Shown: in pieces, positions 1-64,000 of the stretch
How positions within the stretch are numbered: position 1 is the first letter of the stretch
How the letters are laid out: each line of letters opens with the position of its first letter
Assembly (NCBI GenBank): GCA_964555285.1
Contig: CAZKRM010000001.1
Coordinates: 220,792 to 284,791, forward strand
DNA from: an uncultured Nitrospiraceae bacterium
GTDB taxonomy: Bacteria > Nitrospirota > Nitrospiria > Nitrospirales > Nitrospiraceae
DNA length: 64,000 nt
Direction of reading: 5' to 3'
Notes under the pieces: generated by a model
Seen by the model: only the letters and a program-made list of their open reading frames with translations
The model's database searches: none
What the model was told of the DNA's origin: nothing
Translations under genes and position numbers: made by a program

Positions 1-822
1 CTTTTGACCGATATAGATAACCACGAAATGACCTATCAGAGGTAGTTCAGGATACTTCCTCGTATGGATCACATCAATCACCTTAAACCCATTTCTCTGA
101 AGGCATGCTTTCAGGCTGTGGGTCGTATACTTGTTCTGGATTGGTTGCTTGACAAATTCCTGCTGTGCCCGCCCGCTTCCAGATGTCAGTTTGGTTCCTA
201 ACCAACGGGCAAATCGAATGGGTCTAGGCCTGGGGAAAAAATACTGTGACAATTTAATGGCGAATCGCTCCCAAAATGTAAGGTCGACATGGATCAAACC
301 AACATAATGGCCACCCGGCTTTAAAACCCTCCTTATTTCCTGCAAAGCTTGCTTCTCGTCCAGGAAATGCTCCATAACCCCAACACTTACAATCAGGTCG
401 AAATATTCCGCAGCAAAGGGAAGCCCCTCAGCCAAGGCAACGCTGAATTGAGCCTGGGTTTTGGTGCGGGCTACCTTGATGGCTTCCGTAGAGAGGTCGA
501 TAGCGAATTTCTCACCCACCCTGACCGCCGCCAGCAGTACACCCTCACCACACCCGATTTCCAGGAAGCGCGCACTTTGAAACTGGCCTAGCAAAGACGA
601 AAAATATTGGATGAACTCTTCCGTATTTCTTCCCAGCTTTTCCCATACATTCGTGTTGTCACGATAGATCGAATCGTACGCAACCGCAATGTGCAGGGTG
701 CCTCGGAACTCAGGACGTTTTGACAACAACACGGGAATGCCGTCTATATTAGAAAATTCGGAGTGACACATCTTGCAGAAGAGGTTCTCGAGAGGTATCT
801 TGCAATCTGGACAGACGTACAT
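1..822 (-). CDS. SAM-dependent methyltransferase with N-terminal zinc-ribbon (partial, C-terminus lies beyond window start)
   Basis: Absent from the ORF track because it runs off the window. My minus-strand translation from ATG 820-822 (GGAGG upstream) reads MYVCPDCKIPLENLFCKMCHSEF...FLEIGCGEGVLL...LKPGGHYVGLIH. This shows a CxxC..CxxC ribbon plus methyltransferase motif I. The region looks AT-richer than the rest of the window. Confidence 0.8.
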   Translation of the reverse strand, partial: MYVCPDCKIPLENLFCKMCHSEFSNIDGIPVLLSKRPEFRGTLHIAVAYDSIYRDNTNVWEKLGRNTEEFIQYFSSLLGQFQSARFLEIGCGEGVLLAAVRVGEKFAIDLSTEAIKVARTKTQAQFSVALAEGLPFAAEYFDLIVSVGVMEHFLDEKQALQEIRRVLKPGGHYVGLIHVDLTFWERFAIKLSQYFFPRPRPIRFARWLGTKLTSGSGRAQQEFVKQPIQNKYTTHSLKACLQRNGFKVIDVIHTRKYPELPLIGHFVVIYIGQK

Positions 823-971
823 CCTCACCTCCTCACATCCTATTCAAAGCAGAGTCTACACGAGGGTCAGGGTACAAGAAAAGGAGTCTTTCTTCATGGA
901 GCCCTTCGCCAACCGCGTGGCTCCAACGTACACACCCTCTCAAACAAACACTCTCAACTCCTTTGTTTCAC

Positions 972-1913
972 TTATCGTGTCCGCGTCGCCAGATCGAGCA
1001 ACACTCCTTCGCGCAATCCGAGATCGCTCACGAGACAATCCTCGACTCCCAACTTCTCCATCACCGTTCGCAAAACGAGCGTCCCGGCGACGATCACGTC
1101 TTCGCGGCCTCGTTCGAGGCCCGGCAGCCCCTGACGTTGGACTTTGGTCCGACTGAGCAGCTCTCGCTCCAGATCGGAAACCGTCGAGAGCTTCAGACAG
1201 TAATTATGGATGCGGGCGGGCTCATAGGCCGGAAGACGCTGGGCCATGGCGGCGAGGGATGTGATCGTTCCTGCAGTTCCAACGAAGGTCGCGCCTTGCA
1301 GATCACCGATCTCTTTAACCACCTTGAATGTCTCCTGCCGAACGAAGGCGCGCGCTGAGTCCACTTCATCAGTCGTCGGTGGATCATGGTGAAGCAACCG
1401 CTCCGACAACCGGACCACGCCCACCTTGATCGAGCGCACAATCGGAGGTCGGCCTGGCCGGTCCAGGATAAATTCCGTGCTGCCGCCGCCTATGTCGAGC
1501 GCCAGCATATCGGCGACATCTGGCGGCAAACCCGAACGAATGCCCAGCATCGTCCGTCTGGCTTCCTCCTCACCGCTAATCAGTTCGACCTCGAACCCTG
1601 CTTCACGCTTCACCCGATCCAAAAACTCTTGCCGATTGGCTGCATCGCGCACTGCACTGGTAGCCACTGCCGTCGCAGCATCAACGTTGTGGGAGTCGAT
1701 GATCTCTCGCCACTCACGCAACGTACTGAGCACCCGGTCCATCGCCTCAGGGCGAAGCACGCGATCCCGATCGACCCCCTGGCCCAGACGAAGAATACGA
1801 CGCGCGGAATGCAATTCCGTCAGCCCGCCGGAGTCCGTGATCCGCGCAATCAACAGCCGGCACGTCAAGGTGCCGATATCAATCCCGGCCAGCACGAGAG
1901 TCTTCTCGCTCAC
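972..1913 (-). CDS. Ppx/GppA family phosphatase (exopolyphosphatase-like)
   Basis: 313 aa. N-terminal AGIDIGTLTCRLLIA plus DIGGGSTEF are actin-like ATPase motifs typical of Ppx/GppA. GTG start overlaps the upstream stop (GTGA). Confidence 0.85.
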   Translation of the reverse strand: MSEKTLVLAGIDIGTLTCRLLIARITDSGGLTELHSARRILRLGQGVDRDRVLRPEAMDRVLSTLREWREIIDSHNVDAATAVATSAVRDAANRQEFLDRVKREAGFEVELISGEEEARRTMLGIRSGLPPDVADMLALDIGGGSTEFILDRPGRPPIVRSIKVGVVRLSERLLHHDPPTTDEVDSARAFVRQETFKVVKEIGDLQGATFVGTAGTITSLAAMAQRLPAYEPARIHNYCLKLSTVSDLERELLSRTKVQRQGLPGLERGREDVIVAGTLVLRTVMEKLGVEDCLVSDLGLREGVLLDLATRTR

Positions 1914-2233
1914 TGCTCGCTCCTGATCTCTGCCATCTCCCCCTCGATCTTCTTCCGCCGCTCACGGATTACCTGAACCTGCTTGGCCAGCCGTCCGATC
2001 TCCATGTCGTACAACACGCGCTCGGCCGGCTCGCCCCGATCGTGCAACTCGATGGCACGCTCGCCGATATCGCGATAGAGATCGTTCATCAGTTGATCCA
2101 GCTTCCGCAGCTCTAAGCGGAGCTTCAGCAGCTCGGTTTCTTCCAGCGCCCGGTTCGCGGCCTGCGCCGTCCCGTGACGCAACGTCGCCCACCCCGCCTT
2201 CAGATCATGCGTCAGTCGCTGTAACAGCCCCAT
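1910..2233 (-). CDS. hypothetical coiled-coil protein
   Basis: 107 aa charged heptad-like sequence. ATG has an AAGGGA SD. Its stop overlaps the Ppx start by 4 nt. Confidence 0.55.
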   Translation of the reverse strand: MGLLQRLTHDLKAGWATLRHGTAQAANRALEETELLKLRLELRKLDQLMNDLYRDIGERAIELHDRGEPAERVLYDMEIGRLAKQVQVIRERRKKIEGEMAEIRSEQ

Positions 2234-2270
2234 TTCATCCCTTTCATCCCTTCATCACCTTGCTTTTTCG

Positions 2271-2361
2271 GAGGGGGCTGGGGCGAGCCCTATTGCGCGC
2301 GTCGAGGGAGCGCTTTCTGAAGCGCGGCCTCCGCGAGCACCGGGCTCGCCCCAGCCCCCTC
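2271..2361 (+). repeat. REP-like ~95-bp element, copy A
   Basis: Perfect 20-nt arms GAGGGGCTGGGGCGAGCCC / GGGCTCGCCCCAGCCCCCTC flank the core TTGCGCGCGTCGAGGGAGCGCTTTCTGAAGCGCGGCCTCCGCGAGCAC. Abuts the recG stop. Confidence 0.85.
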
Positions 2362-5025
2362 CTAGCTTACCGCCCCCAGCTCCAGTTTCGTCCGCCACCG
2401 TCGCAGCACGGCAGCCCGCAACGCCTGATGCTGCGGCGCAGACAGCGACGGGTCTCGCTTGAGCAGCGCGAAGGCCTCCTGCCTCGCTTGCTGCAACAAG
2501 TCTGCGTCGCGAATCAAATTGGCCGCCCGGAATTCCGGCATGCCCCACTGGCGGAACCCAAAAAATTCTCCAGGCCCTCTGATCTGAAGGTCGGCTTCCG
2601 CAATCACGAAGCCGTCGGTCGATTTGACCAACGCCTCCAGCCGTTGCTTTGCCGACGACGCCGGAGCAGGCGCGGCGGCATCTTCGCTCACCCGCCGCGT
2701 GGCTGTCCCACCGGTCCGTGACGAAAGGAGGAGGCAATAGGACTGATGTGCGCCTCGCCCGACTCGCCCGCGCAACTGGTGCAACTGCGCAAGCCCGAAC
2801 CGCTCTGCATGCTCCACGACCATGACGGTCGCGTTCGGCACATCCACCCCCACTTCGACGATCGTCGTCGCCACAAGCACGTTGATCTCGCCTGCCTTGA
2901 ACGAGGCCATCGTCCGCTCCTTTTCCTCCGCGCGCAGGCGCCCGTGAAGGAGCCCCACTGAGACGTTCTTGAATTCCTCTTGCTGGAGACGTTCCGCCGC
3001 TTGAATCGCCGCCTGAAGATCGGTCTTCTCGGACTCCTCCACGAGCGGATACACGATGTAGGCCTGGCGTCCGGCTTCCAGGTGATCCTGCACGACTTGA
3101 TAGGCCCGGCGCCGTTGGGACTCAGTAAAGAGCAAGGTCCTCACTGGCTTCCGGCCAGGAGGAAGCGCATCGATGACCGACACATCGAGGTCGCCATACA
3201 CCGTCATGGCCAGCGTTCTGGGAATCGGCGTGGCCGTGAGCACCAGCACATCGGGATGGTAGCCCTTGTCGATCAGGGTCTTCCGCTGCATCACCCCGAA
3301 CCGATGCTGCTCATCGATCACCGCCAGCCCGAGCTTCGCGAACGTGACGCCCTTCTGAATGAGAGCGTGCGTGCCAATCACCACCTGGGTCTGACCGGTT
3401 TCAATTCGGGCCAGCGCCGCAGCCCGCTGCTTGGCTCGTCCGTTGCTCGTCAGCACCGCCACCGATACCCCTAATGGTTCGAGGACGCTCCGCAGGGTAG
3501 AGCCATGCTGCTCCGCCAAAATCTCCGTCGGCACCATGAGCGCGGCCTGATACCCGGAGTCGCAGGCCATCACCATCGCATGGAGCGCAACGACCGTCTT
3601 GCCGCATCCCACATCGCCCTGGATGAGGCGATTCATCGGCCTGGGGCCGGCCATATCCTGCCGGATTTCGCTCCACGCTCGTTCTTGCGCAGCGGTCAGT
3701 TTGAACGGTAAGGCCTTCCCCAATCGCGCCAACAACGGCGTGGCGGGATTGAATTGAATCCCCTTCACCTCACACTTGACCGCTCGCTGGCGACTCGCCA
3801 GGGCCACTTGCAAGAGAAACAGCTCTTCAAACGCCAACCGCCGGTGGGCGGGAGTCATGCCCCGATCCAGCGCAGCGAGGTCGGTCCCGGCGACCGGGAA
3901 ATGCGCCTCAGCCACCGCCTGCCGAATGGGCGGCATGCGATACTTTGCGCGCACCTGGACCGGTAGCACTTCTTCCAGGCCGGCGAGATACTCATCGAGC
4001 AGGTCTTTCACGAGCACGCGCATCTGGCGCGAGGACCACCCTTTTGTCTCATGGTAGATCGGCACGATACGCCCCACATGCAGGGTGCTGTCCGTCTCCT
4101 CCCCCAGCAGTTCGTACTGGCTGACATCCATCCGAAGATCGATCCAGCCGCCTCGGCCGGCCATCACACGCCCGGCCAACATGACGCGGGCACCGACGGC
4201 CAGCACCTGCTCAAGGTAGGGCTGATTGAAGAACACCGCCTGGATGCGTCCCGTCCTGTCTTGCACCATCACTTCGAGCACACTCAGCCGCTTATATCGC
4301 GCGCTTCGAAGCCGGCTGGTCACCACGACGCCGCAGACGGTCGCCTCCGCGCCAGGAACCACACGAGCGATGGGGGTGATGACCGACCGGTCCTCATAAC
4401 GCCAGGGCAGACACCAGAAGGCATCCTCAACGGTGTGAACGCCCAGCCGTTCCAGCAAGGCCGCCCGTTTAGGACCGACTCGCTTGGCATACCGGATCGC
4501 GAGCGCCTTCACATCCTGCGGAAGGTGTTGGTCGCCCGACGAGACAGGTACCGGTCGGCCAGGCTTGGCCTGGCTCCGCATCGGCGGGGCTGCCGTCTGA
4601 CCCGTCTTCAGATCGGTGAGGATCGTGCGCGCCTGTTCGAGCCGGCGGATCTGCTCGACCGGAGATACGCCGACGTGAAAGTCGACGAACAACTGGTGGA
4701 GCGCGAGCAGATGACTTTCGACACCTGCGGCATACACCTGTGCGGCCAGCGCATCGACGATTTGAGCTGCGACAAACGGGCCGAGGTTCTTGATCGACGA
4801 GAGATGCGCGCCGTGATCCCGCGTGGCAAAGTCGATCGGGCGCTCAACGCGCTGCAGGAGATCGTGCAGCGGCCGCACGGGAACCGACGTCGCTGGATCT
4901 GTCGCACGTGGCGTGAATCGGGCAGTCATGAGAAGGTCGTGGGGAGAATGGCGCGCAGCGACCTGCGCCATCGTCGCGTCGAGCCTGTATCGCCGCGCAT
5001 CGTAGCACAGGCCTCGCCCCCTCAC
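2362..5025 (-). CDS. recG: ATP-dependent DNA helicase RecG
   Basis: Contains GDVGCGKT (Walker A), DEQHRFG and the LRGRVGRG motif, with a wedge-domain region before the helicase core. The start is uncertain (GTG 5025, ATG 4971 or ATG 4929; none has a clear SD). Confidence 0.9.
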   Translation of the reverse strand: MRGRGLCYDARRYRLDATMAQVAARHSPHDLLMTARFTPRATDPATSVPVRPLHDLLQRVERPIDFATRDHGAHLSSIKNLGPFVAAQIVDALAAQVYAAGVESHLLALHQLFVDFHVGVSPVEQIRRLEQARTILTDLKTGQTAAPPMRSQAKPGRPVPVSSGDQHLPQDVKALAIRYAKRVGPKRAALLERLGVHTVEDAFWCLPWRYEDRSVITPIARVVPGAEATVCGVVVTSRLRSARYKRLSVLEVMVQDRTGRIQAVFFNQPYLEQVLAVGARVMLAGRVMAGRGGWIDLRMDVSQYELLGEETDSTLHVGRIVPIYHETKGWSSRQMRVLVKDLLDEYLAGLEEVLPVQVRAKYRMPPIRQAVAEAHFPVAGTDLAALDRGMTPAHRRLAFEELFLLQVALASRQRAVKCEVKGIQFNPATPLLARLGKALPFKLTAAQERAWSEIRQDMAGPRPMNRLIQGDVGCGKTVVALHAMVMACDSGYQAALMVPTEILAEQHGSTLRSVLEPLGVSVAVLTSNGRAKQRAAALARIETGQTQVVIGTHALIQKGVTFAKLGLAVIDEQHRFGVMQRKTLIDKGYHPDVLVLTATPIPRTLAMTVYGDLDVSVIDALPPGRKPVRTLLFTESQRRRAYQVVQDHLEAGRQAYIVYPLVEESEKTDLQAAIQAAERLQQEEFKNVSVGLLHGRLRAEEKERTMASFKAGEINVLVATTIVEVGVDVPNATVMVVEHAERFGLAQLHQLRGRVGRGAHQSYCLLLSSRTGGTATRRVSEDAAAPAPASSAKQRLEALVKSTDGFVIAEADLQIRGPGEFFGFRQWGMPEFRAANLIRDADLLQQARQEAFALLKRDPSLSAPQHQALRAAVLRRWRTKLELGAVS

Positions 5026-5152
5026 AATGACGCGCAGGGAGCCCGATCCAGGACGTTCACACGTCCCGTTTGCAGCGCCCTCTACAATCCATCCATTGTT
5101 TTGACGCGACTGTCTAGGGTGTTACACTTCACGATGAACACGGGAGCGTCCG

Positions 5153-6637
5153 ATGTATCGCAAGAACATCTCCCCTATCCTGAGCTACATCGTTGCCGCT
5201 GTCGGCCTGTTCATCCTGTACCACGTGTGGGTGAAGCCTTCCTACTTTCCGCCGACGCCGCCTCCCCCGGTCACGACGATCTCAGCCGAGGAGGGGGCGC
5301 AGCCGACCGCAGAGCAGCAACACGAAGAGGAACTGTACGCGCGGGAGTCGAAACGCCCACGCGTCATCGATCCGAGCCGGGTGCCGGAGTCCCCGTACGT
5401 GGCGAAGCTGGACGGTATCCGCGACGAGTTGGAGAAAGGCAACGCCGCCGAAGCCGAATCGAGGCTGTCCGACCTGCCGTCCTCACTGCTCGCCGAGCCG
5501 CCGGTCAGGCGGTTTGTGGCCGTCCTCTGGAACAACCTGGGCATCCTTCAAGAACAATCGGGCGGCACGGCGGTATCGGTCAAGACCTTCAAGCAAGCGG
5601 TCTCGCTCGATTCGACAAACCCCATCGCGCACTTGAACCTGGCGCACGCCTATTGGGAACTTCGTGATCCGGGGTTGACGGAGGAGTTTCTGCAACACGT
5701 GATTCAGCTCGCGCCGACCGAAGCCTTCCCCCACCTGGCCATGGCCGACTTGTTACAGGAACAGGATCGCCTCGCTGAAGCCGCCCAGCACCTCGATCGA
5801 GCAGCCGACCGCGCCCGGCAAGACCCCGACGTGCGTTCCTATCTCCAGGCTGTGTCGGCCAAGGTCCGGCGTACGGAACAGGCTGAGCAACAACTCACGT
5901 CGCGTGGCAGCGCACATTTCACCGTAAAGTTCGACGGCGGGGAAGATCAGGCGACCTGGACCGGCGTGCTGGACATTCTGGAGGAGGCGTATCGAGACAT
6001 CGGGCAAAAGTTCGGGCATTTCCCCGGCAAGCCGGTCATCGTGGTCCTGCACACCAGGGATCACTTTCAGAACGCAACGGGAAGCCCGATCTGGGCGGAT
6101 GGCCTCTTCGATCCCGTGCTGGGCCGGATTCAGGTGCCGACGCAGGGGGCGTTGACGGACCAGACCTGGCTGACCCGCGTCCTGCGCCATGAGTACGTCC
6201 ATGCCCTGCTGCATGACCAACTCGGCATGGGGGCCGGATCGGTTCCCACCTGGCTCAATGAAGGTCTGGCGATGCAGTTAGCGGGGGATTCCTGGGCGGA
6301 CCTCGACCAGCCGATGCACGGAGATATCGCACTGGTTCCGCTCGCGGTGCTGGAAGGGGAATGGGGCGGCCTCTCAAGCGGAGCCGCAACCGTCGCCTAC
6401 CTCGAAGCGAATTCCGCGACCCACTACCTCATCGACCGGTTCGGCATGCACCGGGTAAAAGAGTTGCTGACCCTGTTGAAATCGAGACACACCATGCCGG
6501 CGGCAATGCAGGCCACGCTCTCCCTGACCTACGAGCAGTTCGAACGACGATGGGTGGACGATCTCAATGCGAGGTTGAAGTCTGGGAAGAGAGTCTCACC
6601 GAAACGGGCGATACCGGATCAATTCGCGGCTGGTTGA
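5153..6637 (+). CDS. membrane-anchored TPR protein with peptidase MA-like (HExxH) domain
   Basis: N-terminal TM helix, TPR-like repeats, then HEYVH ... WLNEGLA, a gluzincin-type motif pair. GGGAG SD before the ATG. Confidence 0.7.
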   Translation: MYRKNISPILSYIVAAVGLFILYHVWVKPSYFPPTPPPPVTTISAEEGAQPTAEQQHEEELYARESKRPRVIDPSRVPESPYVAKLDGIRDELEKGNAAEAESRLSDLPSSLLAEPPVRRFVAVLWNNLGILQEQSGGTAVSVKTFKQAVSLDSTNPIAHLNLAHAYWELRDPGLTEEFLQHVIQLAPTEAFPHLAMADLLQEQDRLAEAAQHLDRAADRARQDPDVRSYLQAVSAKVRRTEQAEQQLTSRGSAHFTVKFDGGEDQATWTGVLDILEEAYRDIGQKFGHFPGKPVIVVLHTRDHFQNATGSPIWADGLFDPVLGRIQVPTQGALTDQTWLTRVLRHEYVHALLHDQLGMGAGSVPTWLNEGLAMQLAGDSWADLDQPMHGDIALVPLAVLEGEWGGLSSGAATVAYLEANSATHYLIDRFGMHRVKELLTLLKSRHTMPAAMQATLSLTYEQFERRWVDDLNARLKSGKRVSPKRAIPDQFAAG

Positions 6638-7501
6638 ATTCTCTTCCTGGCGAGACCACAACGGAATGAAGCCGGCATGTTCATCTTCCTGCTGAACGCT
6701 CTTCCCCACTTCTCGTAGCGGATCGAACGCATCCTGCCACAACAGTTCTTCATCCGTTCCGTTATACGCACGAATCATGAAGTCGAAGGCGTGGCGTAGG
6801 CCCGGCATCGGAGCCACCGTCTCCGTGCGCTCATCGGTAATCCGCTCGATACGCGCGATACCGCGTCCCTCCGCCGCAAACTGATCTTGCCAGATAAGCG
6901 CCCCGGACTGAGGATCGCGCGCGCGTACGAGAAAGAAGTGGTGCACGGATGACGGCTCCGGATTCGAGACCCGCGTGACCGTTGCGCGGGGCCGAGCCAC
7001 CGTCGCCACGGGACTCGCATTCCCCTCTTTCCCTACGGGATTCAGATTCAGCTGCCCTTCCCACAAAAACTTGCCGGTTACGGCATCGTACACACGAATC
7101 CGAAAGTGGGAGAGGCCGTCGGAGCCCACGCCGATGCCACCGGCAAAGATGCGTTCCCGTGCCGATGACGACGTCGGCGTTCCTTCCTCGCGCACATCGA
7201 GATCGTAGGAGTCTTCGGTGAGCACCACTCCGGTGTTCGGATCGTAGGTCTTGATCAGAATGGTCGACGTCCCTGCCGCCTCAAAGCCAAAGCCGGCCGC
7301 CACGACCGGCGGCGTGCCGCTTGCCGTCAGCTTGGCGAACTCGTGCGTGCTCATGAAGCCGGATTGCCCGAGGAGATCGTAGCCGGCTCCAAATGCGACA
7401 CCCGTTGTGAGTAGGGAGCCGAGGCCGACCGCGATTCCCCACCGACACCGGTCCGCTCGTCGGACCCCTCTCAGCGTCAACATCCATTGCCTGAGTCCCA
7501 T
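6596..7501 (-). CDS. hypothetical secreted protein with internal repeats
   Basis: I place the start at internal ATG 7499-7501 (GGAGGAG SD), giving MGLRQWMLTLRGVRRADR...AFGAG, which is signal-like. The motif YD..TG..LW.(G/D)Q recurs three times. The upstream part of the track ORF was discarded. Confidence 0.5.
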   Translation of the reverse strand: MGLRQWMLTLRGVRRADRCRWGIAVGLGSLLTTGVAFGAGYDLLGQSGFMSTHEFAKLTASGTPPVVAAGFGFEAAGTSTILIKTYDPNTGVVLTEDSYDLDVREEGTPTSSSARERIFAGGIGVGSDGLSHFRIRVYDAVTGKFLWEGQLNLNPVGKEGNASPVATVARPRATVTRVSNPEPSSVHHFFLVRARDPQSGALIWQDQFAAEGRGIARIERITDERTETVAPMPGLRHAFDFMIRAYNGTDEELLWQDAFDPLREVGKSVQQEDEHAGFIPLWSRQEENSTSRELIRYRPFR

Positions 7502-7732
7502 ACAGCTCCTCCTGTTGTGTGTCATTCTGCATGGGAGCCGGTTCGGGGTAAATTCCACGGAGGTTCTGCCTCCCCCACCGAAAGGGGGGGGGCGGTTGCG
7601 TGACCGCCCCGAACCAGCGGTAGCGGTTCCTGGCGACCAGGCGATAGACGAGAATGGCGAAGGCGAGAACACATGGTCCGCCAGGCAATCTAGGCAGAAG
7701 AGGAAGAAACGCCTCCAGGCCTCGATCGACGG

Positions 7733-7762
7733 TTGCCCGCTCGGTAAGAATGTCGCTATAGT
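7733..7762 (+). promoter_or_regulatory. candidate sigma70-type promoter (TTGCCC-N18-TATAGT), near-leaderless
   Basis: The -10 TATAGT ends 6 nt before ATG 7769, and no SD lies between them. Confidence 0.35.
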
Positions 7763-7768
7763 CACCTC

Positions 7769-8182
7769 ATGCAGGTTCGCGTGCTCATCGGGATCTTGCT
7801 CGGACTGATTGGACTGGCAGCCGCCACGCAACTCCTCGGCCTTCGTTCCACCACTGCCTCTCCGGCAGCCCACGTCATGTGGCAGGCGTTCCTATTCGGC
7901 ATTCCCGGACTGCTGGGCGGGTTTCTCCTCGCGCAGAAGCGCTGGGCCTTGATGGGAGCGGTGATTTACGGAACCGTGGGGTTGGCGTTGGATATCTCGA
8001 CGCTGGTGCTGGATCTAAGAAGTTCGGATGGGCAGGTGCTGGTGCCGATACTCAACGGACTGAGCGGCCTCTTGAATTTCTTACTGATCGTGTTCGGCGG
8101 GCGAGGGTTTCTGGATTTGTCCCTGGACACGACGCCTCCAGTACACCACCGTCCCAATCCCCCGTCCCCTTCCGCATCTTGA
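7769..8182 (+). CDS. hypothetical small membrane protein
   Basis: 137 aa with several hydrophobic helices (LIGILLGLIGLAAA, FLFGIPGLLGGFLLA, LSGLLNFLLIVFGG). Confidence 0.5.
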   Translation: MQVRVLIGILLGLIGLAAATQLLGLRSTTASPAAHVMWQAFLFGIPGLLGGFLLAQKRWALMGAVIYGTVGLALDISTLVLDLRSSDGQVLVPILNGLSGLLNFLLIVFGGRGFLDLSLDTTPPVHHRPNPPSPSAS

Positions 8183-9152
8183 TCGGTCGCACCCGCTCGA
8201 AGCCGGCCTCGCGAAGCCAGCGCGCCGTGTCGGCCAGCGAATAGGTATTGCCGGTCTCGGTAAAGAGCAACATCGTCACGGCAAACAAGCCGGCTTCCTG
8301 CGGGTAGAGTCCCTCCCGATCATGGAGAAACGCGTCCTGAACGATCATCCGCCCGCCGGGCGTCAGCGCCGGCAGAGCGCGTCGGAAAAGCGCCTGGTTT
8401 TGTTCGGGCGAGTAGATGTGCAAGACATTCGAATACCAGATGATGTCGTACCGGCCGGTGATCGGCTCCTGCATAAAGTCCAGCGGTTGATACGACAGCC
8501 GCCGGCCGGCCTTGTGCGTGGCGGCGATCTTCCGCGCCACCTCCAACGCAGCAGGCCGATCGCACACCGTTGCCTGCAGCTGTGGGTTCTTCGTCAAGAA
8601 CGCCATCGCATAGGTGCCCGGCCCTCCTCCGAGATCCAGAAGCGTCTTGGCGCCTTTCAGATTCACCTGCGCCGACACTTTCGGCGCAACTTCCAGCGAC
8701 CGATGGTGCATGGCCCACGTGAACTGCTCACGATAGCCCGGCTCCTCCGGCTCATCGTGGTCGAGGGGGAGTCCCGTTTTCACGCTGTCGGTCAGACGAG
8801 ACCAATCGGCCCAGTGGTTCCGCAACAGCGCGAGGTACGCGCCGCGATAGGCGGGGCTCTTGGCATTCAACGCGGTGGCGGCCAGCTTGCTGTTCCAATA
8901 GGTATCGCCCGATTTTCGTAACAGGCCGGCCGCCGCGAGATTGCGGCACAGAATCGCGAGGCCTCGCTCGCTGACCTTGAGCGCGGCAGCCAGTTCACCG
9001 ACCTGCCATTTCTTGGAGCCGATTGCCGTAAACAGGTCGAGTTCCAGTGCCGTTATCAGCACCCGCGGCAAGCGATAGGCCATGACGGCATCGCGAAACT
9101 CCTCGAAGGTCGTGATCGTCTTCGTCTTCAATCTTTTATCCTTCACCCACAA
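8052..9152 (-). CDS. O-methyltransferase family 2 (dimerisation domain + SAM-binding domain)
   Basis: LLDLGGGPGTYA (motif I) and ...DIIWYSNVLH..., with an N-terminal wHTH-like dimerisation region. TTG start is uncertain. The C-terminal ~40 aa overlap the convergent gene. Confidence 0.75.
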   Translation of the reverse strand: MWVKDKRLKTKTITTFEEFRDAVMAYRLPRVLITALELDLFTAIGSKKWQVGELAAALKVSERGLAILCRNLAAAGLLRKSGDTYWNSKLAATALNAKSPAYRGAYLALLRNHWADWSRLTDSVKTGLPLDHDEPEEPGYREQFTWAMHHRSLEVAPKVSAQVNLKGAKTLLDLGGGPGTYAMAFLTKNPQLQATVCDRPAALEVARKIAATHKAGRRLSYQPLDFMQEPITGRYDIIWYSNVLHIYSPEQNQALFRRALPALTPGGRMIVQDAFLHDREGLYPQEAGLFAVTMLLFTETGNTYSLADTARWLREAGFERVRPIKMRKGTGDWDGGVLEASCPGTNPETLARRTRSVRNSRGRSVR

Positions 9153-9160
9153 TAGCAGGA

Positions 9161-9313
9161 GGTGTGCCGGGGTTGACCGCTACTGCGCGCGTCCAGCGAG
9201 CACATTCTTCAATCAGGTCGAGCGATGCTCGACACGGGAGGGGGCCCGAACCAACTCCCCTCCCGTACCCACAGTGCGGGCTGCGCGAGCACAGCGGTCA
9301 GCCTCGACGCACC
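9161..9313 (+). repeat. REP-like element, copy B (with ~60-nt insertion in the core)
   Basis: Arms GGTGTGCCGGGGTTGACCGCT / AGCGGTCAGCCTCGACGCACC. Core halves ACTGCGCGCGTCCAGCGAGCAC and GTGCGGGCTGCGCGAGCAC are separated by extra sequence that has its own hairpin (GTCGAGCGATGCTCGAC). Confidence 0.75.
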
Positions 9314-9316
9314 TCC

Positions 9317-9751
9317 TCACGTAATCTTCTCCTGGCACCACCGTACCGCGTCCGCCGCCTCGTCCAGCTTCTGAAAATCCACCGTCTTCTGAAAGGTCGC
9401 GGCAACATATCGATCGGTCATCTCCGTCGTTTCTTCGAACCCGGCTCCAATCAATAGTGTTCTAAACTTGGCGACGGCCGGCTGCAAATAATACTTGGCC
9501 TGCTTCGCAAGTTCGTCCGTTCCCAAATCCTCCGGTGTGCCCTCGGACAGCAAATTCTGGACGTCTTCCATGTCCATGCCGGTTTGGCAGATGAGGCGAC
9601 CGTCCGGTGTCAATTCCAATATCCAGCCATCGCACCCCAACTCCATCGCCAACGCCCCGCCCGGCTCCAATTCGTAGAGCATGGGCAGAGCCGCGCGTAA
9701 CCGGGCTTGAACGTCGTTCCAGGGTGACTCAGGAAAGGGAGAGCCGCTCAT
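9317..9751 (-). CDS. hypothetical protein
   Basis: 144 aa. ATG overlaps the stop of the upstream TPR gene (ATGA). No family recognised. Confidence 0.5.
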   Translation of the reverse strand: MSGSPFPESPWNDVQARLRAALPMLYELEPGGALAMELGCDGWILELTPDGRLICQTGMDMEDVQNLLSEGTPEDLGTDELAKQAKYYLQPAVAKFRTLLIGAGFEETTEMTDRYVAATFQKTVDFQKLDEAADAVRWCQEKIT

Positions 9752-10578
9752 GCATGGTTCTCACGAAGACGGGAGTTCTCTTTAGCCTCAGCGGCGAGCT
9801 GCGTTCGGAGAGTCTCGAGGCGTTGGAGATTCTCGCCGAGTTTCGGCAACCCGTACTTGCGGTCCATAGAGACCACTTGTTCCAGCAGATCGGCCGCTTC
9901 CCGGAGTCGGCCGAGCTCCTCATAGCATTGAGCGAGAAGATAGCGCGCGCCGCCCACCCGCAGTTCATCTTTGGTCCGCTCCGCGATGTCCAGGCTCGTC
10001 TTGCAGCAGGCCATCGCCTCATCGTAGCGCTTCTGCACGAGGAACGTCCGGCCCATCATCCGCCATGCATCGGCCACGCCTCCTTGGTTGCCCAGCCGCC
10101 GCATCAACACGAGCGACTGTTCGTAGTATTGCAGAGCATTCTCAAACTGGCCGGTCTCGCGCGCGACCAGGCCGAGATCGGAGAAGAGCACCGCCTTGCC
10201 CGCTTCATCATGGACCCTGGTCATGATATCGAGCGCTTCGAGGTAATAGGCACGCGCCCGCTCCCACTCGCCCGCATCGGCTCGGAGATTGCCCAAGTTC
10301 CCCAGCGTCGTCCCGATGCCCTTCTCATCGCCCAGGATCTTCTGAAGTTCCAGAACTTCATGATAATGATGTTGGGCGGAATCGCGGCGACCGCTCACCG
10401 CGCAGATATTGCCGAGATTGCCCAGCGTCGCAGCAAGCGAGCGCCGGTCTCCCAACAGCCGGTCGCACTCCAGCGCCTTCGCGTAGCAGGCATAGGCCTC
10501 GGTGTAGAGCCCTCTGGCGAAGTGCTCGTTGCCCTGGCGATTCAACTCTTCCGAGAGACCATTTCGCATCGGCATCAT
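9748..10578 (-). CDS. TPR repeat protein
   Basis: 276 aa of consecutive 40-residue TPR-like units (..LGNLGN...G....A...Y..AL.I...). Confidence 0.75.
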   Translation of the reverse strand: MMPMRNGLSEELNRQGNEHFARGLYTEAYACYAKALECDRLLGDRRSLAATLGNLGNICAVSGRRDSAQHHYHEVLELQKILGDEKGIGTTLGNLGNLRADAGEWERARAYYLEALDIMTRVHDEAGKAVLFSDLGLVARETGQFENALQYYEQSLVLMRRLGNQGGVADAWRMMGRTFLVQKRYDEAMACCKTSLDIAERTKDELRVGGARYLLAQCYEELGRLREAADLLEQVVSMDRKYGLPKLGENLQRLETLRTQLAAEAKENSRLRENHA

Positions 10579-10669
10579 GCGTTCCTACTGGAGCGCCTGC
10601 TCCACGGCCTGTTTAAGGAGTTGTTTCATACAAAGAGCTGATGGCTCATCGCTTATGGCTCAAACACTT

Positions 10670-10909
10670 CTAGAGTGCCGTCACCGCATCCATCACAACC
10701 TTTGTGACCTTCGCGGCAATGTCGGCTTCGTTCGGCAGGTCAATGATGTCGTCTTCCGACACGGTGATGAACTTCCGGTGGGGACCCTTCGTCAGCGAGA
10801 TAAGAAACAGGCTGTTGGAAGGCGTCACGGGAATCACCACTTGCACCGCCGCATCCACCCCCTTCACGACCTCCAAAAACTTCTGCTTCCCCGCTTCCAT
10901 CTCATCCAT
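10670..10909 (-). CDS. hypothetical small protein
   Basis: Start moved to internal ATG 10907-10909 (MDEMEAGKQKF...). The upstream part of the track ORF is a translation of REP copy C. Confidence 0.4.
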   Translation of the reverse strand: MDEMEAGKQKFLEVVKGVDAAVQVVIPVTPSNSLFLISLTKGPHRKFITVSEDDIIDLPNEADIAAKVTKVVMDAVTAL

Positions 10910-10966
10910 GTTTTCTCTCTTCTTTCCCCACACTCCCCCCCCCCAGGGGGCAGCGCGTTCAAGACT

Positions 10967-11063
10967 ACATGGAGCAGTGGGGCTAGCCCAACTGCGGCCG
11001 TCGAGCGACCACTTTCTCAAGTGGGGGCTCCGGGAGCATAGGGCTAGCCCCGCTGCTCCATGT
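10967..11063 (+). repeat. REP-like element, copy C
   Basis: Arms ACATGGAGCAGTGGGGCTAGCCC / GGGCTAGCCCCGCTGCTCCATGT (one T-G). Core AACTGCGGCCGTCGAGCGACCAC TTTCTCAA GTGGGGGCTCCGGGAGCA. Confidence 0.85.
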
Positions 11064-11068
11064 CTGCA

Positions 11069-11617
11069 TTACATCCCCGTCGAACCACCACCCTTGCCCG
11101 AACCAGCCAATAACTTCTCGACCTCTTGTACAATCACATCCGCTCCCGCCAAATCCATGTTCCCCACACGCTGCCACCGAATCACCCCGTTCTGATCGAT
11201 CACGTAGACATTCGGGATGAACTTCCCGCCGCCATACAGTTTGTCCGTGACCTTGCCGGGATCGAGCAGGTAGGGATAGGTGACTTTCACCGGAAACGCC
11301 GAGAGAAACTCGCCGACGTCCTTCTTCCCATTGCCCGCCGAGTTGACACCGACCACCGCCACGTTCTTCCCCTGCACGGCCTCATGAACCTTCTGCAAGT
11401 TCGTGCCCTGCATCAGACAGGGCTCACAGATATGGAATAAGCCCAGAACCACCACCTTGCCCTTCATCGACTCCAGCGAAACCGTCTCGCCGGTGATCGC
11501 TGTGAGCGTGAACGTCGGGGCCTTCTCCCCGGTCTTGAAGAGTCCCGCCGCCAGAATGACCTGCGCGGCGAACACGGGAACTATCAGCACCATCAGGGTG
11601 ACGAGCCATCGTTTCAT
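11069..11617 (-). CDS. TlpA/ResA-like periplasmic thiol-disulfide oxidoreductase (redoxin family)
   Basis: Signal peptide, CEPC active-site motif and a thioredoxin fold pattern. GAGGAGG SD. Confidence 0.8.
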   Translation of the reverse strand: MKRWLVTLMVLIVPVFAAQVILAAGLFKTGEKAPTFTLTAITGETVSLESMKGKVVVLGLFHICEPCLMQGTNLQKVHEAVQGKNVAVVGVNSAGNGKKDVGEFLSAFPVKVTYPYLLDPGKVTDKLYGGGKFIPNVYVIDQNGVIRWQRVGNMDLAGADVIVQEVEKLLAGSGKGGGSTGM

Positions 11618-11632
11618 GGCAACCTCCTCTTC

Positions 11633-11701
11633 GTGAGTTCTGAGTTAGGAGTTCTGAGTCCTGAGTTGAACCCAGAACTCAAGACTCAGCACTCAGAACT
11701 G
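11633..11701. repeat. heptad-periodic hairpin (CTGAGTT type)
   Basis: Left arm GTGAGTT CTGAGTT AGGAGTT CTGAGTC CTGAGTT. Right arm AGAACTC AAGACTC AGCACTC AGAACTG. Lies between the purF stop and the next start. Confidence 0.85.
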
Positions 11702-11755
11702 CTCGTGTGCGTATCCTAACACGCGAAATTTTTCAGGGGCAACCAGCGGCGAAAC

Positions 11756-13168
11756 TCAGCGGGAGGATTCGAACAGACCCAGTTGCATTTCTTCCGCACG
11801 CGTGAAGGAGATCGGGTAGCGCTCGGTGAAGCAGGCGTTGCAATACTGGTCGGGCGTGCCCGGCGCGGATTTCAACATACCGTCGAGACTGAGATAGGCA
11901 AGACTGTCGGCCGTGATGTACTTGCGGATTTCTTCGGTCGAGTGGCTGGAGGCGATCAGCTCTTTCTTGGTCGGCGTGTCGATGCCGTAGAAGCAGGGGG
12001 AAACGATCGGCGGCGAGCTGATCCGCATGTGGACTTCCTTCGCGCCTGCGTTGCGAATCATCTTCACGATTTTCCGACTCGTCGTCCCGCGCACGAGGGA
12101 ATCGTCCACCACCACCACGCGTTTCCCGTGCAGCACCTCCGGCACCGCGTTCAACTTCACCTTGACGCCGAAGTGCCGGATGGATTGCTCCGGCTCGATG
12201 AAGGTGCGGCCCACGTAGTGATTCCGAATCAGTCCGGCCTCGAATGGAATGCCGGACCCTTCCGCATAGCCCAACGCCGCCGGCACACCGGAATCCGGCA
12301 CGGGAATCACCACATCCGCCGGCACCCACGACTCCTGCGCCAACTGCCGCCCCAGCGCCTTGCGTGTCCCGTACACGGCGCCGGCGCCGAAGATTTTGCT
12401 GTCCGGTCTGGCGAAGTACACGTACTCGAAAATGCACATCGCGGGTTTCGTCTGCGCGAACGGCCGATAGCTCTCGATTCCTTGTTCGTTCAGGACAATC
12501 AGCTCGCCCGGCTCGATCTCACGCACATACTCCGCATCCAGCAAGTCGAATGCACAGGTTTCCGAGGCGACGATCCAACTGTCGCGGACACGTCCCAGGC
12601 ACAGTGGCCGCAGGCCATAGGAATCGCGCGCCGCAATGATGCCATTGTCGGTCATCAGCACGACGGAAAACGCGCCTCGCACCTGGCTCAACGCATCCAC
12701 CACCCGCGCAAGGAGCGAGTCCGTCCGCGAATGGGCGATGAGGTGGATGATCACTTCGCTGTCCGACGTGGATTGGAAGATGGCGCCGTAGGCTTCGAGC
12801 TCGTTGCGGAGCACTTGGGCGTTGATGAGATTGCCGTTGTGCGCAAGCGCGAGGTTCCCGAACGCGAAGTTAACAATCAGTGGTTGAACGTTCTTGAGGT
12901 CGTTTCCGCCGGCCGTCGAGTAGCGATTGTGGCCGATGGCCATGTGGCCGACCAGCCGCTTCAGTGAAGACTTGTTGTAAATATCGGCGACCAGCCCCTG
13001 CCCCTTCTCCACATAGAAGTGCTCACCGTCGCCCGACACGATACCCGACGCCTCCTGCCCGCGATGCTGTAAGGCGTAGAGGCCGAGGTAGGCCATGTTG
13101 GAGGCTTCCTTGTGGCCATAGATCCCGAACACGGCGCACTCGTCGTGGAATTTATCGGGGCTGATCAT
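11756..13168 (-). CDS. purF: amidophosphoribosyltransferase PurF
   Basis: [10 protein letters not shown] gives an N-terminal nucleophile Cys after a short propeptide. PRTase motif [13 protein letters not shown]. Start 13168 gives a 10-aa propeptide. The alternative ATG 13228 would translate the hairpin. Confidence 0.93.
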
Positions 13169-13259
13169 GGGTAAGGGGCGAGGCGTGAGGCGTGAGAAGA
13201 TCGGAGAAAGTTTTTGGTTCTGGCTCATGACACCTTACCCCTGACTCCTAACCCCTTAC
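13169..13259. repeat. heptad-periodic hairpin (GTGAGGC type)
   Basis: Left arm GTAAGGG GCGAGGC GTGAGGC GTGAGAA. Right arm CCTTACC CCTGACT CCTAACC CCTTAC. Outer 8 bp are perfect. The right arm includes the purL stop codon. Confidence 0.75.
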
Positions 13260-15493
13260 TGCTGATCAAGTATCCGTTCGATCGCCTTCGCCCATCGGTC
13301 AAACATGGTCTCAACCGACAGGTCGATCGTGCAGCCGGCTCCCGGCCGGTCAGCGACGACATCCACAACCAGCCGCTCCCCGCCGACGGTGCCGATCACT
13401 TCAGCCGGCACACCGAACTCGCCGGCAATCTTCAACACCCGCTCGCGGTGACCGGAGCTCGCCGACAACACGACCCGCGACTGGCTCTCCCCAAAGAGTA
13501 AGGAGTCTTTTCTGAGCCGGCCGAGGCCCAATTGTACCACAGCACCGATCGGCCGGCTTGGGCCGGACATGCAGCATTCGGCTAAGGTGACCGCAAGTCC
13601 ACCATCTGAACAGTCATGAGCCGACTGGACCAGTCCTTCGCGAATCGTGGCCAGAACGCAGGCCTGCAGCGCTTTCTCTACCTCTAAGCTCAGCAGCGGC
13701 GGCGAGCCCTGTTCCCGCGAATGCGCGACACGCAGGTATTCCGTCCCGCCGATTTCGTCTTTCGTCACGCCCAATACGATGATGTCGTCTCCCGCCTGCT
13801 TGAACCACTGCGTCATCGCCCGGTCCGCCTCGTCGATGAGGCCGACCATGCCCAGCATCGGCGTCGGGTAGATCGAAAGCCCGTTCGTTTCATTGTAGAA
13901 ACTCACGTTGCCGCTCACGATGGGAACGCCGAAGTGCTCGCAGGCGTCCTTCATCCCCTCGATCGCCAGCACGAATTGCCACATGATGTCCGGCCGTTCA
14001 GGATTGCCGAAGTTCAGGCAGTCGGTCAGACCGATGGGCTCCGCGCCGGAGCATGCAAGGTTGCGCGCCGACTCCGCGACCGCGATCTTGGCCCCTTCAT
14101 AGGGCTGGAGCAGGCAATAGCGCCCGTTGCAATCAACCGTCATGGCGAGGGCCTTGTTCGTCCCCTTCACCCGGACCACTGCTGCGTCCGATCCCGGACG
14201 AACCATCGTGTTCGTCCGCACCATGTGATCGTACTGTTCATAGACCCAGCGTTTGCTGGCAATGGTCGGCGATTCCAGCAGTAACAGCAGCGCAGCGTTC
14301 GCATCCTTGACGTCCGGAATCGCATCGTAATTCAGGTTCGTCAGCATGTCCTGATACGCCGGCGGTGAATAGGGCCGCTCGTAGCGAGGCCCGTCGTCGG
14401 CCAGCGCCTTTGCCGGAATCTCGGCCACCACCTTCCCTTGATCCTTCACGCGCAACATCCCGTCGCCGGTCACCCGGCCCACCACCGCCACATCGAGATC
14501 CCACTTCTTGCAGATCCGGATGCAGTCTTCTTCCTTGCTGGCCTTGGCGACCATCAACATCCGTTCTTGCGATTCGGATAGCATCAACTCGTACGGCGTC
14601 ATGCCCGGCTCGCGCCGCGGCACATGGGTCAGGTCCATCTCAACGCCGGTGCCTTCGCGCGAGGCCATCTCGCAGGATGAACTCGTCAGCCCCGCGGCCC
14701 CCATATCCTGAATGCCCACGAGCAGATCGCCTGCCATCAGTTCGAGACAGGCCTCCAATAACAACTTCTCGGTAAAAGGATCGCCGACCTGAACCGTGGG
14801 CCGCTTCTGCTCGGATTGGTCATCGAACGAATCGGACGCCATCGTCGCTCCGTGAATCCCATCGCGGCCCGTCTTGGAGCCGAAGTAGATCACCGGGTTG
14901 CCGACACCGGCGGCCTTGCCCTTGAAAATCCGGTCCTTCTTGGCGATGCCGAGACAGAACACATTCACGAGAGGGTTTTGCGCATAGATGTCGTTGAAGA
15001 CAATTTCGCCGCCCACTGTCGGTACGCCCATGCAGTTGCCATAACCGGCAATGCCGGTCACGACTCCCTTCATCAGGTGACGATTCTTGGCCTGGTCGAG
15101 TCCGCCGAATCGCAGCGAATCGAGCAGCGCAATTGGCCTGGCCCCCATCGTAAAGATGTCGCGCAGGATCCCACCCACGCCGGTCGCCGCTCCTTGATAG
15201 GGCTCGATGAACGAGGGATGGTTGTGCGACTCCATCTTGAACACCACACACAACCCATCGCCGATATCCACCGCGCCGGCATTCTCGCCGGGCCCTTGCA
15301 CAACGCGAGGCCCAGTCGTCGGCAACTTCCGCAAATGCACCCGCGACGACTTGTAGGAACAATGCTCCGACCACATCACAGAAAACATGCCCAACTCGGT
15401 CAGATTCGGCTCCCGTCCCAAGATCTCGACGATCTTCTTATATTCATCGTCCGTCAGATTATGCTGGGCGAGGAGATCTTTGGTGATAATCAT
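13256..15493 (-). CDS. purL: phosphoribosylformylglycinamidine synthase subunit PurL (FGAM synthase II)
   Basis: 745 aa with full-length similarity pattern to PurL ([24 protein letters not shown]). Start set at ATG 15491-15493 ([13 protein letters not shown]). Confidence 0.95.
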
Positions 15494-15807
15494 TCCGTCA
15501 CATCCCATTGACCAGGTTCATAATGCCTCATCAGGTCCCGGCTTGAGTGAATCACCGCTTCGATGAAGCAGGTATCTTGGCGAATTTCGTAAATGATCCG
15601 ATAGGCTCCATGAATCAGTTCTCGAAGGTTGAGCAATTGGTACTCAGGAACTACTCTCCCAAGAGCGGGGTACTCCTTCAGCACTCGCAGCGCCTGGACC
15701 AATCGCTTAGAGAATCGCTCCGCATAGCGCGGAGAATCCATGGCAATGTATCTGACGATAACTTCTAAATCCTTCAGCGCCGGCCCTGTCCAGACGACTT
15801 TAGCCAC
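15490..15807 (-). CDS. RelE/ParE family type II toxin
   Basis: 105 aa. The pattern (M)[27 protein letters not shown]...L......L..P..G is typical of ParE/RelE plasmid-stabilisation toxins. GTG start with AGAGGG SD. Stop TGA overlaps the purL ATG. Confidence 0.8.
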
Positions 15808-15986
15808 TGATCTACCCTCTTTTCCGCTTCCTCTTGAGAAATAATGTCGCCGGCGTCCGCAGCGGCCATTCCGCGCTCAATCTTCTCCCTGACGTAGATG
15901 TGATACTGGATGTCCTCCCACGTGCAGTCCTCCGGCAGAGATTCCAGCATCTTCTTCATTTCCTCTTTGACCGTGGCCTTACTCAT
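15774..15986 (-). CDS. putative antitoxin (addiction-module component) paired with RelE/ParE
   Basis: 70 aa from ATG 15984-15986 (GGAGG SD). The C-terminal motif KIERGMAAADAGDIISQEEAEKRV is common in ParE-associated antitoxins. Confidence 0.6.
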   Translation of the reverse strand: MSKATVKEEMKKMLESLPEDCTWEDIQYHIYVREKIERGMAAADAGDIISQEEAEKRVDQWLKSSGQGRR

Positions 15987-16182
15987 AAGACCTCCCTGTC
16001 GCATATCCCAGTGCCGCCAAAACTTGCTCGTGGGTGATGACATAAGCTTCCTGCACCGCCTCAAATGTCTCCCCCGCAGCCAGCGCCCCCGCCACCGTCG
16101 CCACATCGATACGCGTCCCTGTCAGACAGGGCTTCCCAAACCGAATACCGGGGTCCATTGAGATACCAGGAAAGATTTCCAT
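15979..16182 (-). CDS. DUF433 domain protein (antitoxin-like HTH)
   Basis: MEIFPGISMDPGIRFGKPCLTGTRIDVATV...VLAALGYA matches the DUF433 signature (DP.I..GKP.I.GTRI.V). ATG 16182 has a GGAGG SD. Confidence 0.75.
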   Translation of the reverse strand: MEIFPGISMDPGIRFGKPCLTGTRIDVATVAGALAAGETFEAVQEAYVITHEQVLAALGYATGRSYE

Positions 16183-16209
16183 AGCCAAGGCCTCCTCTCC
16201 CCATACGCT

Positions 16210-16479
16210 CTACGCCAAGAGCGACATCACTTCGGTCGAGACGATGCGCGGAGATTTCCATACTCCATCAGCCGCACGTTGGTAGCCTGCCTCTTTTAGA
16301 ATATCGTCCAGCGTTCCCATCTTTTCCGCCTCTTCGACAAACAGACGGACGGCGGTCTTTAGATTACGCCTGGCCTCATCGCCGTCCTTCCCGCAACTGG
16401 AGACATCCAACTCAGGACAATGCGCCACGTAGGCTTTGCCTTCCTGGAAAATAATGGCATCAAACTCAATTGGAATCAT
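16210..16479 (-). CDS. HicB-like antitoxin (UPF0150 fold), no HicA partner seen
   Basis: MIPIEFDAIIFQEGKAYVAHCPELDVSSCGKDGDEARRNLKTAVRLFVEE is the typical HicB N-terminal domain pattern. The alternative start is ATG 16509. Confidence 0.7.
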   Translation of the reverse strand: MIPIEFDAIIFQEGKAYVAHCPELDVSSCGKDGDEARRNLKTAVRLFVEEAEKMGTLDDILKEAGYQRAADGVWKSPRIVSTEVMSLLA

Positions 16480-16598
16480 CGCAGCTTCCACATCAGACTT
16501 GGCTCGCATTCTGAAATCTCGACGATCTTCTTGTACTCGTCGTCCGTCAGATTATGCTGCGCGATGAGGTCTTTGGTGATGAGCTGCGCTGAAAGCAT
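16476..16598 (-). pseudogene. relic 5' end of purL (40-codon [32 protein letters not shown]...)
   Basis: Codons 6-28 match the N-terminus of the functional purL with mostly synonymous differences. The ORF then leaves purL sequence and stops at a TGA that overlaps the ATG of the HicB-like gene. Confidence 0.7.
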
Positions 16599-16643
16599 TG
16601 CCACTCTTACCCACTCTACGTTCAGATCGCCATGGATGCGTGA

Positions 16644-17552
16644 TCAGTCTTCCTCGAAGTAGTCGGAATCAATCCGCTTGATCGAGTAACTCGCGGTCTC
16701 AGTGACTCCGATCCCATGGTCCATCATCAACTGCGCAAGTTGCTCGCCATCTATCAAGACAATCTTTTTCTCGATCCTGCCTACATAGTCTTTTGCGTCT
16801 TGAGAAAACCTTGAAGTCGTAATCAGGACACCCTTCCGTGCCCGATGTCCCTCCAGGCTGCCTGCAAATTCTTGAACAGTAGGTCTGCCGACCGTAGCCT
16901 CCCATCTCTTTGCCTGGATATACACGACATCTAAGCCGAGCTTGTCTTCTTTAATGATTCCATCGACGCCTTCATCTCCACACCGTCCAACAGCTTGGCC
17001 GGCATCTTTCCTTGATCCGCCATAGCCAATGGCCACCAAGAGATCGACCACCAACCGCTCAAAAAACTTCGGCGAACAGCGCTTGACCCGATCCAGAACA
17101 TCCAATGCCAGCGCTCGCCGCAAGTCCTGATAGGCTACTTCGAGAGTTTCAAATGGAGTATGCTGGGCATCTTCCTCTTCAATCTCTTCTTCCTTTTGGG
17201 AAGAGCGCGTACCCCTCTGGAACTCCACGAACTCGGGAAACTGTTTGAGAAACCTGGTGTTAACCTCTGACGGCTTGCTGCCCAATACCTTGAGGCCCCT
17301 CTCAGCAATTCGAAACCGTCCTCTTCCTGGTCTTTCGAGTAACCCCGCCTTAGTGAGGTAGATTACAGCCCACGAGACTCTATTCTTCAGCTTCGACTGA
17401 GTGCCGCTGGGAAGTAATTCGTTCTTATCCTCTTCTCTCAAACTAAATTGTTCGGCCAACGTATCGTGAACTTCACCGGTACTGTGTTCCGCACCATCGC
17501 TTGCGATCCGTAGAATCGGAAACATGAACTTCTGATAGTCCGGAACCGCCAC
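16644..17552 (-). CDS. mrr: Mrr-family restriction endonuclease (Mrr_N winged helix + Mrr catalytic domain)
   Basis: (M)AVPDYQKFMFPILRI... N-terminus as in Mrr. The catalytic region is GDEGVDGII...VYIQAKRW. Looks AT-richer. GTG start with GGAG SD. Confidence 0.88.
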   Translation of the reverse strand: MAVPDYQKFMFPILRIASDGAEHSTGEVHDTLAEQFSLREEDKNELLPSGTQSKLKNRVSWAVIYLTKAGLLERPGRGRFRIAERGLKVLGSKPSEVNTRFLKQFPEFVEFQRGTRSSQKEEEIEEEDAQHTPFETLEVAYQDLRRALALDVLDRVKRCSPKFFERLVVDLLVAIGYGGSRKDAGQAVGRCGDEGVDGIIKEDKLGLDVVYIQAKRWEATVGRPTVQEFAGSLEGHRARKGVLITTSRFSQDAKDYVGRIEKKIVLIDGEQLAQLMMDHGIGVTETASYSIKRIDSDYFEED

Positions 17553-17705
17553 GTTCAGACCTCGCTCCGATACTTAATCGCCACAGTTCTGACTGATGGC
17601 ATTGACTGTGGGTGACGATGACCTGGGAGCCTGTACGCCCGCAGCGGGGTCCCTACACCGGGCGGGGTGCGAGGACGGACGGGCTGGTCAGCGGCAGGAC
17701 CCGCG

Positions 17706-18416
17706 TCAGGCTCCAACCATCTTCTTGTTTTTCAGCCCCTCCACCATCGACGCCAGAATCAACCGCCCATCTTCATTACCCAATACATCCTCCGCGCAGC
17801 GCTCCGGATGCGGCATCATGCCGAGCACGTTGCCTTCGGCATTGCGAATACCGGCGATGTTATCGAGGGAACCGTTCGGATTCGCCTCCGGCGTCACCTT
17901 GCCGTCAGCCGTGCAGTAGCGGAAGATCACCTGCGCGTTGGCCTGTAAGCCCGCTAGTGTGACCGGATCGGTGTAGTAGTTGCCGTCTGCATGGGCAATC
18001 GGAATCTTCAGCACTTGGCCGGATTCGCAGGCTCCCGTGAACGGCGTCGCAGCATTCTCGACCTTCACATACACGTCCTTGCAGATGAAGTGCAGCGACT
18101 GGTTCCGCAACATCGCGCCGGGCAGCAATCCCGCTTCCAAGAGAATCTGAAACCCGTTGCAGATGCCGAGCACCATGCCGCCTTCAGCCGCAAACTGCTT
18201 TACGGCTCCCATCACAGGAGAAAACCGTGCGATGGCGCCGGTGCGCAGATAGTCGCCATAGGAAAACCCGCCTGGCAGGATCACCGCGTCGAGGCCGGCC
18301 AACGACGTTTCCTTGTGCCAGATCATCTGCACGGATTGACCGAGCACATCGCGGAAGACATGCTCGCAATCGTGATCGCAATTGGAACCGGGGAAAACGA
18401 CGACGCCTATTTTCAT
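17706..18416 (-). CDS. purQ: phosphoribosylformylglycinamidine synthase glutaminase subunit PurQ
   Basis: [14 protein letters not shown]..., [19 protein letters not shown] and HPER are class I amidotransferase motifs. Confidence 0.95.
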
Positions 18417-18420
18417 AAAA

Positions 18421-18526
18421 GTTATGAGTTATGAGTGCTGAGTTGGTTCAGAGCCTTGAGTTCCCACTCCCGCTGAAGTTCAGGCAACTCAGAACCCAGA
18501 ACTCACAACTCAGAACTCGAACTCAG
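18421..18526. repeat. heptad-periodic hairpin (CTGAGTT type)
   Basis: Left arm GTTATGA GTTATGA GTGCTGA GTTGGTT CAGAGCC TTGAGTT. Right arm AACTCAG AACCCAG AACTCAC AACTCAG AACTCGA ACTCAG. Fills the purS-purQ spacer. Confidence 0.85.
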
Positions 18527-18532
18527 CGCGCC

Positions 18533-18778
18533 TCACTGGCCGCTGAGCTCGTACCGGTATTCCTCAATGATCGTGTTCGCCAGCAGCTTCTCGCACATGG
18601 CCTTGACCTCAGCCTCGGCCTTGGCCTTATCCTTCTCCGTCACATCCAACTCCATGTACTTCCCCACCCGCACATTGCCGGCATTCTTAAATCCCAGCGA
18701 GCCGAGCGCGTGCTCGATGGCTTTCCCCTGCGGATCAAGAATCCCCTGCTTCAACGTCACATGAATCTTCGCTTTCAC
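18533..18778 (-). CDS. purS: phosphoribosylformylglycinamidine synthase subunit PurS
   Basis: 81 aa. (M)KAKIHVTLKQGILDPQGKAIEHAL is the canonical PurS pattern. GTG start with AAGGGGGG SD. Confidence 0.92.
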   Translation of the reverse strand: MKAKIHVTLKQGILDPQGKAIEHALGSLGFKNAGNVRVGKYMELDVTEKDKAKAEAEVKAMCEKLLANTIIEEYRYELSGQ

Positions 18779-18792
18779 TGTCCCCCCCTTAC

Positions 18793-18917
18793 CAGGATGC
18801 TGAAAAAGTCCGCCAGCTTCGTTCTCGGCTCATCGAAATCCTCAACGTACCCCTGAGGGTACGCCTCCGGTTTCGACTCGCCTGCGGCCTTGCTGAACGG
18901 CCTTTTTGAGCATCCTG
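18793..18917. repeat. 125-bp long imperfect palindrome, a different family from the REP-like elements
   Basis: CAGGATGCTGAAAAAGTCCG ... CGGCCTTTTTGAGCATCCTG termini, with central GTACCCCTGAGGGTAC. Gives pseudo-ORFs ...KKSASFVLGSSKSSTYP and MLNGLFEHPA. Confidence 0.75.
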
Positions 18918-18966
18918 CGGAAATGATTTCCCCCACCATCCATTCGTTCCGCCTTTACCCCTCAAT

Positions 18967-19062
18967 GAAGGGCGGCATGAATGCTCTCACCTGCGCGCAT
19001 CGGACGAGCACCGTTTTACCGTGCGCGTTCTGCGAGCACAGAGAGCGTTCATGTCGCCCTCC
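18967..19062 (+). repeat. REP-like element, copy D
   Basis: Arms GAAGGGCGGCATGAATGCTCTC / GAGAGCGTTCATGTCGCCCTCC. Core ACCTGCGCGCATCGGACGAGCAC CGTTTTACC GTGCGCGTTCTGCGAGCAC. Confidence 0.85.
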
Positions 19063-19067
19063 CCCCC

Positions 19068-19268
19068 TCACGGTTGGCTCCTCTGCTCAGATGCTTTAGT
19101 CTGCCTGTCCACGTATTTCCTGATCCAGAAAATCCCTGCGATCGTCCCGAATCCACCAAAAACAAGCGCCACAAAGGCCCAGCGCCAGGGTGACTCGTTC
19201 AGGCGATAGGCCATCATGCCCACCACCGCCGCCCACACCAGAATGGACGCCACCAGACCATAATTCAT
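19068..19268 (-). CDS. hypothetical small membrane protein
   Basis: 66 aa from internal ATG (MNYGLVASILVWAAVVGMMAY...ALVFGGFGTIAGIFWI), two TM helices. The upstream part of the track ORF runs towards REP copy E. Confidence 0.45.
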   Translation of the reverse strand: MNYGLVASILVWAAVVGMMAYRLNESPWRWAFVALVFGGFGTIAGIFWIRKYVDRQTKASEQRSQP

Positions 19269-19351
19269 GAACAACCGCAGAAACCTCTTCACTCTTTTTC
19301 TTCCTTCTTCCTTCTTCCCTTCCTCTAAAGGAAGGATTGGGAGATTCCTAT

Positions 19352-19449
19352 GAGGGGATGGTGAGGTTGTCCTCAACTGCGCGCGTCCAACGAGGGCCTT
19401 CTTAGGCCGCGCGTTGCGCGAGCAAAGAGGACGGCCTCACCATCCCCTC
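19352..19449 (+). repeat. REP-like element, copy E
   Basis: Arms GAGGGGATGGTGAGGTTGTCCTC / GAGGACGGCCTCACCATCCCCTC (two T-G). Core AACTGCGCGCGTCCAACGAGGGCC TTCTTA GGCCGCGCGTTGCGCGAGCA. Confidence 0.85.
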
Positions 19450-19465
19450 CAACCCCTCCGTCCCC

Positions 19466-20173
19466 TCATCCACAAACCCTCTTCAATACTTCCTGATACG
19501 CCTCTTCAATCTTTCCCAACTCCTTCCTGAACCGATCTTTGTCCATCGACTCGCCCGTCGTCATGTCCCAGAAGCGGCAGGTGTCCGGAGAAATCTCGTC
19601 CGCCAGGATCAGTCTGTTGTGATACACGCCGAACTCCAGCTTGAAATCCACCAGGGTCATCTGCCGTTCCTTGAAGAACGGCGCCAGAATCGAGTTCACT
19701 TTCAAAGCGAGGTCCTTTATCTCGCGCACCACGGCGGGCGTCGCGAGCTTCAACAGACGAACGTGCTCTTCGCTGATGAGCGGATCGCCTAACGCATCGT
19801 GCTTGTAGTAGAACTCGACGATGGCCGGCTCGATCGCCTCGCCTTCTGTGAGTCCCAGCCGCTTGGCTAAACTGCCGGCCACGATGTTCCGCACCACCAC
19901 CTCGATGGGGACGATCGTGACTCTCTTCGTCAGCATCTCGCGGTCGCTCAACCGCTCGACAAAGTGCGTCGGCACACCGCCCTGCTCCAGCAGGTGGAAC
20001 AGCCGCTCCGACACCTTGTTGTTCACCACGCCCTTCTCGACGATGGTGCCGCGCTTCTGCGCATTGAACGCCGTCGCATCGTCTTTGAAGTATTGGACCA
20101 CGCGGTCGGGCTGCTCGGTCGCAAAGATTTTCTTCGCCTTGCCCTCGTAGAGCATCTCGCCCTTTGCAATCAT
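19466..20173 (-). CDS. purC: phosphoribosylaminoimidazole-succinocarboxamide synthase PurC
   Basis: 235 aa. YEGKAKKIF..., VVRN.. GS and DEISPDTCRFWD are SAICAR synthase motifs. ATGA overlap with purB. Confidence 0.95.
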   Translation of the reverse strand: MIAKGEMLYEGKAKKIFATEQPDRVVQYFKDDATAFNAQKRGTIVEKGVVNNKVSERLFHLLEQGGVPTHFVERLSDREMLTKRVTIVPIEVVVRNIVAGSLAKRLGLTEGEAIEPAIVEFYYKHDALGDPLISEEHVRLLKLATPAVVREIKDLALKVNSILAPFFKERQMTLVDFKLEFGVYHNRLILADEISPDTCRFWDMTTGESMDKDRFRKELGKIEEAYQEVLKRVCG

Positions 20174-21501
20174 CTTCCACGCTTCCTTCGTACGCGATCG
20201 GCCGATGGCTTTCCAAATACCCGCCGAAAAATCTTGTCCATATGCCGCACGTAATACTGGGGATTGAAACAGGCCCTAATCTCGGCCGCCTGGAGATGCT
20301 TCGAGATGAAGGGATCTTGGCCGACCAGTTCCTGGAACCCTGCCCCGCCTTTCCAGGCGCTCATCGCGTTCCGTTGAACCGCTTCGTAGGATTCTTTCCG
20401 TTGCGCGCCCTTGTCGATCAACGCCAGCAGGAGCCGCTGCGAATAGACCAGCCCGCCGGTCAGTTCGAGGTTCTGTTTCATGCGGGCCGGATAGACCAGC
20501 AGGTTCTTGATCAAATCCGTGACCCGCGCCAGCATGTAATCCACAAGGATCGTGCTGTCCGGCATGATGACGCGCTCGACGGAGGAATGGCTGATGTCGC
20601 GCTCGTGCCACAACGCGACGTTCTCCATCGCCGCCAGGCTGTTCGCCCGCACCACGCGCGCCAGCCCGCACAAATTCTCCGAGGCGATGGGATTCCGTTT
20701 GTGCGGCATCGCGGAGGATCCCTTTTGCCCTTCGGAGAAATACTCCTCGGCTTCGAGCACTTCTGTCCGTTGGAGATGGCGAATCTCCGTCGCACACTTC
20801 TCGATGCTGGCGGCCAGGAGCGCCAACGCCGACGCATACGCCGCATGGCGATCCCGCTGCACGATTTGGTTCGACACCGGGTCCGTCTTCAGCCCCAACT
20901 TCGCGCAGACATACTCTTCGATCTCCGGCCCCTGGTGCGCGAAGGTCCCCATCGCGCCGGAGAGCTTGCCGACGGCGATCTCGTCCCGCACCGCCTTGAG
21001 CCGCTCGCGATGCCGGCAGACTTCTTCGTACCAGATGGCCAGCTTGAAGCCGAAGGAAATGGGCTCGCCATGAATGCCGTGCGAGCGCCCGACCATAATC
21101 GTGTGCCGGTGCTGGTACGCCCGCTTCTTCAGCACGGCAATGAACTCATCCAGGTCCTCCAGAATCATGTCCAGCGCCTCCGTCATCTGGATGGCCAACG
21201 ACGTATCCACGATATCCGAGGAGGTCAGCCCCATGTGGAGGAAACGCGCGTCGGGACCGACCGGTTCGGCCAGCGATTCGAGGAAGGCGATCACATCATG
21301 TTTGGTGACTGTTTCGATCTTGGCAATACGCGCGACGTCGATGCGCGCCTTGCGACGGATGCGCGCGGTGGCTCCCCTCGGCACCTGGCCCGTCCGCTCG
21401 AAGGCGGCGCACGCCTGCAACTCGACTTCGAGCCAGATTTCGTACTTGTGCTTCAGGTCCCAGATGGCTTTCATCTTGGGACGGGTGTAGCGGTCGATCA
21501 C
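20170..21501 (-). CDS. purB: adenylosuccinate lyase PurB
   Basis: (M)IDRYTRPKM..., the fumarate-lyase signature GSSAMPHKRNP. GTG start. Confidence 0.95.
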   Translation of the reverse strand: MIDRYTRPKMKAIWDLKHKYEIWLEVELQACAAFERTGQVPRGATARIRRKARIDVARIAKIETVTKHDVIAFLESLAEPVGPDARFLHMGLTSSDIVDTSLAIQMTEALDMILEDLDEFIAVLKKRAYQHRHTIMVGRSHGIHGEPISFGFKLAIWYEEVCRHRERLKAVRDEIAVGKLSGAMGTFAHQGPEIEEYVCAKLGLKTDPVSNQIVQRDRHAAYASALALLAASIEKCATEIRHLQRTEVLEAEEYFSEGQKGSSAMPHKRNPIASENLCGLARVVRANSLAAMENVALWHERDISHSSVERVIMPDSTILVDYMLARVTDLIKNLLVYPARMKQNLELTGGLVYSQRLLLALIDKGAQRKESYEAVQRNAMSAWKGGAGFQELVGQDPFISKHLQAAEIRACFNPQYYVRHMDKIFRRVFGKPSADRVRRKRGR

Positions 21502-21511
21502 GGGATTTCAC

Positions 21512-21588
21512 CATTGGCACATTGGATCATTGAATCATTGCTGAAGTTCCGGCCAATGATTCATTCGGCAATGAATCAATCGTCAATG
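21512..21588. repeat. octad-periodic hairpin (CATTG type)
   Basis: Left arm CATTGGCA CATTGGAT CATTGAAT CATTG. Right arm CAATGATT CATTCGG CAATGAAT CAATCGT CAATG. Lies between the nusB stop and purB start. Confidence 0.8.
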
Positions 21589-21596
21589 CGTACGCT

Positions 21597-22046
21597 TCAT
21601 GTTTCATGTTTCACGTTCGCCGCGTCAGCACGTTTAGCCTCAAGCCGTGCCTCGCTTGCGAGCACCTTGTCCAAGATGCCGTTCACGAACTTCGAGGCCT
21701 CGTCGTCCCCGAAACTCTTCGCCAGCTCGATCGCCTCGTTCAGCGTGACCTTCGCCGGCACATCCGGCATCCACAGCAACTCGTAGAGGCCGGCGCGGAG
21801 GATGTTCCGATCGACGATCGGCATGCGGCTGACTTTCCAATTGGTCGCGTACCGGCCGATCAGGGTATCGAGCTCTGTGCGATGCATCACCACGCCATCG
21901 ACCAGCTCGTCCGTGAAGGCCTTCGGGCCCTCTTCCAGCGGATACTGTTTCCAGAACTCATCCAGCCACAACCCCGGCTTGCCGTGGATGTCGTATTGAA
22001 ACAGGATTTGGATCGCCCGCTCGCGGGCCTGGTGGCGGCTACTCAT
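21597..22046 (-). CDS. nusB: transcription antitermination factor NusB
   Basis: [19 protein letters not shown]... and the LNEAIELAK pattern. The track ORF begins at TTG 22055; I prefer ATG 22044-22046. Confidence 0.9.
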
Positions 22047-22055
22047 AGAATGCAA

Positions 22056-22152
22056 GCCGACAGGCTGACAGGCATGCAGGCCGACAAGGTCAGAATCATT
22101 GTTTTCTCTTTACCTTACCACTTGTCAGCTTGTGACCTGTCAGCCTGTCGGC
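22056..22152. repeat. octad-periodic hairpin (GCTGACAG type)
   Basis: Left arm GCCGACAG GCTGACAG GCATGCAG GCCGACAA GGTCAG. Right arm CTTGTCAG CTTGTGAC CTGTCAG CCTGTCGGC. Outer 17 bp are perfect. The right arm is read as the last ~18 codons of ribH. Confidence 0.85.
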
Positions 22153-22620
22153 CTTCCCTCGCAACAGCTTCATCACCGTCGCCATCTCAATAGCCGACTT
22201 GGCCGCCTCCGCCCCGCGATTGTACTTGGCCGGATCCGCCCGCTCGATCGCCTGCGCGACCGTATCGGTCGTCAGCACACCGAAGATCACCGGCACCTCG
22301 GAGTCCAACGCTGCTTGCCCGATCCCTCTCGCCGCTTCGGTACTGATGTATTCGAAGTGGGGTGTATCGCCACGAATGACTGCACCGAGACAGATGACCG
22401 CATCGACGCGGCCCGATTCGGCGAGCTGCCGTGCCACGAGCGGAATCTCGAACGCCCCCGGCACGCGCACAACCTCGATGTCCTCTTCCTTGGCCTTCGC
22501 CTTGGTCAGCGCCTGTATGCAGCACGACAGCAACCGGCTCGTCGCAAACTTATTGAACTTGGCCACGACCACCCCGAACCGTAGCCCCGTCGCATCATGC
22601 GTCCCCTTGCGCAGTTTCAT
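22096..22620 (-). CDS. ribH: 6,7-dimethyl-8-ribityllumazine synthase RibH
   Basis: Start moved to ATG 22618-22620 (GGGAGGG SD): [23 protein letters not shown].. The upstream part of the track ORF translates REP copy F. Confidence 0.92.
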
Positions 22621-22764
22621 CCCTCTCTTTTTCCCTCCCAGCACACTCCTCGAACCCGGGGAGCGACTCATCTGTCCTTCCATTGCGCCATTGCGCGCGT
22701 CGAGCGACCACAGCTCCTGTTCAGGCAACGATTCCTTCCCGAGCTTGCTCGTTTCCTTTCCCTT

Positions 22765-22860
22765 GGACTGGCAGCCGTGCTGGTCCCACTGCGGCCGTCG
22801 AGCGAGGCCCTTCTGAGGGCGCGCGCTCCGGGAGCACAGGACCAGCACGGCTGCCAGTCC
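22765..22860 (+). repeat. REP-like element, copy F (plus a half copy near 22689-22730)
   Basis: Perfect 22-nt arms GGACTGGCAGCCGTGCTGGTCC / GGACCAGCACGGCTGCCAGTCC. Core CACTGCGGCCGTCGAGCGAGGCCC TTCTGA GGGCGCGCGCTCCGGGAGCAC. An upstream half core is CCATTGCGCGCGTCGAGCGACCAC. Confidence 0.85.
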
Positions 22861-22868
22861 GACCTTTT

Positions 22869-24077
22869 TCACACTTTCTTGAGAATGTGCCCCAGCTTCG
22901 CCTTCTTCGTGCGCAGATACTTTTCATTCGCCGCGCCAGGTGGAATCTCGATCGACACGCGCTCGACGACTTGCAAGCCATAGCCTTCGATGCCGACGAT
23001 CTTGCGCGGGTTGTTCGTCATCAGCTTGATCTGGTGCAAGCCGAGATTGACCAGGATCTGCGCCCCGACTCCGTAGTCCCGCAAATCCGCCTTGAAGCCG
23101 AGTTTGAGATTAGCCTCGACCGTGTCGCTCCCCTCATCCTGAAGGCCATAGGCCTTGATCTTGTTCAAAAGCCCGATGCCGCGTCCCTCCTGGTTGAGAT
23201 AGAGCAACACGCCCCGTCCTTCCTTTTGAATGATCTCCATCGCGCGGTGCAACTGGTCCCGGCAATCGCACCGCAGGGAGCCCAGCGCGTCCGCCGTGAG
23301 ACAGCCGGAGTGCACCCGCACGAGTGTCGGCTTCTCGCGCTCGACCGGCCCCTTCACCAACGCGATGTGGGTCACGTTGTCCACTTCGTTCTCGAACGCC
23401 ACCGCCTCGAACTCGCCGAAGACGGTCGGCATGCGGGCGCTCGCGATGCGCCTCACAAAGGTTTCCCGCTGCATGCGGTATTCGATCAACGCCTTGATGG
23501 TGACCAGTGTGAGCTTGTGTGCATGGGCAAATGCGGCGAGCTCCGGCACCCGCGCCATGGTGCCGTCCTCGTTCATGATCTCGCAGATCACGCCCGCCGG
23601 GGTGAGCCCCGCCAGTCGCGCCAGATCGACCGAGCCTTCGGTTTGTCCGGCTCGGCGGAGCACGCCGCCCTTTTGCGCTTTCAGCGGAAAGACGTGGCCC
23701 GGCCTGGCAAGGTCGGTCGGCTTCGACTTCGGATCGATCGCCACATGGACGGTGGTCGCCCGATCAGCAGCGGAAATGCCGGTCGTGATGCCCTTGCGCG
23801 CGTCAACGGAAACGGTAAAGGCCGTACCGAACGTGGCTGTATTTTCCGCTGCCTGCGGCGGAAGCTGAAGTTCCTCGACACGCTCCGGCGTCAGTGCCAG
23901 ACAGATGAGCCCCCGCGCGTGCCTGGCCATGAAATTAATGGCGTGGGGCGTGACCTTCTCAGCCGCCATGACAAGGTCGCCCTCATTCTCGCGGTCCTCA
24001 TCATCCACGAGAATGACGAACTTGCCTTTCTTGATGTCCTTGATCGCGTCGTCGATCGAATCGAACGGTGTTGCCAT
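22869..24077 (-). CDS. ribBA: bifunctional 3,4-dihydroxy-2-butanone-4-phosphate synthase / GTP cyclohydrolase II RibBA
   Basis: 402 aa. [11 protein letters not shown] (DHBPS) and a C-terminal GCH-II region with the Zn-site cysteines [14 protein letters not shown]. Confidence 0.95.
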
Positions 24078-24090
24078 CTTTGTAACTCCC

Positions 24091-24201
24091 GTGCTGAGCG
24101 CTGAGTTATGAGTTCTGAGTTATCGGCTCTGAAGGCACATCACGGAGCCGGCTCTCATTTCTTACAAGACTACTCACCACTCAGAACTCAAAACTCATAA
24201 C
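24091..24201. repeat. heptad-periodic hairpin (CTGAGTT type) with inner stem
   Basis: Left arm GTGCTGA GCGCTGA GTTATGA GTTCTGA GT. Right arm ACTCACC ACTCAGA ACTCAAA ACTCATA AC. Inner hairpin CGGCTC..GAGCCG. Sits in the ribBA leader immediately upstream of its SD. Confidence 0.8.
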
Positions 24202-24446
24202 TTCCCGGATGAGATGAGATAACCCTGTTTGCTACCCAGGTGTCAACGGGAAAAACTGCCGGATTCGATCGCCGCTCACATCATGCCCCGTCCACGCCGG
24301 AGCGCCGGCAGCACCGCCGCCGTTCCCCCGAGCGAGACCGCCGCAAACACGGCCTGGAACGAGAATGCGGTCAACATCGCTTGTCCACCCATTCGGGATC
24401 GTATCTCTCCGGATGCGTGACGAGTCGCGAACGATGCCGGGCCTTT

Positions 24447-24476
24447 ACTATACGAATCCCTCTTTCGCCTGCGCAA
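24447..24476 (-). promoter_or_regulatory. candidate sigma70-type promoter for the rib operon (TTGCGC-N18-TATAGT)
   Basis: Read on the minus strand. It would give a ~370-nt leader before ribBA. Confidence 0.3.
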
Positions 24477-24514
24477 GGGGCTCGCGCACCCCGCTTTCTG
24501 CCCGCGATCGGCCT

Positions 24515-24542
24515 TTGTCCTGCTCAGAGGTTCTGATATAGT
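24515..24542 (+). promoter_or_regulatory. candidate sigma70-type promoter for rpoH (TTGTCC-N16-TATAGT)
   Basis: Box spacing read directly. The -10 context TATAGTCACC is identical to the one at 7757. Confidence 0.35.
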
Positions 24543-24590
24543 CACCCGCGACGAGAATCCGGTTCCATCGGTCTTTCCCCTACAACCGAG

Positions 24591-25592
24591 ATGAACGAAA
24601 CAGACCACGACAGCACCGAGGCAGCGGACGACCCGGAGGTGCTCGACCCCTCCGACGAGGACGTCGCGGAAGGAGCCCTATTCCCAGAATCGGCCGAACC
24701 GCGCGAAGCCGAGGACCGCGAGAAACCGCAGCCTGCGACGGCAATCGTTCCCGTCACCGCCCTCCAGCATTACCTCACCGAGGTCCGCCGGTACCCCTAC
24801 CTCACCAAAGAAGAAGAGATACGGCTGTTCGAGGAATATCACGTGCACGGCAGCCGCGAAGCCGCCGTGAAACTGATCCTCGCCAACCTGCGCGTGTCGG
24901 TTGCGATTGCCTCCGAGTACCTCCACACCGGCGCCGACCATATGGACTTGATCCAGGAAGGCAACGTCGGCCTGATGCAAGCGATCAAGAAATTCGATCC
25001 CACGAAAAACGTTCGCTTCTACGCCTACGCCGCCTGGTGGGCAAGGGCTTACATTCTGCGCTACTTGCTCAACAATTATCGGCTCGTGAAAGTGGGGACG
25101 ACACAGGATCAGCGGAAGCTCTTCTACAACCTGAAAAAGGAGAAGGCGAAGCTCGAACGGGAGGGGTTCGCACCCGATACGAAACTGCTGGCAGACCGGC
25201 TGAACGTCCGCGAACGGGACATCATCGAGATGGATCAGCGACTGGGGAACTGGGAACTCTCGCTGGACCAGCCTATCGGCGAAGACCAGCAAGGCACCTT
25301 GCTGGACGTGTTGCCCGCCCACGTCACTCCCGTTGACGAGCAATTAGCGGACACGGAGCTCCGCACATTGTTCCGGCGCAAGCTGGCGGAGTTCATCAAG
25401 ACTCTGGATGAACGGGAAGAGGATATCCTTCGCAACCGAATTCTGTCTGAAACTCCCCTGACCCTGGAGGACCTCGGCGCCAAATACAAAGTGACGAAGG
25501 AACGAACCAGGCAACTGGAGGCCCGAATCATCAAACGGCTCCGCGATTACATCCGGAAGGAAGTGAAGGACTTCGATCAGCTCCGTGCGTAA
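24591..25592 (+). CDS. rpoH: RNA polymerase sigma-32 factor RpoH (with acidic N-terminal extension)
   Basis: Sigma70 regions 2-4 plus an RpoH-box-like QRKLFYNLKK. The first ~55 aa are D/E/P-rich. Confidence 0.88.
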   Translation: MNETDHDSTEAADDPEVLDPSDEDVAEGALFPESAEPREAEDREKPQPATAIVPVTALQHYLTEVRRYPYLTKEEEIRLFEEYHVHGSREAAVKLILANLRVSVAIASEYLHTGADHMDLIQEGNVGLMQAIKKFDPTKNVRFYAYAAWWARAYILRYLLNNYRLVKVGTTQDQRKLFYNLKKEKAKLEREGFAPDTKLLADRLNVRERDIIEMDQRLGNWELSLDQPIGEDQQGTLLDVLPAHVTPVDEQLADTELRTLFRRKLAEFIKTLDEREEDILRNRILSETPLTLEDLGAKYKVTKERTRQLEARIIKRLRDYIRKEVKDFDQLRA

Positions 25593-25688
25593 TCCCACAA
25601 TAAAATAGAATAGAACCACGACTTTTCAAGTAGTTGCGAGAGCGTTTCTACCAGCCGAATCAAAGAGAAAGATTTTTCGCCCCGACCT

Positions 25689-25717
25689 CTTGACTTCACC
25701 ACCACCCGCGCTATCTA
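25689..25717 (+). promoter_or_regulatory. candidate groESL promoter, readable as sigma32 (CTTGAC-N14-CGCTATCT) or sigma70 (TTGACT-N16-TATCTA)
   Basis: Boxes read directly, ~125 nt upstream of the groES ATG. Confidence 0.4.
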
Positions 25718-25740
25718 CTCCACCGAGTTCTGCTGATCAT

Positions 25741-27835
<2,095 letters not shown>

Positions 27836-27874
27836 CGAAGAGCTGATAGCATATAGCTGTTGGAAATCAGTGAA

Positions 27875-27910
27875 GGGCCCGGCGGGAAACCGTCGGGCCC
27901 TGTGCTTTTT
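27875..27910 (+). terminator. rho-independent terminator after groEL (possibly bidirectional)
   Basis: GGGCCCGGCGG GAAA CCGTCGGGCCC followed by TGTGCTTTTT. Confidence 0.8.
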
Positions 27911-29670
27911 CAGCGCGTCGAGCGGCGTCTGCGTGCAGACCGCATCGCCCGCAGCGTGGCTTTCAGGAGCGTGGAGCGGGCAGGGGTGTGAAACAGGTTC
28001 CGAAAGGCGTTGTGGACCAGCGTCGTATGTCGCGCATGCTCGGCCCGAAATCGTTGAAGGGCCGCCTCGCGATCCGCCGGGCCATAGCCCATGCGAACTG
28101 CGCAGCGCTGCAATTCCTCCTCCGTCTCCGGGAGCGCATGGGTCTGGAGATCGTGCACCATTTGGAGTTTGTGTTCGACGTCGCGGAGAAACAGATAAGC
28201 CGCCTCCAACGACGCCCGTTGCTTGGCTGACAGCAGCCGATTCCGTTGAAACCGAGCCAAGGCACCACGTGTACGACGATCCACAATGCCCGGCACTCGT
28301 TTCCCCGCGATCACTTGGATCGTCTGCGCCAGAAACTCGATTTCGCGAATTCCGCCCACGCCGAGCTTCACGTTCCGCCGTTCATGTCCGCGACCGGTCA
28401 TCTTGTCGTCGATCATGTCTTTGACGGCACGGACCTCCCGCACCACTGATCGCGCCGCATCGGGATCCATCTGCTTCCCGGCCGCATCGAAGATGAACGG
28501 TTTGACCGCCCGCAGGAACGCCCGCCCGACGTCGGCCGATCCCGCCACCGGCCAGGCCTTGAGCAGCGCCAGCCGCTCCCACACCTGCCCCCGCGTCCGG
28601 TAATAGTTGGCATATTCCTCGATGGAACGCGCCAGGCGACCGACAGACCCTTCCGCCCGGAGTCGTAGATCGACGCGATAGACGTACCCTTCCGGCGTTT
28701 GGTCGGCCAGGGCGAGCGTCAGTCGCCTGGCTAGGAGTTCAAAGTACTCCTCGTTGGAGAGGCTCTCGTGTGTTCGCTCTCGTACTTCCGACAGGCCACG
28801 TTCCGGAGCTCTCGTTTCACCCTCGTCCGACTCGTATACATAGATGAGATCCACGTCCGAGCTGTAGTTCAGTTCATGCCCCCCCAGCTTCCCCATGCCG
28901 ATCACCGCAAAACCGGTCTCGACCCATCGGCCTTGACGATTCCGATGCATCGGCACGCCGTAGCGTTGCCGGAGATCCGCGTCGACGATCTCATAGGCGG
29001 CGTGGATCAACACCGATGCCAAATCCGACAGCGTGCCGGTAGTTTCCGGCACATCGGCTAACCGGAGCAGGTCTCTCACGCCGATTCGTAACATCTCCCG
29101 GCGCCTGAACCGGCGCAGCACGTCGAGCTTCAGCTCCGTCGTGGTGAGGTTCGTTAAGCTGCGGCGCAAGCTCTTTTCGAGTCCCGCGCGCGTGGACCGC
29201 TTCGACAGCACCTCCTGCTCTGCCAGCCAATAGAGCAACGTGGAGTCCCGAATCAGCGTCACAGCCAGCGAGTCGCTGTTGCCGACGATGGCGCAGAGCA
29301 GATGCAGCATGCGGGGCGACGATCGGAGGTACTCGAACAAGGCGGAGCGGTTGACTCCCGTGGACAGGAGCCGCTCCCAATGGTTCAACGCTTGATCGGG
29401 ATCGGCCGTCTGCGCCACCGCCTCCAACATCGGTCTGAGGATATCCGCCAGTCGGCGCCGCGTGTGCGGCTCGCCGGCCATGGCCTGGATATTGGTATCG
29501 GCCTGTGCGCTGTCGCGAATACCGTACGGGGTGAGGAGACCCGCCACCTGCGCCGCATCGAGCCCCGACGCGAGCAGGAGCGGAGCGGGATCAGGCCGAG
29601 TCGGTGCGGAGCGCGCATGCCGCGCCCGGAACTGTGTCTGTCGGCGCGTCACGCCGGCACGGATGGTCAT
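27910..29670 (-). CDS. glnE: glutamine synthetase adenylyltransferase-like protein, single nucleotidyltransferase module (half-size GlnE)
   Basis: 586 aa. GMGKLGGHELNYSSDVDLIYVY and VDLRLRAEG are GlnE NT-domain motifs, and only one such module is present. Confidence 0.8.
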   Translation of the reverse strand: MTIRAGVTRRQTQFRARHARSAPTRPDPAPLLLASGLDAAQVAGLLTPYGIRDSAQADTNIQAMAGEPHTRRRLADILRPMLEAVAQTADPDQALNHWERLLSTGVNRSALFEYLRSSPRMLHLLCAIVGNSDSLAVTLIRDSTLLYWLAEQEVLSKRSTRAGLEKSLRRSLTNLTTTELKLDVLRRFRRREMLRIGVRDLLRLADVPETTGTLSDLASVLIHAAYEIVDADLRQRYGVPMHRNRQGRWVETGFAVIGMGKLGGHELNYSSDVDLIYVYESDEGETRAPERGLSEVRERTHESLSNEEYFELLARRLTLALADQTPEGYVYRVDLRLRAEGSVGRLARSIEEYANYYRTRGQVWERLALLKAWPVAGSADVGRAFLRAVKPFIFDAAGKQMDPDAARSVVREVRAVKDMIDDKMTGRGHERRNVKLGVGGIREIEFLAQTIQVIAGKRVPGIVDRRTRGALARFQRNRLLSAKQRASLEAAYLFLRDVEHKLQMVHDLQTHALPETEEELQRCAVRMGYGPADREAALQRFRAEHARHTTLVHNAFRNLFHTPARSTLLKATLRAMRSARRRRSTR

Positions 29671-29678
29671 GGCGAGGC

Positions 29679-29707
29679 ATTATACTGAGGCCTGTCACCG
29701 CGCACAA
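29679..29707 (-). promoter_or_regulatory. candidate promoter TTGTGC-N17-TATAAT for the minus-strand glnE-like gene, near-leaderless
   Basis: Read on the minus strand. The -10 ends 8 nt before ATG 29670, with no SD. Confidence 0.4.
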
Positions 29708-29723
29708 CGAACAGCCGTTCGAG

Positions 29724-29729
29724 TATACT
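29724..29729 (+). promoter_or_regulatory. candidate -10 box TATACT for the plus-strand ACT-GlnE gene, near-leaderless
   Basis: Ends 10 nt before ATG 29740. The intervening sequence GCCTCCACCG has no SD. The -35 is weak. Confidence 0.3.
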
Positions 29730-29739
29730 GCCTCCACCG

Positions 29740-32010
29740 ATGAGCGAGCCGCGCCCAATCAGGAATCACCTGCTCGATCGACTCACGCCGCTCTGCCGAG
29801 AGGTCGAAGCGGACATCCTTCGCGATTTCGTGTCGCGGATGGACCTGGATTACTTTGAGCGTTTCACGCCCGAGGAGATCGCGCAGCACATTGAGTTGGC
29901 CGACCGACTCGACCTCGACCACCCATGCCAACTCTTGGTGATGCAGCGGCCGGACCGTCGCATCGACATCGTCGTCGTCGCCTACGACTACTTCTCCGAA
30001 TTCGCAACGATCTGCGGCCTGCTCTCGGCATTTGGCCTGAACATTGAGGAAGGACAAATCTACACCTTTGCCGATGCGGTCCCCTCGGAACGCGCCGCGA
30101 CCGGACGGCCGCCGCGTGCCAGGCCGAACACGCGAGCCGGGCTCAGCCGCAAGAAAATCGTGGATGTCTTCAGCGTTCAACCCGTCGCCGGCACGACCTT
30201 CACAACGATCGACCGGCAGCGGTTGGACCGGGAACTGACCCGCATGATTCAGTTGCTCGACACGGGACAGTTCGAGGAGGCCCGCCAGCAGGTCAATCGG
30301 CATTTGATCGAACGCTTAGGGAAACAACGCGCGTCGTTCAGCGGCCTGCTTCACACCGTCCAGATCGCGTTCGACAACAGCCGGTCCCCCACCGACACGA
30401 TCATGGACATCCGCTCCGACGATACCCCCGCCTTCCTCTATGCCTTTGCCAACGCGCTGGCCATGCGCAACGTCTATATCACCAAAGCGCAGTTTGAGAA
30501 CATCGGCGCCAAACTGCACGATCGCTTCTTCGTGCGGAACCGCTACGGCCAGAAGCTGGTGGATCCCAAAGACCAGCAGCAGCTTCGACTCACCGCCGTG
30601 CTCATCAAGCAATTCACCCATGCGTTGACGTGGGCACCCGATCCTGCCAAGGCCCTTGAAGCCTTCGACCAATTCCTCGATCTGATCGTCGACGACCCAA
30701 AGGCCTCGCACGCCAAGCAGGCCCTCGACTTCATCAGCGACAAGAAGTCGTTCCCTTTGCTGGCACGCTTGCTCGGCGCAAGCGATTTTCTCTGGGAGGA
30801 TTTTCTCCGGCGCCAGCATGGCAATCTGTTACCCATGCTCCACGGCTTTCGCGATGCGCTGCTCATCAAACCGCAAGCGACGCTACGAAAAGAGTTGGAT
30901 CGCGTCGTAAGCAAAGGGAAGACCGACGAGGCCAAGAAGGCCGCGCTCAATCGGTTCAAAGACCGGGAACTCTTCCGCATTGACATGAAGCACATCCTCG
31001 ACCCTGCGACGAGTCTTGCGGACTTTTCGTTCGCGCTGACGGAGCTTGCCGAAGTCATCATGGCCCGCAGCGTCCTGGACTGCCAGGCCGCGCTGGAGCG
31101 CCAGTATGGGCCGCCACGCCTGGCCGATCGCCGGTCCTGTCCCTTCACTGTCCTGGGCCTCGGCAAATTCGGAGGGAGAGAGCTGGGCTATGCCTCGGAC
31201 ATCGAAGTACTGTTTGTCTATGGCGGCTCCGGCCGGACCGGTGGACGACACGGGATTGACAACAGTGAGTATTTCGAGCGACTGGCGCAGATGCTCCTCC
31301 AGTGGATCGAAGCCAAGCAGGAGGGCATCTTCCACCTCGACGTCCGACTACGGCCTCACGGCGGGAAGGGATCGCTGGCCAATGCGCTGGACGAAATCCG
31401 TGAGTATTACAGCCCCTCCGGGCTCAGTGCGCCGTTCGAGCGCCAGGCCCTGATCAAGTTGCGGCATGCTGCAGGAGACGAGACGCTCGGACGACACGTA
31501 GAGGAACACCGGGACGCCTATGTGTATAGCGGAGCACCGTGGGACCTGGCGACAGCGCTGGACCTCCGACGCCAACAGCTCACACAGTTGCTGGAGCGTG
31601 GAACCATCAACTTAAAGTACAGCCCTGGTGGCTTGATCGATCTCGAATATGCCGTGCAATATCTACAGTTGATGCACGGCCATGCACATCGATCGCTGCG
31701 AACCCCGAACACCCTTCAAGCGCTGGCCGCGTTGGTCGAAGCGGGAATTCTGCCCCGATCAGCCGGGGACGATCTCCGCACGGCCTATCTGTTTATCCGG
31801 ATGCTGATCGATGGATTACGGATGGTGCGAGGGCATGCGAAAGATTTGGTGCTGCCGTCAACGGACTCGGATGAATTCATCTTCCTGGCGAGGCGGGTCG
31901 GCTACAGCACCGAGGATTGGCAGACCGGCGCGCGGCATTTGCAATCGGACATCGAACACCACATGACAACGACCGCCCGGTTTTTCCACGACCGGTTCGG
32001 CGCGCTGTAA
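29740..32010 (+). CDS. glnE: ACT-ACT-GlnE fusion: two GlnD-like ACT domains followed by one GlnE-type nucleotidyltransferase module
   Basis: 756 aa. N-terminal IDIVVVAYDYFSEFATICGLLSAFGLNIEEGQIYTF and MDIRSDDTPAFLYAFANALAMRNVYITKAQF resemble the ACT domains of GlnD. C-terminal GLGKFGGRELGYASDIEVLFVY and LDVRLRPHG are GlnE motifs. Confidence 0.75.
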   Translation: MSEPRPIRNHLLDRLTPLCREVEADILRDFVSRMDLDYFERFTPEEIAQHIELADRLDLDHPCQLLVMQRPDRRIDIVVVAYDYFSEFATICGLLSAFGLNIEEGQIYTFADAVPSERAATGRPPRARPNTRAGLSRKKIVDVFSVQPVAGTTFTTIDRQRLDRELTRMIQLLDTGQFEEARQQVNRHLIERLGKQRASFSGLLHTVQIAFDNSRSPTDTIMDIRSDDTPAFLYAFANALAMRNVYITKAQFENIGAKLHDRFFVRNRYGQKLVDPKDQQQLRLTAVLIKQFTHALTWAPDPAKALEAFDQFLDLIVDDPKASHAKQALDFISDKKSFPLLARLLGASDFLWEDFLRRQHGNLLPMLHGFRDALLIKPQATLRKELDRVVSKGKTDEAKKAALNRFKDRELFRIDMKHILDPATSLADFSFALTELAEVIMARSVLDCQAALERQYGPPRLADRRSCPFTVLGLGKFGGRELGYASDIEVLFVYGGSGRTGGRHGIDNSEYFERLAQMLLQWIEAKQEGIFHLDVRLRPHGGKGSLANALDEIREYYSPSGLSAPFERQALIKLRHAAGDETLGRHVEEHRDAYVYSGAPWDLATALDLRRQQLTQLLERGTINLKYSPGGLIDLEYAVQYLQLMHGHAHRSLRTPNTLQALAALVEAGILPRSAGDDLRTAYLFIRMLIDGLRMVRGHAKDLVLPSTDSDEFIFLARRVGYSTEDWQTGARHLQSDIEHHMTTTARFFHDRFGAL

Positions 32011-32028
32011 CGACGGCGCGTGGCCCCC

Positions 32029-32481
32029 TCAGCCCTCTCCCCATCCAGTGACATCGCCATACGCCCTCAGCAAATCCGACACCGACAGCACGCCGATGAT
32101 CGTCCCGTCTTCGGTCACCGGCAGGTGACGAATGCCGTGTTGTTTCATCAATGCAATGGCGGACGTGAGCGGCTCGCTGTCCTCGATCGTCACGACTGAC
32201 TTGCTCATGCAAGCCGTCACCGTCGTCGTGTTGGGATCGAGCCCGCGCGACACGGCCTTGCGGCTCAGGTCCGTGTCGGTGATGATCCCGATGTAGCGCG
32301 AGCCATCGTCCACCAAGAGCGAGCCGACCTTCCACTTCTGAAGAAGCCGCCCCGCCTCCTTGATCGTGGCCGCTCGATGGACGCTCCGCACATCGTGGCA
32401 CATATAGTCAGCCACCTTCATGTGTTCCAACGCGCGACCGTCGAGCGCCCCGTGACGCGTCGCGAGCACATCACGCTTCAC
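32029..32481 (-). CDS. CBS domain pair protein
   Basis: 150 aa, two CBS motifs (..GSLLVDD.., ..GIRHLPVTEDG.IIGVLSVSDLL). GTG start. Confidence 0.8.
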   Translation of the reverse strand: MKRDVLATRHGALDGRALEHMKVADYMCHDVRSVHRAATIKEAGRLLQKWKVGSLLVDDGSRYIGIITDTDLSRKAVSRGLDPNTTTVTACMSKSVVTIEDSEPLTSAIALMKQHGIRHLPVTEDGTIIGVLSVSDLLRAYGDVTGWGEG

Positions 32482-32594
32482 TTGGAGTTCAGAATGAATG
32501 GCTGGAACTTTTCCAACAGCTCGCGAAACCGCTCAATGTGTCGATTCACAAACACCCCTCGCGCAAATCCGGCCTTCACTTTCTTGGACATCAT
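32478..32594 (-). CDS. candidate 38-aa basic small protein, translationally coupled to the CBS gene
   Basis: Below the track size cutoff. My translation is MMSKKVKAGFARGVFVNRHIERFRELLEKFQPFILNSK. AAGGAG lies 6 nt upstream, and the stop overlaps the CBS GTG (GTGA). Confidence 0.4.
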   Translation of the reverse strand: MMSKKVKAGFARGVFVNRHIERFRELLEKFQPFILNSK

Positions 32595-32659
32595 TCCACA
32601 CTCCTTGATCGTACGCAGAGGATAGCGCATCAGGTACAGGCGCTCAAGAGGAAGGGAGG

Positions 32660-32752
32660 TGGGGTGTCTCAGTGACCCTTTATGCTCGCAGAACGCGCAC
32701 GATAAAACTGTGCTCGTCCGATGCGCGCAGTCGAAGGGTCACTGAGACACCC
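32660..32752 (-). repeat. REP-like element, copy J (only copy in inverted orientation)
   Basis: Perfect 20-nt arms GGGGTGTCTCAGTGACCCTT / AAGGGTCACTGAGACACCCC. The core reverse-complements to CGACTGCGCGCATCGGACGAGCAC AGTTTTATC GTGCGCGTTCTGCGAGCA. Confidence 0.85.
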
Positions 32753-32858
32753 CTTGAAGACAACGCAGGAACGAGCGGAATTAGGAACACAGAAGCGGGT
32801 GGGCAACCGAGGAGAAACGAGGGACAGATTCAGACCCAGAGTGACGAAGATGCTCCGA

Positions 32859-33083
32859 TCAGTGCGGCCGATGATAGGCCACCAAGTACTCCGGTCCCAT
32901 GCGCCGCAACAACACGTGCCCCGCGCGGCTCAACCGGTCGACGGCGGCAAACATTTGAGCCCAACTCAGCCCGGATTGGGACGATAGCTCCTCAATGGTC
33001 AGGGGACCCCTCCTTTTTAACTCCGCGACAAGCTTCTCGTCCGTCAACAGCGACAGGTTGGGGAAATTGAGGGTGGCATTCAT
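32859..33083 (-). CDS. small protein P1 with WAQxxxAVDRLxRxG motif (possible winged-helix), paralog of 37492..37692
   Basis: 74 aa from ATG 33081-33083 (GGAGGT SD): MNATLNFPNLSLLTDEKLVAELKRRGPLTIEELSSQSGLSWAQMFAAVDRLSRAGHVLLRR.. The upstream part of the track ORF was discarded. Confidence 0.6.
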   Translation of the reverse strand: MNATLNFPNLSLLTDEKLVAELKRRGPLTIEELSSQSGLSWAQMFAAVDRLSRAGHVLLRRMGPEYLVAYHRPH

Positions 33084-33251
33084 GGTGACCTCCATCCGTA
33101 GCGGCGAGCGACATCGGTGCCAAATCGAGGGCAGGATCTTTCTAAAACATAGCCTAATCCAAAAAGGATAGGAGTCAAGGAATTCGAGGATAGGTGATTG
33201 TTCTCGCAGCAACGCCGCCTGCCTGTCTTCATATTTCTTCATTCTCTCCAA

Positions 33252-33350
33252 GCAGGGTGGCCTAGACTGCCCTTAGACTGCGCGCGTCCACCGAGCACCC
33301 TTCTGAGGGTGCGGGGTGCGCGAACATAAAGGGCGGCTAGGCCACCCTGC
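33252..33350 (+). repeat. REP-like element, copy G
   Basis: Arms GCAGGGTGGCCTAGACTGCCCTT / AAGGGCGGCTAGGCCACCCTGC. Core AGACTGCGCGCGTCCACCGAGCACCC TTCTGA GGGTGCGGGGTGCGCGAACA. Confidence 0.85.
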
Positions 33351-33353
33351 CCC

Positions 33354-34769
33354 TCATCCTCCGCCGCGCTTCCCCTGCATCTCCTTGTCGTAGAACTCCA
33401 ACATTTGGGCGATCTCCTCTTTCGTCAACCCCTTCTCCACCCATCGGTGGCTTTCCTGTGCAAGGAGATCCTTGGCGACTGCCGGCGAGAGCTCGCGCAC
33501 CATCGGCAGGAACTTCGTATAGAAATGCTTGGCGACTTCATAGAAGCCTTGCCAATGGACAAAGTCGGGAGCCATTTTGGAGAGCCCGTGCCTAGCACGT
33601 CGGCCTTCATGGTGCCACAGCTCGTAGAACACCCATTCGATCTCTTCGTCGAACGGCGTCGGCGTGATCTTCCCGAGTTCCCTCAGCCGATCCATCGCCA
33701 GCTTCGCCGGCTTCCCGAATTTTTCATTATAGAGCGTCACGCCGCTGTCCATTTGCGTGAAGAACCGTTCCACAATCTCTGCGCTATGGCAGGAGGAACA
33801 CACCTGCGTCATGGCCTTTCGTCGATCTTCGAAATTCTCCAGCCGCGTCGAGACCACCGGACGCAACGTCCAACTGATACGATCCCCCACGTCGTGCGTC
33901 ACCTCCTGCGTGCCGGTCGCACTCATGTGGCAGGTCGCGCAGGTGGGAAAGAGATAATCCTTGCCGGGCAGCCACTTCTCTTTTGGTTGGCCGAGCTTCA
34001 TCTTCTCTTTGTTCGCCGTGAACATCACGCCGTGTTTGCTCTCGTAATAGGCCTCGATCTGAGGATGATCCGGTCCCATATGGCAACGCCCGCAGCTCTC
34101 CGGCTGCCGGGCTTGAGCGACAGAGAAGCTGTGCCGCGCATGACAAGCCGAACACGTGCCCTTGGACCCATCCGGGTTCACCCTGCCGATTCCCGAGTTG
34201 GGCCACGTTGCCGGATGCAGCTTCCCCTTTTCCATGACCTTCACCACGCTTCCGTGACAGCCGGCACATCCGGTGGTGCCCACCTCCGGTCCTTCAACCA
34301 CATTGCCCAGGAAATTATCAAGCGAGCCGATGAATTGCGCCGCCTTCGCATGGTGGGACTTGCCGAATTCCTTGGCCTCCTTGTCGTGGCAGCGCATGCA
34401 ATCTTTCGGCGTCACCAGCGTGGAGATCAGCGTACCTTCATGGTCATAGGCATCCGCGTCGTCCTTCTCGGCGCGGTGGCACTCCACACAACCAATGCCC
34501 TTGGGCGCATGGTTGCTGACCTTCCAGTCGTTGATGCCGCCGACCGCCACATCTTTGGCCGTATGGCAATCGATGCACCGCTTGTTCTCAACGGAGATAA
34601 ACGGTCGAATCCCACCGCCACGCCGCTCTTCGACCTGGATGTACCCGACCCCCGTCAGCGCGAGGAACAACACCAGGCACAGCCCGCCGATCATGTACCG
34701 GGAAAAGTTGAGTTTCCCGTTCTGCGCGCGGCCTTCTTGTTCAGCCCGCTCTTCGCCAGGGTCTTGCAT
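33354..34769 (-). CDS. membrane-anchored octaheme cytochrome c (HAO/octaheme nitrite reductase family)
   Basis: Eight CxxCH motifs (CIDCH, CVECH, CMRCH, CAGCH, CSACH, CGRCH, CATCH, CSSCH), an N-terminal TM helix, and a C-terminal ELWHHEGRRARHG region as in the HAO family. Confidence 0.88.
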   Translation of the reverse strand: MQDPGEERAEQEGRAQNGKLNFSRYMIGGLCLVLFLALTGVGYIQVEERRGGGIRPFISVENKRCIDCHTAKDVAVGGINDWKVSNHAPKGIGCVECHRAEKDDADAYDHEGTLISTLVTPKDCMRCHDKEAKEFGKSHHAKAAQFIGSLDNFLGNVVEGPEVGTTGCAGCHGSVVKVMEKGKLHPATWPNSGIGRVNPDGSKGTCSACHARHSFSVAQARQPESCGRCHMGPDHPQIEAYYESKHGVMFTANKEKMKLGQPKEKWLPGKDYLFPTCATCHMSATGTQEVTHDVGDRISWTLRPVVSTRLENFEDRRKAMTQVCSSCHSAEIVERFFTQMDSGVTLYNEKFGKPAKLAMDRLRELGKITPTPFDEEIEWVFYELWHHEGRRARHGLSKMAPDFVHWQGFYEVAKHFYTKFLPMVRELSPAVAKDLLAQESHRWVEKGLTKEEIAQMLEFYDKEMQGKRGGG

Positions 34770-34781
34770 AGATGCCTCCTT

Positions 34782-35819
34782 CTATATCCTCGTATCCAGC
34801 ACCATCAATGCCACAACTCCAAGAACTACCAGCGTTCCGACGATTGCATTGATAAGGTCCATCGGCCATCCGCGCCGCGACAATTCACGATCCACGAATG
34901 GGTACGTCACAAACAGCCCGGCGCCGCCGAGGAGACTCCACAGCGCCACAGGGCCGGGGAGCAACGTAATCCACATGAACGGAGCCGAGAAGTACCAGGG
35001 CGGCGAGACGTCGGAGGCGACCTCCTGAAGGTTGGCCGGCGGACCCAACGTCGGGGGGAATATCATCACCAGATCCACAATCAGGACCAGCAGCCCCACC
35101 GCGATGGCGCCCATCGTCAAGGTATGCTCCGGATAGAAAGGATGGAACCCGCGGCTCCCTTTCACATCCGCAAAGCCGATCAATCGCACAACCAGCACGT
35201 GCCCCATCACAAGACCGGCGAGCAGCACAGGGAGCAGCTTGGTATGCAGGTCATAGAGCCGCAACAGCGTGCCGCCCGAGACCTCTTCGCCTCCCCGCAG
35301 CAGATACATCAGCGGAGTTCCGACGATCGGCAAGGTTCCCAAGAGGCTCGTCACGACCGTCATCCCCCAGTAGGACACGTTGTCATAGACCAGCGAGTAG
35401 CCTGTAAACCCCATGGCAAAGGTGACCAACAACACCACCGATCCGGTGACCCACTTCAGCTCGCCTGGCGTCCGATAGGCGCGCGTGATGAACACCCGGA
35501 TCACGTGGAACAGCAAAAACAGAATCATGAGGTCGACGGACGTCTTGTGCAGCCCACGAACGAACCAGCCCAAATACACCTCGTTCGTAATCTGCTCGAC
35601 GCTTTCGTACGCCTTCTCAGGCGAGGGCACGTAGTAGAACGTCAGGAGCAGGCCCGTTCCGACCAAGAGACCGAAGAGGGTCAGCGGAATCGCCCCCAGC
35701 GTGTACGGCCACCAGTCCAGGTGTTGCGGCAGATCTTTCTGAATGTAATCGATCCAGCTTTTTCCGCCAGGTTCCTGTTCGGCCTTGGCAGCCGGAGTCT
35801 GTGGTGCTCGTGATGACAT
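34782..35819 (-). CDS. cytochrome b subunit of a bc-type complex (b6 + subunit IV-like fusion)
   Basis: 345 aa polytopic protein. The pattern GWFVRGLHKTSVDLMILFLLFHVIRVF is typical of the cytochrome b N-terminal domain. Confidence 0.85.
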   Translation of the reverse strand: MSSRAPQTPAAKAEQEPGGKSWIDYIQKDLPQHLDWWPYTLGAIPLTLFGLLVGTGLLLTFYYVPSPEKAYESVEQITNEVYLGWFVRGLHKTSVDLMILFLLFHVIRVFITRAYRTPGELKWVTGSVVLLVTFAMGFTGYSLVYDNVSYWGMTVVTSLLGTLPIVGTPLMYLLRGGEEVSGGTLLRLYDLHTKLLPVLLAGLVMGHVLVVRLIGFADVKGSRGFHPFYPEHTLTMGAIAVGLLVLIVDLVMIFPPTLGPPANLQEVASDVSPPWYFSAPFMWITLLPGPVALWSLLGGAGLFVTYPFVDRELSRRGWPMDLINAIVGTLVVLGVVALMVLDTRI

Positions 35820-35840
35820 TGACCTACCCTTCGGGTGAAA

Positions 35841-35885
35841 TTCTGAGTTCTGAGTTGCCGACTCAACACTCAGAACTCAGAACTC
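35841..35885. repeat. heptad-periodic hairpin (CTGAGTT type)
   Basis: TTCTGAGTTCTGAGT pairs perfectly (15 bp) with ACTCAGAACTCAGAA. The right arm abuts the Rieske stop codon. Confidence 0.85.
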
Positions 35886-36328
35886 TACACTTGCAGGTTG
35901 ATGTACAATTGTTCCCCTCGTTTGACGATCTCGAAGCGATCCAGCGGGCGCGGTGGAGGGCCGGCTATGTTCAGACCGGTCTTGTCGTAGACACCTTGGT
36001 GACAGGGGCAGACAAACTGCTCCCGCTCTTTGTTCCAAGACACGAGACATCCGAGGTCGGTACAACGTCTGGAAAACGCCACCACACCTTCCTCGGTCTT
36101 GAGGACCAGAATTTTGTGGCCACCGAGATCCATCGGGACCGCATCGCCGGACGGAATCCGTGACTCTGCTCCGATCAGCACCGTCGAATAGTGTTTCGAC
36201 TTCTGGCTGGGAATCAGAAACTGTGCAAAGCGGAGCGCCAGGGTGCCCATCCCAAACAACACCCCAAAGCCCATCACAGCTTGACTGAGAAACCGGCGCC
36301 GCCCAACATCGTCGTGAATGATCGCCAT
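35885..36328 (-). CDS. Rieske [2Fe-2S] protein
   Basis: CTDLGC...CPCHQG cluster-binding boxes and an N-terminal RRRFL Tat-like motif. The start is 3 nt after the amt stop. Confidence 0.9.
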   Translation of the reverse strand: MAIIHDDVGRRRFLSQAVMGFGVLFGMGTLALRFAQFLIPSQKSKHYSTVLIGAESRIPSGDAVPMDLGGHKILVLKTEEGVVAFSRRCTDLGCLVSWNKEREQFVCPCHQGVYDKTGLNIAGPPPRPLDRFEIVKRGEQLYINLQV

Positions 36329-36331
36329 GAG

Positions 36332-37492
36332 TTACCCTGTGTATCCTTTCTCCCCATGCTGGGTCAGATCCAACCCCATGATCTCGGCCTCCTCATCTAC
36401 ACGCGGCGACACGATTCGGCGGAGGATTGTCAGCAGGACGATCGTCATCCCTCCGGCCAGGACCCACACCGCCAGCACGGCGACTAATTGCGCAAAGAAC
36501 TGGTAGGGATAGCCATAGAACAACCCGTCGCTCCCGTCCGGATTCACCTCGGTCGACGCGAAGAGGCCTGTCGCAATCATGCCCCACGTTCCTCCGACCC
36601 CATGCATGCCGAACACATCCAGCGAGTCGTCATAGCCTAGAATGGGCTTCACGTAGTTCACGACCATGTAGCAGAGCCCGCCGGCCCCGATTCCGATGAC
36701 CACTGCCGACAGCGGCCCCACATAGCCCGCCGCCGGCGAGATGGCCACGAGTCCAGCCACCGCCCCGCTCACCATCCCCAAGGCAGTCGGCTTGTCCCGT
36801 TGCAGCCATTCGACCGCCATCCAGGCCAACGCGGCCGCTGCCGCCGAAACCTGAATCGCCACGAAGGCGCCGGTGACGGTCGTCATCGGCGTCAGCCCGG
36901 GACCGGCCGAGAAACCACACCATCCGACCCACAGAAAGCCGGCCCCGCAGAGCGAGAGCGGCAAATGATTCGGCATCATTTCGACCCGCCCATATCCTTT
37001 GCGTGGACCGATCGCGATCGCGGCCGCCAACGCGGCCACCCCCGCGCTGATGTGGATGACCGCCCCGCCGCCGAAATCGAGGCTCCCAAGGTTTGCGAGC
37101 CACCCGCCGCCCCAGAGCCAATTCGCAATCGGGCCGTACACGAGTCCCAGCCACAGAACGCCGAAGATGAGGAAGAACGAAAACCTAATTCGTTCGACGA
37201 GGGCTCCCGCCACCAGCGCCAGCGCGAGCGCGGCAGTCATGGTGTGATACAACCATCCCTCGCTCGACAGGCCCCCTGTCACATCGCCTGCCTCACGGCC
37301 AAACGTGAACGCCTCTCCCACGAGCAGCCATTCGAGCGAGGCCAGCACGAGCGCGGCAAAGACAAGCCCCACGGTGTTCAAGACATTTTTTTTCCGCACC
37401 ATCCCGCCATAGAACAGCGCCACGCCCGGGAGCGTCAGCATCACCAACATCGTCGAGAGCAGACGCCAGAGTGTGAGGTCGTGATCGGACAT
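36332..37492 (-). CDS. amt: ammonium transporter Amt (paralog 1, no signal peptide)
   Basis: Start moved to ATG 37490-37492 (MSDHDLTLWRLL..). Shows FYGGMVRKKN, DFGGGAVIHISAG and the GMHGVGGTWG motif. Confidence 0.92.
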   Translation of the reverse strand: MSDHDLTLWRLLSTMLVMLTLPGVALFYGGMVRKKNVLNTVGLVFAALVLASLEWLLVGEAFTFGREAGDVTGGLSSEGWLYHTMTAALALALVAGALVERIRFSFFLIFGVLWLGLVYGPIANWLWGGGWLANLGSLDFGGGAVIHISAGVAALAAAIAIGPRKGYGRVEMMPNHLPLSLCGAGFLWVGWCGFSAGPGLTPMTTVTGAFVAIQVSAAAAALAWMAVEWLQRDKPTALGMVSGAVAGLVAISPAAGYVGPLSAVVIGIGAGGLCYMVVNYVKPILGYDDSLDVFGMHGVGGTWGMIATGLFASTEVNPDGSDGLFYGYPYQFFAQLVAVLAVWVLAGGMTIVLLTILRRIVSPRVDEEAEIMGLDLTQHGEKGYTG

Positions 37493-37692
37493 CAGGCGAT
37501 TCCTCGGTTGCGCGAGACCGCATACGTGCGATCCGTCGAATGACTCGCGACCACTCCCGACCGACCCAATCGGTCCACGGCGAGATACGCTTGCGCCCAC
37601 CTCATGCCGGACCGTACGGCACGCTCATCGATCATCGGCAGCTCCGCTTCCTTCCACAATTCCCACGACAGGACTTCCGCGTCGCGTGTCAT
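37492..37692 (-). CDS. small protein P2 with WAQxxxAVDRLxRxG motif, wedged between two amt genes
   Basis: 66 aa MTRDAEVLSWELWKEAELPMIDERAVRSGMRWAQAYLAVDRLGRSGVVAS.. The ATG overlaps the upstream amt stop (ATGA), and the stop shares 1 nt with the downstream amt ATG (TGATG). About 36% identity to P1 over 44 aligned residues (my manual alignment). Confidence 0.55.
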   Translation of the reverse strand: MTRDAEVLSWELWKEAELPMIDERAVRSGMRWAQAYLAVDRLGRSGVVASHSTDRTYAVSRNRGIA

Positions 37693-39041
37693 GAGTAGGC
37701 TCGCTCGTTGTGCTGGCTCAAATCCAACCCCATTCGCTCTTCTTCCACCGTGACGCGCAGTCCGAGCAGACGGTCCACCCCTTTGAGAATGGCGTAGGTT
37801 CCAACCAAGGAAAACAGGGCCACGGCGAGAACCGCGAGCGCTTGCTTCCCGAACAAGAGCGGATTGCCGAAGAAGAGACCGTCGGCGCCTCCGACGTTCA
37901 TGGCTTTGCTGGCAAACAATCCCGTCGCCAACATCCCGACGACTCCCCCGACCCCATGAATCCCCACGACGTCGAGCGAGTCGTCGTACCCCCACTTCCC
38001 CTTCCACAGAATCGCCGCATAGCACAACCCTCCGGCGATCAGACCGATCAGGAGCGCGGAGAAAGGCCCGATGTAGCCGGCCCCAGGCGTGACCGTGGCC
38101 AAACCCGCGACGGCGCCGCTGGCCACACCTAGAACGGTCGGCGTTTTTCGATGGACCCATTCCACCAGCATCCAAGAGGCTGCCCCCGCCGCCGCCGCCG
38201 CATGCGTGGCCAGAAATGCCGCCACAGCCACGGAGTTCGCGCCGAGCGCGCTGCCGCCGTTGAAGCCGAACCAGCCGAACCACAGAAGCCCGGTTCCAAG
38301 GAGCGTCAACGGAAGACTATGCGGCGCCATATATTCGGTGCCGTATCCCTGACGTGGCCCCAGCATCAGCGCACAGACGAGCGCGGCCATGCCCGAACTG
38401 ATATGCACGACGGCGCCCCCGGCAAAGTCGAGCGCCCCCAACTTTCCCAGCCATCCACCCCCCCACAGCCAATGCGCGATCGGCGCGTACACGAGAAGAG
38501 ACCACAAGACGGTGAACAGCAGGAGCGCGCTGAACTTCATGCGCTCCGCAACGGCGCCCGTAATGAGCGCCGGGGTGATCGCTGCGAACATGAGCTGAAA
38601 CACCATGAAGGCTTGATGGGGAATGGTCGGCCCATAGGTGGGATGCGGGGTGAGTCCGACGCCACGTAACGCGATCCAGTCGAGCCCGCCGATCATCCCT
38701 TTGACATCCGGCCCGAACGCCAGACTGTAGCCGATGAGTATCCAGAGTATGCTCAACAGCGACAAAATGATGAAGCTATGGATAACCGTGCCCAACACGT
38801 TTTTGCTGCGGACCAGCCCGCCATAAAATAGGGCGAGCCCCGGGACGATCATCATGAGGACCAGCGCCGAGGAGGCCAGAACCCAGGCGGTGTCACCCGC
38901 ACTGATCGCAGCCGGCACCGGCGAGACAACCGAGGATACGGATGACACCGTTTCCTGTGCCCACCCGCTGATCGCGCTGACCAACAGCGCGATGCAGAAC
39001 AGCAGTGCGAATCCCCTGATCGTCCGCTTCCCTGTGCCCAT
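37689..39041 (-). CDS. amt: ammonium transporter Amt (paralog 2, with signal peptide)
   Basis: Start at ATG 39039-39041 (AAGGAG SD): MGTGKRTIRGFALLFCIALLVSA.. Shows FYGGLVRSKN, DFAGGAVVHISSG and GIHGVGGVVG. Confidence 0.93.
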   Translation of the reverse strand: MGTGKRTIRGFALLFCIALLVSAISGWAQETVSSVSSVVSPVPAAISAGDTAWVLASSALVLMMIVPGLALFYGGLVRSKNVLGTVIHSFIILSLLSILWILIGYSLAFGPDVKGMIGGLDWIALRGVGLTPHPTYGPTIPHQAFMVFQLMFAAITPALITGAVAERMKFSALLLFTVLWSLLVYAPIAHWLWGGGWLGKLGALDFAGGAVVHISSGMAALVCALMLGPRQGYGTEYMAPHSLPLTLLGTGLLWFGWFGFNGGSALGANSVAVAAFLATHAAAAAGAASWMLVEWVHRKTPTVLGVASGAVAGLATVTPGAGYIGPFSALLIGLIAGGLCYAAILWKGKWGYDDSLDVVGIHGVGGVVGMLATGLFASKAMNVGGADGLFFGNPLLFGKQALAVLAVALFSLVGTYAILKGVDRLLGLRVTVEEERMGLDLSQHNERAYS

Positions 39042-39130
39042 ACATGCTCCTTCTTGATCTGTGTCGGCGTCGCTCACTCATGCCCCCGTGCGACGGAGAC
39101 CCCGCCGCACAACTGTCACTCCACGAATGA

Positions 39131-39571
39131 TCAAAACGTCTTGTACTCCAGCCACTTCCCGTTCAGCGTAATCTTGCAACGGGCCTCGCCCTGGCTCCCT
39201 GTCACTTTTTCCATGTCCATCGTGAAATCGATCGCGCTCATGATGCCGTCGCCGAACATTTCGTTCGCCATGTCCCGCATCGCATCGCCGTACACCCCGA
39301 TGATTTCGAGCAATCGATACTTGAACGGATCGGTCGTGTTCGGAAAATCCGCCCGCACCGGGAACTTGCTCAGGGACTGCGTGAGCTCGTGGTCCAGATC
39401 GAGCATCTGGCCGACTTTTGCGGCTTCCTCCGATGTCAGCCGGTGATTGCCGGTCAACGCGGCTGCGACGAACGTCGGATTTTTTCCGACCGCCTTGGCC
39501 ACCTCCACGATGGTGACCTTCTTCGCCAGTCTCTTTGCCTTAATGACATCGCGCGCCCGCTTCGTGTCCAT
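39131..39571 (-). CDS. cynS: cyanase (cyanate hydratase) CynS
   Basis: 146 aa. N-terminal HTH-like region and a C-terminal ...MSAIDFTMDMEKV...GEARCKITLNGKWL.YK.F pattern characteristic of CynS. Confidence 0.92.
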   Translation of the reverse strand: MDTKRARDVIKAKRLAKKVTIVEVAKAVGKNPTFVAAALTGNHRLTSEEAAKVGQMLDLDHELTQSLSKFPVRADFPNTTDPFKYRLLEIIGVYGDAMRDMANEMFGDGIMSAIDFTMDMEKVTGSQGEARCKITLNGKWLEYKTF

Positions 39572-39610
39572 CGGCTCCCTCCTCGTTGAACGTATGCTCC
39601 CGACACCCCG

Positions 39611-40483
39611 TCAGTGCAGCGCCAAGGCCTCCTTCTCAAAATTCACGACCACTGAAGTTCCGTCCTTCGAGTGATCCGGCGCTGCTCCATCGTTCCCCGC
39701 CTCATGTTTGGCGTGACGCACCAAAAAATGAATGATGTGGTTGCGGATCTTATAATAATGCGGATGCTCGATGACCGACTCTCGCGAGCGAGGGCGCGGG
39801 ATCGTCACCTCGACGATCTCTGCGATGCGCGCCTCCGGGCCGTTGGTCATGAGGAGAATCCGGTCCGACAACAAGATCGCCTCATCCACGTCGTGCGTCA
39901 CCATGAACACGGTATTGCGGGTCGTGTTCCACATTTGAACCAGTTCTTCTTGAATGACTCCTCGCGTCAAGGCATCGATCTGGGCAAAGGGCTCATCCAA
40001 CAGCAGCACTTGAGGTTCGATGGAGAAGGCTCTGGCCAATCCCACTCGTTGCTTCATCCCACCCGAGAGCGCGGTCGGCCGCTGATCCTCCGCCCCCTTG
40101 AGGCCCACCAGCGTAATATATTTGTGGACATGGGCGGCCACCTGCTCGCGGCTCCAGTCCGGATAAGCCGACCGCACCGCAAGGGCGATATTCTGAAACA
40201 CGGTCATCCACGGCATCAACGCGAAATTCTGGAAGACGACCATTCGATCCAGCCCTGGGCCGGACGCCTCCCGTCCATTGAGGATGACACCCCCCTCCGA
40301 CATCACTTCCAGACCGGCAATGATGTTCAGCAAGGTGCTTTTGCCGCATCCGGAGTGTCCGATCGTGGTGACGAATTCGCCTTTGTCGATCTTGATGGTG
40401 ACATCTTTAAAAATACAGACATGGCCCGTCCCGGATGGGCTTGGAAAATACTTGCTCACATGATCGACGACGAGAAACGACAT
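39611..40483 (-). CDS. ABC transporter ATPase, nitrate/sulfonate/bicarbonate (NrtD/CynD) family
   Basis: GHSGCGKST (Walker A), LSGGMKQRVGLARA (signature) and LLLDEPF (Walker B). Confidence 0.9.
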   Translation of the reverse strand: MSFLVVDHVSKYFPSPSGTGHVCIFKDVTIKIDKGEFVTTIGHSGCGKSTLLNIIAGLEVMSEGGVILNGREASGPGLDRMVVFQNFALMPWMTVFQNIALAVRSAYPDWSREQVAAHVHKYITLVGLKGAEDQRPTALSGGMKQRVGLARAFSIEPQVLLLDEPFAQIDALTRGVIQEELVQMWNTTRNTVFMVTHDVDEAILLSDRILLMTNGPEARIAEIVEVTIPRPRSRESVIEHPHYYKIRNHIIHFLVRHAKHEAGNDGAAPDHSKDGTSVVVNFEKEALALH

Positions 40484-40487
40484 CGGC

Positions 40488-41375
40488 TTAGTCCTGATAC
40501 GTCACGAGGCCGGCGAGTTTATTGAAGCCGGAATCCAAGATGACACCCACGACACCGACGACCAGAATGGCGAAGATCACGCCGGCAATATCGAGGTTGT
40601 TCCACTCGATCCAACTCAGATAACCGACTCCTAACTCGCCCAGCAACATCTCGGCCGGCACCACCGCTACAAGCGCGCTGCCGAACGAGATGCGCAACCC
40701 ATTCACGATGGTCGGCGCGGCACCGGGCAGGATCACCTTGAACAGCCGCTTGAACCAGGAGAGCTGCAGAATCGCAGCGACATGCAGATAGTCCTTGCGC
40801 AACGAACCGACCCCGAACGCCGTCGTCGCCAGGGTCGGCCAGAGCGCCGCCATGAAGACCACGAGCACCGCCGTCCACTTCGGATCTTTGACCGTGTAGA
40901 GCAACAGCGGCATCCACGCCAGAGGAGAAATCGGCTTGAGAATTTGAATGTACGGATTCACCGCGCGGAACAGCACCTTATTCAACCCCAAGAGAACCCC
41001 CAGCATGACGGCGGCCACCGAGGCTGCGAGAAAACCGCCGGCAAACCGCGAGACGGTATACATCACCAAATAGGCGATGCCGTGGTCGTTGGTGCCCTTC
41101 TTCACGAACGCTTCGGCCAGCTCCGTATGCGCCTTCTCCAGCACCGCGATCGGGCCGGGGATACCTTTGACTTTTTCTTTCTCCGGATTCCAGGTGTATG
41201 CTCCGTCGGCCGTTCGGACGATATCCCCGTTGAACTCCATCAACTGCAGTTGCTCCTCCGTCAAACCGCTCGCATGAAATGACGGACGAATCGTCAAGGC
41301 ATGCCACCCGAGTAGAAAGACCACGAGCAGGAATCCCGAGATCAACAACGGATTGCCTTTTGCCTCCCCTGCCAT
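40488..41375 (-). CDS. ABC transporter permease, NrtB/CynB family
   Basis: 295 aa polytopic protein with the binding-protein-dependent transport EAA-like region. Confidence 0.88.
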   Translation of the reverse strand: MAGEAKGNPLLISGFLLVVFLLGWHALTIRPSFHASGLTEEQLQLMEFNGDIVRTADGAYTWNPEKEKVKGIPGPIAVLEKAHTELAEAFVKKGTNDHGIAYLVMYTVSRFAGGFLAASVAAVMLGVLLGLNKVLFRAVNPYIQILKPISPLAWMPLLLYTVKDPKWTAVLVVFMAALWPTLATTAFGVGSLRKDYLHVAAILQLSWFKRLFKVILPGAAPTIVNGLRISFGSALVAVVPAEMLLGELGVGYLSWIEWNNLDIAGVIFAILVVGVVGVILDSGFNKLAGLVTYQD

Positions 41376-41415
41376 CGCTCCTCCGGAAGGATAACGTGTG
41401 CCTTTTTACTCGTTT

Positions 41416-42744
41416 CTACATGCTGTGAATCTTGAAGCTCTTGACGTACGCGTCTGCCTGGTCCGGATCAAACACCCTCTCCATGATCGTATGTTTCATG
41501 GAGGCGGCCTGATGCGTCGGATACCCGAGTTCCTTGGCGATGCGGTCGCAGTCCGCCGCCCGGTACACCTGCTCGGCCACCGCTTTGTAATTCACTTCGC
41601 CCTTGAGGTGCCCCCACCGCTTCATTTGAGTGAGTATCCAGATGGCCATGGAATGCCACGGGTAGGGATCGAAGTCGATACGGTTCGGCTCTTTCTTGAT
41701 ATTCCCCAGTCCATCGGCGTACGTGCCGGTCAACACCTGCTCCAGCACGGTCACCGGTTGATTCAGATAATTCGTCGGCGCGATCGCGGCGGCGATTTCC
41801 TTGCGATGCGCTGGATCGGACGCATAGTGGGTGGCATCCACGATCGCCCGCCACATCGCGAGGAACGTATTCGGATAGCCGAGGGCAAACTCTTTCGTCA
41901 CGGTAAAGGCGCAACAGGGGTGCCGATCCCAGATTTCCTTCGACAGTTTGTAGATGAATCCGACGTTCTCGTAGACCGCCCGCTGATTGAACGGGTCCGG
42001 CCCCAGATACCCGTCCACGTTGCCGGCCTTCAAGTTCGCGACCATTTCGGGCGGCGGCACCACCCGGATCTGCACGTCCTTGTCCGGATGTACCCCGCCC
42101 TCGGCGAGAAAGTAACGGAGCAGGTAATTGTGCATCGAGAAATCGAACGGCACGCAGAAGCGGAACCCTTTCATATCAGCCGCGGTCTTGACGTCCTTGT
42201 GCTTCACGTGCAACGTGATGGCCTGGCCGTTGATGTTCTCCACCGCCGGCATATAAATCGGAGTCGGCACCGACCCAGCCCCGAGCGTGATGGCCAAGGG
42301 CATCGGAGTCAGCATGTGCGCCGCATCGACTTCCTTATTCACGGTCCAATCGCGGATCATCGCCCAGCCCGCCGCGCGTTTGACCGACGCATTGAGCCCA
42401 TGCTTTTTGTAGAAGCCCAGCGGCTCCGCCATGATGATCGGCGTCCCGCACGTAATCGGAATAAAACCGATACTGACGTCTTTCTTCTCCGGCTTGCCCA
42501 CCGGATCGGCGGCAAACGCTTTCATCCTGTCCCACGGGAGCACCTCCCCGATGACCGCCATCAGAGCCGCGGTGCCAAGTCCTGTCAGGAACTGTCGGCG
42601 CGAGGGGGGAGCCGCCCTGAGGACCGCCGCAATCACCGTTTGCTCCACGGCTCGGTTACAATACTGCTCGGACGAAAGGGCCTCCGGGGTCAACCTCGTG
42701 TCGGGCTCCTCCGGAATCGGCGATGTGTTCGTTTTGTCCGTCAT
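41416..42744 (-). CDS. periplasmic substrate-binding protein, NrtA/CynA family, Tat signal
   Basis: Start moved to ATG 42742-42744 (GGAGG SD). SRRQFLTGLGTAALMAV is a twin-arginine signal. Confidence 0.88.
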   Translation of the reverse strand: MTDKTNTSPIPEEPDTRLTPEALSSEQYCNRAVEQTVIAAVLRAAPPSRRQFLTGLGTAALMAVIGEVLPWDRMKAFAADPVGKPEKKDVSIGFIPITCGTPIIMAEPLGFYKKHGLNASVKRAAGWAMIRDWTVNKEVDAAHMLTPMPLAITLGAGSVPTPIYMPAVENINGQAITLHVKHKDVKTAADMKGFRFCVPFDFSMHNYLLRYFLAEGGVHPDKDVQIRVVPPPEMVANLKAGNVDGYLGPDPFNQRAVYENVGFIYKLSKEIWDRHPCCAFTVTKEFALGYPNTFLAMWRAIVDATHYASDPAHRKEIAAAIAPTNYLNQPVTVLEQVLTGTYADGLGNIKKEPNRIDFDPYPWHSMAIWILTQMKRWGHLKGEVNYKAVAEQVYRAADCDRIAKELGYPTHQAASMKHTIMERVFDPDQADAYVKSFKIHSM

Positions 42745-42886
42745 CGTGCCCTCCTCGGTCGTGCATGCCATGCTGCATGCACACAGTACCCTCGCTGCGA
42801 GAGTTGTTGCTTGTCGTTTGCGCGCCGTCGTTTCTCCGGAACTCGGAACGACTGCGACCCTATTCTCTTCCAAATCGCCGGATATT

Positions 42887-42930
42887 CAAAACAAAAAGGC
42901 GTCCTTCCCCCAACGAAGGGAAAGGACGCC
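42887..42930 (-). terminator. rho-independent terminator downstream of glnA
   Basis: Minus strand: GGCGTCCTTTCCC TTCGTT GGGGAAGGACGCC followed by TTTTTGTTTTG, preceded by GGACAAC. Confidence 0.85.
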
Positions 42931-43068
42931 GTTGTCCGTTCTCGATCAGTTTCCCGGAGCCAGAAGCGGAAACGCCCTTGTCGCCGCAACCGACGTTCTC
43001 CTTGTAGCACGAACCGCATTGCAGCTCAAGCCCCCTGCGTGGGGGGAACGAGCCGGCGACACGATCGC

Positions 43069-44478
43069 CTACGCGTCGTAGTAGAGGAAGAACTCGTATG
43101 GATGCGGCCGCAAGCGCAGCGTATCCACCTCTTTGCTCCGCTTGTAGCCGATCCAGGTTTCGATCAGATCCTCCGTGAACACCCCGCCCTTGAGCAGGAA
43201 TTGATGGTCCTTTTCGAGATGCGTGAGGGCTTCGTCCAGGCTGCCGGGCATCGTGCGAATCTTGGCGGCTTCTTTGGCCTCCAGATCGTACAGATCCTTT
43301 TCACCCGGCTCTCCCGGATTGATCTTGTTCTCGATCCCGTCGAGACCGGCCATAAGCATCGCTGGAAAGGCGATGTAGGGATTGCAGGCCGGATCCGGGA
43401 ACCGCACTTCGATCCGCTTGGCTTTAGGGCTCGGCGAGTACATCGGGATTCGGATCCCCGCAGACCGGTTGCGACTCGAGTAGGCCAACAGGACCGGCGC
43501 TTCAAAGCCGGGCGTCAGCCGCTTATACGAGTTCGTCGTCGGGTTCGTGAATGCGGCGAGCGCCGGTGCATGCTTCAGAATCCCACCGATGTAATGGAGG
43601 CACATTTGCGAGACGCCTGCGTATTCCTTCCCCGCAAACAACGGCTTCCCGTCCTTCCAGATACTCTGATGGGTGTGCATGCCGGACCCGTTGTCTCCGA
43701 AGATGGGCTTCGGCATGAACGTGACCGTCTTCCCATGCCGGCGGGCCACGTTCTTGACGATGTACTTGTACATCATCATCTTGTCCGCCATCTTGAGGAG
43801 CGAATCGAAACGGACATCGATTTCCGCCTGCCCCGCGGTCGCGACCTCGTGGTGATGCTTCTCGACTGCAATACCGGCCTTTTCCATCTCCAGAATCATC
43901 TCGCTACGGATATCTTGCTGCGTGTCGGTCGGCGCCACGGGGAAGTAGCCTTCCTTGGGGCGGATTTTCCCGCCCAGATTGATCCCCTCTTGGCCCATGT
44001 TCCAGACGCCTTCCTCCGAATCGATATAGTAGTAGCCGCTGTGACTCGTCTGATCGTACCGCGCATGATCGAAGATGAAGAACTCGGCTTCCGGCCCCCA
44101 AAAGGACGTGTCGCCGATCTTCGTGCTCTTGAGATACTGTTCAGCTTTCTGCGCGATGAACCGTGGATCGCGGTCGTAGTTTTCGCGCGTGATCGGATCG
44201 ACCGTGTTGCAGACCATGCTCAAGGTCGGCACGGCGGCAAACGGGTCCAAGCAGGCCGTATTCGGATCGGGCATGGCCAGCATGTCGCTGTTGTTGATCG
44301 CTTTCCAGCCCCGTATGGATGATCCATCGAACCCGGACCCGTCTTTGAACAGATCCTCGCTGAGTTCCGATACCGGGATACTGAAATGCTGCCACGTGCC
44401 GAGCAAATCCACGAATTTCAAATCAACGATCTGGACCTTGTTCTTCTTTGCAAACTCCAACACCTCCCGAACGTTCAT
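43069..44478 (-). CDS. glnA: glutamine synthetase type I GlnA
   Basis: 469 aa. The adenylylation-site context GEKDLYDLE retains the Tyr (E. coli NLYDLP). AAGGAGGAGGGG SD. Confidence 0.97.
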
Positions 44479-44531
44479 CCCCTCCTCCTTTCAGGCTCCA
44501 CACATGACACTGTGAGAATGCCCTCGTTTAG

Positions 44532-47662
<3,131 letters not shown>

Positions 47663-47673
47663 GACCTGCTCCT

Positions 47674-49005
47674 TCACGAATACGCTCGCTCATTATGCTG
47701 GGTCAAATCCAACCCGGTCGCTTCTTGTTCTTGCGAGACACGCAAACCGACCGAGCCGTCCACAAGTTTGAGGATCACATAGGTTCCGACAAATGAGAAC
47801 ACGATCGTGGAAAAGACCGCGACCGCCTGAAGACCGAACTGTCCGGGGTTCCCAAAGAAAAATCCGTCGGCGCCGGCCGGATTGAGTGCCTTAGACGCAA
47901 ACAGCCCTGTCGCCAGCATCCCCAGAATGCCGCCCACACCGTGGGTTCCCATCACGTCGAGCGTGTCATCATAGCCGATCTCGCCCTTCCACACAATTGC
48001 GAGATAGGAGAGTCCGCCGGCAGCCGCTCCAATAACCATCGCGGGGATCGGCTCAATAAACCCGGCCCCAGCCGTCGAAGTGGCTAAGCCGGTCACGGCA
48101 CCGCTGGCGATCCCCAGCACGGTGGGCTTCCCGCGATGCATCCATTCCACCGTCATCCAGGCCAGCGCGGCACTGGCTGCTGCAAGGTGGGTGACGGTGA
48201 TCGCCCCCGCTGCAATCGCGTTCGCCCCTCGGGCGCTCCCGCCGTTGAATCCAAACCACCCCAACCAGAGTAGCCCCGCCCCCAAGAGCACGTACGGGAG
48301 GTTGTGCGGAGCCATATAATCCGTTCTCCACCCGTGCCGCTTTCCCAGGACGATCGCACAGGCCAGAGCGCTCACGCCTGAACCGATGTGCACCACCGAC
48401 CCGCCGGCAAAATCCAACGCGCCGAGCTTGCTCAACCATCCCCCGCCCCACACCCAATGGGCCAACGGGGCATAGACAACGATCGTCCATAGACCTGTAA
48501 AGAGAAGCATCGCGCTGAATTTCATGCGCTCGGCGAACGCACCCGCGATGAGCGCCGGGGTGAAGGCGGCAAAGAGCAACTGAAACAACATGAAGGTTTC
48601 GTGTGGAATCGTCGGGGCGTATGTTGAATGCGGGGCGGCCCCCACACCGCTGAGCCCAACCCAGTCCAGTCCCCCGATGACGCCCCCACGATCCGGCCCG
48701 AAGGCGAGGCTGTACCCGCACAAGGCCCAAATGACGGTCACCAGGCAGAGGATGGCAAACACGTGGATCATCGTCCCTATGACGTTCTTGCTGCGGACCA
48801 TTCCTCCATAAAAAAAGGCCATCCCCGGCACGATCATGGCCAGGACCAACGCGCTGGCCGCCAGCATCCACGCCGTATCCCCGCTGTCGATTCCCGTGGC
48901 CATTGCCTTTCCTGCAATCTCCTGCGCCCCCGCCCCTGTCGCCCAGCCGGCCGGACTCATGACACCCCCCGTGATCAGCACACCGTACCGAGTCACTCTC
49001 GTCAT
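47674..49005 (-). CDS. amt: ammonium transporter Amt (paralog 3, with signal peptide), upstream of PII
   Basis: AAGGAGG SD followed by ATGATG; start at 49005 or 49008. Shows FYGGMVRSKN, DFAGGSVVHIGSG and GTHGVGGILG. Confidence 0.93.
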   Translation of the reverse strand: MTRVTRYGVLITGGVMSPAGWATGAGAQEIAGKAMATGIDSGDTAWMLAASALVLAMIVPGMAFFYGGMVRSKNVIGTMIHVFAILCLVTVIWALCGYSLAFGPDRGGVIGGLDWVGLSGVGAAPHSTYAPTIPHETFMLFQLLFAAFTPALIAGAFAERMKFSAMLLFTGLWTIVVYAPLAHWVWGGGWLSKLGALDFAGGSVVHIGSGVSALACAIVLGKRHGWRTDYMAPHNLPYVLLGAGLLWLGWFGFNGGSARGANAIAAGAITVTHLAAASAALAWMTVEWMHRGKPTVLGIASGAVTGLATSTAGAGFIEPIPAMVIGAAAGGLSYLAIVWKGEIGYDDTLDVMGTHGVGGILGMLATGLFASKALNPAGADGFFFGNPGQFGLQAVAVFSTIVFSFVGTYVILKLVDGSVGLRVSQEQEATGLDLTQHNERAYS

Positions 49006-49095
49006 CATGGCCTCCTTCCCCACTCCATGTGCACAACCTGGTTCGGTGCCGGCCTCAGTCTGCGTTGGCTCCGCTGTTGCTAGATTCGTCGCTCG

Positions 49096-50874
49096 TCACA
49101 CACTCCGATACCCGTTCGTGATCGGCATCCGGCGATCCTTGCCGAAGGCACGATGCGTGATCTTGATTCCAATCGGCGCCTGGCGACGCTTGTATTCGCT
49201 GCGATCGACCAGCGTGATGACGCGGGCGACGGTCTCCCGGTCGAACCCCATCTGCACAACGTCCTCGACCGAACGATCCTCTTCGACATAGGCCTTGAGG
49301 ATCGGATCGAGCACCGGGTACGGCGGCAAACTATCCTCGTCTTTCTGGTTGGGCCGCAGCTCCGCCGAGGGTGGCCGATCGAGAATGCGCTTGGGAATCA
49401 CCGGAGACTCGCCGCGCCGGTTGCGGAGACGCGTCAGGTCGTACACCATCGTCTTGGGTACGTCCTTGATCACCGCGAAGCCGCCGGCCATATCGCCGTA
49501 GAGTGTCGCATACCCGACGCTCATCTCGCTCTTGTTGCCGGTGGTCAGCACGAGATGACCGAACTTGTTCGACAACGCCATGAGCAGATTGCCGCGGATG
49601 CGCGCCTGGAGATTCTCTTCCGTCTGGTCGGGACGGCGGCCCGTGAAGGCGGACGCCAGCGACTTGAGATAGCTTCGGAACGTCGTCGTGATCGGGATCG
49701 TGCGGATCTCGATTGAGAGCCGGCGGACGAGTTCGGTCACATCCTCACGGCTTTCTCCGGAGGTATAGGGCGACGGCATGAACACCCCCAGAACGTTCTC
49801 CGGTCCCAACGCATCGACCGCAACCACCGCCGTCAAGGCCGAGTCCACTCCGCCGCTCAGCCCGATCACGACTCGTTTGAAGCCGTTCTTGCGCACATAG
49901 TCGCGCACCCCGAGCACCAACGCCCGGTACACCTCTTCGAGCGGCTCCAGAGCCGGCGTAGAGGGAGGGAGCAGACGCCCCCTCGTCCCTGTGGTCGGAA
50001 GAGAGACCTCGATTCGTTCCACTGCGGCGGCCTCTCGAGCCGACAAGGCTTTCTTGCGCCCATGAGCCGACCTGGCGCGACCGACCGTGGCCACGTGAAG
50101 ATCGGCGACCATCAGCTCCTCTTCGAACGCCTTCCCACGCGCGATGACCTCTCCCGTGTGGTCCAGGATCAAACTGTTCCCGTCGAACACGAGTTCGTCC
50201 TGACCGCCGACCGTATTGGTGTAGGTCACGATGACGCCGTTCTCCCTGGCGCGGGTCGCCAACATCTGCTCCCGCGAGTAGCCCTTCGCGATATGGAACG
50301 GCGAGGCGTTGATGTTCACAATGATATCTGCGCCGGCGGCTGCCTGAGCTCTTGTGGGTCCCTCCGGAAGCCAAATGTCTTCGCAAATGTTCACGCCGAT
50401 GGTCATGCCGTTGAGCGCCAACAACGGGAGCCGCCGGCCTGGGTGGAAGTAGCGGCTTTCATCGAACACCCCGTAGTTCGGGAGAAACCATTTGCAGTAG
50501 GTCGACCGGATCCGGCGATCCGCGATGATCGCGGCGGCATTGTACAGGTGGTGCTGTCCAGCGGACACCACGGCCGCCGACTCCTGTCTCGCCTCCAACA
50601 TCGTCCCTTGTCCGACATAGCCGACGACCGCCACCAGGCCGCGGCATTGCGCGGCGATTTCGTCCAGCGCCCGCCGGTTGTCGGCGACGAACTGGGGCTT
50701 CAGCAGCAGATCCTCCGGTGGGTACCCGGTCACCGCCAGTTCAGGGAACGCGACGAGATCTGCCTTGGCCTTCTTCGCCTCGCGCAACCAACCGGTAATC
50801 CGACGGACGTTGCCGTCGATATCCCCGACCGTGGGATTCATCTGCACCATGGCAATCCGCAGCGTGCGCATCAT
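49096..50874 (-). CDS. nadE: glutamine-dependent NAD+ synthetase NadE (nitrilase-like + synthetase domains)
   Basis: 592 aa. N-terminal CN-hydrolase domain (FPELAVTGYPPEDL, ICEDIW) and a C-terminal SGGVDS PP-loop. Confidence 0.93.
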   Translation of the reverse strand: MMRTLRIAMVQMNPTVGDIDGNVRRITGWLREAKKAKADLVAFPELAVTGYPPEDLLLKPQFVADNRRALDEIAAQCRGLVAVVGYVGQGTMLEARQESAAVVSAGQHHLYNAAAIIADRRIRSTYCKWFLPNYGVFDESRYFHPGRRLPLLALNGMTIGVNICEDIWLPEGPTRAQAAAGADIIVNINASPFHIAKGYSREQMLATRARENGVIVTYTNTVGGQDELVFDGNSLILDHTGEVIARGKAFEEELMVADLHVATVGRARSAHGRKKALSAREAAAVERIEVSLPTTGTRGRLLPPSTPALEPLEEVYRALVLGVRDYVRKNGFKRVVIGLSGGVDSALTAVVAVDALGPENVLGVFMPSPYTSGESREDVTELVRRLSIEIRTIPITTTFRSYLKSLASAFTGRRPDQTEENLQARIRGNLLMALSNKFGHLVLTTGNKSEMSVGYATLYGDMAGGFAVIKDVPKTMVYDLTRLRNRRGESPVIPKRILDRPPSAELRPNQKDEDSLPPYPVLDPILKAYVEEDRSVEDVVQMGFDRETVARVITLVDRSEYKRRQAPIGIKITHRAFGKDRRMPITNGYRSV

Positions 50875-50881
50875 AAGCCCT

Positions 50882-50979
50882 GAGCAATCAGCTTTCAGCT
50901 ATCAGCACTCAGCCATCAATGCGAGGAAGGAGATGATATTCTCCCTTCGAGCTGATCGCTGCCGGCTGACTGCTGATGG
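50882..50979. repeat. heptad-periodic hairpin (TCAGC type) upstream of nadE
   Basis: Left arm AATCAGC TTTCAGC TATCAGC ACTCAGC CATCAAT. Right arm GCTGATC GCTGCCG GCTGACT GCTGATG. Apical stem GAAGGAGA..TCTCCCTTC. Confidence 0.8.
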
Positions 50980-50989
50980 CGACCGCGGT

Positions 50990-51032
50990 AAAAAAAAACG
51001 CCCTCGGTCTCTTAACGAGAGCCAGAGGACGT
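50990..51032 (-). terminator. rho-independent terminator downstream of ureD
   Basis: Minus strand: ACGTCCTCTGGCTCTC GTTAA GAGACCGAGGGCGT followed by T9, preceded by GGACAACG. Confidence 0.85.
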
Positions 51033-51153
51033 CGTTGTCCATTACCACTGTTGTTGTAGGCAGATACGGAGACTCCATGTGTCTCCAAAAACTGGTGCCA
51101 CAGTACCATTCGTCGCTAAACCTGTCAAACCATTTTCCGGGATCTGGGCAGGG

Positions 51154-52077
51154 TCAATACCGTCGCAAGACCGCAGCGGGTAGGCTCCAGAGATGCCTGC
51201 GAACCGATCCCCAGAGGGCATCCATTGTCGCGCTCAGGTCTGGAGCCGACCGAGCCACCAGCTTGACGGCCAATCCCGGAGCTCCCGGCTCGGAGACACC
51301 CCCCAGCACCTGACTGTGCCGCTCATGGAGGATCGTCGCCAAGCTCTCTTCCAGCCGCTTCCAGGCTTCGGCGTTGACGGCATCGCCGATGACAAAGAGG
51401 GACGCGACATAGTCCCAATCGCCGGCGAAGCCAACCGGATGAGGGCCGGCTTGGGGGGTGAGCCGATATCGCTCCAGTACCGATGCGCCGGACGCCGTGA
51501 TCATCCGAATCTCGTTCTCGAAGCTGGTGAACTGCCAACGCTCCCCTCTCGCCACACGACCGGAGGCCACAGCGTCCCACAGGAGGATCGTGGCGCCCGG
51601 AGCGAGGGTGGCATGGAGCACCTGGCGGAATCGCGATCCGGCAAACGGGATCGTCACATCGGGGACCCATTCCAGGATGGCCCCAGGGCCAAGTGAAAGC
51701 TCCACGGTTTGGATAGCCGGCTCCCCCAGGCTGCGATAGACCCGATTGGCTGAAGGGGTTGAGATGATGACATGGGCACCTTCACCCAGGTTCGCATTGA
51801 TCGTGAGCCGATCTCCTCCCACCAATCCGCCTGACGGATTGACGAGCAGCGTGTAGGCACTGCCGGTCTCATCCAGGTCGATGGGTGGGAAGTGATGCCA
51901 AGGGCTTGTGCTGCGGGAACGGGCGAGGACGGTCCGACCGTCCCGGCGCTCATATTCAAACGAGAGATCGCCGACTCGACCGACGGATGAGAGTTCTAAG
52001 GCGTTCGAGGTTCGAGGTTCGCAGTTCGATTCAAGCAGAGAGTCGCTCTTTAACTTCGAACTTCGAACTTCGAACAT
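51154..52077 (-). CDS. ureD: urease accessory protein UreD
   Basis: ...GDLSFEYERRDGRTVLARSRS...LLVNPSGGLVGGDRLTI aligns with the UreD family. The only in-frame canonical start is ATG 52075-52077 (GAGGAG SD), so ~24 N-terminal codons are hairpin sequence. Confidence 0.88.
   Translation of the reverse strand: MFEVRSSKLKSDSLLESNCEPRTSNALELSSVGRVGDLSFEYERRDGRTVLARSRSTSPWHHFPPIDLDETGSAYTLLVNPSGGLVGGDRLTINANLGEGAHVIISTPSANRVYRSLGEPAIQTVELSLGPGAILEWVPDVTIPFAGSRFRQVLHATLAPGATILLWDAVASGRVARGERWQFTSFENEIRMITASGASVLERYRLTPQAGPHPVGFAGDWDYVASLFVIGDAVNAEAWKRLEESLATILHERHSQVLGGVSEPGAPGLAVKLVARSAPDLSATMDALWGSVRRHLWSLPAAVLRRY
52003..52075. repeat. heptad-periodic hairpin (TTCGAAC type) inside the ureD 5' coding end
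   Basis: Left arm GTTCGAG GTTCGAG GTTCGCA GTTCGAT TCAAG. Right arm AACTTCG AACTTCG AACTTCG AAC. Confidence 0.85.
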
Positions 52078-52095
52078 CTGAATCAGCTCCTCAAC

Positions 52096-52761
52096 CTAAC
52101 CCTTGACCTTCCCCTGCGGCATGCCCTGCTCGACCCACTCGACCACCCGATCGAGTCCTTGTCCAGTGAGTAGATTCGTGAAGATGAACGGCAGCTCGCC
52201 GCGCATGCGGCGGCTGTCGCGCTCCATCACCGCGAGATCGGCTCCCACGTGCGGAGCCAGATCGATCTTGTTGATCACGAGGAGGTCCGAGCGTGTGATG
52301 CCGGGCCCGCCCTTGCGGGGAATCTTATCGCCCGCCGCTACATCGATGACATAGATGACGCGATCCGCAAGCTCAGGGCTGAACGTCGCCGCCAGGTTAT
52401 CGCCTCCGCTCTCCACGAACATGAGTTCGACATCCGGATGACGCTTGAGCAGATCGTCCAGCGCTTCCTGATTGTGGGAGGCATCCTCGCGGATCGCCGT
52501 GTGAGGACAACCGCCGGTTTCGACACCGATGATGCGATCGGCCGGCAAGGCTCCTCGCCTGGTCAAAAACTCCGCGTCTTCCTTCGTGAAGATGTCGTTG
52601 GTCACGACGGCGAGACTGTACCGATCGCGCAGCTTCAGACAGAGCGCCTCGACCAATGCCGTCTTCCCCGAACCGACCGGCCCGCCGACGCCAATGACCG
52701 GAATGTTGGCAGCACGAGCCAGCGTCGGCTTGCCGTTGCCGTGATGGTGGTGTTCGTGCAT
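52096..52761 (-). CDS. ureG: urease accessory GTPase UreG (His-rich N-terminus)
   Basis: [10 protein letters not shown]..., P-loop [15 protein letters not shown]. Confidence 0.96.
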
Positions 52762-52766
52762 AAAAA

Positions 52767-52800
52767 GCTTTCAGCCGTCAGCTTTCAGCCATTAGTCAGG
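52767..52800. repeat. unpaired tandem heptads (TCAGC type) in the ureF-ureG spacer
   Basis: GCTTTCA GCCGTCA GCTTTCA GCCATTA GTCAGG. No complementary array nearby. Confidence 0.6.
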
Positions 52801-53485
52801 AACGGAACAGCCGCGACTCTAATCGACTGTGTCGCATGGCGTAGATGTCTTGCACCGGCGACCATGAAGTGAGTTGCTTCTCGCTCGCAGCCTCTGCGCT
52901 CACCTGCTCGATCACCGGCAGCCAGTTCCCGATCAGCCGCTGTCCCTCTCGCTGTCCGATCGGAAGCAGTTTCAACGCGGCGGAGACCAGACCCACGGCG
53001 GTCTGATAGAGAAAGGCCGCGACGGTTTCTTCCTTCCCCCACCCGGCCGCACCCAATGTGAGCCCGAGACTGACCGCCAAGTGACCGGGCGTCTGTTCGG
53101 CCTCGACGGCCGTACGAAAATCTTGCAAGAGTGGGTGGGCGGCCGGCTGATCGGCCGCAATCCGAATCACCTGCCGTCCCATCTGGCGGCCGGCCGACCG
53201 CGACTCACGCCCGATCTTCATTGCGTCTAGTTCGCGATCGGCCTTGAGGGCAACGTCAAGAATGCCGGCGATGACGGCATCGTGCGCCAGCCCCACAGCC
53301 ACCGCCTCACGCCTCCCGATGCCGGAGCGCAATAGATCGATGACGTAGCGCGACAGGTCTTCCGCATTTGTCACCATTCCACCCTGCACCGCCGCTTCGA
53401 GGCCGGACGAAAACGCGTACCCGCCAGAGGGGAAAAAGTTGTCGATAAAGCGAAAGCCGTTCAGAAGCGATAGAACGCGTGACAT
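52796..53485 (-). CDS. ureF: urease accessory protein UreF
   Basis: 229 aa. FFPSGGYAFSSGLE is the typical UreF N-terminal motif. Confidence 0.92.
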   Translation of the reverse strand: MSRVLSLLNGFRFIDNFFPSGGYAFSSGLEAAVQGGMVTNAEDLSRYVIDLLRSGIGRREAVAVGLAHDAVIAGILDVALKADRELDAMKIGRESRSAGRQMGRQVIRIAADQPAAHPLLQDFRTAVEAEQTPGHLAVSLGLTLGAAGWGKEETVAAFLYQTAVGLVSAALKLLPIGQREGQRLIGNWLPVIEQVSAEAASEKQLTSWSPVQDIYAMRHSRLESRLFRS

Positions 53486-53495
53486 GCCTCTCGCC

Positions 53496-55223
53496 TCAAA
53501 ATAAGAAATACCGTTGCGCCATCGGGAGCACCGCCATCGGGTCGCATTTCAGCACCTGCCCGTCAGCCTTGACGACATAGGTCTCCGGATCGACCTCGAT
53601 CTTCGGCAGCGCGTCATTCAACTTCAAATCGCGTTTGCCGATGCTCCGACACCGTTTCACCGCCGCCGCGCGTTTCTGGAGCCCCAAGCTCTTCGGCACC
53701 TCACGATCCAACGCGATTCCCGACAAGAACGTCAGGCTCGTACTATACGGCGCCCGGCCGAAGCTCCCGAACATGGGCCTGGTCACCACCGGCTGCGGCG
53801 TCGGGATGGACGCGTTCGGATCGCCCATCGCAGCCGACATCAGGAATCCGCCCTTCACCACCATGTCTGGTTTCACGCCGAAGAAGGCCGGTTTCCAGAT
53901 CACGAGATCGGCCAGCTTGCCCACTTCAACCGATCCAACTTCGTGTGCGATGCCGTGTGTGATCGCGGGATTGATCGTATACTTGGCCACGTAACGGCGG
54001 ACCCGAAAATTATCGTTGGCATTGGACAACGCATCCGTCGAAGTCTGCGACAGATGCCCGCGCTGCGCTTTCATCTTGTGCGCCGTCTGCCAGGTGCGGA
54101 TGATCACTTCGCCTACCCGCCCCATCGCTTGAGAGTCCGACGACATGATGCTGATCGCCCCCATGTCGTGCAGGATATCCTCGGCAGCAATCGTTTCCCG
54201 CCGAATGCGCGACTCGGCAAAGGCAATGTCTTCCGGCACCCGTGGGTTCAAATGGTGACAGACCATGAGCATGTCCAGATGCTCATCCATCGTATTGACC
54301 GTGAAGGGCATCGTCGGATTCGTAGACGACGGCAACACGTTCGGCTCGCCGCACACCCTCATGATGTCCGGCGCGTGACCGCCGCCGGCCCCTTCGGTAT
54401 GGAAGGAGTGGATCGTGCGGCCCTTGAAAGCCTTGATCGTATCTTCGACGAAGCCGGCCTCGTTCAACGTGTCGGTGTGAATCGCGACCTGCACGTCGAA
54501 TTCTTCCGCCACATCAAGACAGGTCGAAATCGCCGCCGGCGTCGTGCCCCAATCTTCATGGAGCTTCAATCCGATCGCGCCGGCCTCGACCTGCTCGCGC
54601 AGCCCCTCCGGCAACGAGGAGTTGCCCTTGCCCAGGAACCCCAGATTGATCGGGAATCCTTCAGCCGCTTCCAACATGCGATGGATATTCCAGGCTCCCG
54701 GCGTGCAAGTGGTCGCGTTCGTGCCGGTGGCCGGGCCAGTGCCGCCGCCGATGAGGGTAGTCAGTCCGTTCGCCAAGGCTTCATTGATAATCTGCGGGCA
54801 GATGAAGTGAATGTGCGTATCGATGCCGCCGGCCGTGACGATCTTCCCCTCCGCCGAGATCACCTCGGTGCAGGCCCCGACTTCCATGCCCTTCGTCACG
54901 CCCTCCATCAAGTCCGGATTGCCTGCCTTGCCGACTCCCACAATGCGGCCGTCTCGAATCCCGATGTCGGCTTTCACGACGCCCCACCAATCGAGCACAA
55001 TAGCATTCGTAATCACGACATCCAGTGCCCCCTTCGCCCGCGTGGCTGAAGACGACTGGCCCATGCCGTCACGAATCACTTTCCCGCCGCCGAACTTCGC
55101 CTCCTCCCCCGGCACGGTCAGATCGCGGGTGATCTCGATCAGCAACTCAGTATCGGCAAGACGAATGCGATCCCCTGTAGTGGGACCGTACAGATCGTTA
55201 TATTGGCGGCGGGGAATTTTCAT
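53496..55223 (-). CDS. ureC: urease alpha subunit UreC
   Basis: 575 aa. [23 protein letters not shown] (carbamylated Lys context), MVCHHL. Confidence 0.98.
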
Positions 55224-55269
55224 CAGTCTAGGTTCTCCTCTTCACTCTCTGCCCTCGCTTCTAGGATCA

Positions 55270-55368
55270 GGAGGGTTGGCCGGACTGTCCTTTCACTGCG
55301 CGCATCGAACGAGCACAGCTTCATCGTGCGCGTTCTGCGAGCACAAAGGGCGGTCCGGCCGACCCTCC
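55270..55368 (+). repeat. REP-like element, copy H (followed by a half core to ~55410)
   Basis: Arms GGAGGGTTGGCCGGACTGTCCTTT / AAAGGGCGGTCCGGCCGACCCTCC (three T-G). Core CACTGCGCGCATCGAACGAGCAC AGCTTCATC GTGCGCGTTCTGCGAGCAC. Followed by GAGGGTGCGGGTGGCGCGAGCAC. Confidence 0.85.
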
Positions 55369-55413
55369 ATCCTCCGACACCTTCCGAGGGTGCGGGTGGC
55401 GCGAGCACAGGAC

Positions 55414-55884
55414 TTAACCCGACCTCTTCTTGCTGATAAAGCCGTACTCGACTGCTCGCGCGATGGCCTGTTCTTTCACGTGTTGATCATCCAACCGTCC
55501 ATGCGTCAGCCCGTTCATCCCATAGGCCACCCGATTGCCCCCGATCGCCACGAGCGTCACACGCTTTTCTTCCCCCGGCTCAAACCGCACCGCCGTGCCC
55601 GCCGGCACGCAAAGGCGGAACCCATAACTTTGCTCTCGATCAAACTTCAGCGCCCGGTTCGCCTCAAAGAAATGGCAGTGCGACCCGACTTGAATCGGGC
55701 GATCTCCCGTATTGGCCACGGTCACCTCCACCGTCTGCCGCCCACGGAATGCTTCGATGTCCCCTTGTCCGAGGATGATCTCACCGGGAATCACGTCGGC
55801 GAGCTGAAGACTTTTGACGGACTTCCCTTTCGAGGCCGCTTTCGCGCTGAGCTGTGGTCCGGTCACTTTGGCTTTCTTCTTCAC
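55414..55884 (-). CDS. ureB: urease beta subunit UreB (possible Lys-rich N-terminal extension)
   Basis: Canonical core (V/M)[15 protein letters not shown]... GTG 55884 has an AGAGGA SD 9 nt after the ureA stop. The alternative GTG 55794 would give the usual MIPGEI start but has no SD. Confidence 0.9.
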
Positions 55885-55893
55885 GGCAGTCCT

Positions 55894-56196
55894 CTATCGA
55901 ATCGGCTGATGCACTGTCACCAGCTTGGTACCATCAGGGAAGGTCCCTTCGACTTGCAACTCCGGAATCATCTCCGGCACACCGGGCATCACATCGGATC
56001 GCTTCAACAGGGTCGCTCCATCACTCATCAGTTCCGACACCGAGCGGCCATCTCGAATCCCCTCCAGAATCGCCGCCGTGATATAGGCCACCGCCTCCGG
56101 ATGATTCAACTTCAACCCGCGCGCTTGTCTCTCCTTCGCCAACTGCGCCGCGACGTAAATCAGCAGCTTCTCTTGCTCTCTCGGTGTCAGATGCAT
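55894..56196 (-). CDS. ureA: urease gamma subunit UreA
   Basis: [39 protein letters not shown] is canonical UreA. The track ORF starts 2 codons upstream at TTG. Confidence 0.96.
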
Positions 56197-56326
56197 AGCC
56201 AAACCCCGTCACTCGTCAATGGTGAGGAATCACGCGACTCTCTCAATCGGCGAATCGTGACAGTCACTAATCCGACCCTCTCTTCCTTACTCTCTCACCC
56301 CGACGGGCAAGAGGCGTCATCGTCGG

Positions 56327-56419
56327 CTAGGGGCCTGGGTTATTTCCAACTGCGCGCATCGGACGAGCACAGTGTTATCGTGCGCGTTCTGCGAGCAAGG
56401 AAATAGCCCAGGTCCCTAG
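56327..56419 (+). repeat. REP-like element, copy I
   Basis: Arms CTAGGGGCCTGGGTTATTTCC / GGAAATAGCCCAGGTCCCTAG. Core AACTGCGCGCATCGGACGAGCAC AGTGTTATC GTGCGCGTTCTGCGAGCA. Confidence 0.85.
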
Positions 56420-56426
56420 CCACTCT

Positions 56427-57137
56427 TCACACCACCAAATGTTGCTTCACTTGTTCCTGACTCAATTCTGATGTCTTGCCCGACGCCACCACCGCCCCTT
56501 TGGCCATAATCACATACCTATCGGCCAGTCTCGCCGCAAAGTGCAGCCCCTGTTCCACGAGTAGAACGGCAAACCGGCGCGCGTTCTTGAACCCGATGAT
56601 GACATCTTCGATCTGGTCGACAATCGAGGGCTGAATCCCTTCGGTCGGCTCATCCAGCAGCAAGACTTTCGGATTCGAGAGCAGCGCACGGCCGATCGCC
56701 AATTGTTGTTGTTCTCCCCCGCTCAGCACCCCGCCGGGCCGCTCAAGAATCTGGGTCAGCTTGGGAAACAGGGCGAACACTTCGTCGAAGGCCGCCTGCT
56801 CGGACCCGTTCCTATCGGACGCCGATCGAGTCCAATAACCCAATTGCAAATTCTCTCGGACCGTCAAGTGCGGGAGAATTTCTCGCCCCTGAGGCACATA
56901 GGCCAGCCCACGCCTCGCCCGTTTATCGGACGGCTCCTTGGTGATGTCGGCCCCCTCAAACATGATGTGCCCCGAGCGCGCGGGCAGCAGACCCATAATC
57001 GCCTTGAGGGTGGTCGTCTTGCCGACCCCGTTGCGGCCCATCAGGCAGGCCACCTGCCCCGGCTCCACTGTCAACGACACGTTCCGGAGAATGTGGCTCT
57101 CGCCGTAATAGGCGTTGACGTTAGTGAGCTGTAACAT
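56427..57137 (-). CDS. urtE: urea ABC transporter ATPase UrtE
   Basis: GRNGVGKTT, LSGGEQQQLAIGRAL, LLLDEP. Branched-chain-type ATPase within the urt cluster. Confidence 0.92.
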   Translation of the reverse strand: MLQLTNVNAYYGESHILRNVSLTVEPGQVACLMGRNGVGKTTTLKAIMGLLPARSGHIMFEGADITKEPSDKRARRGLAYVPQGREILPHLTVRENLQLGYWTRSASDRNGSEQAAFDEVFALFPKLTQILERPGGVLSGGEQQQLAIGRALLSNPKVLLLDEPTEGIQPSIVDQIEDVIIGFKNARRFAVLLVEQGLHFAARLADRYVIMAKGAVVASGKTSELSQEQVKQHLVV

Positions 57138-57897
57138 CCGCCACCTTCTGGCGACCCAAATAGATCTCGACCACCCGCGGATCGGCTTGCACTTTTTCCA
57201 CCGGCCCTTCGCAAATCACCGTGCCCTCGTGGAGCACCGTGACGGTCCGCGCGATCTGCCGGACGAACTCCATGTCGTGCTCGATCACCACGACGGCATG
57301 CTTCTCCGCCAGAGACTGCAAGAGCACCCCGGTCTGCTCGGTTTCCTTGTCGGTCATGCCGGCCACCGGCTCATCGACCAGCAGCAAGACCGGATCTTGA
57401 AGGATCACCATGCCGATTTCCAGCCATTGTTTCTGCCCGTGCGAGAGCAAGCCGGCGCGGGTGCGCGGATAGTCTTGAAGCCCGATGGTCTCCAGCGTCT
57501 CGTCGATCCGCGCTCGTTCGGCCGCGGTCGATTGCCCCAACAATGTCGCGAACACTCCCTTGCTGCTTCGACGGAGAGAGAGATCGAGATTTTCCCAGAC
57601 AGTCAGGTTGCCGTAGATCGACGGCGCCTGGAACTTCCGGCCGATCCCAAGCGCCGCGATGTCGTACTCCCGCATCCCGATCAACTCCATATCCTTGCCG
57701 AAAATCACCCGACCCGCGGCCGGCTTGGTCTTGCCGCAAATCACGTCGAGCAACGTGGTCTTTCCCGCGCCGTTCGGCCCGATCACCACCCGCAGCTCGT
57801 TGTAGTTGACGATGAAGTTCAGGTTGTTGAGCGCCTTGAACCCATCGTAGTCCACGACGACGCCTTCCAAATAGATGATCGAGCCACGCTCTGTCAC
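57121..57897 (-). CDS. urtD: urea ABC transporter ATPase UrtD
   Basis: Start set at GTG 57895-57897, giving (M)TERGSIIYLEGVVVDYDGFKAL.. Shows GPNGAGKTT and LSHGQKQWLEIGM. The upstream part of the track ORF is hairpin sequence. Confidence 0.92.
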   Translation of the reverse strand: MTERGSIIYLEGVVVDYDGFKALNNLNFIVNYNELRVVIGPNGAGKTTLLDVICGKTKPAAGRVIFGKDMELIGMREYDIAALGIGRKFQAPSIYGNLTVWENLDLSLRRSSKGVFATLLGQSTAAERARIDETLETIGLQDYPRTRAGLLSHGQKQWLEIGMVILQDPVLLLVDEPVAGMTDKETEQTGVLLQSLAEKHAVVVIEHDMEFVRQIARTVTVLHEGTVICEGPVEKVQADPRVVEIYLGRQKVADVTAH

Positions 57898-57911
57898 ACA
57901 CCACCATCGGT

Positions 57912-57990
57912 GGAGTGCTGAGTGTTGAGTTCTACGTTCTGAGTTTGGACAGAGCAACTCAGAAACTCAAAACTCAGCACTCAGCACTCC
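57912..57990. repeat. heptad-periodic hairpin (CTGAGTT type)
   Basis: Left arm GAGTGCT GAGTGTT GAGTTCT ACGTTCT GAGTTTG. Right arm AACTCAG AAACTCA AAACTCA GCACTCA GCACTCC. Lies in the urtC-urtD spacer. Confidence 0.85.
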
Positions 57991-58000
57991 TAACTGTCGG

Positions 58001-59155
58001 TTAGCCTTTGCTCGCTGGTTCAGGAACGGCCACGTGTTTATTGAAGCCCCGCCGGCCGCTGCCCAATCTTCGAAACACCCCGACCAGGCCGTCGGGGAAC
58101 AGCAACACCACGACAATGAACAGCCCGCCCAGGAAGAACGGCCACAGCTCCGGGAAATAGTTCGTCAGCATGCTTCGCCCCAGATTCACCCCGACCGCGC
58201 CGATGATGGCCCCAACCAGCGAGCCTCGCCCACCGACCGCCACCCAGATCACCATCTCCAAGGACGGCAGCACGCCGATCTGCGCCGGCGTGATGATGCC
58301 GACCTGGGGGACATAGAGCATGCCGGCCAACCCCGCCAGCGCGGCCGACACGACAAAGACGAACAGCTTGTAGTTCGCCGGCGAATAGCCGGAGAAGAGC
58401 ACACGCTGCTCGCTGTCCCGCACCGCCACCAACACTTTGCCCGCCCGCGATGTGATGATCCATCGGCAGAGCAGATAAGCCCCGCCGAGGCAAAGCACGG
58501 TGAGGACGTACAGCGCCCGCTGGGTACCCGGATCGCTCAACCGAAAGCCGAGCACCTGCTTGAAGTCGGTCAGCCCGTTGGTGCCGCCAAGATTGGTTTC
58601 ATTGCGGTTGAAGACGAGCCAGGCGGACAGAGCAAGCGCTTGCGTAATGATCGCGAAATAGACGCCCTTGATCCGGCTCCGAAACGCTAGGAATCCAAAG
58701 ATCGACGCACACGTGACCGGGACGAAAATCGCCCCCGCCACCGCGAGCGGAAAGCTATAGAACGGTTTCCAGAACCACGGCAATTCCTTGACCTGGTTCC
58801 AGACCATGAAATCCGGCAGGTTGCTCCCGTACACGCTCTCGGTGCCGATGGTCAGCATCAAGTGCATGCCGATGCAATAGGCGCCAAGCCCGAAAAACAC
58901 GCCGTGGCCTAAGCTCAGAATACCGGTGTAGCCCCAGATGAGATCCAGTCCAAGGGCGAGGACGGCAAAGGCGAGAAACTTCCCGAAGCGGTTGAGCGTG
59001 AAATCCGAGACGTGCAGCCAGGAGTCTTCTCCCGGCAAGACATTCAGTGCCGGCAGGATGATGAGGAGGAACAGTCCCACGAGCCAGAAAGTGAGCCCTT
59101 CGCCTCGCTCCTCGCCACCCACAACTCGATCACCCTGCTCTCTGAGATCAGCCAT
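58001..59155 (-). CDS. urtC: urea ABC transporter permease UrtC
   Basis: 384 aa polytopic LivM-like permease in the urt cluster. Confidence 0.9.
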   Translation of the reverse strand: MADLREQGDRVVGGEERGEGLTFWLVGLFLLIILPALNVLPGEDSWLHVSDFTLNRFGKFLAFAVLALGLDLIWGYTGILSLGHGVFFGLGAYCIGMHLMLTIGTESVYGSNLPDFMVWNQVKELPWFWKPFYSFPLAVAGAIFVPVTCASIFGFLAFRSRIKGVYFAIITQALALSAWLVFNRNETNLGGTNGLTDFKQVLGFRLSDPGTQRALYVLTVLCLGGAYLLCRWIITSRAGKVLVAVRDSEQRVLFSGYSPANYKLFVFVVSAALAGLAGMLYVPQVGIITPAQIGVLPSLEMVIWVAVGGRGSLVGAIIGAVGVNLGRSMLTNYFPELWPFFLGGLFIVVVLLFPDGLVGVFRRLGSGRRGFNKHVAVPEPASKG

Positions 59156-59182
59156 GACGTTCCTGACCGTATCGATCGGGAT

Positions 59183-59247
59183 CGAGTGCTGAGTGCTAAG
59201 TTCTGAGTTGGAACCTGAATCCGAAACTCAGCACTCAGCACTCAAAA
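59183..59247. repeat. heptad-periodic hairpin (CTGAGTG type)
   Basis: GAGTGCTGAGTGCT pairs perfectly (14 bp) with AGCACTCAGCACTC. Lies in the urtB-urtC spacer, abutting the urtB stop. Confidence 0.85.
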
Positions 59248-60792
59248 CTACGCATCTGCCTGTCGCCCTTTCATGGCGAACAGCCCGGCGGGCCGGCGCT
59301 GCAGAAACAGAATCACCAGCACCAAAATCAGCACTTTACCATACACAGCGCCGAAGCTGGGCTCCAAGAGCTTGTTCAACCCGCCGATCCCCAGTGAGGC
59401 GACGATCGTCCCGGCCAGTTTGCCGACCCCGCCGGTCACCACCACCATGAAGGAATCCACGATGTAGTTCTGGCCGAGGCCGGGCTCCACATTGCCGATC
59501 AATGTGAGCGCCCAACCGGCCACACCCGCCAGTCCGGAGCCGAAGGCGAACGTGTAGGCATCGACGGTTCTAGTCGGAATGCCGAGACACGCGCTCATGT
59601 TCCGATTCTGCGTCACCGCGCGCACGCGCAATCCCAGCCTGGAACGGAACAGGAGGAGATAGATGCCGAAGACACAGACGGTCGAGAGCGCGATGATGAA
59701 GAGCCGATTGTACGGCAAATAGACCCCGACCATGACCTGCGCGCCGCCCGTCAGCCAGTTCGGCGCAACGACCGACGTCAAGTCTCCGAAATAGACGCGG
59801 GCGGCCTGAATGAACACGAGACTCACGCCCCACGTGGCCAGCATCGTTTCGAGCGGGCGGCCATAGAGGAAGCGGATCACGGTCGCTTCCAGTGCCAATC
59901 CAAACAGCGCCGCCACGAGAAACGACGCCGGCATGGCGACGAGGAAATAGGCATCGAACGATTCCGGCGAGACATGCGCCCTGAATATCTCCTGCGTGAC
60001 GAATGTCGCGTAGGCTCCCACCATCATCAGCTCGCCGTGAGCCATGTTGATCACACCCATCAGGCCGAAGACGATGGCCAGCCCGAGGGACATGATCAAT
60101 AAGATCGAGCTGAGACTGATCCCACGGAAGATCGTTTCGATGGCGCTGGACCACGCGGCCCAGGTTTCGATGCGCTCGATGGCAGCGCTCGCGGATCGCG
60201 CGACCGTCTTCTGTTCATTGCCGGCTTCAGGCGCAGTCCCACCCTCGACCAACTCTTTGAGCGCAGGCACTGCATTCTGACTGCGGAGTTCGCCCAGCTT
60301 GCCCGCCGCTGCCGCCTTGGTGGCGGAATCCCCGGACACGAGCTTGAGCAAGGCCGCCGACTCTTCCATCGTGTACCGGACCCACTTGCTGGATTCCTTT
60401 GCGGCCGCTTCCTCCAACCACGCAATCGCAACCGGCTTGCCCGACGTTCCTAAGTCGGTCGCGGCCGAGCGCCGCACGTCGGCATCTTCGCTCATCAGGT
60501 AGGCCCGGTTCTTCAAGAGATCCATCACCGGCTTGATGGCTTGCCGCAGGCTCCGGTCGGCATTCGACCGAATCTCGTCGAGTTGCGGCAAGAGACCGAC
60601 ATCGCCCTGCTCGGACAATGTGCGAACCGCCGCCTCGCGGACCGCCTCGTCTTCACTGGGGAGATCCTTGAGTGCCTGCTCAATAGCAGACAGCGGAGGG
60701 GCCGTTCCCGACCCCTCCGCCGCCGTTGCCGTTTGTCCTCCCCACAGCACAACCGCCGCAAGAAGGACGACGATGCTCAAAATGGGTTTCAA
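59248..60792 (-). CDS. urtB: urea ABC transporter permease UrtB with N-terminal periplasmic HEAT-like repeat domain
   Basis: 514 aa. Signal/anchor, ~220 aa with D..VR..AA..LG..G repeats, then a LivH-like permease. The TTG start overlaps the urtA stop (TTGA). Confidence 0.88.
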
Positions 60793-62162
60793 GCTTTCTT
60801 CTGATAGGTGCCTTGATGCTTGATCCAGTCGCAGCCCTTTTCCGGATTCGTGTACTCACTCCAGGGCTCCGGCTTCACTAACCCCTTCGACCGAGACACA
60901 ACCTTAAACTGGCCGTCTTTCAGGATCTCGCCGATCAGGACCGGCTTGTTCGTGTGGTGATTGGCTTCGTCCATCATGATTTCGCCGCCCGGCGCGAGGA
61001 ACTTCTGCCCGTACACCGCCTTGCGAACCGCGTCCACATCCGTCTTGCCGGCTTTCTCGACCGCCTGCTTCCAGATGTATACGCCGAAATAGGCCGCCTC
61101 CATCGGATCGTCCGTCACGCGCTTCTCGCCATCCGGCAGATTGTTCTTCTTGCAGTAGGCTTTGACGTTGGCGACGAACTGCTTGTTCTGCGGCGTGTCC
61201 ACACTCTGGTAATAGTTCCAGGCCGCCAGGTGCCCGACCAGCGCAGAGGTGTCCATCCCGCGCAACTCGTCTTCCGCCACGCTGAAGGCCATGATCGGCG
61301 CATCTTCCGCCCGCAGACCCTGGTTGGCAAACTCCTTATAGAAGGGCACGTTGCTGTCGCCGTTGATCGTGCTGATCACGCAGGCTCCGCCGCCGGCCGC
61401 AAACTTCTTAATCTTGCCGACGATCGTCTGATAGTCCTGGTGATGGAACGGCGTATACTCTTCCATGATGTTGGCTTCCGGCACTTTCTTCGCCAGCAAC
61501 ATCGCGCGAAGAATTTTGTTTGTCGTGCGCGGGTACACGTAGTCCGTTCCCAACAAGTAGAACTTCTTGTGCCCTCCGCCTTCCTTGCTCATCAAGTATT
61601 CCACCGCCGGCACGGCCTGCTGGTTCACCGCTGCGCCGGTGTAGAACACATTGTGCGAACACTCCTCGCCTTCGTACTGCACGGGATAGAACAGCAGGCC
61701 GTTGTTTTTCTCGAACACCGGCAGGACAGACTTGCGGCTGACCGATGTCCAGCAGCCGAACACCACCGCCACTTTATCTTGCAGCAGCAACTGTTTCGCC
61801 TTTTCCGCGAAGAGATCCCAGTTGGACGCGGGATCGACCACCACCGGCTGAATCTTGCGGCCCAGCACCCCGCCCTTCGCATTGATCTCCTCGACGGCCA
61901 TCAGCACGACATCTCGGAGTGAGACTTCGCTGATGGCCATCGTGCCGCTGAGTGAGTGCAGCACACCGATCTTGATCGGCTCCTTGTCCGCGGCATAGGA
62001 CAGGGCCCAGTTGCCCAGATTCCCAAGCAGGGCTGCCACTCCGATCCCGGCTGCCGTCCTCGATCCTTGAATCAGAAACTCGCGGCGGGAAGAACCGGCC
62101 TCCGGTGTACTTGTGCTATCGGCCTTGATCTCGCTCGTTTTCGTGTTGTCATTCGGTTCCAT
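60789..62162 (-). CDS. urtA: urea ABC transporter substrate-binding protein UrtA (Tat signal)
   Basis: 457 aa. [20 protein letters not shown] is a twin-arginine signal, on a LivK-like periplasmic binding fold. Confidence 0.92.
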
Positions 62163-62194
62163 CGTCAGGCTCCTTTCGTCTCGATCGTACGAGA

Positions 62195-63571
62195 CTAGAA
62201 GTTGTACCAGCTCGACAGCATAAAGTTGTCGCCATGGTATTTCTCTGAACCACCTAAATTAACCGCAGCATTCGCCCAGGTCGTCATCAGATGGTTCCAC
62301 TCAAACGACATGTAGAAATCGCCATAAATGTGCCGGACTGCCGTGACATACGTGCGGTGGTTCAGCAGATATTGCTGATCCGCAATGCCTACGGTTCCTC
62401 GCAAATCAGAATTGATAGGATTGTCAAACCCATATCCCGCAATCAATGTGGTGTCCTTGTCGTGGGCATAATCCAACTCTCCCCATCCCACGATGGTCCT
62501 GATTTCTTTACCCGTGGTCAGATTCAGGTCTTGGGCAAACCGGAAGAACTCCAATCCCAAGGCCTGTCCATAGGCAAGTTCTCCAGAAAACTTCAGTTGC
62601 TTGGTGATCGGCACCGCTACTTCGGCCCCGACCAAGTAGGAAGTAATATTTTTCCCACCACCGCCAAAGCTTCCAGCACCAGTGGCGAACTGAGTGGGAG
62701 CAGACCGGTACGATCGATAGGCTGTGCTGAGCGCGACCATCGCGCCTTGCGCGTTATAGGCAAGCCGTGTTCCCAGATAAGGCATTAGCACAGGATCGTT
62801 GAAGGCGTTCTCAGAGCAGGTAAATTGGTTTGGCGCGCCACCGCAGGTATTGGCTGTAGGCGTAGAGCCAAATGCTCCTACCCCATTCCCTGAAAACGTT
62901 CTCCGTTGCGTATAGGGGTTGATCGCCGACAAACCACGCTCAAACCGCATGACCGTCACCAACCCTTCCACATTCTCCGTAAAGTTGTGTCGCACGGTGA
63001 TCTGCGGAAGACGTTGCCAGAGGTTCCCGTTATAGCCCATGATGGAGAAGTCCATCAGGTTGGCATGCGAGGACATGATCGGCGTCCAGTCCATACCGGC
63101 TGTGATGCTGGTCTTCCCGTTGTTGGGAGAGTACTTCGCATAGGCTAACCGCAGACGAGGCGGGATGTTGCCGGCGTTGTCCGTCTGACCGTAGAAATCC
63201 ATTTCGACGACACCAGTCAGGTTATGGGTACCATCCGTGCGGTCCCCACGAATGCCGAATACGCTATAACGCGGATTCAACGTCGTCGATCCGTTGCTGC
63301 TCTTGCCGGCTGCGGTCGCATACCCGTTGAACTGCCCTGGGTCCAGGGGGTTCGTGTTTCTGTTGCTATAGATCGCATCCAACTCGATGCGTCCGTAGGG
63401 CGTGATGCTGCCCTTGCCTTGCGAGGTAAACGCCGGGCTGATGCAGCCGCCGCAAATAATGCTCGGCACGCCGTCCTTGCCCTCTTCCGCCAACACAGGC
63501 GCCGCGCTCATGGCGAATGCGATGACGCCTAACCAGAGGCTCGCGCCTCTCCCCAACTGCCTTCTCATCAT
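62195..63571 (-). CDS. outer-membrane beta-barrel porin, possibly urea/short-chain-amide (FmdC-like) porin
   Basis: 458 aa. Signal peptide [28 protein letters not shown], alternating beta-strand pattern, and terminal ...SSWYNF. Specificity is inferred only from position upstream of urtA. Confidence 0.7.
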
Positions 63572-63631
63572 GCCCTCCTCCTGGTTAATGTATTTGTTTC
63601 CACGCGCATCACGGTAGGCCGGCCATAAGGC

Positions 63632-63676
63632 AAAAAAAAACGCCCTTCAGTCCATACCGTGGACCCAAAGGGCGCC
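63632..63676 (-). terminator. rho-independent terminator downstream of mtnA
   Basis: Minus strand: GGCGCCCTTTGGGTCCA CGGT ATGGACTGAAGGGCG followed by T9, preceded by GGACAAAG. Confidence 0.8.
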
Positions 63677-63759
63677 TTTGTCCTTATTCCTTCCGCTGCA
63701 TAACAGAGTATCCTATACGCTAGTGTGAGGTAAAACGCAAGGCCGCGTGCATACAACGA

Positions 63760-64000
63760 TTACTGCGAAGTCGCCTTGAACCGGTCGGCTAGTTCATGTG
63801 GCTTGAACACACCACGCTCCGTGACGATAGCGGTGATGTACTCGGCCGGAGTGACGTCAAATGCAGGATTGAGCACGCTCACGCCGACAGGCGCGATGGG
63901 ATGGCTGCCATGGACGGACGTGACTTCGTTGGGATTGCGTTGTTCGATGGGAATCTGCTCGCCGGATTCGGTGGCGAGATCGATCGTGGAATACGGCGCG
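63760..64000 (-). CDS. mtnA: S-methyl-5-thioribose-1-phosphate isomerase MtnA (C-terminal fragment, N-terminus beyond window end)
   Basis: Absent from the track because it runs off the window. My translation is ...[89 protein letters not shown](I/V)TE.G is the MtnA/eIF-2B-like C-terminus. Confidence 0.8.

Follow-up and report, generated by a model that had tools for sequence, protein, structure and literature searches.

REPs of E. coli are intergenic, lie downstream of genes and are often found near stop codons; a role as mRNA hairpins has been proposed for them, and the single-strand transposition of the REP/RAYT class makes no target duplications. MITEs, such as those derived from DDE insertion sequences, carry conserved terminal inverted repeats and are bordered by target-site duplications. 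The attC sites of integrons come immediately after the stop codon with which the upstream ORF ends, are oriented in a fixed way relative to this ORF, and work through folding of the strand that complements the coding one; their structure is kept although their sequence varies, with the R''/R' core sites (RYYYAAC ... GTTRRRY) at the stem base and the IntI integrase and attI nearby. An intrinsic (Rho-independent) terminator is a G+C-rich hairpin that is directly followed by a U run. A REP is defined as a palindrome of 20-50 nt after a conserved tetranucleotide, usually GTAG; its enzyme acts on one single strand only, and in the REPtron, repeat copies flank a Y1 transposase gene (RAYT) that is present once (PMC8266576). 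In a REPIN, two inverted and highly conserved REP ends enclose a less conserved spacer that keeps pairing; the hairpin of ~100 nt is the replicative unit, part of its stem is kept as pairing only, with frequent compensated changes, and the copies persist within lineages (PMC3116915).

The repeat described here was found in DNA of an uncultured Nitrospiraceae bacterium, in a stretch of 64,000 nt that was analysed as a whole and is called the window. An earlier note on this DNA had listed ten full copies, and all of them are present (Table 1): a covariance model built from nine copies recovers exactly these ten, with nothing else above noise. They are intergenic or overlap last codons only. The core pattern CTGCGSSCRTCNNNSGAG occurs 8 times in the window, compared with 0.02 occurrences expected from shuffles. 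Every full copy forms one long hairpin (z-scores of -5 to -9 relative to dinucleotide shuffles), in which a conserved inner stem is continued by a variable outer stem of 20-24 bp. The conserved inner helix combines two related boxes with a bulge of 2 nt and two mismatches that are fixed, G.A and A.G. Unit lengths range from 92 to 155 nt; the size of ~95 bp given in the earlier note is typical and holds for most copies, but not for copy B, whose apical insertion of roughly 70 nt (~9204-9272) brings it to 155 nt and forms two extra hairpins. Likewise, the arms said to be perfect in copies A, F and J are so in A and F, whereas those of J are fully paired but include two G.U pairs; copy G is also perfectly Watson-Crick. 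Both half copies proved real, the division of the element into two subfamilies could be confirmed, and the false N-terminal ORF extensions attributed to the elements were found, for example, in 19068..19376, 22096..22872 and 32859..33251. No Rfam family overlaps any element, either at the gathering threshold or at E values up to 10.

Table 1. Members of the hairpin repeat family and associated features in the window (positions count from the first letter of the window)
Feature	Position	Strand	Remarks
Copy A	2270..2362	+	Outer stem perfect; right end overlaps stop 2362-2364 of minus-strand 887-aa gene
Copy B	9160..9314	+	155-nt variant; occupies entire spacer between two minus-strand genes
Copy C	10967..11063	+	5 nt from stop of minus-strand gene 11069..11617
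Copy D	18969..19060	+	9-nt-loop subfamily
Copy E	19352..19449	+	Orthologue in L186
Half copy	22684..22712	+	Box 1 only
Linker motif CCTTCCCGAGCTTGCTCGTTTCC	22734..22756	+	5' of copy F
Copy F	22765..22860	+	Perfect outer stem; 8 nt from stop of minus-strand gene 22869..24077
Copy G	32661..32753	-	Sole window copy in opposite orientation; between two minus-strand genes
Copy H	33252..33350	+	3 nt from stop of minus-strand gene 33354..34769
Copy I	55270..55368	+	ureB-ureC spacer; three G.U pairs in outer stem
Remnant of older element	55380..55431	+	Loop, box 2 and right arm
Copy J	56325..56421	+	5 nt from stop of minus-strand urea ABC-transporter ATPase gene 56427..57137; upstream of ureA

The covariation of the stem is overwhelming. 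In 55 copies, 93.9% of the cells are paired, compared with 72% after shuffling and 35-54% with the partners slid, and 26 of 31 stem pairs change on both sides, which gives a measure of the compensatory change that the earlier note had proposed to quantify; the apical-stem covariation that it had pointed out is also confirmed. Conservation is highest at the centre of the element (columns 34-47 and 135-146 of alignment A4) and lowest at its ends. The picture of a dispersed REP-like family with a conserved centre and divergent, yet paired, termini is supported. Compensation could also be followed at individual sites: window copy E and its orthologue differ at five arm positions, five of five compensated, and in the ureB-end copies the changes in one arm, a 1-nt indel among them, have their counterpart in the opposite arm. 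The view that the arms are locus-specific had to be abandoned, since they follow a loose shared consensus, RGGGRTGGCCNGGNTGRTCC as read on the strand of the earlier note, and identical arms recur at non-orthologous loci of other genomes. The same arms together with the same core lie in different flanks within and between genomes (twice in L085; L016, L059 and L095). The arms belong to the dispersed unit, not to the locus. On the minus strand, the arm of the remnant next to copy I supplies the end of ureB, its final codons and stop, which prompted the idea that arms are copied from the target; this was rejected because identical arms occur with different flanks, the arms carry a family consensus, and the tails of UreB orthologues that have no element differ.

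The mismatches left in the stems, counted at the interior positions of a strand-symmetric stem alignment, are distributed very unevenly. On the forward strand of the element there are 59 G.U, 4 A.C and 14 transversion mismatches. The ratio of G.U to A.C is 52:4 after dereplication (p about 1e-11) and 13:1 within the window copies, and an independent metagenome set replicates the excess (161:23). Because G.U (G.T) wobbles are tolerated while A.C mismatches and transversions are almost absent, it is only the forward strand that must fold. The pairing of the element is kept on one strand only; the signature is independent of the orientation of the neighbouring genes, and the polarity is intrinsic to the element. 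A general mutational strand bias was rejected as the cause of the G.U excess, since the other hairpin repeats of this window show the reverse tendency (7:18) and the signature tracks the element, not gene direction. This one-strand signature strengthens the earlier suggestion of selection on a folded RNA or ssDNA; the tolerance of G.U would fit RNA equally well as ssDNA.

The orientation of the element relative to genes follows a rule. Stop codons facing its 3' end were found in 114 cases, with a median gap of 22 nt (within ~30 nt in 60 cases and at 10 nt or less in 45), whereas the 47 stop codons facing its 5' end lie at a median of 199 nt and none of them at 10 nt or less. All 24 elements examined in convergent spacers obey the 3'-end-to-stop rule, and spacers in L050 and L222 each hold two oppositely oriented elements, every one adjoining its own gene. 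The folding strand is thus antisense to the adjoining gene, which argues against the element being an mRNA structure. Replication direction was rejected as the determinant of orientation, because convergent spacers hold both orientations, each beside its own gene; an orientation that follows the local gene is not what replication-coupled ssDNA transposition, as in IS608, would predict. The neighbours are genes of housekeeping operons whose order is conserved, including urease, amt, glnD and glnE. Exact-protein matches to UreA came from the same organism only. On either side of the element the forward strand is rich in pyrimidines (mixed C/T) and the mRNA strand rich in purines. A canonical role as promoter or terminator was rejected for the scanned regions: no sigma-70-like promoter lies upstream of the elements there, neither strand has a U-tract behind the hairpin, and in the two regions scanned for terminators no terminator-like site coincides with elements D, E, F, I and J on either strand.

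Approximately 180 copies were found, all in Nitrospira-type contigs, and among 120 genome loci, one of which (L105) is titled Nitrospira lenta, true copies are confined to such contigs; the repeat is so far known from Nitrospira-type nitrifying bacteria only. Arrays of three to five copies, in direct and not inverted order, are present in L016, L037, L047 and L085. Tandem arrays in other genomes have a conserved linker, and CCTTCCCGAGCTTGCTCGTTTCC is also found there between tandem elements. Junctions of a half copy and a full copy recur in other genomes, where they fall at the apical loop or close to it. At orthologous sites the element is either kept with compensated arms or has its place taken by an unrelated member of the family. 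Copy I occurs in the window and in L130 but not in L123, L127 and L128, and it has acquired four changes, each of them of the forward G.U type. The ureB-end element has intact orthologues in L123, L127 and L128, is absent in L125 and L126, and is retained in five lineages whose UreB is 75-89% identical to that of the window. At this site the arms are orthologous and the cores come from three different subfamilies across lineages, that of L127 being identical to the core of window copy I, loop included. The site of copy C holds four unrelated family members in the window and three related contigs, and its flanks in L015 and L171 are 91-95% identical despite the different elements. That resident orthologous copies such as I and E keep their pairing suggests a host- or locus-level constraint, and not transposition competence alone.

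Traces of a transposition mechanism were sought at the ends of the elements and in the neighbouring genes. There is no target-site duplication beyond chance, the longest word shared by the 5' and 3' flanks being 4.24 compared with 4.22 in shuffled pairings. Neither element end has a conserved GTAG, and neither the termini nor any terminal inverted repeats are conserved; the three bases before the core are NAC, with CTAC in a subset only. The missing duplication and the pyrimidine-rich flanks are compatible with a duplication-free cut-and-join mechanism. No excision product and no clean pair of empty and filled sites with defined ends was recovered. When 870 proteins predicted from all element-bearing loci were screened for motifs, Y1_Tnp (IS200-like) genes turned up on L245 alone, where two elements lie 4-7 kb away; an unrelated 22-bp inverted repeat encloses the one gene for which the flanks were read. 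At these loci no RAYT or IS200 link could be shown, as the Y1 genes are not flanked by the element; no transposase or recombinase at the element-bearing loci could be linked to the family. A literature search found nothing specific on a Nitrospira repeat, MITE, REP or RAYT.

Our preferred explanation, to which we give an even chance, is a Nitrospira-lineage family of short non-coding, non-autonomous, strand-polar mobile hairpin repeats that are REP/REPIN-like but atypical. Such an element would act as a single strand, most simply as ssDNA handled by a strand-specific enzyme, as is the case with REP/RAYT, IS200/IS605 ends or integron attC sites, and it would presumably move via a single-stranded intermediate. 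The conserved inner helix is the part most likely to be recognised by a trans-acting protein, whereas the outer 20-24 bp would need only to be a helix and could therefore drift by compensated changes, giving rise to arm subfamilies. Copies would insert, or persist, a few nucleotides past a stop codon, their folding strand being antisense to the gene; they would stack into direct tandem arrays with the conserved linker, and at a given site one family member would take the place of another, while some are long kept. It is possible, although we would not expect it, that the family is the substrate of an undescribed system in which a dedicated core-binding protein places or exchanges the hairpin precisely behind stop codons in a gene-directed orientation. 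The hairpin may then be read opposite the mRNA, as ssDNA or as antisense RNA, and the system would be a mechanistic parallel to attC recombination or to a polar transcription insulator within the housekeeping operons of nitrifiers.

Rather improbable, in our judgement, is that the forward strand is transcribed and works as a structured RNA, for example as a factor-dependent terminator or insulator that halts antisense or read-through polymerases shortly before their entry into a gene at its 3' end, or as a multicopy small RNA with a protein bound to the conserved core. Accepting G.U while shutting out A.C is what classically marks a helix as RNA, and the intrinsic polarity agrees with it; the element sits at the antisense entrance of the gene, convergent spacers can hold one guard per gene, the forward strand continues behind the hairpin with a pyrimidine-rich tract, and the fixed G.A/A.G mismatches with the bulge resemble a protein-binding site. 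However, neither a sigma-70-like promoter nor a canonical terminator tail accompanies the elements of the scanned regions, Rfam offers nothing similar, and most copies lie in co-directional gene arrays, where forward transcription amounts to spurious antisense. Turnover and replacement at the same site would also be left unexplained. More doubtful still is a hairpin of the sense mRNA, in the 3'-UTR or between cistrons, which would shield the upstream message from 3' exonucleases, define where it is processed or influence the termination of translation. The closeness of so many copies to a preceding stop codon speaks for it, as do copies inside operons such as the urease cluster, the retention of the ureB-end copy in five lineages, and the fact that the reverse-complement strand folds too (-55 to -85 kcal/mol). 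Nevertheless, the wobble signature is on the non-mRNA strand, so that the mRNA version carries A.C mismatches, whereas the other post-stop hairpins of the window show the expected sense-strand signature; both strands are devoid of a U-tract, and a symmetric stabiliser does not explain why not a single sense-oriented copy lies within 10 nt of a stop.

There is a slim chance that the element is a folded single-strand recombination site, similar to attC, for a site-specific recombinase, with exchange at the core or loop swapping segments between copies. Its place after the stop of the upstream ORF, the orientation set by that ORF and the kept fold on the strand complementary to the coding strand are as in attC, and the differing cores between orthologous arms at the ureB site, the recurrent junctions at or near the apical loop and the absence of target-site duplications could be explained in the same way. 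On the other hand, R''/R' core sites are missing from the stem base, no integrase is among the most frequent Pfam families of the window proteins, the neighbours are conserved operon genes and not cassettes, and the core differences between lineages could partly have arisen in place. Pairing that persists without selection, in decaying mobile-element relics whose arm changes are copied by template switching within the palindrome, is highly improbable: quasi-palindromes are known to mutate by template-switch correction, and this would produce double changes in one step, as in copy E versus L186, but a strand-symmetric process cannot yield 59:4 on one strand and would not conserve the core sequence across genomes.

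The repeat matters for the study of Nitrospira, which are key nitrifiers of soil, water and wastewater plants. At ~10 copies per 64 kb, it would make up a noticeable share of their intergenic DNA; it breaks assemblies and distorts gene calls, both by false N-terminal extensions and by altered C-termini such as the UreB tail. It also provides an unusually clean natural data set on hairpin evolution, with a fixed core, free but paired arms and a one-strand constraint, and its internal controls allow constraint to be told apart from mutational bias. Should there be a dedicated enzyme, its choice of target, just behind the stop and antisense to the gene, would be of a new kind and could help to locate 3' gene ends or to engineer operon-sparing insertions.

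Among the known systems, the intrinsic terminator is set apart by its U run, which the element hairpins lack. With MITEs and similar repeats (Correia/NEMIS, ERIC and RUP) the family shares short non-coding hairpins dispersed between genes, but it has neither conserved terminal inverted repeats nor target-site duplications, and no parent insertion sequence is known for it. The likeness to attC lies in the post-stop site, the ORF-fixed orientation, the fold of the non-coding strand and the preservation of structure over sequence; the differences are that R/L boxes are absent from the stem base, that neither attI nor, among the most frequent Pfam families of the window proteins, an integrase is seen, that the centre and not the base is conserved, and that the neighbours are housekeeping operon genes. 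Compared to REPs, the unit is compound and ~95 nt long instead of a palindrome of 20-50 nt, has no conserved GTAG head, is variable at the stem base and has no RAYT beside its copies at the element-bearing loci, and its tandem copies are direct, not alternately inverted as in BIMEs. Nevertheless, high-copy intergenic palindromes (here ten per 64 kb) downstream of genes, frequently near a stop codon, and clusters with linker motifs are common to it and to REP/BIME, and the single-strand action of the REP/RAYT enzyme and the absence of target duplications match the one-strand signature and the flanks seen here. The geometry of a REPIN is inverted relative to that of the Nitrospira element, the former having conserved ends and a variable middle and the latter a conserved middle and variable ends, and the two conserved boxes of the element are not small palindromes themselves; what the two share is a hairpin unit of ~100 nt, compensated pairing and persistence within lineages.

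The ten full copies of the repeat that the earlier note had placed in the window all lie where it put them, and its two half copies are also present. The size of ~95 bp holds except for copy B, which is 155 nt long with a ~70-nt apical insertion. Each of the ten copies folds into one long hairpin (z-scores of -5 to -9), in which a variable outer stem of 20-24 bp is joined through a 3x1-2 nt internal loop to a conserved inner helix. The inner helix consists, in order, of TGC, a G/A mismatch, CGCR, a 2-nt TC bulge, 5 bp, an A/G mismatch, and an apical stem of 4-6 bp, which carries a UUCUNA loop or a 9-nt loop. The arms of copy J, described as perfect, do pair fully, but two of their pairs are G.U. 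A covariance model (R1) trained on nine window copies recovered exactly the ten copies from the window, and with filters off no further match above noise appeared. A degenerate core pattern occurs 8 times in the window, against 0.02 expected.

The proposal that pairing is maintained in arms and stems was borne out by 55 copies aligned to the covariance model (31 pairs, 500 shuffles). Standard pairs fill 93.9% of cells, compared to 72.0% in shuffles and 35-54% after partners are shifted by 1-3 columns. Both sides have changed in 26 of the 31 pairs, and none of the 500 shuffles attains any observed covariation measure. The conserved core also covaries, e.g., GC/AU, GC/CG, and AU/GC/CG at three pairs. 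The arms, however, are not locus-specific as had been claimed; they follow a loose consensus across genomes, and identical arms and core are found in different flanks. The GGGGATGGAGCCTGATGATCTTC arm type occurs twice in contig L085 and also in L016, L059, L095, L001, and L072. The arms therefore belong to a dispersed unit; they evolve faster than the core, and in the window no two copies happen to share an arm lineage.

The position of 181 elements was examined relative to genes predicted by a self-trained caller based on codon usage, whose output was compared with Pfam and with recorded gene calls. A stop codon faces the forward 3′ end in 114 cases (median gap 22 nt; 45 gaps of 10 nt or less) and the forward 5′ end in 47 (median gap 199 nt; none of 10 nt or less). 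Convergent spacers contain 24 elements, and each of these has its folding strand antisense to the gene with the nearer stop (p about 1e-7); one spacer each in L050 and L222 holds two opposed elements, each beside its own gene. Orientation therefore follows the neighbouring gene, and replication is ruled out as its determinant. In co-directional arrays, the upstream stop is closer than the downstream start for 54 of 66 elements. The stop-codon rule is obeyed by nine of the ten window copies, copy G being the exception. With this placement, the strand that folds is the one opposite the mRNA, and on it both flanks carry ~10 pyrimidine-rich nt. The two ORFs next to copy G appear reminiscent of a toxin-antitoxin arrangement.

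The strand preference is also written in the pairs themselves. The left arm was aligned to the reverse complement of the right arm, with all mismatches scored alike and only stem interiors considered.

Pair types in stem interiors of the hairpin family
Set	Watson-Crick	Forward G.U	A.C (G.U on other strand)	Transversions
Window + genome loci	945	59	4	14
Window + genome loci, dereplicated	805	52	4	10
Window only	201	13	1	0
Metagenome set	2385	161	23	69
Metagenome set, dereplicated	1251	82	15	37

For the dereplicated window and genome loci, the G.U excess corresponds to p about 1e-11. Every gene-context class behaves alike (G.U:A.C of 34:2, 4:0, 9:0, and 4:0), so the signature belongs to the element and is not set by local transcription direction. 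Eight control hairpins from other repeat families of the window (heptad-built palindromes) lean weakly the opposite way (G.U 7 on the plus and 18 on the minus strand; 38 transversions), which excludes a general mutational strand bias as the cause. The strand ranking is unchanged with DNA energy parameters. The element may function as a forward-strand RNA, but this is without promoter support, as no sigma-70-type promoter was found on either strand at the five scanned elements (D, E, F, I, and J); hairpin-plus-T-run terminators were likewise absent from both strands there. The wobble signature, lying on the strand opposite the mRNA, argues against a role as a sense-mRNA hairpin.

Orthologous sites reveal how resident copies change. 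In the ureB-ureC spacer, the genes overlap without an element in L125 and L126, and L123, L127, and L128 hold one element, and its arm on the mRNA side consists of the last 4-5 ureB codons and the stop. Arm differences between lineages at this site, a 1-nt indel included, are mirrored in the opposite arm. The core subfamily varies by lineage, and the L127 core is identical, loop included, to that of copy I, so cores are exchangeable or replaceable while the arms stay. In L124, one arm is left and UreB reads through it; the window and L130 retain just a half copy of the old ureB-end element, adjoining copy I. Between the latter two, copy I has changed independently at four positions of the forward 3′ arm, each time by A>G or C>T and each time creating a forward G.U pair. 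Copy E and its L186 counterpart show five arm differences, all compensated, within flanks 76-82% identical; in L168, L244, L089, and L175, the element is ~97% and the flanks ~80% identical. At the copy-C site, four contigs carry four unrelated family members, although L015 and L171 have flanks 91-95% identical, a comparison which indicates that insertion or replacement has recurred at this one stop codon. The UreB C-terminal tail reads K[KR]xS[GV] in lineages with the element versus KGxxx in those without. Nitrospira-type UreB (relatives P0001-P0120) also has a lysine-rich N-terminal extension of ~45 residues.

The housekeeping genes of the window serve nitrogen metabolism (three amt, glnD, glnE, glutamine synthetase, urea ABC transporter, and urease) and nearly all lie on the minus strand; the nearest named relatives of its UreB are from Nitrospira and Nitrospiraceae MAGs. 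A pattern scan of one genome per species gave at least 120 loci, a lower bound for the family range; among those listed, 29 hold a true element, all titled Nitrospira, Nitrospiraceae, Nitrospirales, or Nitrospirota, and the other 91 are chance matches in coding regions of other phyla. Metagenome contigs, scanned with a two-box pattern, added at least 127 elements. No Rfam family matches the element, even at E up to 10, and our literature search found no description of the Nitrospira hairpin repeat.

Coordinates of genes, other repeats, and side features (window positions unless a contig is named)
Feature	Position	Strand	Remarks
Three paralogous ammonium-transporter genes	36332-37600, 37689-39077, 47674-49023	-	DNA repeats 60-76% identical; Pfam-confirmed
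Small ORF, then 150-aa ORF	32478-32630, 32029-32481	-	Beside reverse-oriented copy G
Nitrospira-type UreB	55414-55884	-	
Rfam match to Helicobacter 5′ ureB sRNA	54782-55073	+	76.8 bits; antisense within ureC coding region
Second (heptad) repeat family	11625-11705, 18430-18525, 24085-24210, 35838-35895, 57908-57998, 59180-59250		GAGTTCT / GAGTGCT in one arm, AACTCAG in the other
Third hairpin-forming repeat	47590-47660, 50875-50985, 52758-52795		CAGCnnT heptads, e.g., CAGCTTTCAGCTATCAGC
88-nt direct repeat	15400-15487, 16493-16580		84% identical, 1.1 kb apart; ends of two small minus-strand ORFs
~330-bp repeat	L125 3676-4000		Terminal inverted repeats CAGGATGCTGAAAAAGGCC ... GGCCTTTTTGAGCATCCTG
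Three Y1 transposase genes	L245 5190-5921, 6476-7209, 8482-9201		PF01797; metagenome contig

The second repeat family forms long imperfect hairpins, mostly just behind stop codons of minus-strand genes, and folds better on the mRNA strand, unlike the main family. The third lies in spacers between co-directional minus-strand genes. The separate ~330-bp repeat is also found beside elements in L008, L015, L076, L105, and L110, and between ureA and ureB in one contig; its end often adjoins hairpin elements. The 88-nt repeat probably reflects paralogous small genes. Since the sRNA match is antisense inside ureC, its most likely source is conserved coding sequence for urease and not an sRNA gene.

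In other genomes, units are arrayed in direct tandem, three to five at a time, and spaced by a conserved linker, GAGAGAAACGAGCAAGCTTGGAAGG on the mRNA-sense strand, which is found in the window at copy F only. BIME-like mosaics also recur, in which a left half copy, ending in the apical loop or after TGCTCGCAGAAC, precedes a full unit. No target-site duplication exceeds chance expectation, and the element has neither conserved termini nor GTAG. When 870 proteins predicted from element-bearing loci were screened for motifs, IS200-like Y1 transposase genes turned up on L245 only, 4-7 kb from two elements. None of the three is flanked by the hairpin family. Two are within 2-kb direct repeats. The flanks were read for one gene, and there a perfect 22-bp inverted repeat, AAGTAGCCTGTCCCCTTTTCTT, brackets it; this repeat is unrelated to the element and absent elsewhere in the data.

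Collectively, these data fit a non-autonomous mobile hairpin with intrinsic strand polarity. Integron attC sites sit behind a stop codon and fold on the non-coding strand, as the element does, but attC core sites and a cassette context are missing here, and no integrase is among the most frequent Pfam families of the window's proteins. Closest in kind are REP/REPIN elements, for which a strand-specific single-strand enzyme (PMC8266576) and, in REPINs, compensated hairpins (PMC3116915) are documented, although the element lacks their defining size, GTAG head, and conserved ends, and the screened element-bearing loci showed no RAYT next to a copy. A simple selfish-element model accounts neither for the constraint on orthologous copies that have stayed in place nor for an orientation that follows the neighbouring gene, and these two features set the element apart from an ordinary new REP family.

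Follow-up and report, generated by a model that had tools for sequence, protein, structure and literature searches.

The units of cyanobacterial STRR sequences are reportedly CCCCAGT, TTGGTCA and CAACAGT, a list said to go back to Mazel et al. in 1990. STRR hairpins composed of 7-bp repeats lie between hupS and hupL in cyanobacteria, where they have been proposed to stabilize the transcript or to couple translation (PMC2670836). In Xanthomonas, GGGAATC heptamers occur as 70-75 convergent pairs per genome that could form stem-loops or cruciforms; the arrays mostly comprise about four units, are 89-93% intergenic, lie 28 nt from the upstream ORF versus 160 nt from the downstream one, and vary in length among related species while the repeat type is kept (Rehm et al. 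2015; PMC4692102). In the Haemophilus influenzae hmw1A 5'-UTR, an (ATCTTTC)n repeat forms a long RNA hairpin whose cleavage by RNase III has been demonstrated experimentally, and changes in repeat number require transcription, the hairpin and RNase III (PMC12721329). Heptanucleotides are the commonest class of long simple-sequence repeats in bacteria, according to the LSSR5-11 work of Mrazek et al. (2007) as relayed in PMC4679880. TAACTGA direct repeats, for instance, are found in Beggiatoaceae, Cyanobacteria and Bacteroidetes, with one inverted example among 170 sets (PMC4679880).

Here we consider 12 loci in a 64,000-nt segment of a Nitrospira chromosome, the whole of which we call the window. 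Period-7 arms, an inverted complementary pair of arms and an intergenic site are all found, and by this comparison the loci match inverted heptanucleotide simple-sequence repeats, a known though little-studied kind shared with STRR hairpins and Xanthomonas GGGAATC pairs. A preliminary description of the window had stated that no element class of this architecture was known; the match to these two systems makes that statement wrong. Like STRR sequences, the loci consist of tandem 7-bp units in intergenic or intercistronic spacers, in arrays able to form a hairpin. However, STRR sequences are defined in heterocystous cyanobacteria and have other units, whereas the Nitrospira window has many coexisting unit families, and the inverted pair is its rule rather than the single array. 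STRR in the strict sense was rejected as an assignment, since the host is Nitrospira, whose proteins match PurQ at 86-93% identity, and the units differ from those quoted above. The Xanthomonas repeats share heptamer arrays, intergenic pairs and a site nearer the upstream than the downstream ORF, but they use one G-rich unit per genome, with G-quadruplex potential, in a proteobacterial host, while the Nitrospira units are diverse and not prone to form G-quadruplexes. In hmw1A, too, a transcribed heptamer repeat serves as an arm of a long RNA hairpin; there, however, only one arm is repetitive (at least 11 units), the other being a G-rich stretch, and the hairpin belongs to a single phase-variable virulence locus in a 5'-UTR rather than to a genome-wide intercistronic population. 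The LSSR5-11 and TAACTGA repeats resemble the present loci in the predominance of period 7, in their sporadic phylogeny among large-genome environmental bacteria, and in their intergenic sites, often directly upstream of starts without a Shine-Dalgarno sequence, but they form direct rather than inverted arrays.

The REP between malE and malF is a barrier to 3'-5' exonucleases and modulates expression of operon segments. REP copies are nearly identical and share a conserved head (GTAG or CGTC); RAYT transposases mobilize them (PMC3116915). REP, BIME and REPIN sequences are likewise intergenic palindromes inside operons, yet the heptad hairpins have no conserved sequence across families and their arms are periodic. 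REP or REPIN was rejected because the 12 loci hold at least six unit families and same-family copies share neither loop nor ends, and MITE because there is no common core and inspection of the flanks showed no direct repeats. Rfam release 15 has no match overlapping any hairpin of the window, whether at gathering score or with E allowed up to 5, and none in 18 hairpin loci from other phyla. Three features appear to be new: the many unit families within Nitrospira; orthologous operon spacers that carry different or co-varying hairpin units, set against spacers of 2-5 nt in Nitrospira sp. KM1; and a CTGAGTN hairpin recurring in about 10 phyla.

Hairpins with periodic arms in the Nitrospira window

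Hairpins are present at all 12 loci first described, and Tandem Repeats Finder, a custom detector and RNA folding bear out their anatomy: two inverted arms, each a tandem array of 7-8 nt units, with the units of one arm complementary to those of the other. They are listed here with fold z scores against dinucleotide shuffles.

H1, 11631-11705, minus strand: CTGAGTT-type heptad arms of about 5 units each (MFE -54.9, z -4.1); purF stop at 11756, thioredoxin-like gene start at 11617; a GAGGAGG Shine-Dalgarno (SD) sequence follows the 3' arm.
H2, 13169-13262, minus strand: on the sense strand, GTAAGGG-type 5' arm and CTCACGC/CCCTTAC 3' arm (z -3.3); the purL stop (13256-13258) overlaps the 5' arm, an ATG (13168) adjoins the end of the 3' arm, and the loop holds a further in-frame ATG (13228).
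H3, 18417-18528, minus strand: CTGAGTT-type heptad arms of 3.6 and 6 units with a long central part (z -3.2); begins 4-6 nt past the purS stop (18533-18535) and ends 0-3 nt short of the purQ ATG (18416); no SD for purQ.
H4, 21508-21590, minus strand: CATTGNNN arms of period 8/15 with a weak fold (z -0.5); nusB stop at 21597-21599, purB GTG at 21501; a homologous hairpin occurs in the relative L251.
H5, 22056-22156, minus strand: GCTGACAG / CCTGTCAG octad hairpin (z -8.8); the 5' arm codes for the RibH C-terminal tail, the loop contains the ribH stop (22096-22098), and the 3' arm ends 9 nt ahead of the nusB ATG (22046); no SD for nusB.
H6, 24091-24204, minus strand: CTGAGTT-type heptad arms with a central part of about 50 nt (z -2.6), upstream of the ribBA ATG (24077).
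H7, 35838-35887, minus strand: compact CTGAGTT-type heptad hairpin (z -5.1); directly follows the Rieske gene stop (35885-35887), with the cytochrome b ATG (35819) 18 nt downstream.
H8, 47583-47668, minus strand: TCAGC/GCTGA-rich inverted repeat of irregular periodicity, the weakest member (z -1.5); amt stop at 47674-47676, glnB (PII) ATG at 47557; identical in sequence in two Logan contigs.
H9, 50881-50980, minus strand: NNTCAGC / GCTGANN heptad hairpin (z -3.2); nadE ATG (50874) 7-10 nt downstream, classical U-tract terminator (50986-51032) upstream.
H10, 52000-52078, minus strand: GTTCGAG / AACTTCG heptad hairpin (sense -34.5, antisense -41.4); begins 18 nt past the ureG stop (52096-52098).
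H11, 57912-57993, minus strand: CTGAGTG/T heptad hairpin (z -6.9); about 7 nt past the urtC stop (58001-58003) and 4 nt ahead of the probable urtD ATG (57907); no SD for urtD.
H12, 59183-59247, minus strand: CTGAGTG/T heptad hairpin (z -6.7); directly follows the urtB stop (59248-59250), with the urtC ATG (59155) 27 nt downstream.

Ten of the 12 are confirmed as robust periodic-arm hairpins; the weak members are 21512, which folds poorly, and 47583, which is barely periodic. Tandem Repeats Finder detects both arms, with a period of 7 or 8 or a multiple of it (14/15), at 11633, 13169, 18421, 21512, 22056, 24091, 52003 and 59183; it detects a single arm at 35841, 50882 and 57912, and no periodic array at 47583; the custom detector adds the second arm of 35841. 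By the two programs together, the period is 7 at 8-9 of the 12 loci and 8 at H4 and H5. Minus-strand RNA folds range from -23 to -55 kcal/mol, with z scores of -2.6 to -8.8 at ten loci, -0.5 at 21512 and -1.5 at 47583. The arms hold 2.3-6 units, so the upper end of the 3-6 units given in the preliminary description stands while its lower end does not. Its assignment of CTGAGTT/AACTCAG-type units to six loci is correct, as is its account of the other families (GTGAGGC, CATTGxxx, TCAGC-containing, GTTCGAG/AACTTCG and others), which bring the window to at least six. The six CTGAGTT copies have neither a common core nor shared ends.

Comparison with shuffled sequence, which that description had proposed, came out in favor of the hairpins. 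Under a strict detector, the 64 kb yield 19 arrays of period 7/8, and 6 loci qualify as strictly paired and inverted, against means of 2.33 arrays (maximum 6) and 0 pairs in 100 dinucleotide shuffles, and chance is therefore no explanation; 16 of these arrays lie within the 12 hairpins. Across 200 kb of Nitrospira DNA, period 7 accounts for 34 of 46 arrays of period 5-9, with 3, 6, 2 and 1 arrays at periods 5, 6, 8 and 9, respectively. Paired arrays are separated by a median of 15 nt, and their arms cluster near 4.4 units in length. The proposal of a slippable stem with several pairing registers also holds: shifting the arms by one period leaves about 55-100% of positions pairable. At the loci of period 7, shifts off the period leave about 20-45%, and at the two of period 8 a shift by 3 nt leaves 40-50%.

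Non-coding DNA makes up 8.7% of the window (5,561 of 64,000 nt), and the centers of all 12 hairpins fall in it. Their hosts are minus-strand operons (pur, rib/nusB, bc complex, amt/PII, ure and urt), and the claim that they occupy short spacers and often touch stops or starts was upheld. The label intercistronic, also given to them there, does not hold strictly, because arms at 22056 (H5) and 13169 (H2) run into gene ends and 52003 (H10) may do so. The 3' arm of H2 probably lies within the PurF propeptide, orthologues showing a conserved N-terminal peptide, and H10 may lie inside the 5' end of ureD if the ATG at 52077 is the start. Hairpins begin a median of 4 nt past the stop codon, with fewer than 10 nt in between in 103 of 128 cases; from the hairpin to the start codon, the median is 22 nt. 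Ahead of purQ, nusB, nadE and urtD, which have no or weak SD sequences, the 3' arm ends 0-10 nt from the start.

That the hairpins are not classical terminators was likewise right. No U-tract follows any of the 12 on either strand; the 10 nt after each hold at most 5 T on either strand, the 5 after H5 (sense) being dispersed and forming no run. No terminator-like call falls on any of the six hairpins in 11000-25000. On these two grounds, the intrinsic terminator was rejected as a class.

Orthologous spacers and other phyla

Among Nitrospira relatives, the heptad hairpins of the purS-purQ spacer use four different units in the window, L002, L252 and L253; the spacer carries a REP-like hairpin in L004, L250 and L251 and measures only 2 nt in KM1. 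At the purL-purF junction, the units of the window, L253, L252 and L004 have drifted yet remain mutually complementary, with four pairs changed on both sides among four sequences; L250 has a single arm and KM1 nothing. The RibH C-terminal tail is conserved in L250 and L252, and the ribH-nusB spacer is 2 nt in L001, L004 and L253 and 3 nt in L251. In KM1, all four pur/rib junctions have spacers of 2-5 nt or overlap, and 20.7 kb hold one array. Unit number and unit sequence differ between species. Polymorphism in repeat number would be the direct mark of slippage; the only near relatives recovered are identical in sequence. We infer that the hairpin trait is lineage-wide; it is seen in several Nitrospira genomes and also in scattered genomes of about ten phyla.

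The antisense strand gives the better fold at H10 and, in three genomes, at the purL-purF hairpin.

Beyond Nitrospira, the CTGAGTN hairpin was found in about ten phyla, in genomes with a GC content of 0.36-0.73, and CTGAGT is the commonest unit core across them. Calothrix, Nostoc, Anabaena, Aulosira and Dulcicalothrix genomes, for example, have CTGAGTG inverted arrays. Both arm orders occur, with the preferred order outnumbering its mirror by about 14:1 among non-ascertained copies. Other genomes with such hairpins contributed 878 kb, in which about 35 further units occur as bystanders.

Proposed origin of the hairpins and possible roles

The observations establish the anatomy and positions of the hairpins, their period, their excess over chance, the diversity and turnover of units and the spread across taxa; the mutational steps and all effects at the RNA level are inferred. 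Taken as a whole, an origin in place by slippage and arm matching, with an RNA stem as the consequence, is the account that we favor with moderate confidence. Each hairpin would arise locally, not as an inserted copy of a mobile element: a short intergenic palindrome would gain 7-nt units in each arm by replication slippage, and the arms would stay matched either by templated inter-arm copying of the quasi-palindrome or by loss of unmatched variants. Persistence would be expected only where 7-nt indels are harmless, that is, in spacers, dispensable protein tails and a propeptide. The dominance of period 7 is as expected for slippage in heptanucleotide repeats. In H10, where one arm is 100% and the other 85% periodic, each arm is homogenized internally: a mismatch between one arm and the complement of the other recurs at a fixed position in all units, as G·T on the plus strand and C·A on the sense strand.

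Transcribed within operon mRNAs, the hairpins would fold to stems of 20-35 bp that run from a few nucleotides past the upstream stop up to, or nearly up to, the downstream ribosome-binding site or start. By spanning the spacer, such a stem would hold stop and start near one another, so that termination-reinitiation coupling could survive an enlargement of about 100 nt. A stem this long would also lend itself to cleavage by RNase III and to blocking exonucleases; the predicted stems, near-continuous over 20-35 bp, are what an RNase III substrate requires, and those abutting stops are plausible candidates for RNase III or translational-coupling elements. The roles in mRNA processing or stability and in translational coupling suggested in the preliminary description would fit this anatomy. 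Coupling cannot apply to the hairpins that lie between convergent or divergent genes, about 30% of the total. Across phyla, the sense strand is the stabler in 38 hairpins and the less stable in 32 (p 0.57), with 117 G·U pairs in sense versus 107 in antisense; within Nitrospira, it is the stabler in 15 versus 7 (p 0.14). With no significant sense excess in stability or G·U, the RNA-level part is unsupported by this strand-asymmetry test, and a purely DNA-level object fits equally well.

Some observations stand outside slippage and drift. The prevalence of the CTGAGT core across phyla of such varied GC content is left unexplained, as is the preference for one arm order, and the weak correlation between arm lengths (r 0.16) counts against the favored account.

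The hairpins could instead be RNA elements under selection (stabilizers, RNase III sites or coupling gates), with periodic arms simply the easiest route to a longer stem, a reading that we hold possible though somewhat unlikely. It would account for the presence of some long hairpin, of differing sequence, in the same operon spacers of 7 of 8 Nitrospira genomes, for the two-sided changes at purL-purF, for hairpins that abut stop codons and for their under-representation between divergent genes (14.7% versus 23.5% of baseline gaps). At H5, the loop encloses the ribH stop and the hairpin ends just before the SD-less nusB, where hairpin-free genomes have TAAnnATG. The Haemophilus hmw hairpin provides a precedent, and roles in coupling or stability have been proposed for STRR hairpins (PMC2670836). 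However, neither stability nor G·U content is significantly biased toward the sense strand; H10 and the three purL-purF hairpins are better folded as antisense; KM1 runs the same operons without hairpins; and with the start after, inside or before the hairpin (H3, H2 and H10, respectively), no single mechanism fits.

It is unlikely, in our view, that [CTGAGTN]n-loop-[NACTCAG]n is a distinct element of about ten phyla regardless of genome GC, maintained by conserved machinery and acting as intercistronic punctuation. Such machinery might be RNase III-linked, RNA-dependent control of repeat length or a binding or nicking protein. The fold would begin at the stop and pass the terminating ribosome to a start that often lacks a Shine-Dalgarno sequence, and the other heptad families would stem from the same process acting on other seed sequences.

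Arrays of binding sites for a heptad-reading protein or RNA, with double-stranded DNA, a cruciform or single-stranded RNA as the target and CTGAGTN as the cognate unit, seem distinctly improbable. Over-representation of CTGAGTN (six of the 12 window hairpins), the same core in about ten phyla whatever the genome GC, the preferred arm order and the clustering of arm lengths would all suit a reader of this kind. Yet half of the window hairpins and the roughly 35 bystander types use unrelated units, a 7-bp period mismatches the helical repeat of both DNA and A-form RNA, both arm orders occur and no candidate binding protein was identified. A protein that reads the 7-nt period, as suggested in the preliminary description, is unlikely as a general explanation because of the at least six unit families in the window and the further units elsewhere.

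We consider it very improbable that the hairpins are miniature mobile elements, MITE- or REPIN-like, that inserted intergenically and then diverged. Such elements would be intergenic, palindromic and numerous, as these are; presence varies at orthologous sites (window with, KM1 without); and the CTGAGTN unit in distant phyla, possibly by horizontal transfer, and five copies in IMG/VR viral contigs would be in keeping. Against this, nothing beyond the repeated unit is shared, whether loop, core or termini, no target duplications were seen, units differ between neighboring loci, and homologous hairpins stay at the same site across species while both arms drift gradually. Least probable of all are unconventional intrinsic terminators or attenuators without a U-tract: stable stems do lie immediately past stop codons and 15.5% of hairpins sit between convergent genes, but that share is not enriched over baseline gaps, no U-tract is present on either strand, the genome uses a classical terminator with nine U at 50986-51032, and most hairpins are inside co-functional operons (purS-purQ, urtB-C-D and Rieske-cytochrome b) where termination would be harmful.

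Significance

Among the long simple-sequence repeats of environmental bacteria, heptanucleotides are the commonest, and the window offers a compact example, well annotated, from the essential operons of a nitrite oxidizer. Hairpins of this kind distort gene calls by falsely extending proteins at the N or C terminus, with purF, ribH and ureD as examples, and are likely breakpoints in short-read assemblies. The case bears on coupling across enlarged spacers, on RNase III sites and on feedback from RNA folding to repeat length, as in Haemophilus. The CTGAGTN hairpin spans cyanobacteria to Acidobacteriota and Planctomycetota; if this is not convergence, it would point to a shared mechanism that has yet to be described.

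Hairpins with periodic arms in the window

All twelve loci proposed in the preliminary description were found, every one an inverted repeat with arms made up of short tandem arrays. CTGAGTT/AACTCAG-type units make up six of them, while the remainder draw on several other heptads and octads.

Hairpins H1-H12 of the window: start coordinate, unit and, where assigned, placement in sense orientation (the minus strand) relative to the upstream stop codon
H1, 11633: CTGAGTT/AACTCAG-type units
H2, 13169: GTAAGGG/CTCACGC units; overlaps the upstream stop
H3, 18421: CTGAGTT/AACTCAG-type units; starts 4-8 nt past the stop
H4, 21512: CATTGNNN units; starts 4-8 nt past the stop
H5, 22056: GCTGACAG units; ribH stop inside the loop
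H6, 24091: CTGAGTT/AACTCAG-type units
H7, 35841: CTGAGTT/AACTCAG-type units; starts 0-3 nt past the stop
H8, 47583: TCAGC/GCTGA units; starts 4-8 nt past the stop
H9, 50882: TCAGC/GCTGA units
H10, 52003: GTTCGAG/AACTTCG units
H11, 57912: CTGAGTT/AACTCAG-type units; starts 4-8 nt past the stop
H12, 59183: CTGAGTT/AACTCAG-type units; starts 0-3 nt past the stop

Tandem Repeats Finder reports a period of 7, 8 or 14/15 in both arms at eight loci, in a single arm at three and in neither at 47583. Minus-strand RNA folds span -23 to -55 kcal/mol across the twelve loci, with z-scores against dinucleotide shuffles of -2.6 to -8.8 at ten; the weak members are 21512 (z -0.5) and 47583 (z -1.5), where periodicity is hardly real. 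A strict detector finds 19 period 7-8 arrays and six strictly paired inverted loci in the window, whereas 100 dinucleotide shuffles average 2.33 arrays (never more than 6) and no pairs. Sixteen of the 19 arrays fall within the twelve hairpins, making solitary arrays the exception. On a curated gene map only 5,561 nt (8.7%) of the window is non-coding, with 39 spacers of at least 40 nt, yet non-coding DNA holds the centres of 12/12 hairpins; by simple arithmetic, random placement would achieve this with a probability of about 0.087^12.

The proposal that such stems can slip is borne out: shifting one arm by a full period leaves about 55-100% of positions pairable, whereas off-period shifts leave about 20-45% at period-7 loci; at the two period-8 loci, a shift of 3 nt leaves 40-50%. 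Terminators can be ruled out, since, as the preliminary description held, no U-tract lies 3' of any hairpin on either strand, and none of the six in 11000-25000 is called terminator-like. A classical intrinsic terminator does occur at 50986-51032 (sense on the minus strand), with a run of nine U after its GC-rich stem; it lies past ureD and shortly before H9 and nadE, so this genome does use U-tract terminators. Known RNA families fare no better: no Rfam family matches any hairpin, whether in the window or in 18 loci from other phyla.

NCBIfam and Pfam confirm purF, purL, purQ, purB, nusB, ribH, ribBA, cytochrome b, the Rieske protein, glnD, PII, amt, nadE, ureD/G/C and urtA-D, all on the minus strand. 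PurQ (17706-18416, minus strand) shares 86-93% identity with its counterparts in Nitrospira MAGs and in Nitrospira sp. KM1; exact-protein look-ups with UreC and PurS gave no match. Read in the sense orientation, the hairpin begins at, or shortly 3' of, the upstream stop codon. Its 3' end lies within 0-10 nt of the start codon at purQ, nusB, nadE and urtD, which have a weak Shine-Dalgarno (SD) sequence or none, and 13-28 nt before the start codon at H1, H6, H7, H8 and H12, which leaves room for an SD.

Three hairpins depart from a strictly intercistronic position. In H5, the 5' arm codes for the Lys/Arg-rich C-terminal tail of RibH, a tail conserved in the relatives L250 and L252. The 3' arm of H2 probably lies within the PurF propeptide, and in its loop an in-frame ATG at 13228 opens a peptide matching the KM1 N-terminus MQTQKDLPLV. 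H10 may lie inside ureD, for which a candidate start, ATG 52077, is preceded by GAGGAG; the Pfam UreD domain begins only at residue 78. More generally, heptad or octad arrays reach coding sequence at 22099-22160, 13169-13228 and 52000-52077 of the window, and at 6882-6904 (L002), 7066-7095 (L004) and 6268-6297 (L250) of fetched loci. The parts hit are the C-terminal tail of RibH, that of NusB (in relatives), the PurF propeptide and perhaps the N-terminus of UreD, and ORF-based gene calls are shifted or lengthened there.

Conservation and distribution

The pur/rib region, whose gene order is conserved, was compared with seven other Nitrospira sources. The purS-purQ spacer holds heptad hairpins built from four units (CTGAGTT in the window, GCTTATG in L002, GATGAGT/CTGAGTG in L252 and GTGACNN in L253). 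In L004, L250 and L251 it is occupied by a long hairpin of REP-like type, and in KM1 it measures only 2 nt. At the purL-purF junction the unit has drifted between GTAAGGG, GGCGTAA, ACGTGAA and GGCGATA (window, L253, L252 and L004, respectively) with the opposite arm altered in step; L250 retains a single arm, and KM1 a 5-nt spacer. RNAalifold on these four orthologues yields a weak consensus (-5.9 kcal/mol) with only 4 compensatory pairs, because the register is ambiguous, and the pairs are only suggestive of covariation. Between ribH and nusB, a CCTGTCAG hairpin is common to the window, L250 and L252, while L001, L004 and L253 carry TAAnnATG or TAGnnATG (2-nt spacers) and L251 has 3 nt. H4 has a recognisable homologue in L251, and KM1 contains a single array in 20.7 kb. 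Thus the hairpins can persist across species, drift with their arms matched, be replaced or miss a whole lineage. The comparison of orthologous spacers proposed in the preliminary description is suggestive of arm covariation; the near relatives recovered for comparing unit number were identical to the window (L254, L255) or to each other (L002, L003). The Logan contigs L254 and L255 (SRR4343426 and SRR4343439) match at 100% identity over 161 nt across the amt-PII junction (116-nt spacer plus flanks), placing the same strain in those two samples.

Beyond Nitrospira, the pattern CTGAGTNCTGAGT-N(1-31)-ACTCAGNACTCAG, which matches twice in the window and 0 times in its shuffles, has at least 120 matches in GTDB sampled at one genome per species. 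Among the matches listed, with taxa assigned from record titles, are Acidobacteriota (Blastocatellia, Pyrinomonadaceae, Thermoanaerobaculia, Terriglobia), Cyanobacteria (Calothrix, Nostoc, Anabaena, Aulosira, Dulcicalothrix), Planctomycetota, Chloroflexota, Gemmatimonadota and Nitrospirota, together with one record each from Actinomycetota, Bacteroidota, Bacillota and Pseudomonadota. Locus GC of the matches listed spans 0.36-0.73, and most groups have G as the seventh base. The 8-kb loci around matches contain about 38 bystander hairpins, which were not used to find those loci and draw on about 35 further units of seven or eight bases. This makes the class general and its unit free, although CTGAGTN is still by far the commonest single unit. 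Among ten loci (L009, L016, L018, L034, L046, L065, L072, L089, L090, L099), the loop between CTGAGTG arms often includes CCCACCC or GGGTGGG in Thermoanaerobaculia and other Acidobacteriota, and is often an A-run followed by a T-run in Blastocatellia and cyanobacteria.

Arm order is biased rather than fixed. Viral contigs gave 5 matches to the forward form and 0 to the mirror form (ACTCAGN arm first), and copies outside ascertainment favour the forward form by about 14:1. Strict polarity is nonetheless ruled out by at least 120 mirror matches in metagenomes, mostly of unit AGTACTC.

Pooling the window with the genome loci gave 150 hairpins, for which a crude ORF-based gene caller placed 81 between co-directional, 18 between convergent and 17 between divergent genes, against baseline gaps of 290, 93 and 118. 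There is a mild shortage between divergent genes; the almost exclusively co-directional placement first described is true of the window, but largely specific to it. The stop codon of an inward-reading gene lies a median of 4 nt from the hairpin (<10 nt in 103/128), and the start codon of an outward-reading gene a median of 22 nt. Arms have a median of 4.4 units, their lengths correlate weakly (r 0.16), and within-arm periodicity (0.907) equals between-arm complementarity (0.909). Arrays are paired in 50/86 co-directional versus 6/18 convergent cases, although these numbers are small. Sense stability is the higher in 38 hairpins and the lower in 32 (p 0.57), G·U pairs number 117 sense versus 107 antisense, and Nitrospira hairpins, whose orientation is certain, split 15 versus 7 (p 0.14). 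With no significant evidence that sense RNA is the selected form, we dropped this asymmetry as proof of RNA-level selection.

A second hairpin family and neighbouring features

A second, REP-like family of intergenic hairpins has the core ..TGTGCTCGC.GA.C.CGCAC - loop - GTGCTCGTTCGATGCGCGCAG; the core is conserved, while the outer stems are long, perfectly paired and different in each copy.

Copies of the second family in the window
2234-2361
9153-9316
18779-18880
19377-19465
22591-22868 (two copies)
32710-32730
33252-33353
55224-55413 (two copies)
56203-56310

Further copies occur in L004, L250, L251, L252 and L253, and in some relatives the family fills spacers that in the window hold heptad hairpins. 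Its 3' half-core (<=4 substitutions) matches nine times in the window and never in 20 shuffles, lying on the gene-sense strand in 8/9 window matches and 11/11 matches in related Nitrospira loci; Rfam offered no match. Adjoining one such hairpin, at the start of the gene at 1910-2233, three tandem 9-nt units (2233-2261; sense GGGATGAAA) each carry an ATG after GGGA.

GC is lower (0.54-0.58) in the purL-purQ gap (15509-17705), where a gene for an Mrr-type restriction endonuclease lies at 16644-17552; other Nitrospira have toxin-antitoxin genes, DNA methyltransferases or nothing there, and the gap looks like an insertion hot spot within the pur cluster. A chlorite dismutase-family gene lies between purB and purC in L001, L250, L252 and L253, and is absent there in the window, L002, L004 and L251. 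An Rfam match to 5_ureB_sRNA (54782-55073, plus strand, 76.8 bits), antisense to ureC, is probably due to conserved coding sequence of the urease and not a sign of an sRNA here. Similarly, a DnaX frameshift element match (25845-25908, plus strand) at the start of the ORF at 25835-27835 is probably chance (23.1 bits versus a gathering score of 35; E 0.89).

Precedents, origin and function

The preliminary description knew of no comparable class, but the architecture already has precedents. Filamentous cyanobacteria carry hairpins of 7-bp short tandemly repeated repetitive (STRR) sequences, described as "not unusual"; one example lies between hupS and hupL, and the roles proposed are transcript stability or translational coupling (PMC2670836). 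In Xanthomonas, GGGAATC heptamer arrays of mostly about 4 units are 89-93% intergenic, lie closer to the upstream ORF (mean distance 28 nt) than to the downstream one (160 nt), and form 70-75 convergent pairs per genome, potential stem-loops or cruciforms (PMC4692102). Among the long SSRs of bacteria with large genomes, heptanucleotides form the most frequent class, according to a summary of Mrazek 2007 (in PMC4679880), and Beggiatoaceae place direct TAACTGA heptamers just 5' of start codons without an SD (PMC4679880). For the (ATCTTTC)n tract of the Haemophilus hmw1A 5'-UTR, which forms a long hairpin, RNase III cleavage was shown experimentally, and copy-number change requires transcription, the hairpin and RNase III (PMC12721329). 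A full-text literature search for CTGAGTG/ACTCAGC strings returned no relevant paper, only irrelevant primer matches.

Two sequence-level rules were considered and rejected. An NNNNAGT-type motif common to all unit families fits, by inspection, only about a third of units. With CTGAGTN, every frame of the first arm contains TGA, whichever strand is read; as a general rule, a three-frame stop cassette fails, since among other units the stop-bearing arm leads in 18 cases and follows in 14 (p 0.6).

Given their unit diversity, lack of a shared core or ends, period-7 bias, arm-internal homogenisation at H10 and lineage-wide presence or absence, the hairpins look like in-place growth of simple-sequence palindromes, rather than mobile copies or sites for one protein. 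Slip-strand duplication and templated correction between quasi-palindrome arms are established processes; the former, within an arm, would add units, and the latter would keep the arms matched. What limits the sites is tolerance of 7-nt indels, which accounts for locations in spacers, protein tails and a propeptide.

The observation that opened this work is confirmed, while its interpretation is supported in part only. About 30% of the hairpins sit where coupling cannot apply. Even so, position offers the strongest hint of function. The four pur/rib gene pairs show classical coupling in KM1, being 2-5 nt apart or overlapping. Where genomes carry hairpins, one end of the stem sits at the same stop codon and the other at the same start codon, and several downstream genes lack an SD; folding would thus bring the two codons next to each other. 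With their 20-35 bp, the stems would, plausibly, also be obvious RNase III substrates. The Nitrospira class is a variant of a known, poorly understood kind, for which RNA-level effects, through coupling and RNase III, are plausible.

Follow-up and report, generated by a model that had tools for sequence, protein, structure and literature searches.

In the 64,000-nucleotide stretch of DNA from an uncultured Nitrospiraceae bacterium analysed here (the window), the purL gene has very probably acquired its present start together with a toxin-antitoxin cassette, by a process of serial insertion in which each cassette imports a purL start of its own into the gap between purQ and purL. A dependence of these insertions on homology is fairly probable. 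More tentatively, a recombinase-free form of gene capture is proposed, in which a portable copy of the purL 5′ end acts both as homology arm and as replacement start, making insertion serial, directional and reversible and rewriting the N-terminus of PurL each time; the outcome would be comparable in function to an integron array, driven by the general recombination machinery of the host and stabilised by toxin-antitoxin addiction. The locus, described in the original prediction as a splice, is not unique: about 50 contigs share the array system to which it belongs.

The purL locus of the window

All features of the locus lie on the minus strand. On its upstream side the variable region is bounded by the conserved gene purQ (17706..18416; Pfam GATase_5, 2.5e-43), which is syntenic with purS and purQ in relatives. 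Between purQ and the partial purL copy (the relic), outside the purL repeat, lies the gene of an Mrr-type restriction endonuclease (16644..17552; Mrr_N and Mrr_cat, Pfam 3.2e-36 and 1.5e-30), a point absent from the original prediction. It is an older resident of the gap and occupies the same position in the related contigs L007, L097, L101, L108, L116, L126, L156 and L159. The relic begins with the former native purL start and its N-terminal extension (16581..16598; ATG CTT TCA GCG CAG CTC, encoding MLSAQL), continues with a core of 66 nt or 22 codons that still resembles functional purL and would have been the zone of recombination (16515..16580), and ends in a cassette-specific left junction (16480..16514), composed of a degenerate purL tail TCAGAATGCGAGCCAAGTCTGA and a 13-nt linker TGTGGAAGCTGCG that leads into the ATG of the next gene. 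At the other end of the cassette, the working purL opens with a cassette-borne start (ATG ATT, encoding MI) and its own 66-nt core (15422..15493), followed by the rest of the gene (13256..15421; Pfam FGAR-AT_linker, two AIRS and two AIRS_C domains), which encodes FGAM synthase II. The full protein has 745 aa and purF comes after it.

The two purL 5′ copies are identical at 62 of 73 bases on direct comparison of 15421-15493 with 16514-16586, the same count as had been predicted, and the ungapped repeat extends to 15400-15487 against 16493-16580 (74/88, 84% identity). Their local alignment score of 106 stands well above the control, in which 286 random 300-nt pieces of the window, taken on both strands, gave a mean of 18.7 and a maximum of 29. 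Furthermore, the distal copy is matched by a profile of Nitrospira purL 5′ ends with E = 2.8e-21. The first 22 codons of the two copies differ at seven positions, of which six are synonymous third-position changes and one is an L/I exchange, while the differences in codons 23-29 are mostly non-synonymous. Since six of the seven core differences are synonymous, the copies are taken as diverged functional alleles, in agreement with the prediction that the distal copy had formerly served as a functional start of purL. The relic core carries two mismatches in 66 nt against the functional consensus, as compared with 4-12 in most other relics. The predicted reading frame of the relic was also recovered, with its ATG at 16598-16596 and the sequence MLSAQLITKD.

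The genes between the two copies were described as a four-gene cassette of which the first is HicB-like. The hicB-type gene (16210..16479) has a sub-threshold Pfam match of its own (HicB_lk_antitox, E = 0.17) and owes its identity mainly to relatives, 82-91% identical, which adjoin a HicA toxin gene. In most of them hicA comes after hicB (PF07927, 2e-10), whereas no hicA lies beside the window gene, which does not form part of a hicAB pair: hicA is deleted, leaving an orphan antitoxin. A deletion junction (16189..16209), with the same sequence in L116, L119 and L129, joins it to a DUF433 protein gene (15979..16188; Pfam DUF433, 4e-18), which in the window lacks the DUF5615/PIN partner known from relatives. 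This partner is present in L156-L159; in L159 hicB adjoins DUF433 and the partner is kept after it, while L127 holds a fuller version (hicB-AT′-relic/AT2 fusion-DUF433).

The last two genes are a toxin of the ParE/RelE family (15490..15807; PF05016 ParE_toxin, 3.7e-19, 88 of 89 profile positions) and, overlapping its start by 34 nt, an ORF of 70 aa (15774..15986) that is the antitoxin candidate. The latter has no Pfam or NCBIfam match of its own, and a 59% identical relative has a weak RelB/ParD match; it is, however, 94-99% identical in L001, L081, L087, L094 and L097, each time directly upstream of ParE. The toxin fold and the overlapping, co-conserved upstream gene fit a predicted type II ParDE/RelBE pair. 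The whole set is a composite in which orphan hicB was joined by deletion to DUF433-antitoxin-ParE. The predicted cassette is in origin two older cassettes, fused with loss of hicA and PIN/DUF5615, although it now travels as one unit, the composite hicB-DUF433-antitoxin-ParE recurring elsewhere with other relic heads.

Cassette arrays in related Nitrospira

About 50 related Nitrospira contigs carry one to four cassettes in the purQ-purL gap, which is empty in some contigs and holds from one to about nine small genes of many kinds in others. The cassettes include hicBA, ParE-type and MntA-type pairs, DUF433, a UV glycosylase and Mrr, are all co-oriented with the pur operon, and are parted by relics, i.e., dead copies of the first 30-100 nt of purL, many of them with stop codons or frameshifts. 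Relics lie between cassettes in L001, L011, L081, L087, L094, L097, L159 and L160. Of the 39 hicB loci surveyed, made up of the window and 38 contigs, 29 have a relic ahead of hicB, and up to four purL 5′ copies are present in one contig. The empty site that had been anticipated in relatives is found as purQ followed by purL in L002, L004 and L006 and as purQ-Mrr-purL in L007, and each of these four has a single purL 5′ copy. The native start of the window is likewise matched, as L159, its closest relative by Mrr identity (95%), has an MLSAQP head directly after Mrr. Turnover is evident from three genomes with ~97% identical PurL, which show three different states of the gap. In L001 the relic matches the true purL start of its sister L002 and the working start is of the ParE type. 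Between the window and L001, identity amounts to 80-95% in the cassette and 80-85% in purL, with no sharp step of the kind that would mark recent transfer, an observation that speaks against the insertion model proposed below.

Both junctions follow fixed rules for each cassette type. On the left, the point at which the relic is cut off lies at profile positions 84-94 in 28 of the 29 hicB relics (at exactly 91 in 16), at 92-100 for MntA relics in most contigs (78 in L159, 110 in L130), at 54-59 for AT2 relics and at 53 for the DUF5674 relic; the derived tail and linker of the window are common to most relic-to-hicB units elsewhere, whatever lies upstream. On the right, the start codon and N-terminal extension of the following purL copy come from the cassette and are specific to its type: the head is MQSNAQV after HicA in most contigs (with variants such as MKTDAHI), MALESVP after the solo antitoxin AT′, MI after ParE, MKSSEQI after the RelE2 small ORF and MVIVTAPV after the glycosylase. 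The MI head is seen as MI-(I/M/F)TKD in all ParE-coupled contigs, and the working purL start of the window came in together with its ParE cassette.

Every relic bears the head of the cassette upstream of it, as exemplified by L113 (relic-MntA-121aa-relic-AT2-RelE2-sORF-relic-HicB-HicA-purL). It follows that the arrays grew serially at the working purL, with the newest cassette beside the gene. Hybrid relics are also seen. One relic-to-MntA junction is found behind two different native heads (L001, L097), and one relic-to-hicB tail behind at least ten different heads. Of the two readings first offered for the locus, the one that invoked recombination regenerating the 5′ end of the target is supported.

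Two further features are related signs that rearrangement is driven by homology: mirror-image relics of the purQ 3′ end, where a mirror-image process may operate, and deletions between short homologies, the sequence TCTGACGGA being common to purL and the antitoxin AT2. Relics of the glycosylase 5′ end also occur.

Proposed routes of insertion

The proposed course of events may be set out as follows. A cassette would consist of a short degenerate purL tail and its genes and, at the far end, its own start, an extension and the first ~22 purL codons. On entry, this purL copy would recombine with the resident working purL by a crossover inside the 66-nt conserved core; the resident start and core would be joined to the cassette tail and become the dead relic, and the cassette start and core would be placed before the remaining resident purL, which would be kept intact. 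Repeated insertion would yield an array with the newest cassette beside purL, and the reverse reaction between any two purL copies would remove a cassette. The ancestor of the window would have had a purL gene with the MLSAQL start directly after Mrr, and the incoming unit would have been the composite of orphan hicB, DUF433 and antitoxin-ParE, from which the purL start would have become MI, overlapping the ParE stop. Recombination would be general and of the RecA type, acting on linear or circular donor DNA brought by some vehicle between cells, and would involve no dedicated site-specific recombinase. The dominance of toxin-antitoxin modules would then probably reflect the ease with which an insert between repeats is lost, except where the loss is lethal to the cell.

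The positions of the crossovers are suggested by a few diagnostic sites. Up to at least nt 58, the core is of the functional type in the relics of the window, L106 and L098/99. A relic-specific GAG occurs at ~nt 52 in about a dozen other hicB relics, and L106 groups with the GAG-bearing cassettes on hierarchical clustering of hicB distances. L114 shows a reciprocal switch, located between nt 15 and nt 42. The informative sites point to at least two or three crossover intervals (at or beyond nt 58; below nt 50; nt 15-42). These sites are few and lie in strongly conserved sequence; gene conversion could imitate such a pattern, and the mapping could also be blurred by gene conversion or parallel mutation. 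To judge from these sequences, crossovers appear to have taken place at differing points within the 66-nt core. Some relic homology arms, however, measure only 30-50 nt, which counts against a homology-driven process. Arms of this length approach the minimum for efficient RecA recombination, but they can be explained by later deletions; relic B is an L097-type relic with an internal deletion of ~130 nt.

The alternative that survives best, though it is considered unlikely, is site-specific integration, in which the cassettes would be miniature or decayed integrative elements with an attachment site in the first ~30-66 nt of purL, served in trans by a tyrosine or serine recombinase, and the partial purL copies would represent remnants of attL/attR, comparable to the partial tRNA copies that separate tandem tycheposons or genomic islands. 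Such integration would explain why all relics have roughly nt 11-31 of the core in common and why some keep only ~30-50 nt, and polar accretion at one site, partial target copies and a regenerated end are the outcome of the tycheposon model (bioRxiv 10.1101/2020.12.28.424599). Nevertheless, the window and the hotspots of the ~50 loci, which are contig fragments, yielded no recombinase gene, and the earlier claim that mobility genes are missing was sustained, with no integrase or transposase within ~12 kb either side of the window locus. The hicBA cassette is too compact to hold a recombinase, as hicB is preceded by 13 nt and hicA followed by 11 nt; such spacing of 11-13 nt between genes and purL copies leaves no room for one. 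Furthermore, the purL core has no occurrence in 2.9 million viral contigs and the cassette none in plasmid and phage collections, the inferred crossovers vary between instances, and a further attachment site would be needed for the relics of the purQ 3′ end, and yet another for those of the glycosylase 5′ end.

It is less likely still that the arrangement is in essence an adaptive wiring, by which an addiction module was made undeletable or purL was placed under toxin-antitoxin control via translational coupling, the duplication being incidental. The original prediction had ATGA coupling at both junctions of the window, and both overlaps exist: the relic TGA (16478-16476) and the ATG of the gene that follows (16479-16477) overlap, and the ParE TGA overlaps the purL ATG (ATGA at 15493-15490). 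As a conserved feature, only the second stands. It is kept in five of the six contigs with this ParE at purL (at least 86% identical), including L001, L087, L094 and L097, where ParE is fragmented in L097. In the exception, L081, the MI head persists after ParE as a decayed relic and a purL start 168 nt downstream is in use. The relic-hicB overlap is not conserved, the relic ORFs being often broken and hicB having in most relatives its own GGAGG ~6 nt before the ATG (GGAAG in the window). The co-orientation of all cassettes with the pur operon would suit such wiring, as would the junction between cassette and purL, where the ParE stop overlaps the purL start and no terminator-like site was found; the sole terminator-like match inside the cassette (15864-15848, in the antitoxin gene) does not exceed the number to be expected from shuffled sequence. 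Other cassette types, in contrast, meet purL via 11-nt spacers and not overlaps. The suggestion of a non-deletable module is weak because the flanking direct repeats allow precise loss, and turnover is fast, as seen in the three gap states at ~97% PurL identity. Coupling is in any case compatible with homology-driven insertion, to which a selective benefit could be added.

In-place duplication of the target, by a staggered break with fill-in or by one illegitimate insertion, followed by vertical decay with no ongoing mobility, is highly improbable: although restriction-modification systems are known between long direct target repeats without a mobility gene (PMC2853133) and the divergence of cassette and purL between the window and L001 is alike, it predicts identical copies that decay at random, instead of core differences that are synonymous in six of seven cases as for working alleles, and it is at odds with a cassette-specific head on the working copy that is common across lineages beside a relic with the native head of the lineage, with three states among genomes of ~97% identical PurL and with the same cassette junctions combined with many different heads, these hybrid relics largely refuting it.

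Known systems and implications

Insertion with long target duplication is said to have been described for restriction-modification systems by Nobusato et al. in 2000. It is characterised by an insert of <20 kb between direct repeats of >30 bp that are single copy in the empty-site genome, with no transposase or integrase, the repeats being proposed to serve entry and release (Furuta et al., 2010, PMC2853133). The window has an insert of 1.09 kb, a repeat of 88 nt that is single copy in L002, L004, L006 and L007, and no linked mobility genes; it resembles these insertions as a small selfish or defence set between >30 bp repeats. There are no R and M genes inside the insert, which holds antitoxin and toxin genes only, and the Type IV enzyme Mrr lies outside the repeats. 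The purL arrays are a variant of such insertion. Their cargo comprises toxin-antitoxin modules, together with some genes for defence and repair, instead of restriction-modification systems. An essential gene contributes its coding 5′ end as the repeat, which the incoming DNA brings as a diverged allele equipped with a separate start codon. Insertion is serial and polar, so that an array may contain up to three relics beside the working copy.

In orphan toxin-immunity arrays, which lie downstream of rhs and cdiA, the incoming module bears a homology arm to a conserved gene, homologous recombination exchanges the gene end, and the displaced old end stays as an orphan with a core fragment. The purL arrays share with this displacement model the arm on the module, the swapped gene end, the retention of the old end and the build-up of an array. 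There, however, it is the 3′ end that is exchanged, and what varies is the functional toxin domain of the protein itself. In purL the exchange affects the 5′ end of a housekeeping enzyme, and the variable genes stand as cistrons of their own with no relation to PurL function. The element SXT integrates at the 5′ end of prfC and supplies a new 5′ coding end. Tycheposons are tandem integrative elements at tRNA genes with partial tRNA copies between them (bioRxiv 10.1101/2020.12.28.424599). As in tycheposons, genomic islands and SXT, repeated integration at one site displaces older units and leaves partial target copies and a regenerated gene end, but those elements encode a recombinase of their own and use a fixed core, in place of which the purL locus shows units of 0.5-1.2 kb, no recombinase and varying crossovers.

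At core-gene-flanked hotspots and in the minimal mobile elements of Neisseria (PMC5635113; PMC3787668, PMC1797815), exchange is ascribed to homologous recombination in the flanks. The purQ-purL gap is comparable, with conserved flanks in purQ and purL, whole-gene cassettes that differ by strain and no mobility genes. Ordinary replacement through the flanks leaves no duplication, whereas here a relic is left per event; because the homology arm travels with the cassette and stays as a relic, cassettes add rather than replace. Integron arrays likewise contain compact, co-oriented cassettes with little or no promoter space, many of them toxin-antitoxin modules, added at one end by a fixed site. 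In contrast to integrons, the repeat is the start of a protein-coding gene, no intI integrase was detected within 12 kb in the window and none in the hotspots of the ~50 loci, and no attC-like fold was found among single-stranded DNA folds of both copies and strands (z -0.2 to -1.3 against shuffles).

If recombinase-free capture is correct, tiny selfish gene pairs without mobility genes can spread and pile up at one address, with a piece of a conserved essential gene as the only cargo needed for spread. Such a recipe is simple and general, and could account for some toxin-antitoxin or defence “islets” that lack a mobile-element signature. For annotation, it matters that the latest-arrived cassette sets the PurL start codon and N-terminal residues in these genomes, and that upstream ORFs of 30-50 aa are dead gene starts and not genes. 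Since the relics record the order of insertion, the dynamics of the hotspot can be read from metagenomes.

The purL array in the window and its nearest relatives

The duplication of the purL 5' end is real and is more interesting than a single scar: the window holds one unit of a recurrent, polar and recombinase-less array in which each insertion gives an essential gene a new start. On the minus strand, purS (18533-18778) is followed by purQ (17706-18416), an Mrr-type restriction gene (16644-17552), an ORF of 40-42 codons that contains the dead purL copy or relic (16476-16598), a hicB-type gene (16210-16479), DUF433 (15979-16188), a 70-aa antitoxin candidate (15774-15986), ParE (15490-15807) and purL (13256-15493), with purF next. 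The 73-nt duplication of the original prediction was confirmed at 62 of 73 identical bases; without gaps, the repeat reaches 88 nt with 74 identities, and its local alignment score is 106, where random pieces of the window reach 29 at most. Seven positions differ within the first 22 codons that the copies share (six synonymous third-position changes and one L/I), while the differences in codons 23-29 are mostly non-synonymous. Both ATGA overlaps (relic-hicB and ParE-purL) are present in the sequence; translational coupling at the relic-hicB junction, which had also been proposed, is not supported. Two imperfect inverted repeats were observed at this locus, one in the purS-purQ spacer (18420-18445 and 18485-18510; 26-nt arms, 85% complementary) and one spanning the purL-purF junction (13162-13196 and 13234-13268; 35-nt arms, 74%). 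Scanning for promoters and terminators gave no informative signal.

The purL loci nearest to that of the window all belong to Nitrospira or Nitrospiraceae metagenome-assembled genomes. In these relatives, genuine purL begins a few codons 5' of ITKD, with N-terminal extensions (heads) that differ among lineages. The expected empty site was found in three related loci (L002, L004 and L006), where purQ is followed by purL with neither a toxin-antitoxin cassette nor a purL relic; the purQ-purL gap, hereafter the hotspot, holds only a glycosylase gene in L002. The gene order is purQ-Mrr-purL in L007, and different small genes occupy the gap in L008 and L010. A weak "relic" in L008 was rejected as an ordinary likeness between antitoxin genes. 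PurL is ~97% identical among L001, L002 and L011, yet the site is in three different states. The long relic of L001 is the real purL start of L002 (MVIVTAPVITKD), now with a stop codon, and the working start of L001 is of the ParE type common to the window, L087, L094 and L097. In the nearest relative of the window by Mrr identity (L159, 95%), the native head MLSAQ(P) stands directly after Mrr as a decayed relic and is followed by MntA-HepT, then by a further relic, hicB, DUF433, a PIN/DUF5615 toxin and purL. Since the head directly follows Mrr in L159, MLSAQL is considered the native start of the window's lineage. Across the conserved 66-nt purL core (22 codons), the window's relic has two mismatches to the functional consensus (most other relics have 4-12), and this nearly pristine sequence indicates that it turned into a relic later than the one in L159 did.

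Recurrence, junction rules and polarity

Related loci were searched for dead copies with a nucleotide profile built from purL 5' ends, and relics were found between cassettes in many contigs. In L001, the order is a glycosylase, a relic with an in-frame TAG, an MntA-type gene with its 121-aa partner, a short relic, DUF433-antitoxin-ParE and purL. L087 has purQ, a 291-aa gene, a relic, DUF5674 with a 121-aa gene, a short relic, DUF433-antitoxin-ParE and purL, while L097 has purQ, Mrr, a relic, MntA, a relic, DUF433-antitoxin-ParE and purL. Four purL 5' copies lie inside 2.3 kb in L113 (relic, MntA, 121-aa gene, relic, AT2-RelE2-small ORF, relic, hicB-hicA, purL; AT2 being an antitoxin type). 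L081, from a more distant Nitrospira lineage, has a relic, antitoxin-ParE, a decayed relic and purL with its own start. Here the ParE-linked purL start (2378-2546) is the decayed relic, and purL begins at a start of its own 168 nt further 3'; the relics on both sides of antitoxin-ParE are of foreign type, and thus relics can ride along as cassette passengers.

When metagenomes were scanned with the hicB-type protein of the window, 58 loci were obtained; the 38 with hicB identity of at least 78% were taken together with the window as a 39-locus set. A working purL start lies 3' on the same contig in 33 of the 39, and five of the six remaining contigs end before one could be reached. A relic ends at most 60 nt 5' of hicB in 29 of the 39 loci. 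Relatives of hicB that are at most 62% identical are located away from purL, as is a ParE relative of 70% identity (L092). Among 79 purL loci, most of them from other phyla, a duplicate of purL's own 5' end upstream of the gene scored only in L001 (score 94; median 25, next-best 37). Within-population polymorphism was not seen in two Logan contigs carrying the window's Mrr (L162, SRR4343439; L163, SRR4343427), which match the window at 100% identity over Mrr, the relic, the cassette and purL; further, no sharp identity step of the kind sought as a signature of recent transfer separates the window from L001.

The junctions follow three rules. The left junction, at which the relic is cut off, is constant for each cassette type: the cut-off falls at profile positions 84-94 before hicB (28 of the 29 relics; mode 91, with 16 exactly there), at 92-100 before MntA in most contigs (78 in L159, 110 in L130), at 54-59 before AT2 and at 53 before DUF5674. 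Most relic-to-hicB units have in common a degenerate tail and linker, GAGAT-TTCAGAATGCGAGCCAA(A/G)TCTGATGTGGAGGCTACG-ATG, whatever stands upstream of the relic, and the relic-to-MntA junction is the same in L001 and L097. At the right junction, each cassette type gives the following purL copy its characteristic start: MQSNAQV-ITKD with an 11-nt spacer after hicA in most contigs (with variants such as MKTDAHI in L120, L123 and L125), MALESVP-MTKD after the solo antitoxin AT', MI-ITKD with the ATGA overlap after ParE, MKSSEQI-ITKN after the small ORF of the RelE2 cassette, and MVIVTAPV-ITKD after the glycosylase. Finally, every relic's start is of the type that belongs to the cassette on its upstream side. 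Identical cassette tails are joined to at least 10 different relic heads. From the three rules it follows that each new cassette entered the purL start that was working at the time, and that the newest one adjoins purL. The relics are hybrids, and the working purL start is imported. Of the two readings in the original prediction, a recombination that regenerates the 5' end of its target proved right; that of an addiction module made non-deletable is not supported.

The window's four genes had been described as a single cassette. By the gene orders of relatives they are a composite of two, although the composite did move as one unit. The canonical unit is hicB-hicA (HicA matches PF07927 at 2e-10), and DUF433 is usually paired with DUF5615/PIN (PIN_10) in relatives. 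In the window, HicA and DUF5615/PIN_10 are missing and both the hicB-type gene and DUF433 are orphans, so that the cassette consists of two lone antitoxin-type genes and one complete antitoxin-ParE pair. The window's hicB is joined straight to DUF433, and the identical junction occurs behind different relic heads in L116, L119 and L129; thus, a deletion first fused two cassettes, and the fusion went on to move as a unit. An in-frame fusion between a relic and the C-terminus of an AT2-type antitoxin lies 5' of DUF433-antitoxin-ParE in several contigs. The fusion ORF (L094 5394-5556, L097 5225-5370) combines purL codons with the C-terminal half LTEEEE.GIL..L..LD.G.G, the fusion point being a 9-nt identity (TCTGACGGA) common to purL and AT2, and the short relic found in L001 and in L087 corresponds to this fusion minus ~130 nt internally. 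In a related Nitrospira (L094-L096), the purL 3' of the same ParE cassette (6249-9911, 1220 aa) carries an intein (Intein_splicing and LAGLIDADG_3).

Movement of the cassettes

Crossovers must fall within the 66-nt core, because the relic tail downstream of it is non-functional sequence. Informative sites suggest a crossover at nt 58 or further on for the window, L106 and L098/99, and one before nt 50 for about a dozen other hicB relics, which have a relic-specific GAG at ~nt 52 in common; when hicB distances are clustered hierarchically, L106 groups among the GAG-bearing cassettes. In L114, a reciprocal switch lies between nt 15 and nt 42. General homology-dependent recombination is considered the probable means, with some reserve, by which cassettes move. 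A circle might be freed by recombination between two copies and then integrate in the Campbell manner, or two crossovers might occur on linear donor DNA, the donor relic pairing with the recipient purL start and the donor purL further downstream; these routes would be topologically equivalent.

Site-specific recombination by a recombinase acting in trans appears rather unlikely. No recombinase or transposase gene lies within 12 kb in the window, and none was found inside the hotspot of any locus examined, where the large unannotated ORFs of related contigs gave SEC-C, AAA_16 or no match. Only 13 and 11 nt separate the genes of the hicBA cassette from the purL copies. The repeat has no fold, attC-like or other, better than that of shuffled sequence, and Rfam gave nothing near the gathering threshold (two sub-threshold matches at E <= 1, to eukaryote/archaeal families, are chance fits). 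The purL core 20-mer had no match and hicB no relative in viral contigs, and the 1.2-kb cassette had no match in plasmid or phage collections. Extra synonymous-site conservation of the core was discarded as a candidate feature, the value being just slightly above that of the rest of purL (0.68 vs 0.63; the sliding-window part of the script is unreliable towards the 3' end). Duplication of the target in place is unlikely, since the copies differ in their heads and have diverged as functional alleles.

The prevalence of toxin-antitoxin genes may reflect a reverse reaction that would remove repeat-flanked inserts, so that those which a cell cannot lose without dying are the ones to persist; restriction-modification systems between long target duplications have been discussed in the same terms (PMC2853133). 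Array cargo beyond toxin-antitoxin genes comprises the Mrr gene, a pyrimidine-dimer glycosylase and unknown proteins.

Known systems and fragments of other genes

Rhs/CDI orphan arrays, which are built by displacement via a carried core fragment, are functionally similar to the purL array. Integrons are likewise functionally similar, but the purL array is without intI in the loci searched and without attC. The closest system is the "insertion with long target duplication" of restriction-modification systems, with which the array agrees in repeat length, empty-site alignment and lack of mobility genes, but not in restriction-modification content. Core-gene-flanked hotspots and Neisseria minimal mobile elements (PMC5635113; PMC3787668) are also close and have their defining features in common with the array; ordinary flank replacement leaves no duplication, unlike the purL array. 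Tycheposons (bioRxiv 10.1101/2020.12.28.424599) are functionally alike in their polar accretion at tRNA sites. The literature searched contained no paper that connects Nitrospira, toxin-antitoxin genes and purL, nor any account of an array anchored at purL.

Fragments of the purQ 3' end (~aa 195-236) recur downstream of complete purQ, separated from it by a small antitoxin-ParE-like pair (L098/L099 2383-2481 and 3131-3238; L119 1326-1406; L156/L158 5643-5765; L160/L161 5011-5118). They mirror the purL 5' relics, which suggests that the same process may operate at the other border of the hotspot. The pyrimidine-dimer glycosylase gene is itself cassette-like, being flanked by purL relics whose cut-offs are at positions 50 and 54, and decayed 5' fragments of this gene occur directly after Mrr (cassette and fragments at L160 6407-6535 and 7135-7585, and L156 6918-7082).

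What the first reader, a model, noticed from the sequence alone, without database searches (positions are those of the whole stretch)
37492..37692. Small conserved protein translationally wedged between two amt genes, with a paralog after the octaheme cytochrome gene
The 200-nt gap between Amt paralogs 2 and 1 encodes a 66-aa ORF. Its ATG overlaps the upstream amt stop (ATGA) and its TGA shares a base with the downstream amt ATG (TGATG). Its core, SGMRWAQAYLAVDRLGRSGVV, matches SGLSWAQMFAAVDRLSRAGHV in a 74-aa ORF at 32859-33083, which has its own GGAGG SD and is the next gene after the octaheme cytochrome. The two are about 36% identical over 44 aligned residues by my manual alignment. The pattern looks like a winged-helix recognition segment. 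Two paralogs embedded in one long nitrogen-assimilation transcription unit suggest an undescribed accessory or regulatory component of ammonium uptake and nitrite reduction. Only the third amt is next to PII.
Basis: partly seen in the sequence, partly recalled or inferred. Interest (0 to 1): 0.65.

Follow-up and report, generated by a model that had tools for sequence, protein, structure and literature searches.

The report
Tiny winged-helix genes in Nitrospira nitrogen locus
The small reading frame wedged between two ammonium-transporter genes, and its paralog after the octaheme cytochrome gene, are real genes of an uncharacterised family of miniature winged-helix proteins found only in Nitrospira nitrifiers; they are candidate nitrogen regulators, but their function is untested.

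Summary
sORF-A (37492-37692, 66 aa) overlaps the amt2 stop (ATGA) and the amt1 start (TGATG). sORF-B (32859-33083, 74 aa) is 40% identical to it over 58 residues (E 7e-10).

Both belong to a Nitrospira-restricted family of 66-120 aa winged-helix proteins with the motif SWxQVFxAVDRLSRxG. The family has at least 655 clusters, all labelled hypothetical, and reaches no Pfam or NCBIfam threshold. Its nearest relatives are Lrp/AsnC, MarR and ArsR HTH domains, all weakly.

sORF-B evolves slowly and has its own invariant sigma-70-type promoter. In every Nitrospira lineage retrieved here it lies near glnE and a glnD-like gene, and only in this clade next to the octaheme reductase gene. So it is not part of one long transcript.

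sORF-A orthologs sit directly upstream of amt1 in seven other loci, six full-length and one truncated. Six of the seven are tightly coupled to the amt1 start. They are under purifying selection where that can be measured (omega 0.14), diverge fast, and are mostly acidic. A gene at the same position in N. moscoviensis (NITMOv2_1277, sequence not compared) is transcribed at about the level of the transporter gene downstream of it (AmtB_3).

Best reading: small nitrogen-locus regulators. Whether they bind DNA or proteins is open.

The parts
37492..37692 (-). sORF-A: 66-aa divergent member of the Nitrospira mini winged-helix family, translationally coupled to amt2 upstream and amt1 downstream
   Evidence: Translation and overlaps. 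BLASTP against sORF-B gives E 7e-10. Family HMM 86 bits, with sORF-A included in the model. AF2 winged helix, pLDDT 73.4. Codon LLR is positive only in this frame. Positional orthologs in L001, L005, L009, L079-L082.
37689..39077 (-). amt2, an ammonium transporter; its stop overlaps the sORF-A start (ATGA)
   Evidence: Pfam Ammonium_transp 2.2e-124; sequence.
36332..37492 (-). amt1, an ammonium transporter that by position corresponds to AmtB_3 of N. moscoviensis; its ATG shares one base with the sORF-A stop (TGATG)
   Evidence: Pfam Ammonium_transp 1.4e-100, domain from residue 9; sequence; locus order in PMC6606698.
35885..36328 (-). Rieske Fe-S subunit gene of the putative octaheme-nitrite-reductase-associated Rieske/cytochrome b complex
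   Evidence: Pfam Rieske; PMC6606698.
34782..35819 (-). cytochrome b subunit gene
   Evidence: Pfam Cytochrome_B 5.4e-48.
33354..34769 (-). octaheme cytochrome c gene (putative assimilatory nitrite reductase, ONR)
   Evidence: Pfam Multi-haem_cyto 7.4e-32; ONR literature.
33330..33348 (-). terminator-like GC-rich hairpin directly after the octaheme gene stop
   Evidence: Consensus scan: 8 pairs, 6 of them GC. This is a pattern match only and the T-tail is weak.
33151..33178 (-). sORF-B's own sigma-70-type promoter: -35 TTGACT (33178-33173), 16-nt spacer, -10 TAGGCT (33156-33151)
   Evidence: CTTGACTCC is invariant, and positions T1, A2 and T6 of the -10 are conserved, in 15 genomes with different upstream genes. 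Coordinates. The window's -10 is too weak to pass the consensus scanner.
33089..33093 (-). Shine-Dalgarno GGAGG of sORF-B, 5 nt before the ATG
   Evidence: Sequence. GGAGG-type sites precede nearly all of the roughly 85 family members examined.
32859..33083 (-). sORF-B: 74-aa slow-evolving core member of the family
   Evidence: 22 homologs at 63-85% identity. AF2 pLDDT 80.6. omega 0.12-0.25. Orthologs lie in the nitrogen-regulatory cluster in loci L001-L022.
47219..49023 (-). amt3 (47674-49023) and a PII gene (47219-47557), the only amt-PII pair in the window
   Evidence: ORF translations; phmmer map.

Best explanation
Both ORFs are genuine protein-coding genes of an uncurated family of miniature stand-alone winged-helix proteins. 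So far the family has been found only in Nitrospira and related Nitrospiraceae.

Shown:
- The fold is a bare winged helix (H1-b1-H2-H3-wing) with no oligomerisation or ligand-binding domain. At sequence level it is closest, weakly, to the N-terminal HTH of Lrp/AsnC regulators.
- sORF-B is the conserved, slowly evolving copy. It is a self-contained unit with its own sigma-70-type promoter, about 90 nt of leader and a strong ribosome-binding site. It stays within a few kb of glnE and a glnD-like gene in every Nitrospira lineage retrieved here.
- sORF-A is a rapidly diverging, sORF-B-like copy fixed directly upstream of amt1. In most genomes its stop overlaps or abuts the amt1 start codon.

Inferred:
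- sORF-B is a small DNA-binding transcription factor for nitrogen-assimilation genes.
- The stop/start overlap means ribosomes finishing sORF-A re-initiate on amt1, so the two products are made from one message in a coupled ratio.
- sORF-A is a local regulator or adaptor of the amt1-Rieske-cytochrome b-octaheme reductase module, placed like the first-gene repressor of an ArsR-type transporter operon.
- Whether it acts on DNA or on a protein partner is unresolved.
For: Genes are real:
- BLASTP of A against B gives E 7e-10.
- Codon-usage LLR is positive only in the annotated frames.
- GGAGG-type sites precede nearly all family members.
- sORF-B has omega 0.12-0.25. sORF-A-type genes show omega 0.14-0.25 among L079, L080 and L082. 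The closest pair has codon-position differences of 17/5/30.
- The identical sORF-A gene was called independently on a second assembly of the same strain.
- The positional counterpart in N. moscoviensis, NITMOv2_1277, overlaps the AmtB_3 start by 4 nt. Its mean expression is 381, against 552 for AmtB_3 and 147 for AmtB_2 (PMC6606698 supplement).

Fold and kinship:
- AF2 predicts a winged helix for both.
- Foldseek matches Zalpha, ArsR/SmtB and MarR domains at TM 0.6-0.79.
- Pfam HTH_24 scores 20.7 bits and MarR 20.5 bits, both just below cut-off.
- A family profile matches Lrp/AsnC HTH domains in the PDB at E 0.018.

Family and taxonomy:
- At least 655 clusters match the family profile.
- All 66 genome loci found are from Nitrospira, Nitrospiraceae or Nitrospirota.

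Context:
- sORF-B lies in the glnE / glnD-like cluster in L001-L022, with an invariant promoter.
- sORF-A-type genes lie directly upstream of amt1 in eight loci including the window. The junction is an overlap or a 2-nt gap in seven of the eight.
- The wing tip carries conserved basic residues in sORF-B and most paralogs (alignments).
- An imperfect inverted repeat, GATCAT-N8-ATGATC, overlaps the sORF-B promoter in several lineages.
Against: - There is no direct evidence of DNA binding or of any regulatory effect.
- The proteins lack the dimerisation elements that MarR, ArsR and Lrp proteins use.
- sORF-A-type proteins are mostly acidic (pI 4.6-5.4), with zero or negative net charge on helix 3 plus wing. 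That is unusual for a DNA reader.
- Helix 3 is nearly invariant across paralogs in unrelated contexts. This fits a shared partner or a structural role better than diverse operator specificities.
- The window's own sORF-A is the most divergent copy. It keeps 11 of 19 near-invariant family positions and has lost the basic wing tip. No close relative exists to measure its present constraint.
- One species (L005) keeps only a 39-aa C-terminal half.
- One relative (L083) has the amt1-reductase module with no sORF-A at all.
- No promoter-like site was found just upstream of sORF-A in the window.
Confidence: 0.5

Rival explanations
1. The proteins do not read DNA. They are protein-binding winged-helix adaptors. 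sORF-A would be made together with Amt1 and would gate or tether the transporter (a stand-in for GlnK, which amt1 and amt2 lack) or the reductase complex. sORF-B would modulate GlnE, the GlnD-like enzyme or PII.
For: - sORF-A-type proteins are acidic, with a neutral or negative helix 3 and wing.
- sORF-A occupies the position immediately upstream of amt, and is translationally coupled to it, as glnK is in glnK-amtB operons (the operon order is established knowledge; junctions).
- Only amt3 has a PII neighbour.
- More distant relatives carry PII-amt-amt-Rieske-cytochrome b-octaheme with no winged-helix gene (L084, L085).
- Near-invariance of helix 3 across paralogs suggests one shared partner surface.
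- There are no dimerisation elements.
- Small winged-helix proteins that act on proteins are known, for example DsrD on DsrAB and PapI on Lrp (from my own knowledge).
Against:
- The fold and the weak sequence hits all point to DNA-binding HTH families.
- sORF-B and most paralogs are mildly basic with a basic wing tip.
- sORF-A diverges quickly while Amt1 is conserved at 70-81%. That is hard to square with a tight conserved interface.
Confidence: 0.25
2. In this genome sORF-A is a decaying duplicate whose protein no longer matters. What selection keeps is an open, translated frame ending at the amt1 start, so that ribosomes are delivered to amt1.
For: - Comparisons of the window's sORF-A with its orthologs give omega 0.3-1.0, with differences spread almost evenly over codon positions.
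- It keeps only 11 of 19 near-invariant family positions.
- L005 keeps only a 39-aa tail but still has the TGATG junction.
- The stop/start junction is the most conserved feature across loci.
- sORF-A members are closer to sORF-B than to each other.
Against: - The window copy keeps the signature W, VDRL-R-G and Y residues, a full-length frame, normal GC3 and codon usage and a confident winged-helix prediction.
- sORF-A-type genes in L079, L080 and L082 are clearly under purifying selection, omega 0.14-0.25.
- dS is saturated in all comparisons involving the window, so its high omega values are unreliable.
Confidence: 0.15
3. The 200-nt interval is non-coding spacer and the ORF is a chance open frame in GC-rich DNA.
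For: The frame stays open for 263 codons into amt2, showing that long spurious ORFs occur here. phmmer with sORF-A alone against 1.8 billion representatives finds no significant relative.
Against: - Significant similarity to sORF-B and to the family profile.
- Frame-specific codon usage.
- Homologous ORFs in the same frame relation to amt1 in seven other loci, under purifying selection in the closest pairs.
Confidence: 0.02

Closest known systems
Lrp/AsnC-family N-terminal winged HTH domain (Pfam HTH_24 / HTH_AsnC-type)
   Same: It gives the best sequence-level matches: HTH_24 at E 3e-4, M. tuberculosis LrpA and E. coli Lrp DNA-binding domains at E 0.018-0.24, and NCBIfam Lrp at E 0.018. The helix pattern is shared (D..I...L...G..T..EL), and so is R-L...G-v at the end of helix 3. 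Lrp proteins regulate amino-acid and nitrogen metabolism.
   Different: Scores fall below Pfam's cut-off (20.7 against 21.9 bits). The C-terminal RAM/ACT-like effector and oligomerisation domain is absent. The SWxQVFxAVDRLSR signature is specific to this family.
ArsR/SmtB and MarR small winged-helix repressors (for example CadC, CzrA, HlyU, SqrR, OhrR)
   Same: They are top Foldseek matches, TM 0.6-0.74. Genetically they are a small winged-helix gene placed first in an operon and often coupled to a transporter gene (arsR-arsB, cadC-cadA, czrA-czrB; from my own knowledge), as sORF-A is before amt1.
   Different: The flanking dimerisation helices and the metal- or ligand-sensing sites are missing, because the proteins are only 66-80 aa. 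Pfam MarR is below cut-off (20.5 against 24.6), and HTH_20 appears only at E 0.07 in one member.
Minimal stand-alone winged-helix domains: Zalpha (ADAR1/PKZ), DsrD, PapI/FaeA
   Same: Size (60-80 aa) and a bare H1-H2-H3-wing architecture are shared. Zalpha is the best full-length structural match, TMq 0.75 and TMt 0.89. DsrD is likewise a tiny winged-helix protein encoded beside a multi-haem/sirohaem reductase, and it acts on the enzyme rather than on DNA (from my own knowledge).
   Different: Identity to Zalpha is 11-15%. No Z-DNA context exists. DsrD and PapI were not recovered among the listed matches. The adjacency of sORF-B to the reductase is not conserved outside this clade.
GlnK (PII), the usual genetic partner of amt genes
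   Same: Position only: a small gene immediately upstream of an amt gene and co-expressed with it.
   Different: The fold is unrelated: winged helix rather than a ferredoxin-like trimer with a T-loop. A true PII gene is present next to amt3.

Membership tests
Winged-helix (wHTH) fold superfamily | Topology H1-b1-H2-H3-b2-b3, with helix 3 packed on H1/H2 and a b-hairpin wing | tested here: met
   AF2 for sORF-B: H7-25, short strand 28-29, H30-37, H41-53, E57-62, E65-70, pLDDT 80.6. sORF-A has the same order, pLDDT 73.4. Foldseek probability is 1.00 to many wHTH structures.
Lrp/AsnC family | N-terminal HTH_24 / HTH_AsnC-type domain above Pfam's gathering score | tested here: not met
   sORF-B scores 20.7 bits on HTH_24 against a cut-off of 21.9, and 15.7 on HTH_AsnC-type against 27. 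sORF-A has no hit. Only 5 of 24 family members touch HTH_24 at E below 0.1.
Lrp/AsnC family | C-terminal RAM (AsnC_trans_reg) effector-binding and oligomerisation domain | tested here: not met
   The proteins end 4-10 residues after the wing at 66-80 aa. No such Pfam hit was found.
MarR family | MarR/MarR_2 domain above threshold, plus N- and C-terminal dimerisation helices (about 140-aa proteins) | tested here: not met
   MarR scores 20.5 bits against a cut-off of 24.6. The length is 66-74 aa and the model shows only the wHTH core.
ArsR/SmtB family | HTH_5 / HTH_20 domain with alpha1 and alpha5 dimer helices and metal or thiol sensing sites | tested here: not met
   No HTH_5 hit. HTH_20 appears in 1 of 24 members at E 0.07. 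Structural overlap covers the core only, TMt about 0.5.
PII / GlnK (amt partner) | P-II domain (PF00543), ferredoxin-like fold with T-loop | tested here: not met
   No P-II hit for either ORF. The genuine PII gene is at 47219-47557.
Zalpha Z-DNA-binding domains | Conserved Asn/Tyr in helix 3 and Pro-Pro-x-Trp in the wing that contact Z-DNA | tested here: inconclusive
   The structural match is good (TMq 0.75) but identity is 11-15%. By inspection, helix 3 (SWAQMFAAVDRLS) and the wing lack the N/Y and PPxW pattern. No residue-level superposition was available.
DsrD-like reductase-associated winged-helix proteins | Conserved adjacency to, and action on, a reductase; sequence similarity to DsrD | tested here: not met
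   Adjacency to the octaheme gene holds only in the window's clade (L001, L005, L009). It is absent in L004 and L010-L022 and in N. moscoviensis. Similarity to DsrD itself was not tested.
Nitrospira mini-wHTH family (defined here) | 60-120 aa protein from Nitrospiraceae with the helix 3 signature W-x-Q-[VM]-F-x-x-[VI]-D-[RH]-L-S-R-x-G and an aromatic residue in strand b3 | tested here: met
   sORF-B matches fully. sORF-A keeps W32, V39-D40-R41-L42, R44, G46 and Y57. HMM scores are 138 bits for B and 86 bits for A, with both in the model.

The most novel reading that the evidence does not exclude
sORF-A is not a transcription factor. It would be a GlnK-replacing winged-helix adaptor, made in a coupled ratio with Amt1, that binds the transporter or the neighbouring quinol-linked octaheme nitrite reductase complex and tunes ammonium flux. 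More broadly, the near-invariant helix 3 of the whole Nitrospira family would be a docking surface for one shared cellular partner. The paralogs would then form a lineage-specific signalling layer downstream of two-component systems and PII-modifying enzymes.
Probability: 0.12. Interest if true: 0.8.

Novelty: new variant of a known kind. Interest (0 to 1): 0.5.

Why it matters
Nitrospira are the main nitrite oxidisers, and as comammox also complete nitrifiers, in soils, waters and treatment plants. My two literature searches turned up no description of a dedicated transcription factor for their nitrogen assimilation.

- sORF-B is a small, strongly conserved winged-helix gene that sits beside glnE and a glnD-like gene in every Nitrospira lineage retrieved here. 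That makes it a concrete, testable candidate for such a regulator.
- sORF-A is a divergent copy coupled to the transporter gene that feeds periplasmically produced ammonium into the cell. It offers a handle on why the amt paralogs are expressed so differently in N. moscoviensis (PMC6606698).
- The family has at least 655 sequence clusters, several paralogs per genome, and no Pfam or NCBIfam model. Defining it would improve annotation of every Nitrospira genome.
- If the proteins prove to act on proteins rather than DNA, this would be a new type of partner for Amt transporters.

Tried and rejected
- **Longer amt1:** an amt1 starting at GTG 37600 would make the gap part of the transporter. The 36-aa extension is not signal-peptide-like, and the Pfam domain begins at residue 9 of the ATG-37492 product. 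Rejected.
- **Single-sequence searches with sORF-A:** the word-indexed search found only the protein itself. Exhaustive phmmer against 1.8 billion representatives found itself plus one spurious hit, P0144, a 2243-aa MBG-repeat secreted protein. Orthologs were recovered through synteny instead.
- **Structured RNA or riboswitch:** Rfam found nothing between 27 and 50 kb. The sORF-B leader has no conserved fold, -0.84 kcal/mol.
- **Sigma-54 promoters in the window:** 17 matches to the pattern against 28 expected by chance. The 1-mismatch site in the sORF-B leader is not conserved in relatives. Rejected.
- **Consensus promoter scan near sORF-A and sORF-B:** it returned nothing. The sORF-B promoter was recognised only through cross-genome conservation.
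- **NCBIfam:** no family.
- **Shared operator motif across paralog upstream regions:** only blocks shared by descent within subgroups were seen, and nothing was common with sORF-B. This was not pursued.
- **Organism identity:** the only other contig carrying sORF-A is 100% identical and unnamed.
Full report
**1. What is in the sequence**

All genes of the region lie on the minus strand. Window 37692->37492 encodes a 66-aa protein, called sORF-A here. Its ATG overlaps the TGA of the upstream ammonium-transporter gene amt2 (37689-39077) as ATGA. Its TGA shares one base with the ATG of the downstream transporter gene amt1 (36332-37492) as TGATG.

Pfam places the Amt domain at residues 9-384 of the amt1 product started at that ATG. 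The alternative upstream GTG would add 36 residues that do not resemble a signal peptide. The 200-nt interval is therefore not part of amt1.

Window 33083->32859 encodes a 74-aa protein, sORF-B. GGAGG lies 5 nt before its ATG. BLASTP of A against B gives 40% identity over 58 residues, E 7e-10.

The surrounding minus-strand array is:
- nadE, amt3, PII, glnD, glnA
- an nrtA/cynA-like binding-protein gene, the permease gene and the ATPase gene
- cynS, amt2, sORF-A, amt1
- Rieske, cytochrome b, octaheme cytochrome c
- sORF-B, a CBS-domain gene

A glnD/glnE-like gene (plus strand), glnE and groEL follow. Up to the octaheme gene this is the order published for Nitrospira moscoviensis (PMC6606698).

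**2. Are they genes?**

An open frame alone is weak evidence here. GC is 60%, and the sORF-A frame stays open for 263 codons into amt2. Independent evidence follows.

- **Composition.** GC by codon position for sORF-A is 0.64/0.52/0.71, like its neighbours. A codon-usage log-likelihood trained on the large genes of the locus is positive only in the annotated frame, for both ORFs.
- **sORF-B homologs.** There are 22 homologs at 63-85% identity.
- **Synteny of sORF-A.** Related contigs carry a homologous ORF in exactly the sORF-A position:
  - L001, 66 aa
  - L009, 68 aa
  - L005, a truncated 39-aa version
  - metagenome loci L079, L080, L082 and L081, 74-77 aa
- **Selection.** Among the closer pairs the signature is clearly coding. 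L079-L080 gives omega 0.14, with 17, 5 and 30 differences at codon positions 1, 2 and 3. L080-L082 gives 0.15 and L079-L082 gives 0.25. sORF-B has omega 0.12-0.25, and the neighbouring genes 0.04-0.19.
- **Ribosome-binding sites.** Nearly all of the roughly 85 family members examined have a GGAGG-type site at the right distance.
- **Transcription in N. moscoviensis.** A 231-nt 'hypothetical protein' gene (NITMOv2_1277 / RS05920, 1200875-1201105) overlaps the start of AmtB_3 (1201102) by 4 nt. Its mean expression is 381. AmtB_3 downstream is 552 and AmtB_2 upstream is 147.

**3. What family?**

A profile of diverse members retrieves at least 655 protein clusters. Where a source gives a name, it is 'hypothetical protein' from Nitrospira or Nitrospiraceae, or occasionally a generic regulator label. 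A scan of one genome per prokaryotic species returned 66 loci, all from Nitrospira, Nitrospiraceae or Nitrospirota MAGs, with up to six copies per assembly. The search patterns were family-specific, so restriction to this lineage is supported but not proven.

Members are 66-120 aa and share the signature (Y)SW(A/N)QVF(A/S)AVDRLSRxG. No Pfam or NCBIfam model reaches its threshold. The best scores are HTH_24 at 20.7 bits (cut-off 21.9), MarR at 20.5 (cut-off 24.6) and TrmB at 17. A family profile against PDB sequences finds Lrp/AsnC HTH domains at E 0.018-0.24.

AlphaFold2 predicts a canonical winged helix for sORF-B (pLDDT 80.6) and sORF-A (pLDDT 73.4). Foldseek matches Zalpha, ArsR/SmtB and MarR domains at TM 0.6-0.79. 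The signature motif is helix 3 plus the turn into the wing. The proteins consist of the winged-helix core and nothing else.

**4. Context of sORF-B**

In the window's clade (L001, L005/L008, L009) the order is octaheme gene, sORF-B, CBS gene, glnD-like gene (opposite strand), glnE, groEL.

The other Nitrospira lineages retrieved include N. lenta and the RSF/CG24 MAGs (the latter comammox types to my knowledge). There the order is glnD, glnA..., glnD-like gene (opposite strand), glnE, sORF-B, groEL. In L004 sORF-B follows glnA. In N. moscoviensis the gene after the reductase encodes a DUF1348 protein.

So the conserved partners of sORF-B are the glnE / glnD-like regulatory genes, not the reductase.

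Upstream of sORF-B, 15 genomes share an invariant CTTGACTCC, then a 16-nt spacer, then TA(A/C/G)(G/A)(A/C)T. This lies about 90 nt before the start codon, whatever gene is upstream. In the window the -35 is at 33178-33173 and the -10 at 33156-33151. A terminator-like hairpin at 33348-33330 follows the octaheme gene.

sORF-B is therefore its own transcription unit. Its leader has no conserved RNA fold and no Rfam match. In several lineages an imperfect inverted repeat, GATCAT-N8-ATGATC, overlaps the -10 and start region. That could be an operator.

**5. Context of sORF-A**

sORF-A-type genes occur only where the cynS-amt2-[sORF-A]-amt1-Rieske-cytochrome b-octaheme arrangement exists.

The junction of sORF-A with amt1:

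| Locus | Junction |
|---|---|
| window, L001, L005, L079 | TGATG |
| L009 | ATGATG |
| L082, N. moscoviensis | ATGA |
| L080 | 2-nt gap before a GTG start |
| L081 | 25-nt gap |

The upstream junction with amt2 varies from an ATGA overlap (window, L009) to a 236-nt gap (L079). The invariant relation is therefore sORF-A to amt1.

L083 has amt1-Rieske-cytochrome b-octaheme without amt2 or sORF-A. There amt1 is preceded by a perfect sigma-54 promoter, TGGCAC-N5-TTGC. More distant Amt relatives (about 50% identity; L084, L085) show PII-amt-amt-Rieske-cytochrome b(-octaheme) with no winged-helix gene.

sORF-A-type proteins diverge four to five times faster than sORF-B at non-synonymous sites: dN 0.43-0.93 against 0.12-0.18. 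Most score higher against sORF-B than against each other. This fits fast-evolving duplicates of an sORF-B-like ancestor.

They are mostly acidic, pI 4.6-5.4. The window's copy (8.3) and L081 (9.4) are the exceptions, and sORF-B is at 8-9.5. The window's copy is the most divergent. It keeps 11 of 19 near-invariant positions, including W32, VDRL, R44, G46 and Y57, but has lost the Gly-Pro turn and the basic wing tip. All comparisons involving it are saturated, so its present constraint cannot be measured.

**6. Other paralogs**

Four of five look-ups placed non-nitrogen paralogs beside a PAS histidine kinase plus LuxR/GerE response regulator gene cluster, three of them directly downstream of the regulator gene. 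The cluster included CheB/CheR-type genes in three of the four. The fifth lay beside an ECF sigma / anti-sigma pair. The family as a whole lives in regulatory neighbourhoods.

**7. Mechanism**

Shown:
- Both ORFs are real genes.
- The predicted fold is a bare winged helix.
- sORF-B has an independent promoter and conserved linkage to glnE and the glnD-like gene.
- sORF-A has a conserved stop/start junction with amt1.

Inferred:
- sORF-B is a small DNA-binding regulator of nitrogen-assimilation genes.
- The junction couples translation of sORF-A and amt1.
- sORF-A is a local regulator or adaptor of the amt1-reductase module. Its placement resembles that of the small first-gene repressors of ArsR-type transporter operons.

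I put about 0.5 on this overall reading. Within it, the reality of the genes and their family assignment are above 0.9.

The main rival (0.25) is that these proteins bind other proteins, not DNA. The evidence for it:
- the acidity of sORF-A types
- the absence of dimerisation elements
- the near-invariant helix 3 across paralogs
- the GlnK-like position of sORF-A upstream of an amt gene that has no PII partner

A third reading (0.15) is that the window's sORF-A is a decaying copy retained only as a translated leader that delivers ribosomes to amt1. The truncated L005 version still has the TGATG junction, which points that way. Non-coding spacer is effectively excluded (0.02).

**8. Novelty and verdict**

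The fold and the general idea of a small winged-helix regulator in an operon are familiar. What is new is the family itself:
- It is lineage-restricted and multi-copy.
- It is absent from curated libraries.
- It is stripped to the bare domain.
- It has an unusually invariant helix 3.
- Two members are anchored in the nitrogen-assimilation supercluster of an ecologically central nitrifier.

I rate it a new variant of a known kind, of moderate interest. It is a good, testable candidate regulator, not a surprise in principle.

Noticed in passing
window 32035-32591 (minus strand): The CBS-domain gene downstream of sORF-B looks damaged or shortened compared with relatives of 259-263 aa. Residues 1-33 map to 32591-32493 in one frame and residues 110-262 to 32493-32035 in another. 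About 76 codons are missing and the frame changes. Only a 150-aa ORF (32029-32481) remains intact.
   Followed up: partly
L083 about 2440-2470, upstream of amt1: This relative carries amt1-Rieske-cytochrome b-octaheme but lacks both amt2 and sORF-A. It has a perfect sigma-54 promoter, TGGCACCTGTCTTGC, just upstream of amt1. No equivalent conserved site exists in the window.
   Followed up: partly
L005/L008 5470-5589: In Nitrospiraceae MAG PGF172224_bin_334 the sORF-A counterpart is only 39 aa (helix 3 plus wing; H1 and H2 deleted). It keeps a GGAGG site and the TGATG junction with amt1.
   Followed up: yes
L074, L077, L160, L161 (paralog loci); L075: Non-nitrogen paralogs of the family lie beside a PAS histidine kinase plus LuxR/GerE response regulator gene cluster in four of five look-ups, with CheB/CheR-type genes in three of them. 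The fifth lies next to an ECF sigma / anti-sigma pair. Two subgroups share an upstream block, TTGTCGATAGGG...CGGCTATAA, and one has a CTGTCGT-N7-ACGACAG palindrome.
   Followed up: partly
L014-L021 about 9880-9900; L010-L012 and L021 about 9925-9945 (upstream of sORF-B orthologs): A 12-bp palindrome, CGTGAATTCACG, abuts the -35 of the sORF-B promoter in one Nitrospira clade. An imperfect inverted repeat, GATCAT-N8-ATGATC, overlaps the -10 and start region in others. Both are possible regulator binding sites, and both are degenerate in the window.
   Followed up: no
L084, L085 (metagenome contigs; Amt about 50% identical): More distant organisms carry PII-amt-amt-Rieske-cytochrome b(-octaheme) with a PII gene in front of the amt pair and no winged-helix gene. 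The transporter-reductase module is thus older than the sORF-A insertion.
   Followed up: no
PMC6606698 supplementary table (N. moscoviensis NITMOv2_1275-1283): Expression rises from AmtB_2 (147) to the small hypothetical gene NITMOv2_1277 (381) and AmtB_3 (552). This suggests an internal promoter in front of the sORF-A counterpart in that species.
   Followed up: partly
window 41398-44322 (plus strand): A 974-aa open frame lies antisense to glnA and the nrtA/cynA-like gene and has no Pfam hit. It is most likely a GC-rich shadow ORF and not a gene.
   Followed up: no
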